DNA of 63,967 nt, counting the filler, from Dimorphilus gyrociliatus (lineage: Eukaryota > Animalia > Annelida): the NCBI GenBank assembly GCA_904063045.1. It is 4 parts of 4 records of this genome, joined end to end, with 100 filler letters (N's around TTAATTAATTAA, not from the genome) between each part and the next. Parts side by side here need not be neighbours in the genome. Positions count along the whole stretch, not along the records: positions 1 to 21,638 come from CAJFCJ010000068.1; positions 21,739 to 40,405 come from CAJFCJ010000012.1; 2 more parts are not named here. The stretch is one strand, 5' to 3'. Below the pieces are notes generated by a model. That model saw only the letters and a list, made by a program, of their open reading frames with translations. It did no database searches and was not told where the DNA came from. This document shows positions 1 to 63,967 of the stretch, in pieces (position 1 is the first letter of the stretch; every line of letters begins with the position of its first letter). The position numbers and the translations under genes are program-made.

Positions 1-141
1 AACAATTGATAAAAAATGATGGTTTGCCTATATCACTTTATTTGCCCCTATTCCAACAGATTTTAAGTCATGATATATAATGACAATGTTAATTACTGTA
101 ATAATCTTTACAATCTATTCAAATAAATTATATTGTTTTAC

Positions 142-149
142 TATAAATA
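142..149 (+). promoter_or_regulatory. TATA box (TATAAATA) of peptide precursor gene A
   Basis: CTATAAATA 46 nt upstream of ATG 188; an Inr-like CCAGTT lies about 20 nt downstream; the same motif and spacing precede paralog B at 39042-39049. Confidence 0.6.
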
Positions 150-187
150 TCCATGCCACAATCCAGTTTGGCAACCAACTCTTCAAA

Positions 188-577
188 ATGAAAATTTTTG
201 TTGTATCCTTATTTGTGCTATTTGCAATTTACCAAGCTCATGCAAGTGGGTTAATTAGTGATTTGGCTGAAAATCAAATCCCTGATGCTGAAACTGAATC
301 AATTGATTTAAATGAACGTGAAATTGATGAAGAATTGGAAAATGAACTAGCCAAGGTAATACAAACAAAAGCACAATTTTTCACAATTATTTACTTGATT
401 GTTTTAATACAGAGAGGAGTAATGAAATGGATCACCAAACTCTTCAGCAGCAAAAAAGGTATCAGTAAAGCTCAATGTGGACTTTGTGCTGTTGCCCCAG
501 CAACCAAAAGATGCCAAAGAGTCAAAAAATTGTGCCTGATGAAACATAAAATTATCATTCCTTATAGAAAAGTTTGA
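188..577 (+). CDS. Two-exon secreted cationic Cys-peptide precursor A (110 aa; exons 188-355, 413-577); candidate antimicrobial peptide
   Basis: Signal peptide MKIFVVSLFVLFAIYQAHA, acidic propiece, 57-nt GT..AG phase-0 intron 356-412 whose removal creates K|R, then a 53-aa basic peptide GVMKWITKLFSSKKGISKAQCGLCAVAPATKRCQRVKKLCLMKHKIIIPYRKV. AATAAA at 593. Confidence 0.8.
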   Translation: MKIFVVSLFVLFAIYQAHASGLISDLAENQIPDAETESIDLNEREIDEELENELAKVIQTKAQFFTIIYLIVLIQRGVMKWITKLFSSKKGISKAQCGLCAVAPATKRCQRVKKLCLMKHKIIIPYRKV

Positions 578-764
578 ACAATAATATATGTCAATAAAAT
601 TGAGATTTGAATAAATATTATCAAGCATATTAAAAAAAATAGTGTTAAAAATATATTAATTTTTCAAATATTCACTTCTAATTTTTTAAATTTCAACTGC
701 TCCATTTATTAAATATATTTTCATATAAATAAATATATTATAACATTCTTTTCGAATTCTCTTA

Positions 765-1600
765 CTATATAAGGGACAAGTTTCCCCAAAGAAGGGGACA
801 AGTTTTCCCAAAATAAGGACGAGTTTTCCCAGGGACGTTCTTGCATTTAAACAACGAACAATTGTACACTTTGAATAGATTCATTCTAACGTATTCTAAC
901 GAATTGTAATATAAATAGCAGCTTGCATTTGTTTGCAATGTCATATCATCTTCATCATCCTTATTCCAACAATCATATCTTCCATCCTGAAAAGTCCATG
1001 CGGGTCTACATACCCTACCGCAAATGTATTGTTTATCATTCTGACAATAAACGTTAGTTGCATTGAGAGGAAGAGATTCTGAATTAAGAATTCCGTAACA
1101 ATCTTCATCACTCATATCAAAGCAATTTTCTTCAAAATCACAAAATCTTGAACTACTCATACATTGTTTATTCTTGCATAATCTTTCTCTTTGATTGATT
1201 GATTGATTGATTGAATTGTTTTCATTGCATATACTGATTTATTCAAAACTAAACATACACACACTTACCCTACTCCACACTCTCTATATGCTATTATTTA
1301 AATAGAGACAAAAATAAAATGTTACTAGCTCTAAAAGGCCTACAATCTTAAAATTTCAAAATTTCATACAGCAATTGATCTCATCTGATCCGTCTAAGCA
1401 ATCATCTATGTAGTTGCAAACAAGGAAATTTGAAATAGTTTGATTGTTTGTTAAGCATTCATAGTGGAGAGAATTGTCAGTGGGACATTGAGTTTCATCT
1501 TCATTTGAGAGACAGTCTTGAATTCCATCACAAACATAAGCAATATTAATGAATGTACCATGAGTTGTACATAAAAATAATTGATAATTTAGCCTATTTG
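765..1600 (-). pseudogene. LDLa-repeat exons of a truncated GRL101/LGR-like receptor paralog
   Basis: About 1590-1375 reads LFLCTTHGTFINIAYVCDGIQDCLSNEDETQC..YECLTNNQTISNFLVCNYIDDCLDGSDEINC. ORF 765-1160 (CDFEENCFDMSDEDC; CRPAWTFQDGRYDC..SCYLYYNSL) parallels 19153-19491. It runs into a repeat at about 770-840 with no LRR/7TM following. Confidence 0.65.
770..840. repeat. GGAC-N-AGTTTTCCC subterminal repeat of a non-autonomous DNA transposon
   Basis: Tandem aaggacaagtttcccc/ggggacaagttttccc/ggacgagttttcccagggacg; related arrays at about 33150-33210 (same orientation) and 22810-22920 (inverted). Confidence 0.55.
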
Positions 1601-2920
1601 CCTCATGATGATAATTTAAACTTTCACCAAGTAAAACTTCAACTTGAAGAGTTTATTATGAAAAAGAAATTATTTTTGTAAACGTTATTTTTTTTTTCTA
1701 ACTAGAAACCTTTGCTTTGTTTTTTTTGACAAAAAAAATGGTGAAATTTTTGCGACCTTAGGAGACATTGAACGTGAATTGAATCTATTATTTGTACTGA
1801 AATATAACCATCATCATAATCATAATCATAATCATCATTATAATTATCATTCATGAAATTCTATCTAGAAAAGTAATAGCTATACTTGAGAATTTTTTAT
1901 GGATGTACCCCAATCCCAACTCAGTCCTTGACCTTGGTCTATTTTTATCATTATTCCTAAGCCTATCATGTAATGAGTTACCTTTTCAATTTGAAACAAA
2001 CATTTGGTAAATCTTGCTCCATATACTTTAATAGTAGAAATTTTTCATTTCACAAAATAAACCAAATTGTTTAATATCTATCTGAGGTGTTAATGGGCGA
2101 TAAATGAACATAAAGTAACATATATGATCAATTATTATTGGATTGGAAAATTTGTTACAATCAAGAACTGTAAATATTTGAATTTTAGCGGTAAATTTCA
2201 TTTAATCTTTGAAATTAACCTTTTCTATCAGATTTTAAGCATTTGATACTAGTTCTATAGACAAATGCACCCTTTCTACGGAAAAGGAGATAATAGAAGA
2301 TAATAGATTTGGTAAATTTTGAAATAGTTTACATTTCCCTTGTTAAAATACAATGTTCGATGTTTGATGAATTTTGAAAACAAGTAATTTTCCCCAAAAC
2401 ATAATGCCAGTCTGAAATATCGGAAGTTATAACAGAGTTCCATAACTAAATCCAAAGAAGGTACATATCTTTTGTATAGTAATATATGACATTTTTTGTA
2501 CTGTCATGTAGACATTTGCATCATTATACTGAAATTCACCAATAAACTCGTTCGGATGACTATGACTCTCATTTATGTAAATACTCTCCAAGCTTATTAA
2601 ATTATGTAACCTAGATTCTTTATGAATAGAATATTTATCAATGGTTAGCTATTGAAAATTTCTCCATTAATTACTTCTTGGAACATTTTTTTGAAATTCT
2701 GGATTGTAGAACAATAGTCTATTATTCAATGGATTTAAATCACAGCTTATATCATTGTTTAATAGTCTACATTGGTGGAGAGCAGGAAATTTGATCTATA
2801 GAATAAAACATTAAACAACTCAAGCGATATTAAAGGATTATAGAGATTGCATTCAAAAAGGTGAACATATTTTTTCTATAGTGAAAGTACTAAAGGACAG
2901 ACAGCAGCTCCCCCTATTAT

Positions 2921-4538
2921 TCAAAATAGTACCTGATCAAGTTGTGGATGCTCGAAATATTTGGTATAATGAACAGAATATGACATGTTTAATTGTTTAC
3001 ACATGAAAGCTGTTACATATACTCTGTTCTCTTCAGTCAATTTTGCTGTTGGAAAAATTCCATATGTTTTTGATACTGCTAGATAGTTGAACTTTTTAAT
3101 GGGTGGTGGCAAGGGAAATAGACAAAAAGACAAAAATGAAGAAAGTAGCAAAAATATAAAAAAATATCTCTTACAAGAAACATTTTTCTTGAAATACTTT
3201 AAAGTTGTGATGAGAGATCCTCCATTTTCTAATTTATAACTATAACGTAAATTTCTGTCTTAAGTTTGTTGTATATGAATTTTTGAGATGAGGACAACTC
3301 AGTCACCTATTTCCTGAATAGGCTGATTGAAATTTATTAAGATGAGTTGTTTATATTATATAAACTCTTCAAAACAGATTTAATCATCGTTCAAGTGAAC
3401 TGATCAAATTCAACCAGCTCAGAAATCTGGGTCAGGTTGTCCTTATCATTGAAAACTCTATTTTTTAAGGCTGACAGGAAACAATTTTTGATTATATTAT
3501 CGCCACAGTTAAGGTAAACCATGTCAACTTTTTCAACTAGATTTTTATAATAGATGAAAGAGTATAGTGGATCATATCCAAATTCTCCACAAAATTGACT
3601 CAATTGCAAAGGAGACTGGTAACCGTATTTCAAAAACCAGGATTCAGTATCTTCATAGTCATTTGAATCAATCATCTTTATTTCTCCTATAATTGATTCT
3701 TTCTCTTCTAAGATATTAGTTAGTTGAAATTTTGCTTGTTCAAAATTTATTGATGCTTGAAAGACACATAATATAATTATACATTTCTTAATACATCAAT
3801 TGTTAAGGACATTACCATTTCTTATTTTGCTACAAGCTGGGCTGGCAACATAGAATTTAACTTCATGAAGAGTTGAAGTTAGTTGACAATCTGTAATTTT
3901 AACACTTTTCCTCTTTTGACAATTGCTAATAAAATGTGTGACGTCATTGGCCCATCTCTTCTCGCATTTATGTTTAACTGCAAATTTTGATACTGCATCA
4001 CAGATCATTTTGCAGGCTAGAGACAATTCTATTTCGTTAGCGAAAGCGGGTGCAATAATACCATATGATTTTGATTTGAGTGTAAATGGTGGAACAGACA
4101 AACCAAACATTCTTAAATAGGGATAAAAAGCTCCATTAACAGAATTATTAATAATTAAAATGTCTGTTGAATTAAAAAGAAATTTGAGAAATTTTTGAAA
4201 ATTTTCATAGATTTAATTATCTTGAATTAGGATTTACCTTTAAAATCCTGAAAAGTACAAATGAAATATCTAGTTGAAACATTCCTTTCAATTTCAACAA
4301 GTTTAAAGCTGTTTGATTGTTTGTTTGAGATGAATTCAATTCCATTATTTTCTATTTTTAATGATGTTATACTACAACAAATAAATTTGCTTTGGTTGCA
4401 TATTGCCTTTGATAGGAAAGAATTTTTAATAATGGCGAAATTCTTTTCATTTTTCCTTAAAAACAATCGATAAGCATTGTTTTCCACTTGTGTTGCGAAA
4501 TAATCTATATTAAAAATGTATTGGTAACATAAATCCAT
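2921..4538 (-). CDS. Probable exons of an unidentified protein downstream of an RNI-type LRR segment
   Basis: Co-oriented ORFs 4227-4538, 3796-4110, 3391-3675 and 2921-3151; no family recognised. Confidence 0.3.
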
Positions 4539-4559
4539 ATTTAAATATACTAATTTCGG

Positions 4560-5150
4560 ATTTTGTTGATCAATGCCCAGAGTTTTTTTGCTTCTCTACC
4601 AACTAAACCTTAATTTTAGACCTACCCAATCGTAAATCAATTCAACACCAGACAAAAAATTATGGGCATTTTTCAACAGCCTATTTGAAATTGAAGAAAT
4701 TTCAACACTAAATCAATCTGTTCAATTTTATGACAATTAATTAAAAAATTGCCAATTCCTCTAGCCATATTTCCATTTAAAAGACAGCCTTTAAAATGAA
4801 TTTCTACCAGAGTAGGAATACAACTATTGAGTCCTTTCAAAATAGTTAATAAACTCTCTTTTAAATCTTTTTCAAGGAAAAGTCACCTTTTTGTAAAGAG
4901 GAGCACTCCTTTAGTAAATCTCCAACACTCTTGCTGTTATTTCCATTCAGATTGCAATTGCAAAAGTCTATAGCTTTAAGTTGAATTGATGATGTTAAAA
5001 GCGCTTGGCAAATTTTGGGTAAAAAATGTCCAACAGCAGGATTCCAACCTAAGTGAATTTTTTCAATTTTTGAACAGTGAATAAGAAGACTTGATAGGGT
5101 TTTGTAGTTATTCTCGCTAGAAAGAGTGTATTGGAGAGAAGCTTGGTAGC
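4560..5150 (-). pseudogene. Ribonuclease-inhibitor-type LRR repeats (NLR-like), frameshifted
   Basis: Minus strand reads LSSLLIHCSKIEKIHLGWNPAVGHFLPKICQALLTSSIQLKAIDFCNCNLNGNNSKSVGDLLKECSSLQK, frameshift, then LTILKGLNSCIPTLVEIHFKGCLLNGNMARGIGNFL: alternating 28/29-aa repeats. Confidence 0.7.
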
Positions 5151-5219
5151 TGGTGGGTTAGGGTTAGGGTTAAACATATAAAGACTTTTGAAGAGGTACA
5201 TGATTTTTATCATCTAAAA

Positions 5220-5500
5220 GTTGTTATAAAAGGTTTTAATGCAGCTGAACGAAATGTTTGTGAAGAGAATTGTCTTCCATTTCCAAACTGTGCTGGTTAT
5301 ATAATACATGAGAGTAGGTGTAAATATTTCATTTCTGGTTATAAAAGCTACAGTACAAGTAAGCACTTGCTGAAAAATATAAATGTTCAGCTGGAAATGG
5401 TATTGCAATGAAGGAAACTGCAAATGTTTTAGACTGTAAAAATGAATGCAACAAGTTAGATAATTGTGTTGGATTCTCATTCAATAATCCTGGCCTAAAC
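5220..5500 (+). pseudogene. PAN/Apple-like domain pair, frameshifted
   Basis: NVCEENCLPFPNCAGYIIHESRCKY, then in another frame ANVLDCKNECNKLDNCVGFSFNN (C-x3-C-x5-C-x-G-F/Y pattern). Confidence 0.5.
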
Positions 5501-6279
5501 TCTAACCCTTTAAATTTTGCAACACAATCATTTTAATCATTTGGGTACCACGTTGCTGGCGTCGAACAAGTTCAAGATCATGCATAAAATCTGTATATTA
5601 ACTAATTCATTTATCTTCTCATTCTCATCTTTCTCTTTAGAATTGGATGAGTATGAATTCGGTATCCAATCAACACATACTGTTGTCTAAGTGAAAGACA
5701 ATTTTATCATTTTGAATTTTCAAGCTAGAGGCGAAAGGAATAACCAATCAACGATTGGTTGTCAATCTCTAACTCTTTGGCAATAATTTAAAGGGAAATG
5801 AAACAGTGAAGATGTATACAATACAATTCAGAATAAGGAGAATTATCGATTCAGAACGTTATGTTCCGTTATGCTTAAACGAATTGAAATTTTTACAATC
5901 TTCATCATAATCTATAGGCATTTATTAAAAAAATATTTTCTTACATCTTATTTAGACACGTGATCTTCTTTTTAAACCGTGTACCACAAATCAACACTAA
6001 AAAATGTATTTATTCTTTGTTTTAATAAATGGCTTCTGTTTTGTGTTCAACTTTATTGTTCATAATAAAAAAGAACTTGAAATATTCTCTTATTCCTTAT
6101 TCAACTGCTGAATGCAAAAAATTCAATGTCTAGTATTCATGTAAATCTATAAAAATTTCTATCTATCTGTCTGTTGATGATGTAATAACATCGGTATGTA
6201 GAGAGACACTAGTATTCTCAATAGACAGTTTTCATATGATGTTGTTTGGAAGATGAGATACTTGAAAAAGAAAAAATTA

Positions 6280-7588
6280 TTAGGTACGATCAAAAAGTTT
6301 CAAAGTATGTGTTTTTTTTCATTAGAAATGTTTGATGAAATGTATTAATTTTTGTGTATGTTATAGCCTATAGTCTACTCTACAAATGTTAATAATTCAA
6401 TTTTTAATAGTCCCCTCCTTTCTCTATGCAAGCGTGCCATTTGCTAGGAAGTAGATTAAGGCCATTCTGGTAAAAGGAGGTTAGTTTTCTCCTTATAAAA
6501 TCTTTTACATCTTTTTTTAATTGCTCCAAATTTTGGTATCCTCTGATATGGTCCTTCAATCTTCCAAAAAGATAATAGTCAGAGGGAGCCAAATCAGGGC
6601 TGTATGCTGGGTGAGGGCACAATGACCACCCTTGGTCTCTTATGAAATCTGTTGTGTAGAGACTTGTATGTGGTCTTGCATTATCATGCTGCAATATTAT
6701 TTGTTTTCCAGGTCTAATTCTATGTAATCTCTTCCTTAGTCTCTTTAGGGTCTCAACATATTGTATTGAGTTAACTACCTTACCATACTCCATGAATTCT
6801 ATGTGGATTAAACCTGAACAGTCCCAAAAAACTGAGCACATTAGTTTTTCAGCTGACTTAGTCAGTTTAAGCTTCTTTTCAAGTGGAGATGAGGTGTGCT
6901 TATATGTCAAAGAAGACCTTTTAGATTCTGGATCATACAGGTGTACCCAGGTTTCAATTTTTTCTAAAAAGTCTTTTCCTTCTGCTGTGTATCTTTGGAG
7001 TAGCTCTGTATAATGACTCACCCTTATCTGCTTCTGGTCCATATTGAGAGCATAAGGAATCCATTTTGCACAGATCTTTCTGTACCCCAGCTCCTTTATA
7101 ATTTTTCCTACAGCCTCTTGACAAATTTCTAATTTTTTGGCAATTGCTGTCTGAGAAATGGTCTGACCTTCTCTGATAAGCCAGTCAATTGTTTCTCTGC
7201 TCTGACTTGTTACAGCTGTCCTTGGATGACCAGATCTTGGCAAGTCTTCAAAATTTTTTCTTCCTTTTTTATGTCAGATACCTACCTTCTTATGGAACAT
7301 TCACTCAGAGTTGCATCCCCTCAATAGCTTTTTAACCGCTTATAAATTTGTTTAGGAGAGACCTTCTCATTCACTAAAAATGCAATGATTTGTCATTGAT
7401 CAGAACATGTGCACATGACTTGCAGTTGCTTACACCAAAATAAATTTGTAATGGCTCAACAGAATTGAATGAAAGTTTGCACGATGAAAGTTTACTAATT
7501 TACTAAGATATTTGGAAAGTATCAATGATAGTAGTCGAGCTGTTTTAAAATTACAGCACATAGTTTGAAACTTTTCGATCGTACCTAA
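6280..7588 (-). mobile_element. Complete but inactive mariner (DD34D) transposon, 1309 bp
   Basis: 32-bp TIRs TTAGGTACGATC(A/G)AAAAGTTTCAAA(G/C)TATGTG at 6280-6311 and 7557-7588 (2 mismatches); TA target duplication at 6278-79 and 7589-90. Confidence 0.95.
6404..7420 (-). pseudogene. Mariner transposase, disrupted
   Basis: KWIP, QHDNARPH and YSPDLAPSDY motifs present. The first catalytic Asp segment is missing (FLEKI-ETWV instead of I-VTGDETW); the N-terminal HTH region (7243-7420) has stops and a frameshift. Confidence 0.9.
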
Positions 7589-7869
7589 TATATAAACTGA
7601 TAAATGCTTAAAGATGATTGACTTTCTCATATATAATTTGACCATTTGAATGGCTGTAAGAATGAATAGGCTGTTTTATTGGATTATGATACTCTTTGCA
7701 AATTGCTGTAATTCACAATAAGATAAATATAAACATGTGAATATTGCTTACAAACAATTTTCAAAGATGTCATCAATGCTATCTACAACTTTTGATTATT
7801 TAGCTGTTAATGGAAGATTTCAACCTGTTTATGTTAATTATAAAAGTTGTAGTCATACTCAAACTACAG

Positions 7870-8379
7870 GAAACATCATGGTTTCTTATTCAATTTGAGA
7901 GATCTTATATTATTGGAACCATAAGAATTGTAAACAGGGCAACATCACTGGAAAAACTGGATAATTTAATTGTTGGCACCAAATTATCAAGAGATATTTC
8001 AACAATAGATGTCAATCAATTCAAAACGTTTTTTTTCCTTAACAATACTGTTGATTCCGCTCGTTCTAAAGCAATAAATTAGAATGACACACTGCATTAC
8101 GCAAGTACAGTTATTTTTTATAGAAAGATACATGACGTGTTAAATCTATGTCAAATTGAAATATGGTGTTTGCCAAATATTGCTAAAAATAAACAAGCAA
8201 CCGGAAGTAGTCATCATCCAAGCATATCAAATCATGCAGTCACGCTTGATGGCGAAGTTAATTGGACATTTGGCAAAAGTGGTATAATGTGTGTTCATAC
8301 ATCATATACTGCTAACCAAAATAAGAATTATGTATATATTTTCACTAATAAACCTACTAAAACAACAATTAAAATGTGA
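7870..8379 (+). CDS. Tandem F-type lectin (fucolectin/F5/8-like) domain exons
   Basis: SWFLIQFERSYIIGTIRIVNRA..EKLDNLIVG, LCQIEIW, then NIAKNKQATGSS..HAVTLDG..MCVHT match the FTP fold pattern (W-x-V-D-L..I-x-N-R; LCEVEV; N-x-A..A-x-D-G..C-x-H-T). Confidence 0.55.
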
Positions 8380-9347
8380 ATCTCATTTTTAACACTTATG
8401 TTTATCATTTCCTATATTAAAATAGGCCCTTGGCCGTTTTCTACAGGTCCCGAAATTTCCTTATCTCCTCTGCTAATAGTAAGACTAATCTGGCTTTGAT
8501 AGATGGAGAATTTAAGATTATCATAATTATTTTCATAAATAAAATTCTAACTTTTTCTATAAAAATTGAATGATTTTCAACAACTATAATAGAGATCTCT
8601 ACCCGTTTTCTATAAAATACATAGTATATACAATTTGAATTATTTAGAATGAGACTGTAAGAGTTTGCCTCTTGACCTAATTTCTAATATTTAATCTTTT
8701 ATTGATGCTCAATACTGTTGCCAAAGTAAAGAATTTAGTGTAAAAATTCAAATATTTGTATGGGGTTTATTAATTTCTAAGCAAAGAGTCTCCTTTAATA
8801 CAATGTTGTGTACAAGTTGTTTTTCTTCAAATTGATCAATTGTTGAATAAATATTCCAATTGATTGTATATCATTCATTTGAAAATGAAAAGTAAGAACT
8901 GAGTATCTTTTCCAATAGACATAAAATTTTTTTCTCTCTGTCTAATAGAAAAAACAAATAGTGTTTGTTTTTCATGATTGAAATTATCTTTAAAATACAT
9001 GATAAGAAATATTTTCAACTCTTAGATATCCTCTAAATGACAAATTTTGTTTGTGTAAGAAACAGCAGGCAGTACAAACATGCTTAATACATTTTAGAAA
9101 ATTGGAATTTTTTAAAATATAATAATCAATAGGCCATCCGGAAGTAGAACTATAGAATTGCAGACAACTAATATGATTATTGTCGTATTCATTCATAAAT
9201 GAAGCAACTGATTAGGGAAAATGTTTCAGCAATGATTTCTACAGGAAAATGAAATTTGATGTACTTGCCACTTTCACCAATATATTGTTGAATCTTTTCT
9301 CTTTTCATTTTTCCTAAGAATAATACAATTGCATAATTAGGAAGAGA

Positions 9348-10520
9348 CTAAATGATAGAAATTTTCAACCCCCTATTCACCAGCATCTCAATCATCCTTT
9401 TATATTTAATGATTAAAGATGATATTGAAAATATAAATGGATTTAAAACACAATTAATTGGTATGAAGAATACAACAAGTATAATTTTCATATTATTATT
9501 AATCTTTAATTCAGTGATTGTTGATAGAATCACTGCAAAACAAATGATTTTTTTTAATATTGAAATTACCATATTCTAAATATATTCAAACCTAATATAG
9601 ACAGTGGAAACCAGCATATAACATTTGTGACTATTGTTACAATGAATGTTTTACTTATCTTTTTCTTATTTGAAGAATAATTCAATTTCAATGATTTTAA
9701 AATAATTCTCAATAAATCAATATTTAAAATCAGAATTATTAAGCTTGTTAAGAATGGAAAAACACCAAAACAAATCATTGAGAATAGCCATCCTTGAGTT
9801 TTTTTACCACCAATTTGAATGTTAAAACATATTGAGTATTGAGAAAAGAAATTCTAGAAAGAGGAGAATGTTTTTTTGAAAATAATCAACTTTTTGAATA
9901 GAAGACAAACTTTATGTAAATAGAGTGGTATTAAATTTAATAGAAAAGCTACTATTACAGTGAAACTGGAAATGAGATGAGAGAATTTTGATAAAAATGA
10001 TACTTTAAATGGATTTTTCATTGTTAAAATTCTTTCAAATGTCATAAAGAGTAGGCTAAAATTTGATATAAGTAATCCACTTGTCATAATACTTCCGCAA
10101 AATTTACATATAGGACTATTTTGCCAATAATTTCTATTTTCTAAATAATTATCATGATAATACGAGTCAACTATTGAGATTATTAGGAGAAATGCGGATG
10201 TTAGCAAATCTCCAATGGTTAGACTACATCTATAAAATTTTCCTTTCATCTCCGAAGAGAAGATAATGATTAAGGATGAAAAATTCGCAAAAATTCCAAT
10301 TATTCCGTATCCATAGAACAATACTTTTAGTAGAAGAGAACTCAATATATCTGAACAGGAATTGAACAGAGAACTTTCAGGTTGACATATAACATTTTTA
10401 CTGGCAAATTTCCAAATTAAACAACAGAAATGGAAATTTGATCATTCGAACAATGAAAACTATTCAAACATTGAAATTGCCGTACAGTAGGAGAATAGAA
10501 GACAGTTTGAGTTCTATTCA
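9348..10520 (-). CDS. 7TM region of an LGR/GRL101-type (relaxin-receptor-like) GPCR
   Basis: Hinge HFCCLIW..VICQPESSLFNSCSDILSS, then GDLLTS, FMTFERI, CWFPLSI, IPINCVLNPFIF. GT-AG introns 9910-9854 (57 nt) and 9591-9533 (59 nt) restore frame. One apparent 1-nt frameshift just upstream of the hinge (about 10435). Confidence 0.85.
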
Positions 10521-10567
10521 ATTCTATTTAAAAGTAATAATTTCATAATTAATGATTTATTACAAAG

Positions 10568-13500
10568 TTAATAAGGAAATTTACTGAAAACTTGTTGACA
10601 AACAAAGAAATCTTTAAACTCGTTGTCGCAACAATGAGAATCAATCACTAAATGATTCTTTTGAATTGATAGGCTAAATGTTAATTCATTTGCCATAACG
10701 TTCTGCTCATCTTTAAGAATTTGAATTCCATGGCTTTGCTGTACTTTGGTTTCTCTACGAATTTTATTCAAAAATAGGTAAGAGAGTGGATAATTTCCGG
10801 CGGAAATGAACTGTTGAGTATGTTGTATTGTCTTCAGTTGTCCAGCTGAATTGTTATTAGAAAATTATTAATCGACATTATACACGGATGACTGACTGAC
10901 TGTTTTTCTATGGTCATTGAGCGAAAATAGGCATTAAATAGAGTAAATACTAATCACATTAAGGTTTAGTGCCAAAGGATAACAACAAATTAAGCCTACT
11001 TTCGAATAATGACAAGAAGTAACAGTATAAGTTAAGCCTATATATCTTTTCCAATTGAATCTGATATGGTTAAGTAGGATAATTAGAATTTTAGCAATTA
11101 TCTATATCAGCTGTTTTTTTTACAAGTTAAATTGTTTGTGTAACATTTCAACCAACTGTTCAAATTACTGTTGTTGTTCAATTCTTCACCATAGATTGGA
11201 ATAAATGAACAATTCGACATATTTTCATTCTGCAAACATAACAATCTAATGAAATTCTTTGAAATAACTCGAACACTTTTCGTATTTGTCATTGAAATCC
11301 CTTTATCAAATCTGAATTTTGAACATATTCCATTTGGTTTCGAGTATTCAACATCTACATTTAGCCATATTTTTTGTAGTAATATTTGAAAATTCCCTTC
11401 AAAACTTGGCATAAAATACACATCATTCAAGCTTATACTGTTCCTTGAATTGGCTATTCTAATTTCGAATTGTTGTTCTATAGAAAACAAAACATTCTAT
11501 TAATAGGTTAGTAGTGCTTGAAAGGGAGAAAATCCTCCATTTTGATAATATGTGTTTGGGATGGTAGATTGGGGATAGATAAAGACTTGAACAGGAAAAG
11601 AGGATTGGCAAAAAAAAAAGAAAAACCCCAAAAAATGGAGAATTTTCAATGATATATCCATAAACAAATTTACTCTTATAACAATCCACTTTTGGATAAA
11701 CCAAGTGTAATTTGTCCTCTTGAAACCTTGAAATATTTTGTGTATAGGCAATATAACAGTTGTTAATACCACCATTATCAATCCTCTCTTTGCCACAGCC
11801 ACTCAAAAAGTACAACTTTCTCTATTGGAATATTTGAATTGTTAATAATGGATCTAATTGAAATATTCTTACTCTAACCAATCCCAACAATTTAACATCT
11901 GCAATTTCAACTTTCTTCTTTAATGGAAAATATGGTCCAGATTTATTCAATAATTGAAAACATATGAAAACTGGTAGAGGAACAGAATGATTTTTTTAAA
12001 TTTCTACGAAAATTTACTCTAATAGTTTTGGTGTTATTTCTTAAATAAATTCCATATATTTCCAGATCAATTTGAGCTGCAAAAAAATCTGGAAAATATG
12101 AAAAAATTTTAATTTATTTCTTTCATAATTTTTGAATGACATACATATTTTGCTTTTGAGAAAGCAGATAAGATTAAATCCTCCTCTTATTCTATCAATT
12201 CTCTTCTCTCTGTGAAGTGTTTGTTTGTTTGTCACTTGTGTAAAATCTATATTTTATTAGTTAATTCTATATACAATTTAAATTCAAAATCATTCATTGT
12301 CATGACAACATAGGATTTAGTTTTAAATATATAAAATGACGGTGAACTAATTGAATGAAGATAGTCAAATCCAAATTGATTGCATAAAGAATTTTGAGAT
12401 TGGATTTCCAAAGGGTTGTATTCAATTTGTTCAATTGATTTCAAAGATGTTGAATAAGTGAATAAAAGACCTTCAATTCTATGTGTTTCTTTATGAATTG
12501 TTAAAAAAAACAATTGTAAATCGTTTCCATGTTGTTTCCCTAAACGAAAAGTTTAATTTTGTTTTTTTAAAAAGAAAAGTAATAATAAACAAAAACCTTC
12601 CCCCCTTCTGCAATCTAATTTCGGAGTAACAATTTGATTGTTTATCGACACACTTTTTCACTTTTACTTAGGAATATTTCAGTAAGTGAACAATTGAAAA
12701 ATTTTACAGCTTCTGCAGCATTCTTGCAATTTTTTAGAATATAAGCCTATATATATATATATGAATAGTTTATTTATAAACACTATTTAAATAGGCATAC
12801 GCTGTCAAACAATTCATATGTTTTGATATTTCCATCATATACCCGCTGTCTGTATACAACACTGTTCAATTGGCGATTTAATAGAGGACAAAATACTACA
12901 GATGGTGCAATGTATTCTAAATCATTGGTGTGATAAAATGGTGGAAGATAACCATAAGATTTTGAAAATAGATAATATTCAGGTACCACTTTGAAAAAAT
13001 GAAACACACTTGAGAGTAATTGAGTAGTTTCATTCAACGTTTCATGAACTGTTACATCTATAAATAGACTTTTTTAAATACCAGATTTTGAATTCTTAAC
13101 ATTTTTGTAGGTAATGTTAACCAAAAAACATGTGGATTATTACTGAATGTTGGTCATTTTACCTTGAAGTTGATTGAATTCGCACAGAGCATTTTTTTCG
13201 TTTGTGTCATCATTGTTATTTGAATATGGAATAAAATTGAAATCATTTAAATAGGTTACTAATATTTTTGGATTTGAAATTTCTATATGATAAGAAGAAA
13301 ACAGTAGAAATTCCGATTGACTGCAGAGTTTTTCTTTTAAATCAACATTAAAAATTAATCTATAATTAATCACTTTTTGCCTGAGTAGTAGCATAAATAA
13401 ATTCACTTTTACTTCTTTAGCAAATATATCTGTTTGTTTGTTTGTTTGTCACATTTAAAAAGATTATGGAAATTTTATTTATACATGTCTGTTTTCTAGG

Positions 13501-13735
13501 TCAATTTTTAAAAGCCAATTTTTGGTTGATACAAGAAATATTAACTTAATATATGCTTATCATATTGAATTTTCATATCTTTCATTATAGGCCTAAAATT
13601 CAGACAAAAAAAAAGAATGAAAAACTGATGCTCCAGACTGAATATTTTCATGAAAATTAATTTTCTGCAGCGAAAAATGTTCATCAACAAAATTAGTGAA
13701 ACAACCAAAACGTTGATTATCAGAACAATAGTCAT
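10568..13735 (-). CDS. Probable multi-exon ectodomain (signal peptide, SRCR-like and unrecognised segments) of the same GPCR
   Basis: Chain of co-oriented minus-strand ORFs; hydrophobic N-terminus MTIVLIINVLVVSLILLMNIF at 13735; SRCR-like LCNQFGF at about 12380. Confidence 0.45.
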
Positions 13736-13899
13736 TGTCTAAAGGAGTTCAAATGTCATTAAATATATTGCATACAATGCTGAATTAGGTCTGTTCAAGT
13801 CAGTTGACAAACAAAGCAGAGAGATAGGAAACTTGCTAAGAATTATAGGAATATCACTTTCATCATTCAAATGTAATAAGAATTATTAAAGAAATAGTG

Positions 13900-14060
13900 A
13901 ACTTTGGCCAACCCTTAACTTGGAGATTAAAGATGAACCTTCAGGATGACTAATGAAGATGCTTGGCCAAATGTGATTGTCTTTTTCTTGTGCAGGTTTT
14001 TAAGATGTACATTTATATGTTGAGTATAGTAATATAGTTAAGCATCAAATATAACTTTGC
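13900..14060 (+). repeat. Dispersed repeat, direct copy of about 56670-56830
   Basis: Shared ttggccaa..attaaagatga.ccttca..tgactaat..ttggccaa..ttttcttg.g.aggtttt.aagatgtacat.tatatgttg..aagcat..aatataac. Confidence 0.75.
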
Positions 14061-14479
14061 AATTCTTTAAAAAAAATGATTTTCATTGAAGTACACAATA
14101 ACTTCATGAGATTGACAGTTTTACAAGTCCAAATGTTCAACGGTCTAAGGATTAACCATCTTTAGGGGTCAACTGTCCTTTACCCACTCTTCCAACAAAT
14201 GAATATAAGAGTCATTCATATGAATATGTTGAAGATTTTTTAAATTTTTAAATAATTCTTTTTCAATAAATATAATTGGACATTTTATCATTTTTAAAAT
14301 CATTCAAGTATATTTTATAGATTTTAGTATTGGAAAAATCAAGATATCTAACATTTGTACAATTCAAGTAAAGTGATAAAAAATTTAGTTAATTAGATTT
14401 AATGTCAGTACAAGTAGCACCTTTTATATATTTCTGAAGAAGAGAGTTCCCTATTGGAAATCTTCAACCTTTTTGTAGG

Positions 14480-14745
14480 TGTAGGTTAGAAGACCCTGAT
14501 GAGTCCTTCGTATTGATCATAGAGAGGAGGACGAAATTATAGTAGGTCAAGAAGGCAGGAAAAATTCAGAAAAAAACATTTTTTTAACATTTTTGGAAAA
14601 AATGTTTTTCTATTGGAAATTTCATTAAATGTTAATTTTGGTGTTTCTTTGACTGCTTCCCAAAATCAATTGGGACTCTTTTAATGTGAGAATTCTGTTG
14701 CTCTTTTTTGGCAAAGTCAAAAAAAAACCTTAACAAACCCTAACC
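14480..14745 (+). mobile_element. Solo Penelope pLTR-like fragment, inverted copy of 55920-56205
   Basis: About 270-bp reverse-complement similarity to the segment upstream of the Penelope ORF, including the hammerhead. Confidence 0.7.
14492..14548 (+). ncRNA. Minimal type I hammerhead ribozyme
   Basis: GACC-CTGATGA-GTCCTTC-(16 nt)-GGAGGAC-GAAA-T-TATA-GTA-GGTC: complete catalytic core, stem I GACC/GGTC, 7-bp stem II, minimal stem III; predicted cleavage after GTA (14544). Confidence 0.85.
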
Positions 14746-14929
14746 TTAAGCTTCTGCAATTTAAGCATTGTCAGTCTATATTAGATTGGCAAACCCTAAC
14801 CCCAAGACCTAACCCAGCTCCCAAACCCACTTCCAAGTCAGAATATAAATTGTTTTGTGTGTGGCAAAGCCCTAACTCTAACCCAAATCCTAACCCTGAA
14901 AATTTTTGAAATGTAAACATAATTCCACA

Positions 14930-15100
14930 CTGGGTTATCTACACACACCTCTCTCCAATTTGTATCATCTTGCCAATTGGTAACAGTTCCAACAGGATAA
15001 AAATTGTCTCCTAATGTTAGGATAAAATTCAATTTATTCTCATGATCTAGCCACGCTATCAGATTAAGAGACCTTCATCCATCAGCAAAATCGATTGCTC
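14930..15100 (-). pseudogene. Isolated exon of a purple/tartrate-resistant acid phosphatase (ACP5-like)
   Basis: LNFILTLGDNFYPVG carries the GDNFY metal-binding motif; no other exons recognised nearby. Confidence 0.55.
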
Positions 15101-15675
15101 TATCGAAAATCAGAGAGAGTGAAAAATCTCCAATTAGATAAGCTGTTACAGATTTGTAATTAATTAAAAAATGTAGGCCTAAGAGTAAATCAAGTAATTA
15201 CATCAAAATAGAACTGATTGGATAATACAACAAAAGCCTAATGATTTTTTATTTAAAAAAGAAAAAAATATCAATTTTAAACTAATAGAGCAGAGGAGAA
15301 AGAGGATATTAAAGGATCTGGAAAGTGTCAAAGAATATAATATTGAAAAGATACAATTGATTAATATCATTGAAGAAAAAAGAAATAAAATGATAATATT
15401 TCAATTAATTCCGTTTTTAAAATATAATTAAGATTTTGAAGATTAAATCATGTCTTTATTTACTTTAATTTAAAAAAATCTAATCTTCTTTTCAAATTTC
15501 ATGATGAAGCATGGAATAATGTCTTCAAATGTATCCCTTAGTTATACATTTTCATACATCTAATGATTATAAATCAGCAGAAATGGAAAATTTCTTCCCT
15601 ACTTATTTTCTTACATATCCCTCATCTAGCATCCACTGAAAACATTCACAGTGGTAAGTAAAGAAATCAACTACT

Positions 15676-18600
15676 GTGAAACTATTTAGATTTTTCATCT
15701 TTTTCTCAGACAATAAAAGAATAGAATTTCAATTGGAAAATCTCAGCCAAACTGAATCATTAGTTGAAGGAATTTTAAAATTTAAACAATCTGAAAGTGG
15801 CATAAACTTTTTTTTTGAGTATGAAGATAATATTGAAATTGACAAACTGAATTATATATGTAAATTGCTTGGTTACCAATCACTCCATTCAAAATCATAT
15901 CCATTCAAAATTACCAATAAAATGGTTTCTGTTGCTAAGCTAAAATATAAGGATTCCAGATTTTCTTGCTTGTAAATTAATTAGAAATTTTGCAGTATTA
16001 TGTCAATATTGTTCTAAAATTAAAAATCACCTTATTTTAAAGACAAATTTCTAATAAATCTAATGCAGATGCAATACATCTACAGTGCCATACAAATAGT
16101 TTGTTATCATTTTTTTATTTCAAATGTTTGACATGAATGTTTTGGAAAAATTCCAGAATTATTTAGTTGTCAAATAAATCAATCTACTTATCAATTAATC
16201 TTTTTTTCAAAATTCAACATACTTTACAGTGTTCTCCCATCAAAACAACAGAAAAGAATTTTGTAGGAAAAGTGGCTTTATTATTCAAACAACATTTACC
16301 TCTGATTTAATTTCAAATGATAAAAAAATATACTTAAATTTAAAAAATAATAATAATAATTCAATATATTTTGATAAAAATTCTACAGATTTTTACAGGG
16401 TTTACTGCTCATTAAAAGAACTTGATGGTTTTTTTTCATTTATTTATAAAATAGCTTCATTGTTAGTCATTCTAGTCATAAAATTTACAGATTTAAAAAT
16501 TGTGGAATAGAGTAAAGGAAGAGAGATAGAAAAACATAAATTATCATTTATACAAGGTGACATTCCCTATTATATAAGATCCAGAACTTTTGGACCAATA
16601 CCACCAATATTCTCCAACTCAAAAAGCATTTCACTGCTTCTATACTGTAAAGCAATTTGTGCTTCTGTGGCCATGCTTCTGAAAGATTCCAACTGTAATA
16701 TAAACAGTTTAATACCAAAGGTTAGTACAAAAGAAATCATACAAACCAAGTGTATGATAACAAATATGTATAATTGAAAAAGCAAAGGATCCCCCTGTTA
16801 CATGGTTGTGAATTGGATAGTAGGAATAGGCTTATTGCATGCAAAATACAATTTTCAAGTGGTATGAGCTTTTTTTCAATTTTGAAACCAGTTTGTGAAG
16901 AAACTAAAAAAGAGGCTTGTAAGTAAGAATATATTGTGAGAAACTGGTTAAAAATTACGAAAATAACAAGACATTAAAGCATTCAGACTATTTAATAGTC
17001 CAAATAGAATATTATATCTTGGCAGCAAACATACATATGCCAATTTTAAGGGAAGATTTCAAATTAAAATTTCTAATTGGGCAAATTTCCAATATTTCTT
17101 TTATTTTAAAACTCAATTTATTTGCCAATCCTTTGGTTTTAAATATGGAACAATTGTAAGAGGAAACAATGATTATTTTAATAGACTAAATGAAGCAGAG
17201 AAGTTGCAACATGAAGAGCCATTTTTCAAAACATTTCAATGTTTGAACAATGTAACTCAGCTTTCAAATTGTAAAATTAATAAACAGTGAATAGAAACCA
17301 TGGAGTGTTTAAAGCATAACACCAAAAAAAATCTTATATCTTTCAGAGGCAACTATAACCCTGGTCCTCTATCCAAGTTAAGGTTCTTATGTTTTATTGA
17401 ATGTTCAAACAAATCTGTTAAAAGTATGAAATATTAAAGAAAAAAAAACAATATATGAAAGAAATATTGCAATTTTTCAGAATGTTTTGGTGAAGAAGTT
17501 GTAATTATTTATGATATATGTTATTATCAATTTTCTAGAGAAATTTCTCTCAGCATATTTGAAAGAATGTTGCATTGTCAAAGAAAAAATTTAACTCTGT
17601 CAAATTTTGGAATGTTTCTTAAAAATTTCATTTTAGATGTGTTAGTCACTTTTCAACCACCAAAAAAATCATCAGATACTCTGTTTAATCTTGGTGATAA
17701 GGTCACCACTGTACTTGAAGATGTCTAATCCATTGGATATGGTAAAAATTATCTTTTAGAAAAGAAGGAAGGGCATAATTTATTGTATTGCTATCTTTTT
17801 AATTAGTGTACCTAGAGCCTGAATTCTCTAAAGAGAGGATAACATATAAAACAACTAGTGTAACAACCATGGATTTACCCTTTTTCTTACATTCATCTGT
17901 GAGAAACATCCTGCTGAATAAATATTTACATCATATTTTATCATTCAGCCTCATTATGTATTTGCAAATCAGATAAATCAATTCTTTAATCATGAATCTT
18001 TTGATGATGTTTTAGAACCACATTGCCTTTCATTAAATTATCCTGTAATGTCTCTGCTTTCTTTCTTTTTATATTATGAAAAATCTATTCATTATCTTCT
18101 GTAGAGTGCAGTAGAAATGGCAAGTTTTCATTTATCTCTTGAATCTTCAGATTTTTATCAAATCTCACAGTAAGTATTCTGATCTTTGTAACCATCCCAT
18201 TCTTTGAATTGTTCTAATAGCAACTAGGGCCATGATCTTCATGAATTATCAAACTTCAAAGAGAGCTTGCCCTAACTGTTATTAAAATTAAACAGTGGTA
18301 ACCTTTTAAATTCCGTCTGATTTGTAGATATGACTTTGTCAACAATTTAGTACCAAAGTGGTTGAGTTGTCATGTAACACCTAAGGCACCAATTTTCTGT
18401 CAAAAAATCCACTGTGAATATATAATTTCAGTATAATTCTATTTTATAATTATGAATTGTTCTATTAAAGCTTTTAACAGACCAGAAGATTTTGAGCTGA
18501 TTAACAAGGTGGAAAATGGCAAACCATGGAATATATTTTACTGTTATAATAGCAATATATATATAAATACAATATATGTCTGTGATGGACTTAATGACTG

Positions 18601-19836
18601 TTTTACCAACGAAGATGAAGAGTATTGTCAATCATTTCATAAGATATATTTTCATTGTTTGACAGTTAATGAAAAAGTAGTTTATTTAAAAGTTTGCAAT
18701 TTTGAGAAAGACTGTTTTGACGGATCTTATGAAAGTCTTTGTGGTTTGTTTTTAGAATAGAAAGATTGGGAGAAAAACATTAGATTTTCTAACTGTTTCT
18801 TTTTAAATTAAATGTTTTCTCCCAAACTAACCCTTGTTTTCATTTTAAATATTGCAAACAACATAGAAAGAGGAGAATGTTTTGGAGAATTCAAGTTAGT
18901 TTCTCCTTTGCCTGCTATAAACAAATCCAATTTAAAAAAAAAATAAACAGAAAATGCCTAAATGATCAGTGTATTCCAAAAAATCAAATATACAATAATG
19001 AAAAGAACTGTTTTGATGAATCTGATGAGATTTGTCTTAAAAATAATTCTCTATTGGAACAATATGAAACAGGTATGAAATAAAGCTATTGTTGCTGAAT
19101 TATAGTAAAGTACCAACTCTACTTTTACTTAGGTTGCAATCAAGATTTTCAAATGAATTGTGGAGAATATTGCATTCCATTGTCATGGGCTAATGATGGT
19201 AAAAGAGATTGTCAATTTGATGAAAAACAAACTCGAGATATATTTCAACCAGATAGACATTCATGCTATTTTTACAAAACTTCCTTAGGATTACCAATAA
19301 CTGACTTATATTTAATTAATACAACTTGTAAAAGAACTTCTCGCCCTTATGGACAATATCTCTGCTACACTTATAATTATTGTATTTCAATTCAACAAAT
19401 ATGTGATGGATCACGTGACTGCTATTATGGTGATGATGAAAATGATTGTGATAATTTCATACCAAAAGGATATTTCAAGTGTGGAAATTAGAGATATTTC
19501 ATTATTCTTTCAAAAGTTTGTGATGGTATTGCAAATTGCTTGAATGGAAGTGATGAACTGCTTTGTTCAATAAAAAACTTTACTCACTTATCATCATCCT
19601 GTAAAGTTGTTTCAAAAGTTGAGATTTACTGTCAATTTGATAAAAATACCAAAGAGAAATCTATACTTACTAATTATGCAAAGGATTTGGAACAGTTTCA
19701 AAAAATCACAATTATTAACATGATGGAAAGCAATTTTGTAAATTCATTGATGATTCATTTGAAGTTTTTAACTGTTGAAAATAGTTTAAATATGAATTGA
19801 CTGCTGATTTATTTCCAAATTTAAGATATTTAAATC
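15676..19836 (+). pseudogene. GRL101-like receptor (SRCR-like, LDLa repeats, start of LRR), disabled and truncated by MULE insertion
   Basis: SRCR-like KGRFQIKISNW..ICQSFGF..FQCLNNVTQLSNC with in-frame TGA 17288. Several LDLa units (VCDGLNDCFTNEDEEYC; ICDGSRDCYYGDDENDC; VCDGIANCLNGSDELLC); in-frame TAG 19489-91 inside an LDLa unit; MULE terminus at about 19837. Confidence 0.7.
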
Positions 19837-21638
19837 GGGTCCAGGAGAAAACATCCACAAGAGAAAATGTCCACAGGAGAAAACGTCCACAACTGAGGAG
19901 AAAACGTCCACAAGAGAAAACATGCACAGGAGAAAACATCCACAAGAAAAAAATGTCCACAGGAGAAAACATCCACAACTGAGGAGAAAATGTCTATAGT
20001 GAAAGAGAATTTTTCTTTTTAAAACCTTTGGAGATTAAGATGAAAAGAAAAATTGAGAGAATAAATATGTAATTTGTATTTATGATATTATGATATGTTG
20101 AAAACAAAAACTAAAAACTACAAAACAAACTGCAAAAAAATTATAAAAGACTAAGTTTATAACATGGTAACAAGCTAAATGAATGAGTTATGATGCAATA
20201 TAAATGCTGGCTGCCTTTTCCAATAAATCTGATGCAGATATTAATCTGACCTCAAATTGCTCCCATAAGCCAAAGACCTGACTTTGAATTTTCTGATAAG
20301 GCTTTCTCTGTTGTCTACATATCTTTTTCTCACTTAATAATTTCTTGTACAATGTAATCAACTCTGCTTCTCTCTTTAATTCATCAATGATAACATACAA
20401 TGGAGAATTGGCATGGATATTCCTGTTTAATCTATTGTGCCATCCTTCCAGGTCATTGTTGGTTCTGATTGCTTCACCATATATTGACCAGGTATGTGGT
20501 GGGTAATATCTATATAGCCACTGGTTCTTGATGTAATCAATAAATGGTCCTAAATGAGTTGAGGTTGTCTGTTCAATGTTTTTGAATGCATTTTCAATGA
20601 TGTTTGATGGCAAAAATGGTAATGCCATTATTTTTTTCATTGCGTTGTAACACTCTCCTTTTGCCTTATATTCACAAGAGTAGCCCAATTCCTAAAAATA
20701 TTACATTTCTTAATATTTTTGCAACAGATGATGATAAAAGTTACCTGAATTTTCCTATATACAGATTGGGTCCAGTGAAAGACACATCCTTTAATTATAA
20801 CCTCAGGATAAACAGATGACCATGCTCTCCAGATACCTTTTTCAAAATCCACCACAAATTTCATTGGGAAATGTTGATTGGTCAGCTCCTTTATGGACTT
20901 TTTTAAGAATTTTAATACTTTAAAAAATTGAAATTAAAAGTATGTATACCTGATATAATTTCTTATAAGCTGTCTTTTTCTTTGATCCCATAAATGCAAA
21001 CAGTAATGGAACTTGTTTCATTTCTCCATGTTTTTTGATGAACCCATAAACTGTGAACAATTGGTAAAATGGGTCTCTGACACATTTAAATGTTCCATCC
21101 AAAAACCATATCTTTCCTTTAAACAATAGTTCAATTTGTTTTGGAGTTGAAAAAATTATTATTCTGTCATCTTTCATTTTAATATCTTTTACCAGAAACT
21201 CATCTGGTATAAATGATATTTCAAAATTTGAGTGAATATCTGTCAGCTCTTCTGGCTGAAACCTTCTTTTTGTCCAATTTGCCAACCTGGCACAGTTATC
21301 CATTGATGAAATAGCTTCTTCACAATCACAATGATGTTTTAATACTTCCTCAGCTAAGCATTTTCCAGAAGAGAAAGTTTCAATTTCACACAATTGTTTA
21401 ATTTCATTTTTAATTAAAATTTTCTTTTCCAGTCCATCTTCTCTTTTATGGGAATGGGTTTTTTTTTCAGGATAGAATTGATCTTCCAATTGGTTGACAC
21501 TTGCTGGGCATTTGTTGTTCTTATTCCCTACACTACATGTCCAAAATGTTTTTGTTGACCTTTTCATCTTTATTGTAAACATATAACCATCATAGGCTAA
21601 TAGGTCTTTACCTTTTTGACTCATTCCTTTCAGAATTT
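19837..21638 (-). mobile_element. Mutator-like (MULE) DNA transposon; left part runs into an assembly gap
   Basis: Terminus GGGTCCAGGAGAAAACATCCACA followed by about nine 16-20-bp GGAGAAAA(C/T)(A/G)TCCACA subterminal repeats (19843-19995), and a transposase gene. Confidence 0.9.
20188..21624 (-). CDS. FLYWCH-MULE DDE transposase, apparently intact, 3 exons (21624-20950, 20897-20745, 20691-20188)
   Basis: FLYWCH (SQKG..GYMF..FWTC..KCPA..THSH), FLDGTF (D1), VVDFE (D2), GCVFH (CxxH), TNNDLEGWHN (E). GT-AG introns of 52 and 53 nt give an open frame. Confidence 0.85.
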
Positions 21639-21738
21639 NNNNNNNNNNNNNNNNNNNNNNNNNNNNNNNNNNNNNNNNNNNNTTAATTAATTAANNNNNN
21701 NNNNNNNNNNNNNNNNNNNNNNNNNNNNNNNNNNNNNN
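21639..21738. other. Assembly gap with TTAATTAATTAA linker
   Basis: 100-bp N block with a six-frame stop linker; identical blocks at 40406-40505 and 58679-58778. Confidence 0.98.
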
Positions 21739-21905
21739 AAAGTTTGTCCACAAATAGTCTAACAAATGCAATTTTGGTAGAAATTAATCAACAAAACACC
21801 AGTATTTCATCCAAAGAATATGTATTGAGTAAAATGAGCTTCTAGTTCTAAACAAGCTAGTTTAAACAACTAGCTGATGGTTAGAAAACTGAACTATCAA
21901 CTGTT
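21739..21905. repeat. Dispersed repeat, inverted copy at about 47430-47590
   Basis: aagtttgtccacaaatagtct..ccagtatttcatccaaagaatatgtattgagtaaa..ttctagttcta matches the reverse complement of 47430-47590. Confidence 0.85.
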
Positions 21906-22267
21906 AATTTCGTCGGGTTTATATACTCTTTTAAAGGTTGATAGTTCACAAATTTCAATGTTCACAAAAACAAAAGTAACATTTAAAGATAAAGAAAAGT
22001 TTTAAATATTCACATGTTTTTATTGTTTTCAGTATATTTGTCATGGATTCTGTCATTTAGGTAATAAATTAATTAGTATTTCATTTGCCAATTGTTGCCT
22101 AACTGAAAGTCAATGTAATTATTTAACAGAAGCTTTATACCATTGTAAACATTTAGAATTGATTGACTTAAGTTATAATACTGAAATGGGTAACGGAATG
22201 TTAGATATTTGTACTTCTCTTCTCTTGTCATCAACAAGTATAAAGCATTTACTTACAATCATGTAAA

Positions 22268-22710
22268 TTGAATGAAGAACAAATTAAAAATCTGGGAAAT
22301 TGCTTAAGAAATTGTTCTAATATGGAACATATAGACATAAGTTTCAATATTGAAATTGGTAGTGGACGCTTTAATTTTTGTGAAGCACTTGAAAAATCTT
22401 CAAATACACTGAAAAAGCTTTACTTAAACTTGTATTCTTTGAATGAAGAACAAAGTAAAAATTTCAGAAATTTCTTTAGAAATTGTTCTAATATAGAAGT
22501 CTGGTAAATTACTTAAAGAACTGCTCAAATATTGAAGAATTGGATTTCAGCAAAAATAATGAACTGGGAAATGATATATTTAATATTTGTGAAGCATTTA
22601 AAAAATCTTCAAAGGCAATGCAATATCTATACTTGTGGTTACGTAATGTGAATAGAGATGACAAAAACAAGATTAGACATCTGTTTAGAAATTTTCAACA
22701 TTGAAAAATA
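22268..22710 (+). pseudogene. RNI-type LRR repeat fragment
   Basis: NCSNMEHIDISFNIEIGSGRFNFCEALEKSSNTLKKLYLNLYSLNEEQ repeated (NCSNIEELDFSKNNELGNDIFNICEAFKKSSKAMQYLYL) with a frameshift at about 22500. Confidence 0.7.
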
Positions 22711-23819
22711 TTTTTTTTAAAAGGGGTTACAAGAGATTTTTGTCTAAATATGTAGATTTCATCCTGAAGATTTTGTCCAAAGCTGGTTGAAAAGGCATTA
22801 ATTTGAGTATGGGAAAAACGTCCCTGGGAAAAAATGTCTTAAGGTTGGGAAAAAATGTCCCAGGGTTGGGAAAAAACGTTATAAGGAGTGGGAACTGTCA
22901 TTTGTATGGGAAAAAAATTTCTCTGTTTTCGAACTAATGGTAATGTAGTGAGAATATAATGATTAATAATTATTATATGTTTATAAAAATGTATAAAAAA
23001 CATAAAAAGCTAGGAAAGTTATACAAAATTTAAATTTACTAGAATACAAAGTATGATAAGACACTAAGAATTTTTTTGAATGGATTGATGAAATCTTCTT
23101 CAAGAGGACAGCAGATGCAATCATGCCCAATTTTTATTCATCCCAAACAGCAAATACTTGGTTCTGCATCTGGATCACACTTTGGTTCTGATACTTCTTC
23201 AGCTTTTTTTCTAATAGAAGTTTCTGTACAACTGGAATAAGACTTGATTCCTGTTTTAAAATATCTATGAGCATATAAAATGACAATTTTACAGGAGTCT
23301 TTTCATGTATTCTTCTGTGCCATCCTTCAATATCATTGTTTGGTCCTTATGGCAAGACCAAATACAGACCAACACTTTTTTGGTGTCCAAATTTAATGCT
23401 TAATCCAAGTACTTTCAATCTAATCATGTTATTAAGATCATCATTGATCACATCTGATAAACTAATGAGACAATATCTGTCACTCACACTTTTGCATGAA
23501 GAACATTTATCATCTATCATTTCTGTAATATTAAACAAAGTTAAATAAATGTATGTTTTTACATATTAAATATCACCTTTAGAGATATGATGACAAAGTG
23601 AACATTTAATTTCTTCAGTCCTCAACTTTTCTGCACAAATATTGTATAATCTTATAATATTCAATAAACCAATTCAATACAAGAGTATCAATGCTTTAAA
23701 AACAAATTAGCCTGAAAATATGCTAATAAATGTAAAATTTATGTTTCACTTACAGACAATACAATGAAATAATTCATTTCTCTTTTAATAGCATTTCATA
23801 ATTCAGAGAAAACTGGTAA

Positions 23820-24080
23820 AAACAGTTGCATTTTCTCAAATCTGCTTTTGTCATTTACAATGTTCAAAATTGATATCTTTCAAAGTGAGAGATGACTATT
23901 TCAATCCCTCAAAAACTGTTGTTATGCTATCACCTACACATTCATTTCTTCCAAAATCAAATGTTTCTATTTCAGAGCATTGTAGAAGCATGTCTCCAAT
24001 GTAACGACATTCATTTAAATTCAAATTACAACCGCGAAAATTGATGTGTTTAGAACAAACAATCATTAAGAGAATTTCAT
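23820..24080 (-). pseudogene. RNI-type LRR repeat fragment with stops
   Basis: KHINFRGCNLNLNECRYIGDMLLQCSEIETFDFGRNECVGDSITTVFEGLK*SSLTLKDINFEHCK*. Confidence 0.6.
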
Positions 24081-24304
24081 AGAAGACTCAATTCAAAAAT
24101 GAAAGCCAACTGCTCACTTTACAAACTGATAGATGCCCTTCAAATTAAGCATTTGTTTAAATGTTAGACTAGAACGCACACAATTACTCCACCTCCCTGC
24201 ATTGGAGTTTTAATCCTAAGGTTTTCCCTCTCTGGATTGAAGCTCCAGATCGGAAAATTAGCAGGCAAATTGAGGGAAAACCTACACTCATCTGAGACAA
24301 TAGT

Positions 24305-24600
24305 CTTTGTTTGGTTATAGTATCAGAACAAACAATGAAGTTGAAGCTTGGCACAGAAGATTGAAGAGCAATGTCTTAGCCAAAGGCTCTTTTTACCAAT
24401 TGGTAGATTAACTAAAAAAGGAAGCTTCCCTTATTGATGTTCATAAAAAAACTCTCATCTGAGAGAAAGTTGAAGAAACACCAAAAGAAAGAACATTTGA
24501 AATTGCAGGTTAAAATATTCAAATTATGGGATGATTATGGTTTAAGATTAATAACAGCAATGGATCTATTGGAAAAAGTATCAAATATATATGTATCATA
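24305..24600 (+). mobile_element. MULE transposase C-terminal fragment
   Basis: IRTNNEVEAWHRRLKSN..LVD*LKKEASLIDVHKKLSSERK..LWDDY..ITAMDLLEKVSNIYVS* aligns with the end of the 20188 transposase. Confidence 0.8.
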
Positions 24601-24749
24601 ACTTTTCATATTAACCTCTCTTTGTCTAACCTTGTAGTTTAATTCTTAATTTTCATAAATCTTTAACTAAACTATGCACTTCGGTCATTTCTTACTTCAA
24701 TACATTTTATATTGTAAAATTTTTTCTCTGCTAAATTCTTGTCATAGAA

Positions 24750-27700
24750 TAGTATTTTCACATTGCCATGTGTTATTCTATAGAATAACTTTCTTTTTTA
24801 TATGGGACATTCTTTCCAGGTCCCTATCTTTTGCAAAAAATCATCAAAATTGTCCAAGCAACCTTTAATTGATTAAAGGATTTGAATTGTCGTTTAAACT
24901 TTTAGTTGAGCTCTCCTCATAAAAGCTGGTAGTTTTTCCATCGACTCCTACTTCGTTACCTTCAATTTTTGTAATATCAGCTTTTGGAGGAATGATAATC
25001 AGAGACAGAGTTGCTGTTGATGTACAAGGATTGTTAGATTCATCATATACATAGAGTATTATATCATATTTTCCAGAAAATAGAGGTGTCTTTGTTGTTA
25101 TAATTTGATTTGTTCCTTCTTTTATCTTCACACCAATATCCTCATTTCTTCTCCCTATAATCGACATTTCGTATACTAATTTTGAATTCAATCCTATATC
25201 ATCATCTTTGGCAATCACTTTAAAGATTTCTGTACTTTCCGGTATATTTGATTTAATTATTTTGCTTACGTCATCATTTTCAATTGTTGCACAATCATTT
25301 ATATCAGTAACAGTTAACGTTACTATTGTTGATGTTCTATACACTGGAATTCCATTGTCAAAAGCGTCTATTTCTATTATGTATACTCCAGGTTTGAATT
25401 GTTGTTTTGCTATTATTTCACCAGTTGTTCTTTCAATATCCACAGGAATTGATGTTTTCGCAATCTCGTAGTAAACTAGATCAGATTTTCCATAGTCCGT
25501 ATCATTTGCTTGAACAGTAAGTAAAACTTGTTCAATGTTAAAATCTTCGCTAACTTCTGCTGAGTAGTTTAAATTTGAAAAAATAGGTTTTACACTATTA
25601 GGTGTGATAGGTATTGAACAATCGTTGCCTTCGTATTCTCTTGCACATAGACATTTATTAGCACTAATACATTCGCCGTGGTTTGAACAGTCTGATAAAT
25701 CAGTGCAAATTGGTATATTAGAATATTCTCCTTTCCAGAATTGATCACATGTACATTTATTAAATCCTGTACAGTTGCCATGAGATGAGCAATAGTTTAA
25801 TTTTTCACAAGAGAATGTTAAACAGTTGTCAATTTCTGAGTAGCCTTCTTTACATTTACAAAAGTTTGGTGATTGGCAAACGCCATTTGGTGTGCAATCT
25901 TGTTCACAAATTGGTATTGAACAGTTTACACCTTCATAGCCACTGTCGCATTGACATTGGTTATCTGTAATACAGATTCCATTGCCTGAGCAGTCATTGA
26001 CGTTTGGACAGCTGCTTTGTTTACTGCAATTGTCTCCTTCAAATCCTTTATAGCATTTACACCTATTTGGCTGTAGGCATTCTCCGTTTGTGAAACAGGT
26101 ATTCTCGCATATTGGCTGAGCACAGGATGAACCTTTCCAACCTTTATGACATATACACTCTCCAGGAGGGATACAAATACCATTTCCATGGCATTTATTC
26201 TTTGTTTCGCAGTTGTATTCCGAACAATTTTGGCCACCAAATCCCAAATTGCACTTGCAAATTCCGTGATCAATGCATATACCCCTATTCGATCAGCCAT
26301 TTAGACATAAAGCCTTTTCCGAACAGTTCTGACTTGTCCATCCTTTGTTACATTGACAAACATCAACATCTACACAGAGACCTTTGTTGGAACAATTTCC
26401 ATTGCATTCTGCTTTAATATCACAAAACGAACCAATAAAACCAAGATTACATTTGCAAAAACCATTTTCGCATTTGCCTTCAATACATTTTTCACATGTT
26501 CCATATTGGCAACTACTACCAGACCAACCATCTATACAGAAGCAAAACCATCTATACAACTACCCCTATCTGAACACTGATTTTCACATAGTAAACCTTG
26601 CAAACTTGTTTGTTTACTGAGACTTTCATCACCAGTTATTACAACGTCATAAACGCATTGATCTTTCATTAAATCTGTCATTTCCCCTTCACCGATAGAG
26701 CAAATTTCTTTTGCTCTGTTAATTGCCTTTTGCGTAAATCCAGTTAGTGATATAATTGGTGTGTGAGTAATATCAATATAAGATTTATCAATTGAATCAT
26801 CTTTATGAAAGTCAGTATCTGACCAAGAATTTAATAATCCTCCATTATTGCGAATTGTTATATTGATTCTCCAAGATTCAACAAATTCATTCGATGATTG
26901 AAATATAGATTGATTGCTTCCAGTGAAATCATCATCAGGGTTATTATTCATCACTCTGCACAATCCCGATGTTTTATTCATCATTTCTTTTACCGATGTT
27001 AAAGATGTACTTAGATATTGTCTTCTCATTGATGAACTGTAAAAAGCGTCTATGAAGAGTGACGCTCCATTTTTATGTTTTAAAGATAATAGTAAAACAG
27101 TTGGATTTGATTTTTTAACATTATTCGAAGTGATCGATATATCTAGTCTAATTGTTTTATTGTCAAACAATAAACTAGTGTTCAGTTGATCATTTGTTAG
27201 AATGGCTCCATCCAAGCGATTGATAGGTAAATCGTCTATAGAACTTTTGGGTATTGTTGTTATCGTTAATACAGAAGTTTTTCCAACTTTAAGAGCAATT
27301 TGACCTATAAATGATGTCCTCTTAAAGCCAAACAGTCTGTATTGATATGATAGAAACTCTGATTTACAACCCCAAAATTGTCCAATTCCAAAAAAATCAA
27401 AATTTCTTCCATCTATTGTCTGAAAATGTGGATCTCCCCAATTTCTGTTTGGGACTGACCTTTCGCAATGTTTTCCTGTAGATCCTTGTGTACACGAACA
27501 CTTTGCCGAACAATTTTCATCCAATTGACATGTGCCGCCATTTTGACACTCACTACAATCTGGTTTCTTGCAATCTTCTCCTTTTCTTCCCTCAGCGAGA
27601 CACTTAACGCCACACTCTTTTTTGTCTTCCTTATCGTTTGATTGAGGACTGGAAAGTAATTTCCAAAGAGAAAACAGCTTTAAAAAGGTTGTAAACACTG

Positions 27701-27969
27701 TTTTAAGCCTACCTCTTCACTGCTGTTGAACTACCTGAAATTTTCTTTGATAAGGAAAATTCAATGAAAAGGATTTTAATAGATCCAAAAAATTCCCAAG
27801 GACCCAGACTAAAACCAAGTTTAAATAGTTTTCTTTTAATCATACACGTCTGTGAACTACATCTGCCAGCAGCAAATCTAATTGTTCTAGATAGATTACC
27901 CTGGATTTTGACATTTGACCTCTGTAGATAATAGAAAATCTGAATCAAGTACTCTTTTATAAATCTCAA
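24750..27969 (-). pseudogene. EGF-VWD-multi-EGF-2x cadherin surface protein (VWDE-like with cadherin repeats), disabled
   Basis: VWD (NWGDPHFQTIDG..SGLC..NNPDDDF), about 10 EGF repeats, two cadherin repeats (VQANDTDYG, AFDNGIP, DIND, IAKDDDIGLNS). Frameshift at about 26550 (GGT TTT GCT lacks one T), in-frame TGA 26295-93 at a Cys position, further shift at about 27700. Confidence 0.8.
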
Positions 27970-28444
27970 ATGTTTTTATTTATTTAATCAATCTTTTTGA
28001 GTTGAAATATTCCCTCATATCAGACTAATAAAGATTAAATCCAATTTGTATACGATTATCCAAATTTAAATTGAAAATTCTTCAATAGTTATACATTTTA
28101 GTTGGTCACTGTGATATTGTTAATCTAATGTTTCTCATATATGATATTCCAGTAGAGAATTGCAAAATAACTAGAAATGTATAATACTTTTCCAAACTAT
28201 TAAAGAAGTTTATTATCTGAAAATTCAAGTGAAGGGTGATGATAAAATACCAACTTTTTGTTATTTTTTAGTGCTAAGTTATACATCTTATCTACTGCCT
28301 TTCCTCTTCAATACCTGAATAGTTGTAAAAATGGAGGAGAAAGATAAAAATTATAAATTTTTTATTGATGATCAAGATAGCAAAAGTAATATTTGTATAA
28401 AAAGGCAAGGATTATATTGTTTTTGAAGAATTCCAGCAAGAAAG

Positions 28445-30411
28445 ATGAAACTTTTATTCACAATTACTTTAATTGGTAGGTCTTTAATTCCTTTATAAAA
28501 TAATTTTGAATAATTAACAAACTATTTGCTAAACCTTGTTAACTTTTTTGCATTAGTATCATTGGTGGAATGGAACTATGCAAATTTTGTTTGTCCAGTT
28601 AATTCTGAATTAAAACCAGTAGATGGTTCATATCCTGACCCAGAATTTTGTGGAATTTATTATCATTACATTAATGGTACAGCTCATCCTCAACAATGTC
28701 CACCTGGACTTTTGTTTACAATTTCTCTAACTAATTGTAAATATTCTTTGTGTGTTGAACCACATTTGGCTGATTGTCCAGGTGGAAGTTCATCAGAAAC
28801 GATTTTGTCAGATTATGCTCCGGAATGCTCTAAAACTGGTGACGTAGTGAATACATTTGAGAAACCGTGCTACATGAAAAATGATGATTGTGAAGATGGT
28901 CAAAATGGAACGTCCCTAATAAAAACGATTGTAGACAATACTATCATTGTAATAATGGAGTTGCTTGGCCTCAGCAATGTCCCCAAGGCTATTTCTTTAG
29001 TCCATCATTAAATATCCGCGAATGTTCGGCAAGAGTATGTGTTTCTGCCGAAGAATTGCAATGTCCTGTGCCTGGAGGATGGTCCGAATGATCAGAATGG
29101 GGTAGATGTGAACCAGACTGAGGAGATGGTTTAAGAACCCGAACAAGAACTTGTACAAATCCACCCCCTTCAAATGGGGGAGATGAATGTCCAGGAAGTT
29201 CAGTAGATGTTGAATTTTGTTTAAATCCTCCTTGCGATTTAAAGAAAAAACCTGCATTTATGGTTTCATTGAGCAGGACCACAAAAATGATAAGGTCATA
29301 TGGCACAGAGTAAATTATGATAATGGAAATTTATTCAATGCATCTACAAATGAATTGAATATAGTTGAAAATGGTTTTTATTATCTTTCAAATACTGCCA
29401 CTTCACATGTTAATAGTGTAACAAATTTCTTATTAAGAGGTAACAAATTGGGCGTTGAAGTTGGTCTTTCTCAAGAAAAAAGCCATTATAGGGACACTTT
29501 TTACTAGATCTGGAATATATTCTCTAACTTCTCTCTCAAAGCCAGATATTTCGTCAGATTTTGCTGTGAGAGCTATTGGCACTCAACTTGGCTCTGAAAC
29601 ATCTTGGTCAGGTTTCATGTGCGAATCTGATAATGTATTTTTTGTTGGAACAGATATAGCTTTTTTCAACTTGAGAAATCAAATACCACTTCCTAAGGTT
29701 GTTTCTCTAAGAGGTGCATCTATAAATAGTGCCAGAACAGAATTAACAGTATTGTCAAAGGGATGGTATTTTATTCATTTTGGTACAGGTTTTCAAACTT
29801 TCACTAGAGGTGTAGTAAGCCTAACACTAAATGGTGTTTCAATATCCTTTGAGAGATCTATAGTAAAAGATCATACAAGCTCACGAAAAAATCAAGCATC
29901 TAGAGGAATTATTATAGAACTTAATGAAATGGATAGAATATCATTAACATTAATTGAAGGAATGTCAAGATCAAGTGTTTTGTATACCTATATAGCAGGA
30001 TTTCAATTAACTGCAACTGTTGAAACTCCAGCATTTTATGCCTACAGAACGACAAATTTAACAACATTTAGAAGAGTAAAAATTGGTTATGATGAAGTTG
30101 TTCTGGACACAAATTCTGCATGGAATTCTTCGGATAATACATACAAGGTTGCAGTTTCGGGTTTATATCACATTGATGTATCTGTTGGAACAATGCCAGT
30201 TACACAAGCAGTAGTACGTGTAATGGTAAATGCTACACAACAGTTATCAATGCAAAGAGTGAGACCTAGATCTGGAGTTGAAAGTATGAGTAGAGGTGGA
30301 TTATTGAAATTGGAACAGGGTGATATCTTATCAATTGAGACAACATATAATCTTCATAGTGATCGTTGGAAAATGACATCATTGGCGTTGTTTTATGTTT
30401 CATCATTATGA
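28445..30411 (+). pseudogene. Secreted CBM14-CBM14-TSP1-C1q x3 protein, disabled
   Basis: Spliced signal peptide MKLLFTITLI|VSLVEWNYA (intron 28476-28556); two peritrophin-A domains (GSYPDPEFCGIYY..CPPGLLF; CRQYYHCNNG..CPQGYFF); TSP1 GGWSE*SEWGRCEPD*GDGLRTRTRTCTNPPPSNGGDECPG; three C1q units (PAFMVS, VFFVG, PAFYAY..SGLYHIDV). TGA at 29089 and 29119, plus frameshifts. Confidence 0.8.
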
Positions 30412-31180
30412 AATACATTTTTATTATCTTGATAAAAATTTTTATGCATCACCTTACACACGCACAGGTCACGTGTTCTTATATCAAAATATGACATTTT
30501 GTATTCTAAATTTCTTGAAAATACAAAAACTGCAAAGTAGAAATTCCTTACAAAATTCTGTCATAAATACATATTTCAAAATATTTTGTTTTTTGTCATT
30601 TTCTAGATTTTGTTTTATGCTTAAATTACTTTCCCTATCAACTTTACCTACACCAATTTCTAGTCCATTTCCATCAGTCAGTAATATAGGAAATCTGGCA
30701 TTCTCACTAAGACAACTACAGGCTAGAATGTCATTGTTGTCCAGCTGGCATTTCATCAAGAATGGATCAAATCAAATGAATATAATACGACATTATTAGA
30801 GAGACAAGTAAAAATGTTATATTTATCCTTGTTAATCAAGAATTAAACAAGCAAAAGTGCACTCTTCAGACAGAGAGGCTGATAAACAATCATTTTTAAA
30901 GTAACACTTAATTAAAATTCTGCTTCAAGGGGGTCTTAAATTATTATTCATAAATTACTACAAGATAATATGTTAGTTATCAAACTATTCAAGTTTTTCA
31001 TGTTCAAGAGAATAAATTCTTAAAAAAATTCCCTGAAAAAGTTGTCTTGTTCATTTTACTGCAAAACAGCTTTATGAAGAATTGTGTGCCTTATTTTTAT
31101 TGTGCTAAAACTCTTGCTAAATTATCTCACAGTAAAGAAATTGTATTGCAATCTAGGTCAAATACTATTAATTTTTATTT

Positions 31181-32807
31181 TCAATCTCTTTTTGCTTTGA
31201 AAAAGCTAAAACACTTTATTAAACAAAATTTGGAAAATAGCTTTTTAATTAACCAAATAATTAAAAAACATAAAATTACTAAAATTAGAAATAAATCTAT
31301 ATTATAAAGTGTATAGGTTGGCATATCCATTGCAGAATGTCTTAAATGACTACCACCAAACTTTAATACATGATTTATCCAGTATACAGCTTTGTCTAAT
31401 GGTTTTGGTTTGAGAGATTTGAGAAGGGAGGACACTCTCTTGGCTGATTTTACATATGAATTATCATTCACCATTTTAGCTATGTATTCTTTTAGGAATG
31501 ACATATCTTTTGTATGAAAAGGTAAAATTTCCGACATTCCGTGTCTCTTCAAACGAACTGAATTGTCTATAGCATCTGCCGGAAGTGGAATAGTCAAAAC
31601 TGGAACACCATGATACATAGATTCATATATGGAATTAAGACCACCATGAGATATAAATAGAACGCAGCTTTCTTTAGCTAGAAGATAGGTTTGAGGAATC
31701 CATTTAAAAGTATGAATATTTGGATAATCTTTATCCAATTTGCATTTTAATGACCAAACCCAGTGAATATCTGAAAATTCAATAAGAATTTTATAAATAT
31801 TTGCCAATAATTTTGGATGACTGCAAAAATCTAAAGAACTTCCAAAAGCAATTATACCAAATCTGCAAAATTAACACTTAAATTAAATATTTAACCAAAG
31901 TGTTTATTTACTTTTTAGATGAAATTTCATCAAATTTAGGATCAATATTTGTCACATTTATTGGTTGAGATGCTAAAATACCACCAACTTGTATTATATT
32001 TGGAGTCAGAGGACGAGGAAATTCAAATATTGGATCTGAGTTTACAAGAAATATTTGAGCTTGTTGTCGAATTGTTGTTAAACTTTTCTCAGGTGAAATT
32101 TTCAATTCTGCTTTTAATTTCTCAAAATTTTTATCCATTACCACCATAAAAAGGGATAGAAAGATATTGGATATAACACTTTTCACTCTATCAACAACTG
32201 TCATTCTATCATTTAAATGACTAAGGAATGTTGGAACCCATGACATTGGTGATGGTACAACAGCTTGTGAATATGTACAGTAGGAAGTACATTCAAAGAC
32301 AACAAATGGTTTTTTATACTTTTCTGCCAATAAGAAACCACAAAAGTAAAAATAATCTACTACGAATAAATCAAATTCATCTAGTCTTTTTTCAATAGTT
32401 GGATCAGCCAACATTTCTTTACAATCATCAAGAAAACCATCCCACATTGGTTTGAAATTTTTATCCATAGATAGTTAAGATACATTTTGATATAACATTT
32501 CAACCTTAGCCCTATTCATACTTTCACCAATCAGCTCAACAGCTTCTTCAGAAAGTGGTGAATGTACGTCAAATAGTGAAATATTACCCGGATTATCAAT
32601 TCGAACAGTTCCTTGACGTAGAATACTAACTTTATGTCGAGATGTAATTAAACCTTTCCCAAGGACAACCATATTATCGGCATGACTCTTTGATAAGTAC
32701 TTGGTAACTGGAGGTGTTAAAAGCAACAAATTTGATGTCAAAACTAAAGTGAACAGTTGGCTTGTAATCAATATCCAAATAAGCAGTTTTTTAAAACTAA
32801 TAAACAT
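31181..32807 (-). pseudogene. UDP-glucuronosyl/glycosyltransferase (UGT family) with one in-frame stop
   Basis: Signal peptide, UGT signature WIPQTYLL..FISHGGLNSIYESMYHGVPVLTIPLPADAIDN, C-terminal TM and KAKRD ER-retrieval tail; 49-nt intron 31911-31863; in-frame TAA 32477-75 (YQNVS*LSMDK). Confidence 0.85.
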
Positions 32808-33573
32808 TCTTTAAAAAGACTATTCCCAAATGAAAAAAGAATGAAATTAAGCATAGAGACAAAGTTAATATTTGTTTTTAATTGATAAAAATCACTATCT
32901 ATCTATTTTCAACTGATTATATAGAAAAAACTGATTATTATATAGAACAGTTAAGTAGTACTATTTATAATTCTAGTTTACTTGGTATCATAAAATATTG
33001 ATTTATAATAGGACAAGAGAAATTCAATAATTTAATGATAGAAAATCATCAAACAAAGATAACATAAATCTACAATCTAAATTAATATGTCACTATTTTT
33101 AAGTGTATAAACTATATCATAAATATTTTCTTTTAATCCAGTTTACAAAATGGCGACAATTTTTCCATAATGAGGACAAAAATTTTCCCAGGGACGATTT
33201 ATCCCATAAACACTCAATTTTAATAGCATTTAATCCATTCTAAAAGTATTTACTCACAAGATAAACTAATGCTTAAAGAAATAGTTTTTTGAACAAAATT
33301 AAGCTCCTTGACGGTTTAATGGACACTATTCATAGTTGTGAACATATTTTTAATCCCTATGTACTTGTATTTCAACGAGCACCTGGAATGATTTAATTCT
33401 ATAGGCATTTTTGTATGGAATGGTTGTCAAAACAATTAGTATGGTACCAGTTTAATAGTTACAGTATAAGACAGTTCTAATATTGCATTATAGCAAATAA
33501 AGTGGTTGTATAAAAATATAAAAAATAAAAGATATATAGTTGTACTTTTTTGAAAAGATTAAATAAGTTGAAG

Positions 33574-33972
33574 ATGAGTAAGAAAGTCTTTGAGTACTGT
33601 TTATTAACTTTATATCTCTTAAATCAATTTCTCTGTGTTGATGGAATAGAATGCTATAACTGTGATTCATTTGATAATGATTTCTGTGCGGATGGTATAA
33701 ATGGTAATGATTTATCAAAGAATCTTGATAAATGTACAGGAGAGTCTTGTTTTAAGCAAAAATATTCTTTTGGCTATGGATTCCAAGATGTAATAAGAGG
33801 TTGCCATAACATAATTGTACCAACAAATAGCTGTGTAGAAAGAGAATATTATAAATTTGGAGAACAGTTCTCATGCTCATGTACAACATCATATTGCAAT
33901 GAAACAGTTATTATAGCTGGATGCAATATACTTTTAATCTTTATATATTTCTTACAATTATTATTAAAGTGA
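33574..33972 (+). CDS. Ly6/uPAR (LU, quiver-like) GPI-anchored protein 1
   Basis: Signal peptide, IECYNC..C..C..SCFK..RGC..C..CSCTTSYCN, hydrophobic C-terminal GPI signal. Confidence 0.85.
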   Translation: MSKKVFEYCLLTLYLLNQFLCVDGIECYNCDSFDNDFCADGINGNDLSKNLDKCTGESCFKQKYSFGYGFQDVIRGCHNIIVPTNSCVEREYYKFGEQFSCSCTTSYCNETVIIAGCNILLIFIYFLQLLLK

Positions 33973-34133
33973 ATTAATCCAATAAATCAATTTTTTTTGT
34001 ATAGATAGCCTGTTTCAGCCTATTTCTGGCTGTTGTCACACAATATGATAATCTTAATAATGTTAATCACCTAACAACAATTGTTAATTCTCCAATGTTT
34101 TCTATGTCAGATCATTTGTAAGATATTTTCAAA

Positions 34134-34526
34134 ATGAATATATCTTTAATATCTATTGCTGTTTTCGTGATACTTTTACCTTTTACAGTGAAAGTATTAG
34201 GAAAAGTTGTTTGTTATGAATGCGAAAATTGTTTTGATGAGTATATTTATTTAAATAATACTTGTATTGGTGAGGTGTGTTTTAAGAGGAAAATAAAGGA
34301 TAACATTAATTCTTGGAGAACAATCATTAGGAGAGGATGCAAAAATAAAATATTTTGGTCAAATAATACTTGTAGAAGTACAACTCGTGGAGGAAAACGT
34401 ACCCATAACAGTGATCATGATATAGAAATTACCTATTGCAATTGTATAACTGATAAATGTAATGATAGTACTAAATTTTATATCAATAATTCTTTGTTTT
34501 TGACAATGTTACTGTCGTTACTATAA
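34134..34526 (+). CDS. Ly6/uPAR (LU, quiver-like) GPI-anchored protein 2
   Basis: Signal peptide, VVCYECENC..C..VCFK..RRGC..C..YCNCITDKCN, hydrophobic tail. Confidence 0.85.
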   Translation: MNISLISIAVFVILLPFTVKVLGKVVCYECENCFDEYIYLNNTCIGEVCFKRKIKDNINSWRTIIRRGCKNKIFWSNNTCRSTTRGGKRTHNSDHDIEITYCNCITDKCNDSTKFYINNSLFLTMLLSLL

Positions 34527-34904
34527 TATTGTTGACAGCTTCTTTACAATAAAAATTGGTTTTATTATTTTGTTATAATATGTCTTGTTTTCACTATAAA
34601 ATAAAACAATTGCAGGTATGACAGGTGGCTCCTTCTTCTTGGTCTCAGCAGACAATTTATTGTCAACTTTATCCCTGAAGAGTAGCCTATAAATTTGACA
34701 TTTCCTCGTTCAAATTACCTGGAAATCTGTTATATTGATATTAATCATAAATAATAGATAATTATAAGAGAAAATGTCCATTAATTCATCAGAAAATTCA
34801 TTAAATTATTCATTGTGTATATCTGCTTAATCACTGTGAATGAAAAAGTCTTATTTTCTTTTCTTTTTTTTTCATTTATGCTTTTGAATTAAAAGGATTT
34901 AGAA

Positions 34905-35831
34905 ATGAATGAATCCAATATTGGTTTTCAAATTATATACGATTTGAATAATATTGAAGATTTCGCTTATAAAATAATGATATTTTTTATATTAACTGTT
35001 GGAATAATTCTATCAAGTTTAGTTATCTTCCTCTTTTTAAAATTTAAAGTTATTAGAAAATCTTGTGGATATTTTACTTTTTGTTTAACGATTAATCACA
35101 CTTTATTAGCTTTATGGTTATTTTTTCTAAATATAAGCATAGCGACAGGATATCTTAATCAAGTATTGGAATTGCCCCTGGTTTGTGCGTTCATGTTTAC
35201 GCTTTTCAATTCGGTTAATATTCAATCCCAAATCAATATTTTGGGTTTGTTTATAACCAGATATTTATCAATAAGATTTCCGTTCAAATATAATTATTTT
35301 TGCCAATCGAAAATTCAAAATATGGCAATAATTTTTGTGAATTTGTTGAGTTGTGTCATTTCGTGTATTCCTGCAATAATACCAAAAGGGAAATCATCAA
35401 TTTGCTATGGTAACATTTCAATTGGAAAATCATCTGTAATAGTTATTTCTTTCTTCTCTTTTGGACCAATTTTACCATCATTATTATGTCATTTTCTGAC
35501 ATTATCATTAGCTAAAAAACATGCAAGATCTATGGAAAATCAAATGCATACTGGCCAATCTATATCAAAATCTTCAAAGATAACATTTTGTAAACTAATG
35601 TTGATTATTGTGTTATGGATATTCTATGCAATTCTTATTAAACACATCAGTTTAGATACCAATGCTATATCTTTTAAGAATATCATTCTTGTACAATTTA
35701 TCCTAATTTCTCCTATTGTTATCATTCCACTGATAATATTGATAAGTAATTCTCATATAAAATTTTTTATGAGAAATTCTTTCAAATCTAGAATATTTCC
35801 AAGAATTAGAAACGATATTGAACAACACTAG
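34905..35831 (+). CDS. Intronless orphan rhodopsin-class GPCR (308 aa)
   Basis: Seven hydrophobic segments; ITRYLSIRFPFKY (DRY-equivalent followed by the P-F-x-Y loop). Confidence 0.8.
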   Translation: MNESNIGFQIIYDLNNIEDFAYKIMIFFILTVGIILSSLVIFLFLKFKVIRKSCGYFTFCLTINHTLLALWLFFLNISIATGYLNQVLELPLVCAFMFTLFNSVNIQSQINILGLFITRYLSIRFPFKYNYFCQSKIQNMAIIFVNLLSCVISCIPAIIPKGKSSICYGNISIGKSSVIVISFFSFGPILPSLLCHFLTLSLAKKHARSMENQMHTGQSISKSSKITFCKLMLIIVLWIFYAILIKHISLDTNAISFKNIILVQFILISPIVIIPLIILISNSHIKFFMRNSFKSRIFPRIRNDIEQH

Positions 35832-36749
35832 ACCAAGAACCATACTAACAGGTCAGCTTCACCTATAATATACTGTATATATTTCTTTTATTTTCTTCTT
35901 TTTAATCATCAATCTTTCTTTCATTGTTAAGTTTTAATGATTTTGATATATTCAAAGACCTATTGAGATTTCTTTCTTACTTTGTGGAAGTTTTCTCCTA
36001 CACTGAAAAGTTTCAATTTTCTAAAAGCTTAAATTTTTCATGTTTCATTGTTACTCTATGAAAAAATTACATGTTTTTGTGTCTACTCGGAGTGATGATT
36101 CCTGAAACCTACCGCTAAAGATATTTGATTTTCAATACAGTTTTCATCTAAATACTTAACCAAATGATAAAATGTCTTTTTCATCCAAATTCTCTTCAAG
36201 ATTGCATAAAGTCTTTTCGCAATTTAACATACTTTTGTTGTTTTCTGTTGAAGACTTTTTTTTACAAGTATACCAACTAAGATTTTATAATTACTAGGGT
36301 AACTTACCTTGAATGATTTTGTGCTAAATGATATATTCTCATTATTTGATATCTCAAAAGAATGACAAAATAAAATTGCTGTTATTACAGATTTTGCCAT
36401 AATTAAAATGTTTTCAGTATTGAATAATAGATGGTCAGTTTTAGATATTTCTATTTATTCTATTTCTATAATTCACCATAAGAATAATAGAACCAGGGTT
36501 TGTCCCTTTTATTACTGTTTGACTTTCTCAAAAATCAACTTTGAAAGGATATTTCGGTTTGTCTCATTAACAAAGAATACTTATTTCCAGGTGCACCATT
36601 TGCCCCATATTTACCATAACAATATCGGAATTATATTGAACAATGTCAAAGCTATAGACAATGATAATTTGAAACTCACTTGAATAATTACTACGTCTGC
36701 AACTTTTCCTATTAACCCTAAACCTAACCCATCACTGAATAAACAATAC

Positions 36750-37082
36750 ACAGGCTTTTTATAAGATTTGGTTCTCGCTTATATTACGAAATTGCGAACA
36801 ATTTAAATTAAAATTGTATTTTAGGTACTCTTGGTCTCTCACATCGTTCAATTACATTCACTCCCTTTTATACCTTGCTAGCGTTACTTAATTGGGTGTT
36901 TGACGGTGCTCATCTGTGTTGCCACCTTCGTGCCACATCGTACCACGTCGTTATTTACCTGGTGATTTCACATCAAGTTAACTGGACTATCCCGGCTTTA
37001 GGCTAAGTCAAACTCCCTTCTTAAGTGACGCTCACATACTGACATACATTCACTGACTCACATTCACTTATAACATGTAACA
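36750..37082 (-). mobile_element. Solo LTR related to the BEL/Pao element's 3' LTR (about 62008-62330)
   Basis: Reverse complement begins TGTTACA and shares GAGCGTCACTTAAGAAGGGAGTTTGACTTAGCC, CAGATGAGCAC.GTCAAACACCCAATTAAGT and GGGAGTGAATGTAAT with 62057-62330. No TSD found. Confidence 0.85.
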
Positions 37083-38441
37083 TTCTGTTCAGGCTTTTTC
37101 GAACATTCAAAGGTATAGCCAACTCTTTCTTTCTGACTTTTAAAGGGTAATTTCAATATTGAAAAAATATATTTCAATATATATAAATATACTTTTCTTC
37201 TCTGAGTAGTTATATGAAAAATGTTTCATTCTTCTTATAAAATTCATTTTTATTAAAAATATCCAATTCTACTGGATAATTTGTAATTAATTTTTCAATA
37301 GATTTAAATCAAAAGCAGAAAATAGAAGTGGAAGATTAAAAGGAATTTTTATTTGAAGAATATACACTTTTACAAGAACTAGTTTTATATATTTAGACAC
37401 AAAACACTAACTCACTGCTATGGACAACTCCAAACATCTATCTGTTTTTTTGAGTAGTTTTAACTTTGCAAAACATGAACACAAGTCCAACAATGAGTTA
37501 TATAGAAGGGAACTTGAAATTATCATCTTTAGAGATATTAAAAACAATAGCATATATTATATTCTTGAAGGACACAGGAACTGTATTAGAAAGGACCAAT
37601 TGGAATATCAAGATATTGGGGCCGACAGAAAACGTCCCGAAGTGAGATTTTTGAAAGCAACATTTCGGATTGAAAAATGGTTAGGGTGAGTGAAGTAGCC
37701 ATTGATTTGTAGTTAGGGGGGTTCCTTCTAAGGGTCAGCGGTAATCAAAAAGGTTAGGGAGTGACAAGGGCTAGGTTAGGGTTAGGGTTAAATCATGCAT
37801 TTGGGGACGTTTTCTGTCATAACCCAAGATATTATACCAACCTTATCATCAGTGTCTTGAAGAAGCTTACCAGTCTAATATCAATTCTAGTTAACTTTTC
37901 AAAAGTTGACAATCTTCTTTCAGTCGATAAATCTTTTATAACTTTACTAACTTACTACTCAACAAAACACAACAGACTTTTTTTGTATTATTGAAAGAAG
38001 ATACGTTATTTTAAATTAGGCCTATAAAGTGCAATTTTTAAAGAAAACAAGTCTATGTAAGTCATTTGAGCAGTCTATTAAAAGAGAATAAAAAGAAACT
38101 AGTTTTCCAAACCGTTAGTGCAAATATCATTATGTGGGTAAAAAATAACTAGGACAGAACTCAATATTTGAAATTATAGGTGATTTTTCAAATTTTATAC
38201 CCAAAATTACATGGGGTGAAGTGGATATTATCTTTCAATGATATTTATGAAAAGAACATATGAATCAACTTCTAAGGTAGAAAAATTGCTCATAAATATC
38301 CTAAGAGAAATAAAAAATGTCATGTCAATCATATTTTCTGCATTCATTATTTTTATTTGGAAAATTTTAGTATAAAAGTAAAAAAGCAGGGTTAGAGTTA
38401 TTTATGTTAAACATTTCCATTCTTTCTCTTGTTGTCATTCT

Positions 38442-39002
38442 TTACCATCTTCTACCTTTTCTTCCGCGATGTCTTCTTGCACTACCTCCTCTTCTTCCAC
38501 CGCGTCTTTTTCCGCTACGTGCTCTTCCGCTACGTGCTCTTCCGTTTTTGGGTTTCGGAGGAGGGTATTCTATATTGTAGTCGACCTTGCATATTTTAGC
38601 GATTCTGGGACATCTGTCAGCATTTGGATTTACTTTGCAAGCTTTACACCAAAATTTAGTTTCTTTGCCTCTAAGCATCAATTCTAATTCATCATCTTCT
38701 TCCCTATCTTCAAGATTGCTTTCATCATCATCATTGTTCTGTTCATTATCATCATCATCAATACCACGAAGAATTTCATTTTCATCAGGATCCGATCTCT
38801 ACATAAAAGAAATAAAAATATAGATGAATAGAGCGTTAATTATTAAAAATTATACTCTGAATAGTTCTTCTCCAACCATTTGATTATCAACGAGTCCTTC
38901 ATTTCTCTCCTCTAATTCTTGAAGAAGAGAAGATAGCGAAGGATTCGCTAGAACATTGCAAGTACAGAGTACAAAAAGTAAAGTAAGACTTAAAAGTTTC
39001 AT
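38442..39002 (-). CDS. Two-exon secreted cationic Cys-peptide precursor B (167 aa; exons 39002-38856, 38798-38442); candidate antimicrobial peptide
   Basis: Signal peptide MKLLSLTLLFVLCTCNVLA, acidic propiece, 57-nt phase-0 intron 38855-38799 creating R|R, very acidic spacer, then GKETKFWCKACKVNPNADRCPRIAKICKVDYNIEYPPPKPKNGRARSGRARSGKRRGGRRGGSARRHRGRKGRRW. Confidence 0.8.
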
Positions 39003-39041
39003 TTTGAAAACTTTTATGTTGAAAGTTTGGAAAATTTACAG

Positions 39042-39049
39042 TATTTATA
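39042..39049 (-). promoter_or_regulatory. TATA box (TATAAATA) of peptide precursor gene B
   Basis: CTATAAATA 47 nt upstream of ATG 39002; same TTCAAAATGAAA start context as gene A. Confidence 0.6.
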
Positions 39050-40405
39050 GATATTTTTCATTCAATAACAAGTACCATTTGAACAATTGAAAATATATTG
39101 CTTTTTGAACAATTTATAAGAAACTGGTTTTCTTATAGTTGAACAATCTAGGCTAGACAGACAGTTTTTATTTAAAGATATCTAAATGTAAACCTGTTTT
39201 TAATAAAGATATTACTATTTTTACAGGAATTGAATTACTTATGAGTAGTTAAGAACAAAATATCTAGGATTGAGATATTAATTGAAGATAAAAAAAAGGT
39301 AATATTTCAAATTTGAAGTATAAATAAGGGAATGACATGACTTTTTCTTCTATTCCTATCTTGCACTTGACAAAAGATTTCTTTCATTGAGTACTTACTT
39401 GATAATAATATTTAGTCAAAAGTAATTCTCTTTCAAGTTCTTTCTGTTAAAACCCAATTACTATGTTTTTATAACTGAACTTTTTGCGTCAATAAAAGCA
39501 TAAAATCTTGAAGAATCATAAAATGAATTCATATTGGTAATAAATCGCCATTACAAAGTTCCCATAATGATATGTCATTTACTAAATGCTTTAAATAGCT
39601 AGAACTAGCCTGTGACCAAAATATTTAACTCAACAAATAACACAACTCTTTGGACTCCTTTTGTCAATTTTAGGAGTGTATTGATGATATTTCTGGTATA
39701 ATTTGACAAACTTTCTAATTTCTTTAAACAATTTTTTTATATGGCAGAATGATAATAACAACTGACCAGATAAATGGTATATTTTTTATTACAGAATATG
39801 ATTAAAAAGTGAACTTTAATGATTTTAATAGTTGATCTTCAGCTTTGTATTTCTACATTGTAAGGAAGAGAAAGTTAGATACTAATAGAGCTAATAAAAA
39901 TGTCATTTAACTTAAATTACCACTGCGCCATCTGATGTCATATTCAACATAACGTCAAATATAATGGATGTCTCCTAGAGTAATCACTATAATATAATGA
40001 AGAGTCGTTACATGATTGGCATGGAAATTCTGTATATCTCTTCTGATTTTTGTTTAAAAAAGCCAAATATGATCATAGATGCACTTCGATTTGTAACTTC
40101 CTTTAAGATAATAAATGAGATGCATAAGATGCCAAAAAATTACATTAACCTCTATATTTCCTAAACATAGCTTATATATTAATTAAATATTGAGAAAATA
40201 AGTAAATAACTATGTTTTTCCATCTTTGCTTAGTTTCTTATGACAATTTCGATGGCGTTTGCAAAAAGCTTTCACTTTTTTCTAGTAGCCAATTAACCTT
40301 TTTCCTGCAACTGGTTTATCCACATCTGCGAGTGGCTTATTGATCTTTTGTGCAAAACTTTTTATATCTGTCTATATATTTCTTTCTATAGGTTTCTGAG
40401 TATGC

Positions 40406-40505
40406 NNNNNNNNNNNNNNNNNNNNNNNNNNNNNNNNNNNNNNNNNNNNTTAATTAATTAANNNNNNNNNNNNNNNNNNNNNNNNNNNNNNNNNNNNNNN
40501 NNNNN
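40406..40505. other. Assembly gap with TTAATTAATTAA linker
   Basis: N block. Confidence 0.98.
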
Positions 40506-43500
40506 AAAGAAACTATAAAATTGAAATAGTTTTGTTGAAATTCCTTTTTGAAATATTACATTTAATGGTATTAGACAACAGCAGCAGGTTTGATTTTCTC
40601 TCATTGGTATTTTGTCCAGTTGTTTTAGACATGTCAAACAAATCAAGTGATCAAACTCTATTTTAAAAGCTGAAGAGCATCTCAAATTGTTTCCACATTG
40701 GAAACATTTTTTCATATGTACAAAGTTTGAATAGATAACGCTACAAATTTTAATATTGTGTATTCTATGTCCAGAATTTCTTTCAACCACTTCCCTAAAG
40801 TACTCAATTTTCTTACAATTTCCAACATCTTCCAATAATGATTGAAGAAAATCAGATTCAAATTTCAATGCTAATCGATTCATTAATTTTTCGGGTAGAA
40901 TAAACATACTCATATTCTGAAAGATTGAGTAGAGAGTATATAAATTTTTCTCTTTTACTTCTATGTCATTTAAAATAAATCTGTTTGGAACTTTGCAACA
41001 ATCACAAATGCTTTTGTCAGAGTGTTCAAGTTCAAGAAGGCAATCAAGACAATAGCAATGATTAAAGTTCATCCTAAAAGTCACTAAAAGCTGACTCTCC
41101 TCTGTTCTATTGCAGTTTTCGCAATATCTATTAAAGACTATAGCTCTCGCTTTTAAACAAACTTGCCTCAAACCATTTTCGAAAATTACTGGATAGAGAG
41201 GCATTTTCAAATCAAGTGATAACTCCTCAAATTTTTTTAAAGGAAAGAAATTCTGAAGATTTTTCAAACTGTTTTCATTGTCAATACAATCAGTACAATA
41301 AGTGAACCGATTGAATAGTTCAAATCCATAATTGGTTATCTTTCCATAACAATACATGCAGTGTAGACCTTGATCTGCAATGTAGATTATTTTGCTAATC
41401 CAGACAAAAATTTCAAATTTTGACTTTTTAAATTTCCTCAAATGTTGAGATTTGTTTTCTACTATTCTCTTGAATTTTTTAATATCAAAGTTTTCCTGCA
41501 AATCATTAAGAATTGAGAGAATATATTTCGATTTGAAGGATAACGACAAACTAATCATTAACGCATGTGGAAGACATTTTAGATTGAATTTTATAAATAA
41601 CTTGTAACAATTTAAAACACGCTCATTCATTGCTATTTCACCAAAGATAATTAATTTTTGTACTTTGCAACAATAACATTCCAATTGACTCTCTTTAACA
41701 TCTTTTTCCAGGCATTGAAGACAATAAAAGTGATTTAGAGCCAGTTCAACTGAATTATTTGGTTTCAATCTTTGACCACAAACAGTACACCTTTCTTCGA
41801 TTAGAGTACAGTAGAAGAGTTTTTGAATTTGAATATTTCTTATGCCTATGCCCTTTCGTCTAATAGATATCTGATGTTGAGAATTTTCTTCAACCCATCT
41901 CTTAAAATCTACAGCCAATTCCTCTTTAGATTTAGATGGACTAAGCAATAATAATTGCTGTTTATTACGAAATTTGCTATCTAATTTCATTGATAAAGAC
42001 ACCATTGCATCATTTGAAAGATATTTCATTCCATTTTTGAAGAACATTTGATAAATATTTTTACAATTTTCATCAATTTCTCCAAATAAAATACGGATTG
42101 GAATTTTACAACAAAAACAATATTTTCTTTTTCCATCAATTACTTTTTGTAGACAATCAATACAGCAAAAATGTTTTAATAATAATTCAAATGATTTATT
42201 CTCTTCAATTTTCTGTTTGCAGACGAAACAATTTCTTTTCATTCCTAATTCATTGATTTGGTAAATAATTCTTTGAACAATAACGACAAATGAATTGTCA
42301 TTTTTGTTATATTTTATATGTTTATGTTTGGAATGTTTTTCAACAATATCTTTAAATTTCTGGATCACGTGACCATTTGGATTTGACATCAGAGCATCAA
42401 TTAAGTCATTGTTTAGTTTATCTGCAATAATTTTAGTTTGTCCTGTAAATAGAACTTTTAATTTATTCATTTTAAATAGTTTTTTAACGAAATATTCTTT
42501 GTAGGTATTTTCATTTCTGAATAACAGAATATTTTCAATATATTTATAGAAATTATAGAAAATATGAATTTTAAAATGAATAACTGAGCCAATTGAAATA
42601 TCTTTCATTCTCAAAGTCAACTCCAGAAACTCCAATGTTAAAATACCAACAACTATGTGAAGTACCAAAATCACTAATATGAAGGAAATATGAAAATTTA
42701 TTGCATAAAAAACAGTACAAATCATTGTAAGTTGAGCTAAAATATCATATTTTTTAGCAATAAATTGATTGTTTCCCAAGAAATATATGTTATGTAGGAT
42801 GAAATAGAGTTCAAAGCTTTTCAATTTTGATTCTAAGAGATCTATTAGATAACTTTCAAACAAGTTAAATATAAAAACTAAATATAGGCTAAAGGAGATA
42901 ATGACATACATAGAACTTCTGGGAATGTTTTTAAACATTCTACCACAGTTACATATGTCAAGGAGACTGGATAAAAACTGACAAAGCCCAATAGTTGATA
43001 TAACTTTGATAGAATCAGTTGAAATGTAATTATATTCATTTTGATAAGTCACAAAGTATTTTCCATCTCTTTTGAATGATTTATACTGAATACTTTCTTC
43101 ACTGTTGTCAAACAGACTAGGATAGACGAAACCATATTTATAAATTCCACAATCTAAATGCTCAACATTGATCTCGTAATTAAGAAATGATTTTCTAGAT
43201 TTTATCAACAATTTTAGACCAGTTTCTCTAGCAAACATCTCTAATTCCAGCGAATTTTTTATTGGCCTAGCTGTCAATAAATATTTCAAAAGATTAATCC
43301 AATTAATCAACGATAGCCTTTTTGTAGGTTTACTATATGAACTGACCATAGTATATTTTTTGCCATTTCGTCTCAGAATGATTATTACTTGAGATTGTTT
43401 GTGTTCTATTTTTCTGCAAAAACTCTCTTTCGATTCTTTTGAACAAAATATCTCTTCCCATTCCAATTGATTTGAATTTTTAATTTCAACAGAAGTAAAT

Positions 43501-43814
43501 ATATTCCATTCTTTATCTAACAGCACATTTTCAACATCATCTTTATAATTAACTTTTATTAACTTGAATTGAATTAAATCAAAATTTCTCTCATATAATG
43601 AAATGTATTGTTTTTGAATTTCAAAAAATTCCTTTGATATAAGATTTACATTCCTAATTGTATTGTAATTAATCATTAATGATCCATTTACATCTATGAA
43701 ATCATTTTGTAACCTTAAAACTGTATTAATATTTGTAAATCTATGAGTAGCATTGTCAAAAACATGTAGCAAAAATCCAAAAATAACCATAAAGCAAAGT
43801 GAATGCGCTACCAT
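40506..43814 (-). CDS. Large multi-pass membrane protein with five tandem degenerate RING-like zinc-finger units (3' end lost in gap)
   Basis: >1100-codon uninterrupted ORF: N-terminal hydrophobic segment, about 270-aa ectodomain-like region, several TM helices, then CxxC..H-x2-CxxC..CxxC units starting at about 42230, 41789, 41360, 41123 and 40706. Confidence 0.8.
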
Positions 43815-44458
43815 AATTGAAAAAACAAACTAAACTAACCAAGAATGTAATCAATGATATCTCTTTTCCCCTTCCATTAAAAGAATGAGTTCTTATCAGT
43901 CCTCCATTCTGTTAGAGTGAGGTAAATCCGTCAAAAACACCAACACTAATTTCTAAGTCACCTGGTGGTAAAATATCGCTTCCGAGAAAAAGTAAAATTT
44001 AATGTGGTTCTATGTTTAACTCGGAACTGGAATAAACTGTAGTCATTTTCTTATTGTAACGATATTAACCAGTAATATTTAGCGTGGTTCCGGCTTCCTC
44101 TTCAACGTCATATTATATAAACTAGCCTAAATAATATTAAAAACTGGTTTAGACGGAATTCTTTGAAAGTGTCAAGGTTGCACATCGAATTGACTTTTGT
44201 CTTCAACTGCTTTACTAACAACGTTATATTATATTGCTTTATTTAATAAGTAAATATTTTTATATAAAATTTTATTAAAGATATATAAAACAAAGTGAAG
44301 ATCACCACAACTAATCAAGTTATTATTTGTTCTATTGATTCATGAACACCTTTTCACTTATTTTAATAACCCTCCTCTACTCATCACCTGATCCTGGTCT
44401 TAGTCTTTTGTATAGACATTTTTTCTTCATCGTTCAATCGAATTGATATTGTATTTTG

Positions 44459-44647
44459 CGAATTTGGCCATAATTGTATATCAACGGGTTAACCTTGACA
44501 TTCAGTACCATCCTTTAATGTTGAGGGGTTTGTACAGTTTCTTGTTCGGCTTCTTGGGTCATTTCGGCAGTTTTGAGCATAGTCACTCCATTCAGGCCAA
44601 TCTGCCCATCCTCCTGATATAGCACACTGAGCCTCTTTAGTAGAAAT
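44459..44647 (-). pseudogene. Decayed TSP1 exon, paralog of the CBM14-TSP1-C1q gene
   Basis: ISTKEAQCAISGGWADWPEWSDYAQNCRNDPRSRTRNCTNPSTLKDGTECQG*PVDIQ aligns with VSAEELQCPVPGGWSE*SEWGRCEPD*GDGLRTRTRTCTNPPPSNGGDECPGSSVDVE. Confidence 0.65.
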
Positions 44648-45313
44648 AAAAACTTTTGGATGTGATAGAAAACGGCCATAAATCTATGGTTTTACCCTAG
44701 TGCCAATCTAGCACTTATTTTTGCCTAACCTCTTTGAATATGCCTAACAGATAGACGGGATCCCCCTAAGCACATATCAACAGTTATCTTTTTCCTCCTA
44801 ACCTTTTCCCAGCCTGAAATCTAAGCTTTAAATATTTCCCGACCGGTTCGTTTTAAGCCTATCTTGAAGGAAAAGATTGAATATATAATTATCAAGCTTT
44901 TTCTTAAATAAAAATATTTTTGAATATTTATATTATATATTACTCGGACTATAAAATGCAAATGTAAACTTTACACCTGCATTCATTGCACTGCTCGAAA
45001 GAGTGATGAGAATCAATCAAATATTAGGCTTTCTTTTAGGGTTCAGCTATCAAACTATGACATGATAATATTTTAAAAAGCCCAAAGTCTATGGTTAAGA
45101 TTTATTCTTATAAGAACATTTTAATCTATTCAAATGCCTCTACAAGAGAGCATCACTTGTAAAACTTACTAAATGGAAATGCTAATACCAGTTACTCTCT
45201 GGATTATAAACTTTAAACTGTCCAACCGGCTATATTATAGACACAATATAAACTTCTTTAATGGCGCTATACTGTATTTTCAATTAAAATGAAATAGAAA
45301 GAATATTAACATT

Positions 45314-45595
45314 TTACTTTTCGATACAAAAGTTTAACAGCTTTTTCTCTTTTCCATAACAAAGAAAATTTGATGTTGTCCATTTATGATTTCTTACAAC
45401 AATGTATTGTTTACATAATACATTCTTGTAATTTTTGAAATATTTTAATCTCAAATATTGCTGATATAGTTTTGTTATAATAAAACAAAATATTTCAGGT
45501 TGTTTAACATCAGTCATCCATTTTGCATCCACATTTATGGACTGGAAGCATAAGAGGATTGATAAGAGTAAGATAATTCTCTGTTTTTCATACAT
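45314..45595 (-). CDS. Small putative secreted protein with 4 Cys in the mature part
   Basis: MYEKQRIILLLSILLCFQSINVDA signal-like segment followed by 69 aa ending LNFCIEK; no family recognised. Confidence 0.35.
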   Translation of the reverse strand: MYEKQRIILLLSILLCFQSINVDAKWMTDVKQPEIFCFIITKLYQQYLRLKYFKNYKNVLCKQYIVVRNHKWTTSNFLCYGKEKKLLNFCIEK

Positions 45596-46211
45596 TTCTT
45601 CAATCATTGAAATAATAATTTTAAAAGCTCTTTTATACTTTTATAAGAATGTAGAGCTTCTCGGAACACAGTTTAAAAATTTAGGCCGAACTTAATAAAC
45701 AACACTCTCAGCATGCATCTGTATTACAACAATAGAAAAGTAGAGTAGTAGAAACAAATGGAATAGATGAAGATGAAATCAATCTTTCCATTGTTCATTA
45801 TGCAGAAATTCTATGAAACCATTATACTATCATCTGCTTTCAATTAGATTTGAAATTAACATAATGTTAAAGATTGAGCATTCAATATAAAACATATGAA
45901 TGAGAGATTCATACATTTTAGAACAAGCAAAATATTCCCACAGCAACAATAAAACAAAACATCCCTGCTATTATCCAAAAAGAGATTGGCCCGATAGCCA
46001 AATAGCATCATCTATGCCGGCTGTGTGTAATAAAGTTCTTTGTCTTCTGCCAACATCACTGTGTTTAATATTAAAATTCCTTTGGATACAAATGTACCAG
46101 TGAAATCTTGTCTCTACTTTCTTTTGACATTTTATTGTAATGGGTTAGGGAAGACATTGGTTTGGGCTACAACCTAATTAATTCAATTTGCCGTCTTGAG
46201 ATGTGTTTAAG

Positions 46212-46590
46212 GGGTGCAGGAGAAAACGTCCACAAGAGAAAACTGGAAATATTTGAATATGAATATATTAAATAAGTACAACTAAGGACCAATAATAATA
46301 ATAATGATAGACAATAGTGTAACAAAATTGAAGAACAAAGAGATATTAGACTGGGCTATAAATATTGGAAGCTTTTTCAAGTAAATCCAATGATGTGATT
46401 GAAGCAACCTCAAATTGTTGCCATAAGCTAAATATTTTGCTTTGAATATTCTGATATGCTTTTCTTTGCTGTCTACAGATTTTCTTCTCGCTCAGCAGTT
46501 TTTTTATATAGTTTTATCAGATCTGCTTCTTTTCAGTTCATCCAAAAGGTAATAGAAGCCAGAGTTAGATTGACGATTTTTGTTCAAAAA
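46212..46590 (-). mobile_element. MULE 3'-end fragment (terminus plus C-terminal transposase codons)
   Basis: GGGTGCAGGAGAAAACGTCCACAAGAGAAAA terminus as at 19837; minus strand DELKR..LLSEKKICRQQRKAYQNIQSKIFSLWQQFEV..SLDLLEKASNIYSPV*. Confidence 0.85.
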
Positions 46591-48179
46591 TACTTTTACA
46601 ACTTAGTTTAAATAGTGTATGTTGTAGTTTTAGGAGTGTAGAGTACTCTATAATACTCTTTCAATATTGCTTTCCATCAATGAATGAAATGTAACAATTT
46701 GGGTGTATTGTGTAAATTTGTGAGCCTGGTTATAAGCTTATGTGTTTAGTACCTACAAACTGCCTAAATGTGTACAACATCAAATCAGCTCTTTTCTGTT
46801 GGTGAAATGTTTAGGATGTCCAATTGGATTTTAGTGTTTTAGTAAAATAAAAGGGGGAAAAGTGATTAGCATTTGGTTTTTAGAAAATTAAGGTGACACC
46901 AACTTGCTAGAGAGAACCAGATGAACAGTTACCCCATAAGCTTTGGAATCACAAACTTAGGAGAACTGATGACAGTGTTACCAGTGGACTTCATAAAATT
47001 GAACAAATTACTGATAAAGGATAGACAGTATGACCCTGCTATTGTCACTCATGAGCATCAAATTCTGAATGACAAATGCTGCAATGAGTTGTTTAACTGT
47101 ATTCACAAGCAAACAAATTGGCACAAGGCCAAATACATAAATTTATATATATATATATATATACATGAACTGTTACCTGTTAATCAATCACACAGACCTT
47201 GACCCTTTTTAAAAAAACAGACTTTCACACTGATTTATTAATTGAAAAAAAACAAAGAGTAATAGGGCCTTCCCTCTTTGGATGAGTAGACCAAGTTGAA
47301 CATATAACTAATCTGTAATGTTAAACACTGTATATAACAAACCTCTTCATAAAAAATCCTTTTTATTTACTCAAGAAGTTGTCCAATGGCCATTCACATA
47401 GTGTATAAAAGGAAATGCATTTCCTCAGCTTGTCAGTTCAGTTCTTTAACTGTTAACTGGTTGTTTAAACTTACTTTTTTAGAACTAGAAACTCATTTAC
47501 TCAATACATATTCTTTGGATGAAATACTGGTATTTTGTTGAATTATTTCTACCGAAATTACATTTGTTAAGACTATTTGTGGACGAACTTGAAAGGTTCT
47601 AATTGGACCAGTACTTTGGTAAATTGATAAATGATTGGAAAGGACAAATACTGTTGTTACAAAAACAAAATGAGCAATTTCAAAGCTAAATTAAAGGTGG
47701 AAAGGCAGTCAAGAAGAAAAAGACACAAAAGGGATTTATACTTAGAGGGCAGTGGTCACACCCAAGATTCTGGGTCAATGGAAAAGGGTTAGGCAAAGAG
47801 AGGGACACATTAGGGTTAGGGTAAAAAGGATTCATTTGTGCACATTTTCTCTTACATCCAATCATATCACATATTTCAAATCCTTTATATTGCAGCAACC
47901 CTGCATTAAGCCTAAGGTAGTATAACAAGTATGTCTAAATTTAATAATGCAGCTCCTTTTGCAGAAATAAAATAGATCTGATAAATTATTGAGCAGACTG
48001 TGCTTTCAATTATTCAATTCCAAAAAATTTCTCTTTTCGCTGTCTCTACTATGAATAATGATAAAAAACCAGTTTCTCATGTTATAGTGACAGTGAATTT
48101 ATATAGGTTAACAGAATAGGCTTCTATGTAAACACACATATATATATAAATATGGTCATTTCCACACTGAGTACAACAG

Positions 48180-49769
48180 ATTACAAAGTGAAAATGAAGA
48201 GCAACAAGTCCTTGATAATCTTGGCAACTCTCTTTCTAGGTAAATATTTTTGATTTTCCTCATTAGTGAACAACAATTTTAAGGTATTTCTTTCAGTTGA
48301 CAAAGTTTTTTCTGCTGAATTTGAATTCAGTCTTGATTATTACACTGGAAAGAAGGGAGGACAAGGGATGTCATATTATTTTTCAAAAATTGAGGGGACA
48401 CCAACCTGCAAGTTTGTTTTCAAATTAATATTTTATCAGATTTATTTAAGTCAAAATATCTCTTGTAGGTTAAATGCTAAAAGATATGATGGAAATTCAA
48501 TACCTGAACAAAGTGTAATTGTAGATGGCAATTACAAAAGAATATTTTTAGATAAAAATACTATTGGAAGTGTGGATAATGATTTCACATTTGTTGCTTC
48601 AATCAATTGTGTTGATGGTTCAGATTCTGTATCTTTTGAGCTAAAAACACTTATTCTTAAAGAAGGTGAGCCAGAGAGACATCTCTTCATTTACAAAAAA
48701 ATTAACATTTTACATTTCAGATCCAACTGATAATTATTCCTATGCTATGTGTCCCATCCAAATTCAAATTTCCAGTGTGCAAAAATCTTCCTCAACAATT
48801 AAGCTCCTGTGTGGAATGTTTACTGGAACTTGCAGGTAAATAACACATGATCAGCAGTTCTTGACCAGTCTAAATTATCTGTCCTACTTTTCTTTTAGTG
48901 CTTCTGTTGTTGACTCAAGTAAAGCAAATATTGACAAAACATCCACCATCACAATTAATCAAAATGAGATAGAAATTACAGCTACCAAATCTGGTTCTTC
49001 TGATTCAGCACTAATTAGAATAGATTGTACCTTGGGCAATAATCCAACTTCCAGTAAAACTCCAGTATATTTTACCCCTGGTGCTGATCCATGGGCTACA
49101 GCAACTGGAGATCCTCATTTTAAACAAATCATATTTGATCAGCTACATTCTATGAATCAGCCTATCTGTTATGATGTCACTGGTACAGCTGATAGCTACC
49201 TTAAACTAGTTGAATATTTAAAGATTGGTACTCAAATTTATGGTCAACTTAAAGATGATTATTACATGCACAGAGTTATCATTAAATCTCTTCTTGGTAA
49301 CATTACTATATCAATGAATTCTGTTACAATTCACAATAGAACACAATTGAATTGGATGGAAAATTCAAAAAGATTATTAATCCAATCAGAAGGTTTTACA
49401 TATGATATATTTTCTAATGAAATATTGATAACCATTTTAGGAGAAACTCCTATAAAAGTTAGAATTGAAAGGAAAAGACATTCTTTAGAGCAATTGCATT
49501 TAGATGTCAGCTTTAAATTTCTTCCAAAAGATTATGAGGAAATGAGTGGACTTTTGGGTTATATTGGCAAAAAAGATTATAAATTCTATTCAAGTGTTCA
49601 ATCGAACTCTGATATCAGTAATTCTAAGGTAACTACTATTGCAATTGATGATAATTTGATATTTGGAAGAAAAGTTGAAAGAAGTGGAAAATATTGTTGG
49701 CTAATGGATGTTGATGATATTTTGAAACCTCTTCAAATTTCTCAATTCTTTTCTAATAGTATTAATTGA
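48180..49769 (+). CDS. Multi-exon protein ending in an inter-alpha-trypsin-inhibitor heavy-chain C-terminal (VWD-like) domain
   Basis: ATGDPHFKQ..QPICYDVTG..LKLV..QIYGQL..HLDV..MSGLLGYI matches the ITI_HC_C pattern; upstream small exons bounded by GT/AG (e.g. 48721-48835). True start not located. Confidence 0.65.
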
Positions 49770-49779
49770 TTAATTAATT

Positions 49780-50380
49780 GGAAGCAGTGGGAGAAAATAT
49801 CCCATTTTTTGTTCTTCTCACTAATCTTAACATAACAGTTAACAACATTATTTCCACTATAAATTATAATTCCTGGATGTTGTTGAAAACGCCCACTATC
49901 CTGTTGAAAACGCCAACTGTGCCTGTTGAAAATGCCCATTGTTTTGAACTATTACATTAAACTTACATTAATCATTTAGAGTAAATATAAAAGATGACAA
50001 ACAGATTCATGGATGATAAATTGCTGAACATTTTTCCAACAGCTCACTTGCACAAATATCACCATTTTCAAACTCATCCCAATATTCATATATTTTCTTC
50101 TGAATGATGGCATAGATTTTTTTTTGCATCCTACAAATCTTTTTTTCTGATAGTAGCTTTTGATATACATTAATTAGATCACTTTCTCTTTTTAGTTCAT
50201 CCACAATGAGGCATTTTCTTGCAAATTTCTGTTGAATTTGTTGTGGAAACCTTCCAAGTCATTATTTATTCGAATAGCTCTTTTAAACACTGACCAATTA
50301 TTTGGTGACCACAAATCATTATCTATCCATGTTTCCTCCATGTATTTCACAAAATTATTTAATTTGCCAGTCTCAGCTAA
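49780..50380 (-). mobile_element. MULE 3'-end fragment with subterminal repeats
   Basis: FVKYMEETWI..WSVFKRAIRINNDLEGFHNKFN..DELKRESDLINVYQKLLSEKKIC..SELLEKCSAIYHP*; three CTGTTGAAAA(C/T)GCC repeats at about 49878-49940. Confidence 0.8.
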
Positions 50381-51227
50381 GTTAGGTCTTGGGGTTAGGG
50401 ATTAGCACAATCAGTACAGACTGGTAATCCCAAAAGTGCACACACACTTATAACCAGGTTTTGGCTAAGGGTTGGTGTGGCTATTGAGGAGTTGCTATCT
50501 TGAGTAGCAATTCCCCAGCCTAAGCTGTAACTGTATCTCCCACAAAAACACTTACAAATTCTCCACAAAGGTGAAGAGAACCTGTATTTGGCAACTGTAA
50601 CAATTTCCCAATAAAAAAAATTCTCACAATATTTCGGAGGTATTCCTCCTTTATCAAGTGAGAGGGGAAAAGTGGCTGGTTAGATTGCCACCAGACTGAT
50701 CTCTGAGAGGCTTACTATACCTTAGGATAGGTACTGGTTTGATCCCACACTTTATTTCGCTACAAATCACCTATTTGGTGGTCAGTAAAGCAAGTCGACC
50801 ACTGACGAAAGTTGAAATTTCAACTTGCTCCGATCGTTATGAAATTTTACACAGTGCTAGATCTAATTGAACTGAGCAACTGTGCAAAATTTGAACGAAA
50901 TCGGCCCAGCTGTTACGGAGCTATGGAGCTTTGAAGTTAACGGTGGTAGGTGAGGATGGCTGACTGGCAGCCTTAGACTCTATTACCAGTATCTCGACCC
51001 TACGTTCTATAGTAATTAGAGGGTAACCTTTCAAAAATCGCAGGTATAACAATCAGGTAAGTCACTTTTCATAAAATGTAACAGAAGAAGACCTAGATTC
51101 AATTCTATGTTCCTTCCTCTGTACATATATGGCCAATCCTATTTGCATGGGGCAGTCCAGAGCCCTTTTCATTACAGCACCATGAAATATAACTGAATCT
51201 AAGATAAGGGGTGATTTCACCTCCAAT

Positions 51228-51340
51228 TTGGACTTAGAATATTTTTGAAAAATTTATCGACTTTTTTCAGTCGAAATTTTTCTAAGTCCAAAACCTAACA
51301 CTGTGTTAGGCTGGACTTAGAATATTTTCGGAAAATATAC
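51228..51340. repeat. Nested palindrome/hairpin array
   Basis: TTGGACTTAGA(51228)..CGACT-TTTTTC-AGTCG..TCTAAGTCCAA(51291), CCTAACAC-TG-TGTTAGG, then a second TGGACTTAGAATATTTT. Confidence 0.6.
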
Positions 51341-52326
51341 CCAGGCGAATGTAACGTTTTTACAGGTAATTAACATGACAATGAACTTAGAAAATTAATG
51401 ATTTTTGCAAAATCTTTACAAGTCCAGAGCCTCAGTGAAGGCCAATTTTTCAAAATCGTTGGATTGCTTTCAAACTTGAATCCAAGCTTGCCCCTACGTC
51501 GGAAAGATAGAAAAAAATATTTTTATTTTTCTACCCAAACTCAGAAAATTTTCGATTTTCAAAGCTCAGCCACTCCTGAACCGTAAGAGCTACATGGTCA
51601 TGTAGCATATCAGTGAAAAGCTCTTTTCGAGCTCTATCACCTCCAACAAAATTGAAACGTCTAGGATAACGCATAACGAAACTCCTAAACGGCTCAGATT
51701 TGGGACATTTTTGTCACATCACTGATTTTTTTGGATCAAAACTAACTCATTGATATATATATCCTTAGGGTACTATGTAGCATAAGGTCTGTAGACCCAT
51801 GTTAAACTTTCAACCCCTTATATATATCAGACACACTTGTTCCTGTATGTAAGGAATACACTGAGAGATGGTTGAAGGTAGAGGTTATGGTTACATTAGA
51901 CTGCTCATGTATGATTGTCAATGGGTTGTCTTTGTGTTGATTGGGAAACCAGAAGGGACCTTTTGTTGGGGAACTTTTGTTCACTGCCAACTGTCAACCA
52001 TCTGTTCTCTCATAGAGAGGTGTCTCCCCACAAATTACCCCATTTTTTATTATTTAACAATTGTTCAGAACAGGTCCCATGTCTGTCCAGTCTGTACCTT
52101 CTTCTCTGCTGAGTTAAGTGTTGGTTCCATTATCTTAGGTTAGGGTTAGTTGTAAAGTTTCACTAATTTGTATCTTTTTAGGGGGCTATAGCTTAGGGTT
52201 AGGATATAAGAACCAGATGTGGTGTTTTTGTTGGGGAACTGTTTGTTCACTGCCAACTACCACAACCTGTTCCCCATTAAAGAGGTGTTCAATCCCTACT
52301 CAGCCAATAACTAGCCCTATTAATTT

Positions 52327-54888
52327 TCATTCACTGTCAATTTCTCTCTGTATCTCCAATAGGAGATTAATACCTGCAAAACTACTATCCTGATCATCCC
52401 CCACCCAGCTATTGGCCATGGTGAGAATTGTGTCATTGCTGTTGTCCAAGCTCTCTATGTTATTCACAATAGAGAATTTGTTTTGTGGTTTATTGAAGAC
52501 TGTTTTAATATGCCACCATGGGGATGGCCAACATTCTAATAGATTCAGAGTGTTGGTATTATCCTCTTGAGGTGGACCTTCAGTTCTTCCCTTTACTATA
52601 AGGCTACCCAATGATCTCCCCAGTTTCAAGGCAATAATAGGCCTAATCGCTTTCAATGGACTGTCATCATTAAGAGCACTCCAGTGGTCCTTAAGTATTC
52701 TATTTAGTTTATACCAAGGACTTGGATGGTAGACAACCAGTGGTACTATAGTAGTACTGTAGCAACCATGATCCTCATTTAAGCCATACGGAGTAACTGT
52801 ATTAGCCTCTTTGATGTACCTTGCTTCCAAAGTCTGTAGGGTCTTCTCTCTGTTAGGATCTTCCTCAGGAATGGAATCACAGACCCAGTAAGTCATCTGA
52901 TCTATTCCATGTTTTCGAAAATGATCAGAGACCAATTTATTGGATCCATTCCTCACATCCCCTTTATGGTTGTTGATCCTATCTCTTAGAGTTCTAGTGG
53001 TAAGACCCACATACTGTATTTCACATAGGGTACATTGGATAATGTAAATTATCCAACTAGAGGTACAGTCAAAGTCTCCCTTGACTCTGAACCATTGGTT
53101 GCTGCCAGTTGATTGCCATGTTAGTTTTCCTAACCTTCAGACACACTAGGCATCTCCTACCATTGCATGGTTTCATATCTTCAAATTCTTGCCTCTCAAT
53201 TTCAATCCTCTTAGTGGCTTTTAGCCATGCCTCTTTGAACATTGATTTGGTATAGCCCAGATCTTTGTTTAAATTCCTAAGATCATTGAGTTGTCCCTTT
53301 GCTGTATCAATTTTTGAGCAATTTCTGAGATACCTAAGAGCTTGTGCAAATAAAATTCCTTTAATGGTGTGTTTGGGATGTGCAGACTTGGGGTTAAGTA
53401 GTCTTCTATTGTCTGTAGGTTTAAAATGGGTTTTGAACACTAGAGGATTGAGTTGAATCTCCAAATCTAGAAAGATGGTTGTGTTACCAGCCTCAGATCT
53501 GGTTAGACTAATACCCTCATTTCTGTTGTTAAGATAGTTCCAGAACTCTCTCAACCTGTCATCCTCTCCTACAGTATCACTACTCTCCTTTCTCCACACA
53601 ATGAGTATATCATCAATGTACCTTCTATACACTAATAGGTGTTCTTTGTAGATGGTATATACATCCTCCTCCCAAACCCCTAGGACTATATTTGCATAAG
53701 CTGGACTAAAGCTAACTCCCATTGCAGTGCCTTTTATTTGCAAGTATCTTTCACCTTCAAATACAAAGTCATTGCTTTTTAGGCAGATCTGCAAAAGTTT
53801 AAGAATAGCCTCATCTGGTCTATTATCTTTTGGCCAGTTGTACAGTTGTTTGGCTATGCATTGTAGTCCCCAATCAGGATCAATGCTAGGGTATAGGGCA
53901 TCTACATCTGCAGTTTGTATAATTGTATTCTCCTCTATATGGATAGAGGAGAGGTGTCTGCAGATATCCTGTGCATTTTTAGTGTATGCTCTACATACCA
54001 TAGCCAATGGTTGTAGCCAAGCATCTAACCAACAGGAGAGAGGATGTAAATCACTCCCTCTGTAACAAACAACTGGTCTCCCTGGTGGCATCCTATTAGG
54101 GATTGTCCACCTTTCCTTATGAATCTTTGGGAGAAGATAAAAATACCTATCTGTGGCTTCTAATTTTGGGCTAAGCTTTTTCATCATCCTTTTGTAAGTA
54201 AGTCCTCCTTGTTGAGGTTGGAGAGGATGGAGATGATTTCAGAATGTCTGGATTTTGAAATGGGAAAGGAGACCTTTTTGTAGGTGTTATTATCAGACAG
54301 TTGTCTGTTGGCCTCTATTAAATAGTCTCTTTTGTTCAAGATAACAATATTGTTGCCTTTGTCTGCAGGTTTAATGATGATATCATCTTTGTTGCAGACT
54401 GTTTCAACAGTTGTTTGAAATCTTGAACTAGGACCATTTTGGTGAAGGTAGCCATACCTTTCGCTCAACCCATTTATGGTTTCACAACCTTTATTCCATA
54501 TGTTATTCTTGAAATCATTCCATACTGGGGTATCTTCTCCATCTATTGGAGGATCTTCCTTTATAATGGTCTTGTCAGTTTGACTCACTTTAGCAAAGGG
54601 GTTTACCCTATAAGTAAAGGGACCCACATCTTTGTGTTTCACTAGTCTATGTAGGAAGGATGCTAATCCCTCTTTCCAATTCTTAGTGATGCACTGTTTC
54701 CTGGTGGATTTGTAATCAATATTAATGTATTTCAGACCTTTATTCAAGGTCTGAATGACTGGATCAGGAACATTCCAATCTGAATAGTTTAAAAGCAAAC
54801 TATCTCTACTATCTATGCTATGATTAATACAATTATAGTCATTGCTGTACAAATGAACTGGATTGGCACAATTGTTAGAGTGCTCCAA
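52327..54888 (-). pseudogene. Penelope Pol ORF (RT-GIY-YIG) broken by two single-base frameshifts
   Basis: Shifts at about 54190 (ACA AAA GGA TGA; one more A gives T-K-R-M-M-K) and about 53110 (joins to TGSNQWFRVKGDFDCTSSWIIY). Confidence 0.85.
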
Positions 54889-56138
54889 GTTCCTATCTAT
54901 TTTGGCTTGGGTTTTCCCCTTTCTAGATTGTTTAAATTCCTCCTTCCTGTTTTGTTGACAGTACTGGAGGAAGATTCAGATAGAGATCTGCTGGACTTGT
55001 TAGCAACTGCCTGGGACCTGGTCTGGATTTGTATTTTCTCCACCACTGGTGTAGTATCACCATGATTTGTGGATGGAGTATTACTACCACTGTCCTGTCC
55101 AGCCAGTGTACTTTTTAACATGTCCATCATCTCTACTTTTAGTTTGGCTAATTCTTCGCCTAGACTATCTTTAACAATCTTTTTGATATTCTCTTCTGTA
55201 GTTTGGCATTGAGGGGGTCCTGAAGGATTCCTAGAAGAAGACTCAGACTTAGGGGGTTGACCCCCTTTGTTCTTGGTCTTCCTCTTTTTATTTTTACTAG
55301 GGTTAGGTTAGGGTTACAGGGGGGTTCCTTTTTAATTGAGTATGCCAACTTGTATATATATGCCTAACTAATAATTTACTAAAGTCTTTTCATCTGCTGG
55401 CATCTGTAGGCTGAGATATTGGAGAAAGAAAATTAACGATTAAAAATTTTTTTCTGTTTTTTTGAATTTTTTTTTTTTAAATTGAACAATTTGAAGGTGT
55501 ACAGTAATAAATTGGATTCAAAATTTCGAAATTTTGAAGCAAACTATATGTTTGAGGTGTAAAATAGGAAAAAATGATGTTTTTTTCTACGTTTTGACCC
55601 CTAGCTCAAAACCCAAGGCCATGATTTTTTTGTATTTTTTGAATATAGCCTTATAACATATTACTAAAACACATATCAAAAATTAAAAAAAATTGATAGT
55701 ACAGATTAAAACCAACTATTTTATTAAACTTACCTATTGTAACTTGATTTACAATGGGATTATAATGGTAATCTTTGTACATTAAGCAGTGGATCTGGTT
55801 AATGTTGGCATCATGCATATTTGTCATTTCCACAATTATGTATTTATGAAACTGTTTACCATATACAACAATTTTCTTGTTAAATAATTGCGAAAATGCT
55901 TCTATCTCAATAGAACCCCCCCAACCTAAACCATAAGGTTTGCAAAAGGTTTTTTTTGACTAAATCAAAAAAGAGAAACAGAATTCTCACACTTCAAGAG
56001 TCCCAATTGTTTTTGGGAAGCAGTCAAAGAAAAAATACACCAAAATTGACATTTAAAACAATTTCCAAAAGAAAAGATTTTTTCAAAAAATTTTCAAAAA
56101 ATTTTTTTCTGAAATTTTTTATTATTTCCTACCTACAC

Positions 56139-56199
56139 GACCTACTGTGGTTTCGTCCCCCTCTCTATTAAATTTGTATATCTGGGACTCTTCAGGGTC
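56139..56199 (-). ncRNA. Minimal type I hammerhead ribozyme in the Penelope upstream repeat
   Basis: Minus strand GACC-CTGAAGA-GTCCC-(24 nt)-GGGAC-GAAA-C-CACA-GTA-GGTC; same strand as the RT ORF; predicted cleavage between 56143 and 56142. Confidence 0.88.
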
Positions 56200-57495
56200 T
56201 AATATTGTACTGCTCTTGCTGGCAAAATCTATGCGTTTGCAAGTTATAACAATACTGGTTCTACTCGAACCTTTAAACAAATGTTTAAATTAAAATGGTT
56301 TATTCGCAATAATAATACTTAAGCAAGTAACAATATGAGAGTTCAATAGCAGAGTAGATAGTTTGTAATAGCAGGTTGCCAAATTACCAAACTGTCTTCC
56401 AATGTTGAGGAGTAGATGGATGGTTCCAGTGGAGGTTGTTTCCAGATGATTTTCCCAGGTCCTTGGGTCCAGATGGAAGCTGCATGCCAAATGAGAATAA
56501 TGAGGATTTATATACTTTGAGGTTTGTCTCTGACATCCAATCATCACTTTACAGTTGCCAAAATGTGTAGTTCATATTTATCTTTAGTAACAGGATGTTA
56601 CAAGGTTCAACATTTAGGAAGGTTAATTGAATTATAACTTGGCCACACCCTAGGCAAGTTAATTAAATTATAACTTGGCCAAACCTTTATTGGTAATTAA
56701 AGATGAGCCTTCAAGCTGACTAATCAGACTTATGTTTGGCCAATGTTATAGCATTTTCTTGCGTAGGTTTTAAGATGTACATGTATATGTTGCATAAAAT
56801 AATAGAGTTCAAGCATGTAAAATATAACCAAAGTTGTACAATATAAAGGAGTGAGTGAGAGGTTTGAGAATCTTAATAAAAAGCTTCTCTCCAGATTTTT
56901 GATTTATTTGTTTGTTGATAAAGATTCTTGTGGGGTAAAATTATAGATAAAAAATACAAAATACAAAATACCTAATAGTTTAAAGCTTTTAAAATAACAA
57001 GGTATATAGAAGGAAGAATATATGGGCTTAGATAAAATGTAAGATTAAAAGAATAGTAAGTTGAGGGGATATATATCTCCTACCAGTTGGAAATACAGAA
57101 AAAATAAAAAATTGAAGACATAAAAAATGTGGGAAAAAATAAGTTGGGTAAATAAATAGCAACCAGGATTTGAATAACAATAAAAGTTGAAATAAAGAGT
57201 AAACAATAAAAATTGAAAATTCAAAAATTAGAAAATCAAAAATATAAATTAAAATTATGCATTATATTATTGTTTATGGCTAGTAGATGAATTGAGTATG
57301 TGTACAGGAACTGGTTAATTAATTGAAAATATATAAAAAATAAGTGAGTGTAAATGAATGAAGTGTGCTATGTATGTTGTATTATGTAGAAAGTATGGTT
57401 AATTTAATTTTATGGCTAAAGATTAGAGGATTGTTAATTTGAAAATTATTAAATAATATTGTTTGAAGACTAACCTGTTTTTCTTGTATTGTATT

Positions 57496-58086
57496 TTCCA
57501 ACATTCATTTACTTTGCCAAGTGATAGGTTGTTCTGGCTAATGAATGGATTGGAAAGGAAATTGGATAATTGCTATTTATCTACCTATATATTGTTTGTA
57601 ATGAATAATATAAGTATTAGGGAAGATGTTAGGATTCCTCATTCTTTTTTGAGTTTTGATTTTGATTTGTTTGATGTAAGAATGGAAGGAATCTATATTT
57701 GTTAAATCTTTTACCAACTTTCATTTGGTTGATACCTGAAAGTTGGCTTTTAGTTAATGAATGGGTTGGAAGCTGTATAAGTATGGATTATAATGATTTT
57801 GTTAAGGGAACCCTGAACCAATAAGATATATTTTAATAAGTATAAATAAGACAAAGGAAAATATTTGATAAAGTGAATTGCAAATTTGTACCTTAAAACT
57901 TATTCTCCTTAAAACTTATTCATTTTGTTAGTCCAAGTATGTTCAGTTGATTTTGGCTAATGAATGGATTGGAAGAATATATAATCCCTTAATTGTAAAT
58001 GTTATTTTTCTTTTTATTTGTTTCCAACATTCATTTAGAAAGTCCATGAAAAAATAAGTTGAGTTTGGCTAATGAATGGATTGGAA
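57496..58086. repeat. Four ~60-65-nt imperfect hairpin units with non-conserved spacers
   Basis: Units 57496-57555, 57712-57771, about 57910-57974, 58022-58086: TTCCAACATTCATT..GGCTAATGAATGGATTGGAA. Confidence 0.75.
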
Positions 58087-58219
58087 AAAATATCTATTAG
58101 TTGGGTTAAGTGAGTTCCTGTATGTAAGTTGGTGCAAAAAAGGGTGTGTATATTGAGCTTAAGATAAATAAAAAATAAAAAATAAAATGCTACCTACATG
58201 GCTTGGATTTAAAATCTCA

Positions 58220-58360
58220 TGAAATCTAACAAAGTCTACAAAGTCTAAAAAATCCACAAAATCAACAAAAGCCAAAAAATCTACAAAATGCTTAAAATCT
58301 GCTTTAAAATGCTTAAAATATGCTTAAAAATGCTTAAAATCTGCTTAAAATCTGCCATCA
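58220..58360. repeat. Low-complexity tandem repeats (AAAATCTACA-like and AAAATGCTTA-like)
   Basis: Repeated caaa(g/a)tc(t/c)aca units followed by (aaaat(ct)gctt)n. Confidence 0.7.
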
Positions 58361-58678
58361 GAAATCCTAAATCATCATAATTGAATGTATAATGATTCTT
58401 AAGAAAATAGTAAAGAATTTCATCATTTGGCTTTAACAATAAAACATTATCAACACAACAAACTCCAGCAAATTACCAAAAAAAGATAGATTAGTTCACA
58501 GTCACATGTATAAGAATCTTTATCTTTTTTAAAAAGAAAGAAAAAATTTTTAATCTTTTGCTCAAATGTTCTAGTTTTGAATTGAAAAAAGTCAATCTCA
58601 TAGAAAAAGTTTTGTTTTAGTCATTGGTTATGGCTTATGTATTAGTTCCTGTCATCCCACATTCTCTTTACTGGTTGG

Positions 58679-58778
58679 NNNNNNNNNNNNNNNNNNNNNN
58701 NNNNNNNNNNNNNNNNNNNNNNTTAATTAATTAANNNNNNNNNNNNNNNNNNNNNNNNNNNNNNNNNNNNNNNNNNNN
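58679..58778. other. Assembly gap with TTAATTAATTAA linker
   Basis: N block. Confidence 0.98.
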
Positions 58779-61700
58779 GGTATGAGTTTGAAATCAAGGG
58801 AAGATGCCTGGAAGCTTTAGAATACCCGGAGATTGCTGTAATAAGCCAAAATGCTATAACTACAGAGGAATGAAAGAGATGGCCATATTTAGAGGACATC
58901 CCCATCCCGCAACTGGAACGCAGACAAGTAGACCTGCTGTTAGGATGCGACTATGCAGACTTGATCGCACCCAGGACAATATTGGAAGGAGATGTGAATG
59001 AGCCAATTGCCATGCTTTCAAAACTAGGATGGTCAATAACAGGATGGAAATTACAAAAAGGGAGGCAGGCGAAAGTATCTTTGATATTAAAGGGGGATAG
59101 CTCAAAGGAACAAAAGCTAACTCTAAGAGATGAAGAATGGGTAGAAAAATTGGATAAGAACATATCCTTCAAGGATGGAAAGGTATATGCCCCCATTCTG
59201 TTCAATGGTGATGAGAAGGAGCTGTGGTGTAACAGATACATGGCATACAAAAGGTTGAAGGGCCTACAAAAAAGGTTCACAAGAGATAAACAGTATGAGG
59301 AACAATATGATGAAGGCATCATGGACTATATAAACAAGGGTTACACAAGAAGAAAGGGAGAAAAGGACATAATAAAATGGTTCATACCACATCACGGTGT
59401 AGCGAATCCGAATAAAAAAGGATTGCGAATAGTATATGATTGCGCAGCAAAATACTATGGGCGGAGCGTTAATGGTACAATATCAACAGGCGGGAGGTTA
59501 GTGGGAGACATACCTTCTACATTGACAAATTGGAGGAGTGGGAAGCACTATCTAATAGGAGACATAAAAGCAATGTTCCACCAAGTAAACCTTAAAGAAG
59601 TGGATCAACAGTACTTTGGTCTACTTTACTGGCCCCCTGGAAAGCCAAAGTCAAGAGGCAATATAGTAGAGTATCTCATGACAAGACATGTGTTTGGGGC
59701 AAAAGATAGTCCTTATGTAGTATCAGCAACCCTGAGAAAGGTGTTGAAGGCCTCTCACTTGTCAAGAGAGGAGAGGGAAGAGATAACAAGAAGCTTTTAT
59801 GTGGACAACCTTATATTGGCATCCAATGACGAAGATTACCTAGGGGAAGTGTTAGAGAAGGTGTTGAAGGCTCTCGATAGCTACTTCACACTTACGAAGC
59901 TGGTGACAAACTCAATAGAAATTAGAAAGATCATCCCACCTGAAAGGAGAATTTATGATTACCCAGAAAAGGTATTGGGCATTAAATATGAAGGAAAGGA
60001 GGATAAACTGTATTGGATAATACAAAAGAAGACGTTAGAGCTTAAGGCTACTTGGAGAGACATGTTAGGGGCAGTGGCAAGCATTTATGATCCCCTTGGA
60101 TTAATAAACATTGTGATGAGCAAATTAAGGCTCACATTTTCACAACTCAGCAAAGGCATGAGCCATTGGAAAGAGGAAATACCAGAAGAGAAGAGAAGAG
60201 ACTGGAACACAATTGTAGCCAGGTTGCCTGGACAATTAAATATAGCTTGCTACGCCGGGAGCTCCAAAGGGTACCACATCTACACAGACACCTCAGATAC
60301 AACGTTGGGAGTGGCAATCTACTCATATGCTAATGGAACTGAAATGATAATGAGGTCAAAGGCCTTGATGGTTAGACCAGCCATGAAAACAACGCCAAGG
60401 TGTGAGCTGGCTTCAGCATTACAAGGGGTGAGATTGGCACTGGAGGTGAGCAAAGGGGTGGCGAGAAGGCCTGCCCTATTTATGACAGACTCGGAAGTGG
60501 TACTGAGGTGCATCAAGAATGACATGGAAAAGTACGCACGAACGAAGGTACTGGAGATACGGCAGTACACAGACCCAGATCAGTGGCACCATGTGAAGAG
60601 CGAAAATAACCCAGCAGATTGGCTAACTAAAATACCAAAAAATTCAACCAGGAAAAGTATGACAAATGGGCAAAGAGAGAAATAACAATGACACAACAAG
60701 GACAGCCATGCAAGGTACTGTTACTGAAAAAACCAGCTGATAATGAGCAGGACTTTGCAAAGTTCTTATCCCAGAGAGCGGGGAAGGAGCTGACCAATGT
60801 AAATGATGTCAACCTGGAAGTAGAGAAAGCCATATGAGAAACTCAAATGGAGATAAACCCAAAAAGACTGGCAAAATATGCGATAACAAGGGGACAGGAC
60901 GGAATGAGAATCCAACTCCGAAGACTGGGGAAGGAGAGCTACCTTGAGAACCCTAGGATCTTGGATGGAAAGTCAACGATTGGAAAATTGATGGTGAACA
61001 GGATTCATGAGGAAAACTGCCACGCTCCCCTGGCTAAAATGAGAGTAATCTTAAGGGAGACCTATTGGGTACTGAATGAGGTAGCTACCATAAGATGAGT
61101 CATTGTGGAATGCGATCAGTGCAGGAGGTATAGATCTACAATCCGTTATGAGAAAAGAGGCAACAAGCCGTACTCCTTTCAAATTGAAAATGACCTAGAA
61201 ATATTTAAATATATTGGCATCGACCATTTTGGCCCCTTTAAGCTCAAACAAGGTGGCAAGCTCTATGTATTGCTACTTATATGCCTGCAGAGTAAAACTG
61301 TATGGCTGGAGGTAACAGAGGGTCTAGACACAAACTCCACCAAGCTGGCGTTGGAAAGAGCATGGGCAAGGGAGAGGAGACCATCCTTAATAATCTCTGA
61401 CAATTATAGGACCTTTAAGGCTATGGCTCAGGAAAAAAAAAACCAAATCGATTGGCAATTCAAGGCGCCCTACCAAGGAGGCATGTGTGAGGTAGCAGTT
61501 AAGACAGCTAAATATTTGGCCAAACCATATCTACACAATTGCTGGTCTCACCAGAAATGGCAGACGCTGTGGTTGCTAGTAGAGAAGGTAATAAACGTTA
61601 AGCCATTACAGCAGCAGCTAGATGACCCTGACCAGATATTGGTAGCACCCAATTTACTAAAGAAGAGACAACGGGAGCTACGTTGAAATGAAAGCAAATG

Positions 61701-62347
61701 GAGTCAGAAGCGTTGGAACGAGATACAGCGACAATGGAAAAGGATCTACCTGCAAGAGCTGGTCAGACAACAGCAGAGAATGAAGGGAGGAAGAAAGCTG
61801 CAAGTCGGAGACAAGGTCCTAGTCACTGACAAACAAAAAGCTAGGCATAGATGGGTGACTGGAGTACTAACAGAAATCATACCTAGTCATGATGGAGCCA
61901 CGAGAAAGTGCAAGTTGAATACAGCAAGGGGCCCACTTATCAGGGCTGCGGGAGAACTACTGTTTGTGGGAGAGTAAACAGAACGTTATATGCTAACGTT
62001 CCATTCACATTACATGATATGAGTGAATGTGTGTTAGTGTGTGAGCGTCAGTGTCTGAGCGTCACTTAAGAAGGGAGTTTGACTTAGCCCAGAGTTGGGA
62101 CAGTCCAACTTGATGTTATGTCACATCGTTGATAACAACGTGGCATGAACGTGGCATGAATGTGGCAATACAGATGAGCACAGTCAAACACCCAATTAAG
62201 TGACACTAACAAAGTATAAAAGGGAGTGAATGTAATAGAATGGTGTGAGAGACCAAAAGAATATCAAATAAAATTTATACGAAATCCTTAGGAATTTCGT
62301 GCTATAAGCGAAAAACAAAATCTTATAAATATATTTCTAATATAGCA
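58779..62347 (+). mobile_element. BEL/Pao LTR retrotransposon (pol and 3' LTR), disrupted; 5' part in gap
   Basis: Order PR end (LLGCD..KLGWSITG), RT (WFIPHHGV..RIVYDCAA..DIKAMFHQV..FYVDN), RNase H (ASIYDPLG..YTDTS..TPRCEL..TDSEVVL..NPADW), integrase (H..H..YW..CDQC; GIDHFGP; ISDN), C-terminal GDKVLV..RW..G..SHDG..R. Frameshifts and stops at about 60685, 61098 and 61686; GGGAGAG PPT-like at about 61969; LTR about 61975-62347. Confidence 0.93.
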
Positions 62348-62358
62348 AATACAATTTT

Positions 62359-62930
62359 ATGGTTGTTTATAGGAATAACAAGAAATTGATCTATTCATTC
62401 TTCTTCTCTATAGAATACTTTTTTTTAACTATTTTAGATATTTTTCAAAAGTATTTAAAAAATCATTTAAATGATAATTTGAATATTTTTTTGCTTTTTG
62501 CATTTATATCACTTCAATTGATAATAAATCCATTGTTAATGATGCATAGAGAATGGCGTGATTTTACTGTTATTGAAAAAAGGAAGAAGAAAGCTTTAGA
62601 AGAAATTTTAAGAAAACAATTACAAAGAACAGCAAATGAGAAATGTATTTAATTTTTGTTTATTTTTTTGTGGTTTAATATCACTTTTTTTTAGATTTAG
62701 TTTTTCTAAATACCTTTTCTACAAATTGTCTAACATGTAATATAAATAGAGGTGCAATTCAAGATTTTTCAATAACTGAACCATTTATTGAAGGAAAAGG
62801 TTATCTCCGTTGTATAAAATGTCTACTACAAGCCTTAGATTTTATGCACTAGTGTCATTTTTCGTTAGAAGGAAATATTTCAGAAAAATTTATAAAAGTT
62901 CATGTAAAAATTCTGATAAAACAACTCAAA
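62359..62930 (+). pseudogene. Possible decayed TM plus CxxC..CxxC fragment
   Basis: Hydrophobic FLLFAFISLQLIINPLL in ORF 62359-62652, then NCLTCNINRG..YLRCIKCLLQ* at 62727-62860. Confidence 0.3.
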
Positions 62931-63967
62931 ATAAAAATATTTTATGAATTTTAATGTATTTTTTCAGACTTTTAAAGGAAAAGTAGATTACTTTTTAACA
63001 GCAACAACAATGTTGCATTTGAATGATTTTAATGAAAAGGAAGACATTTATTCAATTGCAATATTTATTGATAGAATTATTATGAAAAAATTCTAATTTT
63101 TGCTTTAAGAATTATGAAACATTGAAATAAATAATCTGTATAAGATACATTTTTTGTTCATTTGTTAAAGTAAACGTTCTAACATTTTAATACCGAGTAA
63201 TTTAATTCACTTATTATGCATAAATTATTTTCTCGAACACAATTCAAAAAAGTAATATCTGAAAAATTAACAAAATTGAATATCTTGAAAGTAATAGAGA
63301 GTCATATTCTTTACATTCTTGTGATTTTTCCATTTTCATATTTTCAATTGTGATAAGCCTGAAAAAATTTTATTATGACAGAACATAGAAAATAAATTCA
63401 TCCTTCAACAACAAAAACCTATTTTGTACATTCCTTTGCTTTTGTTCTCTAACTTTTCTTACAAATATATTAATAGTGAATAGCAAAGAATTAAAAATGG
63501 CAGTTAACGGTAGGATTAAAGATAAGATTCAAATGTATGTGTAATTTGACATGCAAATCTCTTTAAAAATGAGAGATATGCTATTTGTTTCAAAACGTAC
63601 ATAGGCCAAATTACTTAAAAAATTGCATATCAGAGAAACTTATTTTTACTACTTAGAGTGGAAATTGACAAGCACATTGTCACATAGCATAATATTCATG
63701 TAGCATGGATCATATTGCAAAAAATACTAGATATTTGTAATACTCTGAAACACTGGATTTAGTATTGGTTGTCTAACCCTGTAGTTCTAGCATTGTTAAT
63801 AATACGGTATATGCTATTATCATAGGTAATAAAGTCAGGCTCCATATTAGTTTACCTTTACAATAAAGCTAATGACTGGTCAATATCTTCATATTTTCCT
63901 CTGCCCCAATGACATATCAACCTTGTAATTCTATCATGTTGGAATACATAAAGGGCCGTATCTGAAG

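Follow-up and report, generated by a model that had tools for sequence, protein, structure and literature searches.

Two short genes of the annelid Dimorphilus gyrociliatus, here termed A and B, raise the question of whether they encode one family of cationic, cysteine-bearing peptides and, if so, what such peptides do for the worm. Both lie in a stretch of 63,967 nucleotides made of joined assembly pieces (the window).

Gene structure and transcript support

Genes A and B are real and spliced. Gene A has the following features (a slash marks a predicted cut or the split of a site).

141..149, + strand: TATA-like box CTATAAATA, a putative promoter element; the ATG lies 46 nt from the box's T
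188-355 and 413-577, + strand: coding sequence
188..244, + strand: predicted signal peptide, residues 1-19, a hydrophobic stretch (mean hydropathy 3.28) with the cut site placed by eye
245..355, + strand: acidic propiece, the remainder of exon 1, net -10 counting the R at 413-415
356..412, + strand: intron of 57 nt, phase 0, GT..AG, in frame without a stop, splitting a K/R site
416..574, + strand: putative mature peptide of 53 aa with four Cys and a net charge of +14 (residues 58-110 of DgyrCDS14722)
476..535, + strand: core C-x2-C-x8-C-x6-C, predicted helix-loop-helix
610..639, + strand: AATAAA at 610-615; polyadenylation near 639, where one contig of X1 carries 14 untemplated A

Gene B lies on the other strand.

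39042..39050, - strand: TATA-like box CTATAAATA; the ATG lies 47 nt from the box's T
39002-38856 and 38798-38442, - strand: coding sequence
38946..39002, - strand: predicted signal peptide, residues 1-19, placed by eye
38856..38945, - strand: acidic pro-segment 1, net -5, terminating at an FR/R site
38799..38855, - strand: intron of 57 nt, phase 0, containing in-frame stops
38670..38798, - strand: acidic spacer 2, net -17, terminating in LMLR, which aligns with LAKR of A and LMKR of subfamily C
38589..38648, - strand: core C-x2-C-x8-C-x6-C, predicted helix-loop-helix
38445..38543, - strand: Arg/Gly tail containing G-K-R-R, 33 aa with a net charge of +16, predicted unstructured

The spliced products are identical to two unnamed gene models, DgyrCDS14722 for A (database model P0001) and DgyrCDS9221 for B (database model P0004), and the coordinates, phase-0 introns and cysteine core proposed in a first-pass annotation stand as given; the box-to-start distances measured here are likewise those it had reported. 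While CTATAAATA occurs six times in the window, TTCAAAATGAAA was found there only at the two starts of A and B. The cysteine pattern occurs twice over all six frames of the window, and none of 200 block shuffles of the window contained it twice (5/200 contained it once). A genomic A8 run sits at 632-639, close to the poly(A) end of gene A.

Because the intron of gene A is in frame without a stop, it needed RNA support, and the RNA contigs do support it. Among the public contig sets used (X1, X2, X19, X20 and X21, out of 23 listed runs, with X19-X21 taken as RNA from their intron skipping), X1 and X2 have contigs that skip the gene A intron, and contigs of X19 and X21 stop at the junction, reading into the other exon. 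The gene B intron is skipped in one X21 contig, whose shorter side is 93 letters; both splice junctions put forward for checking are present in these contigs. Gene B had no real cover in the X1, X19 and X20 contigs, which proves nothing. Both genes have very high contig depths in X21, although contigs are no measure of RNA level. The published differential-expression tables are keyed by DgyrG identifiers, to which the CDS numbers did not map.

The presence of A and B in one window is not evidence of linkage, because an artificial spacer separates their pieces:

21639..21738, no strand: artificial spacer, 44 N, TTAATTAATTAA, 44 N, between the A-bearing and B-bearing pieces
40406-40505 and 58679-58778: identical copies of the spacer

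To place the pieces, eight further ORFs of the window were searched for as exact matches, and 0/8 were found. The equal length of the two introns is weak evidence of kinship, because the introns are identical at 25/57 positions and the median intron of this species is 66 nt according to the available text of the genome paper (PMC7854359).

Homology of the core and extent of the family

Recounting the A and B cores gave the 9/20 identical residues first reported. Could two unrelated genes share the cysteine pattern by chance or convergence? Their signals (6/17 identical) and flanks differ, and they lie on different assembly pieces, all of which would fit such a view. However, a profile of A scored 21.1 bits on B, equalled by 1/5000 shuffles with the cysteines fixed and 0/5000 full shuffles, and a combined A and C profile scored 30.7 bits, equalled by 0/5000 in both shuffle types. 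Moreover, the third subfamily, C, bridges the two (core identity 10/20 with A and 9/20 with B), and the residues C, C, P, C, R, C, I and K are invariant in 6/6 aligned members, all with C-x2-C-x8-C-x6-C spacing. An origin from unrelated genes is thus largely refuted and very improbable, and on sequence comparison the core is homologous between A and B beyond its cysteines. The first-pass annotation had described two paralogous genes as the family; the paralogy is borne out by the shuffles, and the family is larger, comprising eight gene models, seven proteins and three subfamilies among the annotated D. gyrociliatus proteins, from which alone this count is drawn. In our searches, no relatives were found in other species. 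A metagenome contig (L001), the sole pass among 89 pattern matches, was rejected, as it had 2/4 Cys in register, 57% GC and no precursor.

Between A and C, the signal is identical at 14/19 positions and the mature part at 14/41. A signal kept better than the mature part is a pattern of antimicrobial peptide (AMP) and toxin families. Among the differences listed between close A-type copies, those changing a residue numbered 2/10 in the mature part compared with 9/10 in the propiece (Fisher p 0.005, the contigs mixing alleles and paralogues), which suggests that the mature core is conserved rather than hypervariable and is mild counter-evidence to an AMP reading. It counts only mildly because avian defensins are likewise reported, in the available text of PMC4571063, to be under purifying selection.

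Precursor processing and charge balance

A signal followed by an acidic propiece, as first described for both genes, is supported by the hydropathy scan, from which the signals are predicted, and by the negative propiece charges; AlphaFold2 adds a predicted helix over residues 2-19 in B. The intron was also said to split a convertase site in both genes. It splits the K/R site of A, where it lies at the pro/mature boundary, and FR/RS of B, but the latter is not equivalent to the A site. Judged from the aligned sequences, B's counterpart of A's AK/R is LMLR/G, which adjoins the core, and the B intron lies 43 codons before this matching boundary. When the A and C propiece ends were matched to B, the best position fell at B residues 75-94 in 5/5 cases, and the end of B exon 1 ranked among the top four matches in 5/5 (tied first in one). 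The predicted site ahead of the mature peptide is KR in 5/6 aligned members and the monobasic LMLR in B; a cut at FR/RS alone would leave the -17 spacer on the B peptide. The G-K-R-R motif and further basic pairs in the B tail may allow trimming.

The proregions span 38-73 aa. Pro and mature charges of the five complete precursors were -10/+14, -12/+13, -10/+13, -8/+9 and -22/+22 (P0005 and P0007 were excluded because of odd N-termini), giving proprotein net charges of +4, +1, +3, +1 and 0. Propiece charge (-8 to -22) therefore tracks mature charge (+9 to +22) and the proproteins are near neutral, a balance that represents three independent subfamilies only. Such 'charge balance' is described for alpha-defensins and cathelicidins, and anionic propeptides for marine invertebrate AMPs, in the available parts of PMC4571063 and PMC10608444, respectively. 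Every mature part holds four Cys. The mature A and C peptides are 41-53 aa long, carry +9 to +14 and are about half hydrophobic; the mature part of B is only 27% hydrophobic. The predicted mature stretch is residues 60-100 in DgyrCDS14613, a member of subfamily C, and residues 93-167 in B.

Predicted structure

Two AlphaFold2 runs (A and B) agreed in predicting a pair of helices across the core, arranged as a helix-loop-helix (A 18-26 and 31-44; B 95-105 and 112-123), at moderate confidence (pLDDT 70.6 and 61.2; pTM 0.45 and 0.29), and predicted no strands in either. The amphipathic N-terminus attributed to A, with differing flanks, is present in gene A, where the first 11 residues of the mature peptide would be amphipathic if helical; it passes the test in that member only (1/6) and so is not a family trait. 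The second core helix was no more amphipathic than its own shuffles in 6/6 members (p 0.30-0.68). Foldseek gave no match at E 0.001, the best fold-search hit among 48161 chains had Z 2.8, with all Z under 3, and a further fold search returned none. An absent fold match does not show a new fold.

Proposed function and alternatives

Based on precursor layout and charge, we propose, with a probability of about 0.55, that the genes belong to a lineage-restricted host-defence peptide family built on a new disulfide-hairpin spacing. The A and B peptides likely defend the worm against microbes. The precursor would be secreted, and its acidic propiece, which may mask the cationic part until release, would be shed by a cut after KR (A and subfamily C) or LMLR (B). 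The core would form a two-disulfide helical hairpin, with putative Cys1-Cys4 and Cys2-Cys3 pairing, and the released, strongly cationic peptides would damage microbial membranes. Differing flanks may tune this action, with hydrophobic-cationic ends in A and C and the Arg/Gly tail in B, for which polyanion binding, or else trimming with amidation at G-K-R, is possible.

The same precursor layout also serves toxins, adhesives and hormones. A toxin of the skin mucus that defends against or deters predators by targeting their ion channels or cell membranes, like kappa-KTx, conotoxin vil14a or nemertean B-IV, would be compatible with four Cys on a predicted helix-loop-helix. D. gyrociliatus is not known to be venomous, the CXXXC..CXXXC motif is absent, the mature peptides are longer and far more cationic, and no sequence match to solved toxins was found, which makes this unlikely even though convergent evolution has put K+-channel blockers, an insecticidal peptide and plant AMPs on such a scaffold (PMC11722136, PMC7191063, available text) and kappa-KTx precursors, as far as these sources extend, also have a signal, an acidic propiece and KR. 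D. gyrociliatus has adhesive glands and cocoons, and the peptides could instead contribute cationic structural material to mucus, to the glue of these glands or to the egg cocoon, in which case the propiece would keep them from aggregating too early. The hydrophobic-poor +16 tail of B, the core conserved among close copies, and several gene copies, which would fit bulk output, favor such a role; but A and C are half hydrophobic and without repeats, and the sole adhesive-family match in Pfam, Mfp-3, came at E 7.4, far under its cut-off, so that we give it a low probability.

A net charge of +9 to +22 is unusual for signaling ligands, and this speaks against a neuropeptide, hormone, pheromone or reproductive peptide acting via a receptor, despite the signal peptide, the basic cleavage sites, the possible amidation motif in B and, again, core conservation. 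None of five family motifs (0/5) occurs in the neuropeptide list of the genome paper (supplementary file 5), nor anywhere across five of its supplementary files (file 4 in part), and no relative was found outside the species, whereas that paper calls the neuropeptide complement canonical; a signaling role is, in our assessment, quite improbable.

Within the host-defence reading, a more specific proposal is tentative, at slightly below even odds: A and B would be founding members of an undescribed animal AMP family in which the C-x2-C-x8-C-x6-C helical hairpin is a fixed chassis for exchangeable cationic modules (in A the amphipathic N-terminus, in B the Arg/Gly tail) and the propiece lengthens to match charge. 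The family would have expanded in a compacted genome and would probably have further members in annelid transcriptomes yet to be searched. If so, this would be a short two-disulfide marine-worm scaffold, easy to synthesize and test, also at seawater salt; an invertebrate example in which propiece charge matches mature charge over a mature range of +9 to +22; and a defence family expanding within a genome that shrank most gene families (1.63 genes per orthogroup in the available text of PMC7854359). If inactive on microbes, the peptides would still be a species-level family of predicted secreted peptides awaiting explanation.

Comparison with known families

A match to a known non-immune family, which would speak against the defence reading, was looked for, and no neuropeptide, protamine or Pfam match emerged. 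Pfam gave nothing credible on five pieces or six mature parts, PDB sequence searches gave best E values of 0.27-4.1, all chance CxxC matches, and the ESM Atlas gave a best feature score of 0.76 and then none. A protamine or nuclear basic protein was rejected since B has a signal and an acidic propiece. The accessions are named in no paper found, with subscription papers, AMP databases (APD, DRAMP) and bioRxiv supplements outside the search; the available parts of PMC13602260, PMC7460313 and PMC13518417 hold nothing bearing on the family.

The cysteine spacing, unrecognized in the first-pass annotation, fits neither the listed annelid AMP families nor the CXXXC motif of hairpinins and kappa-KTx. 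As far as the available text of a 2019 review goes (PMC6780910), none of its six annelid AMP families has the C-x2-C-x8-C-x6-C framework. Arenicin, alvinellacin, nicomicin and capitellacin (the BRICHOS AMPs), macins, lumbricins and hedistin are, like this family, annelid cationic precursor peptides in that text, whereas the present family has no BRICHOS domain, no predicted beta-hairpin, only four Cys and a short acidic propiece. Polychaete BRICHOS AMPs were rejected on length (about 100 aa for BRICHOS versus proregions of 38-73 aa) and for lack of such a Pfam match in the A and B pieces, and macins, defensins and ABFs because they have six or more Cys and a CS-alpha-beta fold versus four Cys and no predicted strands here. 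Saposin-like proteins (caenopores) are membrane-active cationic helical peptides with C-x2-C on the first helix, resembling the C-x2-C and predicted helices here; they were rejected for their six conserved Cys (PMC6780910, available text) and larger helical bundle, versus four Cys within 20 residues.

Perinerin of Perinereis aibuhitensis is also from a polychaete, about 50 aa, cationic and with four Cys starting C-x2-C (PMC6780910, available text). Up to the second Cys, by eye, 7/12 residues agree with the A-type copies P0002/P0003 and 6/12 with gene A, but this agreement is missing from subfamilies B and C, and the perinerin spacing given there is C-x2-C-x27-C-x4-C versus x8 and x6 here.

Alpha-hairpinins, kappa-KTx and conotoxins flf14a/vil14a, as described in the available text of PMC7191063 and PMC11722136, resemble the family in having four Cys on two helices and a loop (predicted here) and in serving as toxins or in defence after release from a precursor (likewise predicted here). 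None matches the family in sequence, and they are defined there by two CXXXC motifs where the family has C-x2-C and C-x6-C instead. The CXXXC pair is absent in 6/6 members, and the helix-loop-helix is shared as a prediction. Alpha-defensins, cathelicidins and the centrocin-strongylocin group differ in Cys number and predicted fold and have no sequence relationship to the family; what they share with it, by the available text of PMC4571063 and PMC10608444, is layout only, namely a signal, an anionic balancing propiece and a basic processing site.

Gene models and transcript support

Genes A (188-577, +) and B (38442-39002, -) belong to a real, previously unnamed family of predicted secreted cationic four-cysteine peptides. 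The window is AT-rich and eukaryotic in character. A script run over it recovered the single clean 57-nt phase-0 intron described for each gene in the first-pass annotation, as well as the spliced products of 110 aa (A) and 167 aa (B), and the reported TATA-to-ATG distances of 46 nt (A) and 47 nt (B) were reproduced. In six frames, C-x2-C-x8-C-x6-C occurs twice in the window, in genes A and B, a count reached in 0/200 block shuffles. The TATA-like box is found six times in the window and the start context at just two sites. At 80, 5' of its TATA box, gene A has a further in-frame ATG. The database models DgyrCDS14722 and DgyrCDS9221 of Dimorphilus gyrociliatus, a meiofaunal annelid, match spliced A and spliced B in every letter, and both are annotated but unnamed, with no function given. 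Our literature search found no paper naming three family model ids or two family accessions. In the available portion of the genome paper (PMC7854359), the word "antimicrobial" is absent from the main text and the family is absent from the neuropeptide list.

Contigs of five of the 23 sequencing runs listed were compared with the window, and the splice junctions proposed for both genes were borne out. The gene A intron (57 nt, GT..AG) is skipped in contigs of runs X1 and X2, which come from one study and differ from the window by 3-5%. Contigs of X19 and X21, from two further studies, stop at the A junction, reading into the other exon, and across the middle of the intron the runs compared give no contig coverage. 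About 25 nt beyond the AATAAA of gene A, one X1 contig finishes in untemplated A's. Skipping of the gene B intron is seen in a single X21 contig (short side 93 letters), giving B splicing single-study support.

X21 contig 6 (573 nt, window 38433-38968) is a B-like paralogous transcript of differing propiece and tail length: compared with B, its acidic spacer is shorter, its post-core segment longer and its tail shorter, and no counterpart of its product was found among annotated proteins. X19 contigs (window 181-647) are A-type variants with a pro/mature junction unlike all three annotated A proteins, so further A-type alleles or copies exist.

Family membership and homology

Close relatives of A are DgyrCDS14719, DgyrCDS14521 and the identical pair DgyrCDS14718/DgyrCDS14573. 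Searched against 1.84 billion representatives, a profile built from four full precursors found four matches (E 0.001), all from D. gyrociliatus, two of which form subfamily C (DgyrCDS14613 and DgyrCDS14433); a core profile against the longer proteins of a 5.8-billion set gave four matches among 2126 candidates, none new. The family totals eight models and seven proteins, and part of it may be haplotypes. Its restriction to this species is provisional, as the searched sets hold few annelid proteomes and relatives' transcriptome assemblies lie outside them. The DgyrCDS14718/DgyrCDS14573 model has a 34-aa upstream extension and DgyrCDS14433 is without a signal peptide; both 5' ends look like gene-model errors.

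Judged by sequence comparison, the proposed A-B relationship is real. Pairwise BLASTP gives 13/36 (E 3e-6) and hhalign 89.8%, Cys-fixed shuffles of B reach its score in 1/5000 cases on the A profile and 0/5000 on the A+C profile, and eight residues, C, C, P, C, R, C, I and K, do not vary among the six aligned mature parts.

Linkage and other features

Features of the window are as follows.

21639-21738, 40406-40505, 58679-58778: three identical spacers, N44-TTAATTAATTAA-N44, 100 nt each
40506-43829 (-): uninterrupted ORF of >1,100 aa, cut by a spacer
24865-27716 (-): gene encoding a VWD domain, numerous teneurin-like EGF repeats and a pair of cadherin domains
29437-30799 (+), 31181-32474 (-), 34893-35831 (+), 9854-10441 (-): tandem C1q-type domains, UDP-glycosyltransferase, two rhodopsin-class receptors
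6404-7273, 52327-54975, 58874-61686: Mariner-type transposase, reverse transcriptase with GIY-YIG endonuclease, Pao/BEL retroelement
45645-44480 (-): further TATA box, then signal-peptide-like start at 45595

The spacers, of a type used to join contigs, carry stops in every frame and divide the window into four pieces, the first at least 21,638 nt long, the middle two 18,667 and 18,173 nt, and the last no shorter than 5,189 nt. Gene order across them carries no biological evidence. Linkage of A and B lacks support because a spacer lies between them and their database proteins are on two contigs (210,417 and 2,855,573 nt). By eye, ORF 40506-43829 has several repeated Cys/His-rich RING-like segments after a hydrophobic region; it gave no Pfam match at E 0.001. 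The reverse transcriptase with GIY-YIG endonuclease we take to be Penelope-like. The 45645-44480 locus is without the Cys core, and a thrombospondin-like stretch was seen by eye near 44620-44500.

Processing, predicted structure and charge

An intron-split basic site is found in both genes, as earlier described, but FR/RS of B is not the counterpart of the A site: in the six-way alignment, B LMLR (residues 89-92) aligns with A LAKR and C LMKR, adjoining the core. The intron-split FRR of B lies 43 codons before LMLR, and a spacer of net charge -17 comes after it. A second acidic segment may have been gained in B. The N-terminal helix claimed for A held as to amphipathicity (11-mer, moment 0.60, p 0.0004) but not as to helix in the AlphaFold2 model, and the N-terminus is amphipathic in none of the other five members tested.

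AlphaFold2 places helices over the core at 18-26 and 31-44 in mature A alone (pLDDT 70.6), and at 95-105 and 112-123 in B with a six-row alignment (local pLDDT 72-77). From this predicted helix geometry we infer nested disulfides 1-4 and 2-3. Propiece/mature charges are -10/+14, -12/+13, -10/+13, -8/+9 and -22/+22, leaving a proprotein net charge of 0 to +4 independent of where the internal cut falls.

Function and comparison with known peptide families

The most likely reading is that these are putative antimicrobial peptides, to which we give slightly better than even odds (roughly 55%). Several observations count against it. Residue-changing differences among A-type contig variants are 9/10 in the propiece vs 2/10 in the mature part, so the mature part is constrained rather than racing. 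The second core helix is significantly amphipathic in 0/6 members, the mature part of B is poor in hydrophobic residues, and the B tail holds many basic pairs, possible cleavage points. The layout is also common to toxins, glues and hormones.

The cysteine spacing matches no family tested. Consistent with the first-pass annotation, membership in defensins and macins was rejected against the family descriptions in the available text of PMC6780910, as was membership in BRICHOS AMPs and saposin-like peptides. Alpha-hairpinins and kappa-KTx were ruled out by the absence of CXXXC motifs, as described in the accessible parts of PMC7191063 and PMC11722136. Perinerin (PMC6780910) begins with C-x2-C like the A type and by eye also resembles it in nearby residues, but has spacings of x27 and x4 vs x8 and x6, and is a tentative lead. 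Charge balance of propiece and mature part is an idea put forward for alpha-defensins and cathelicidins in the available part of PMC4571063, and the proprotein charges match it, over three independent subfamilies only. The A/B family would probably act like a prepro cationic host-defence peptide built on a cystine-stabilised helical hairpin.
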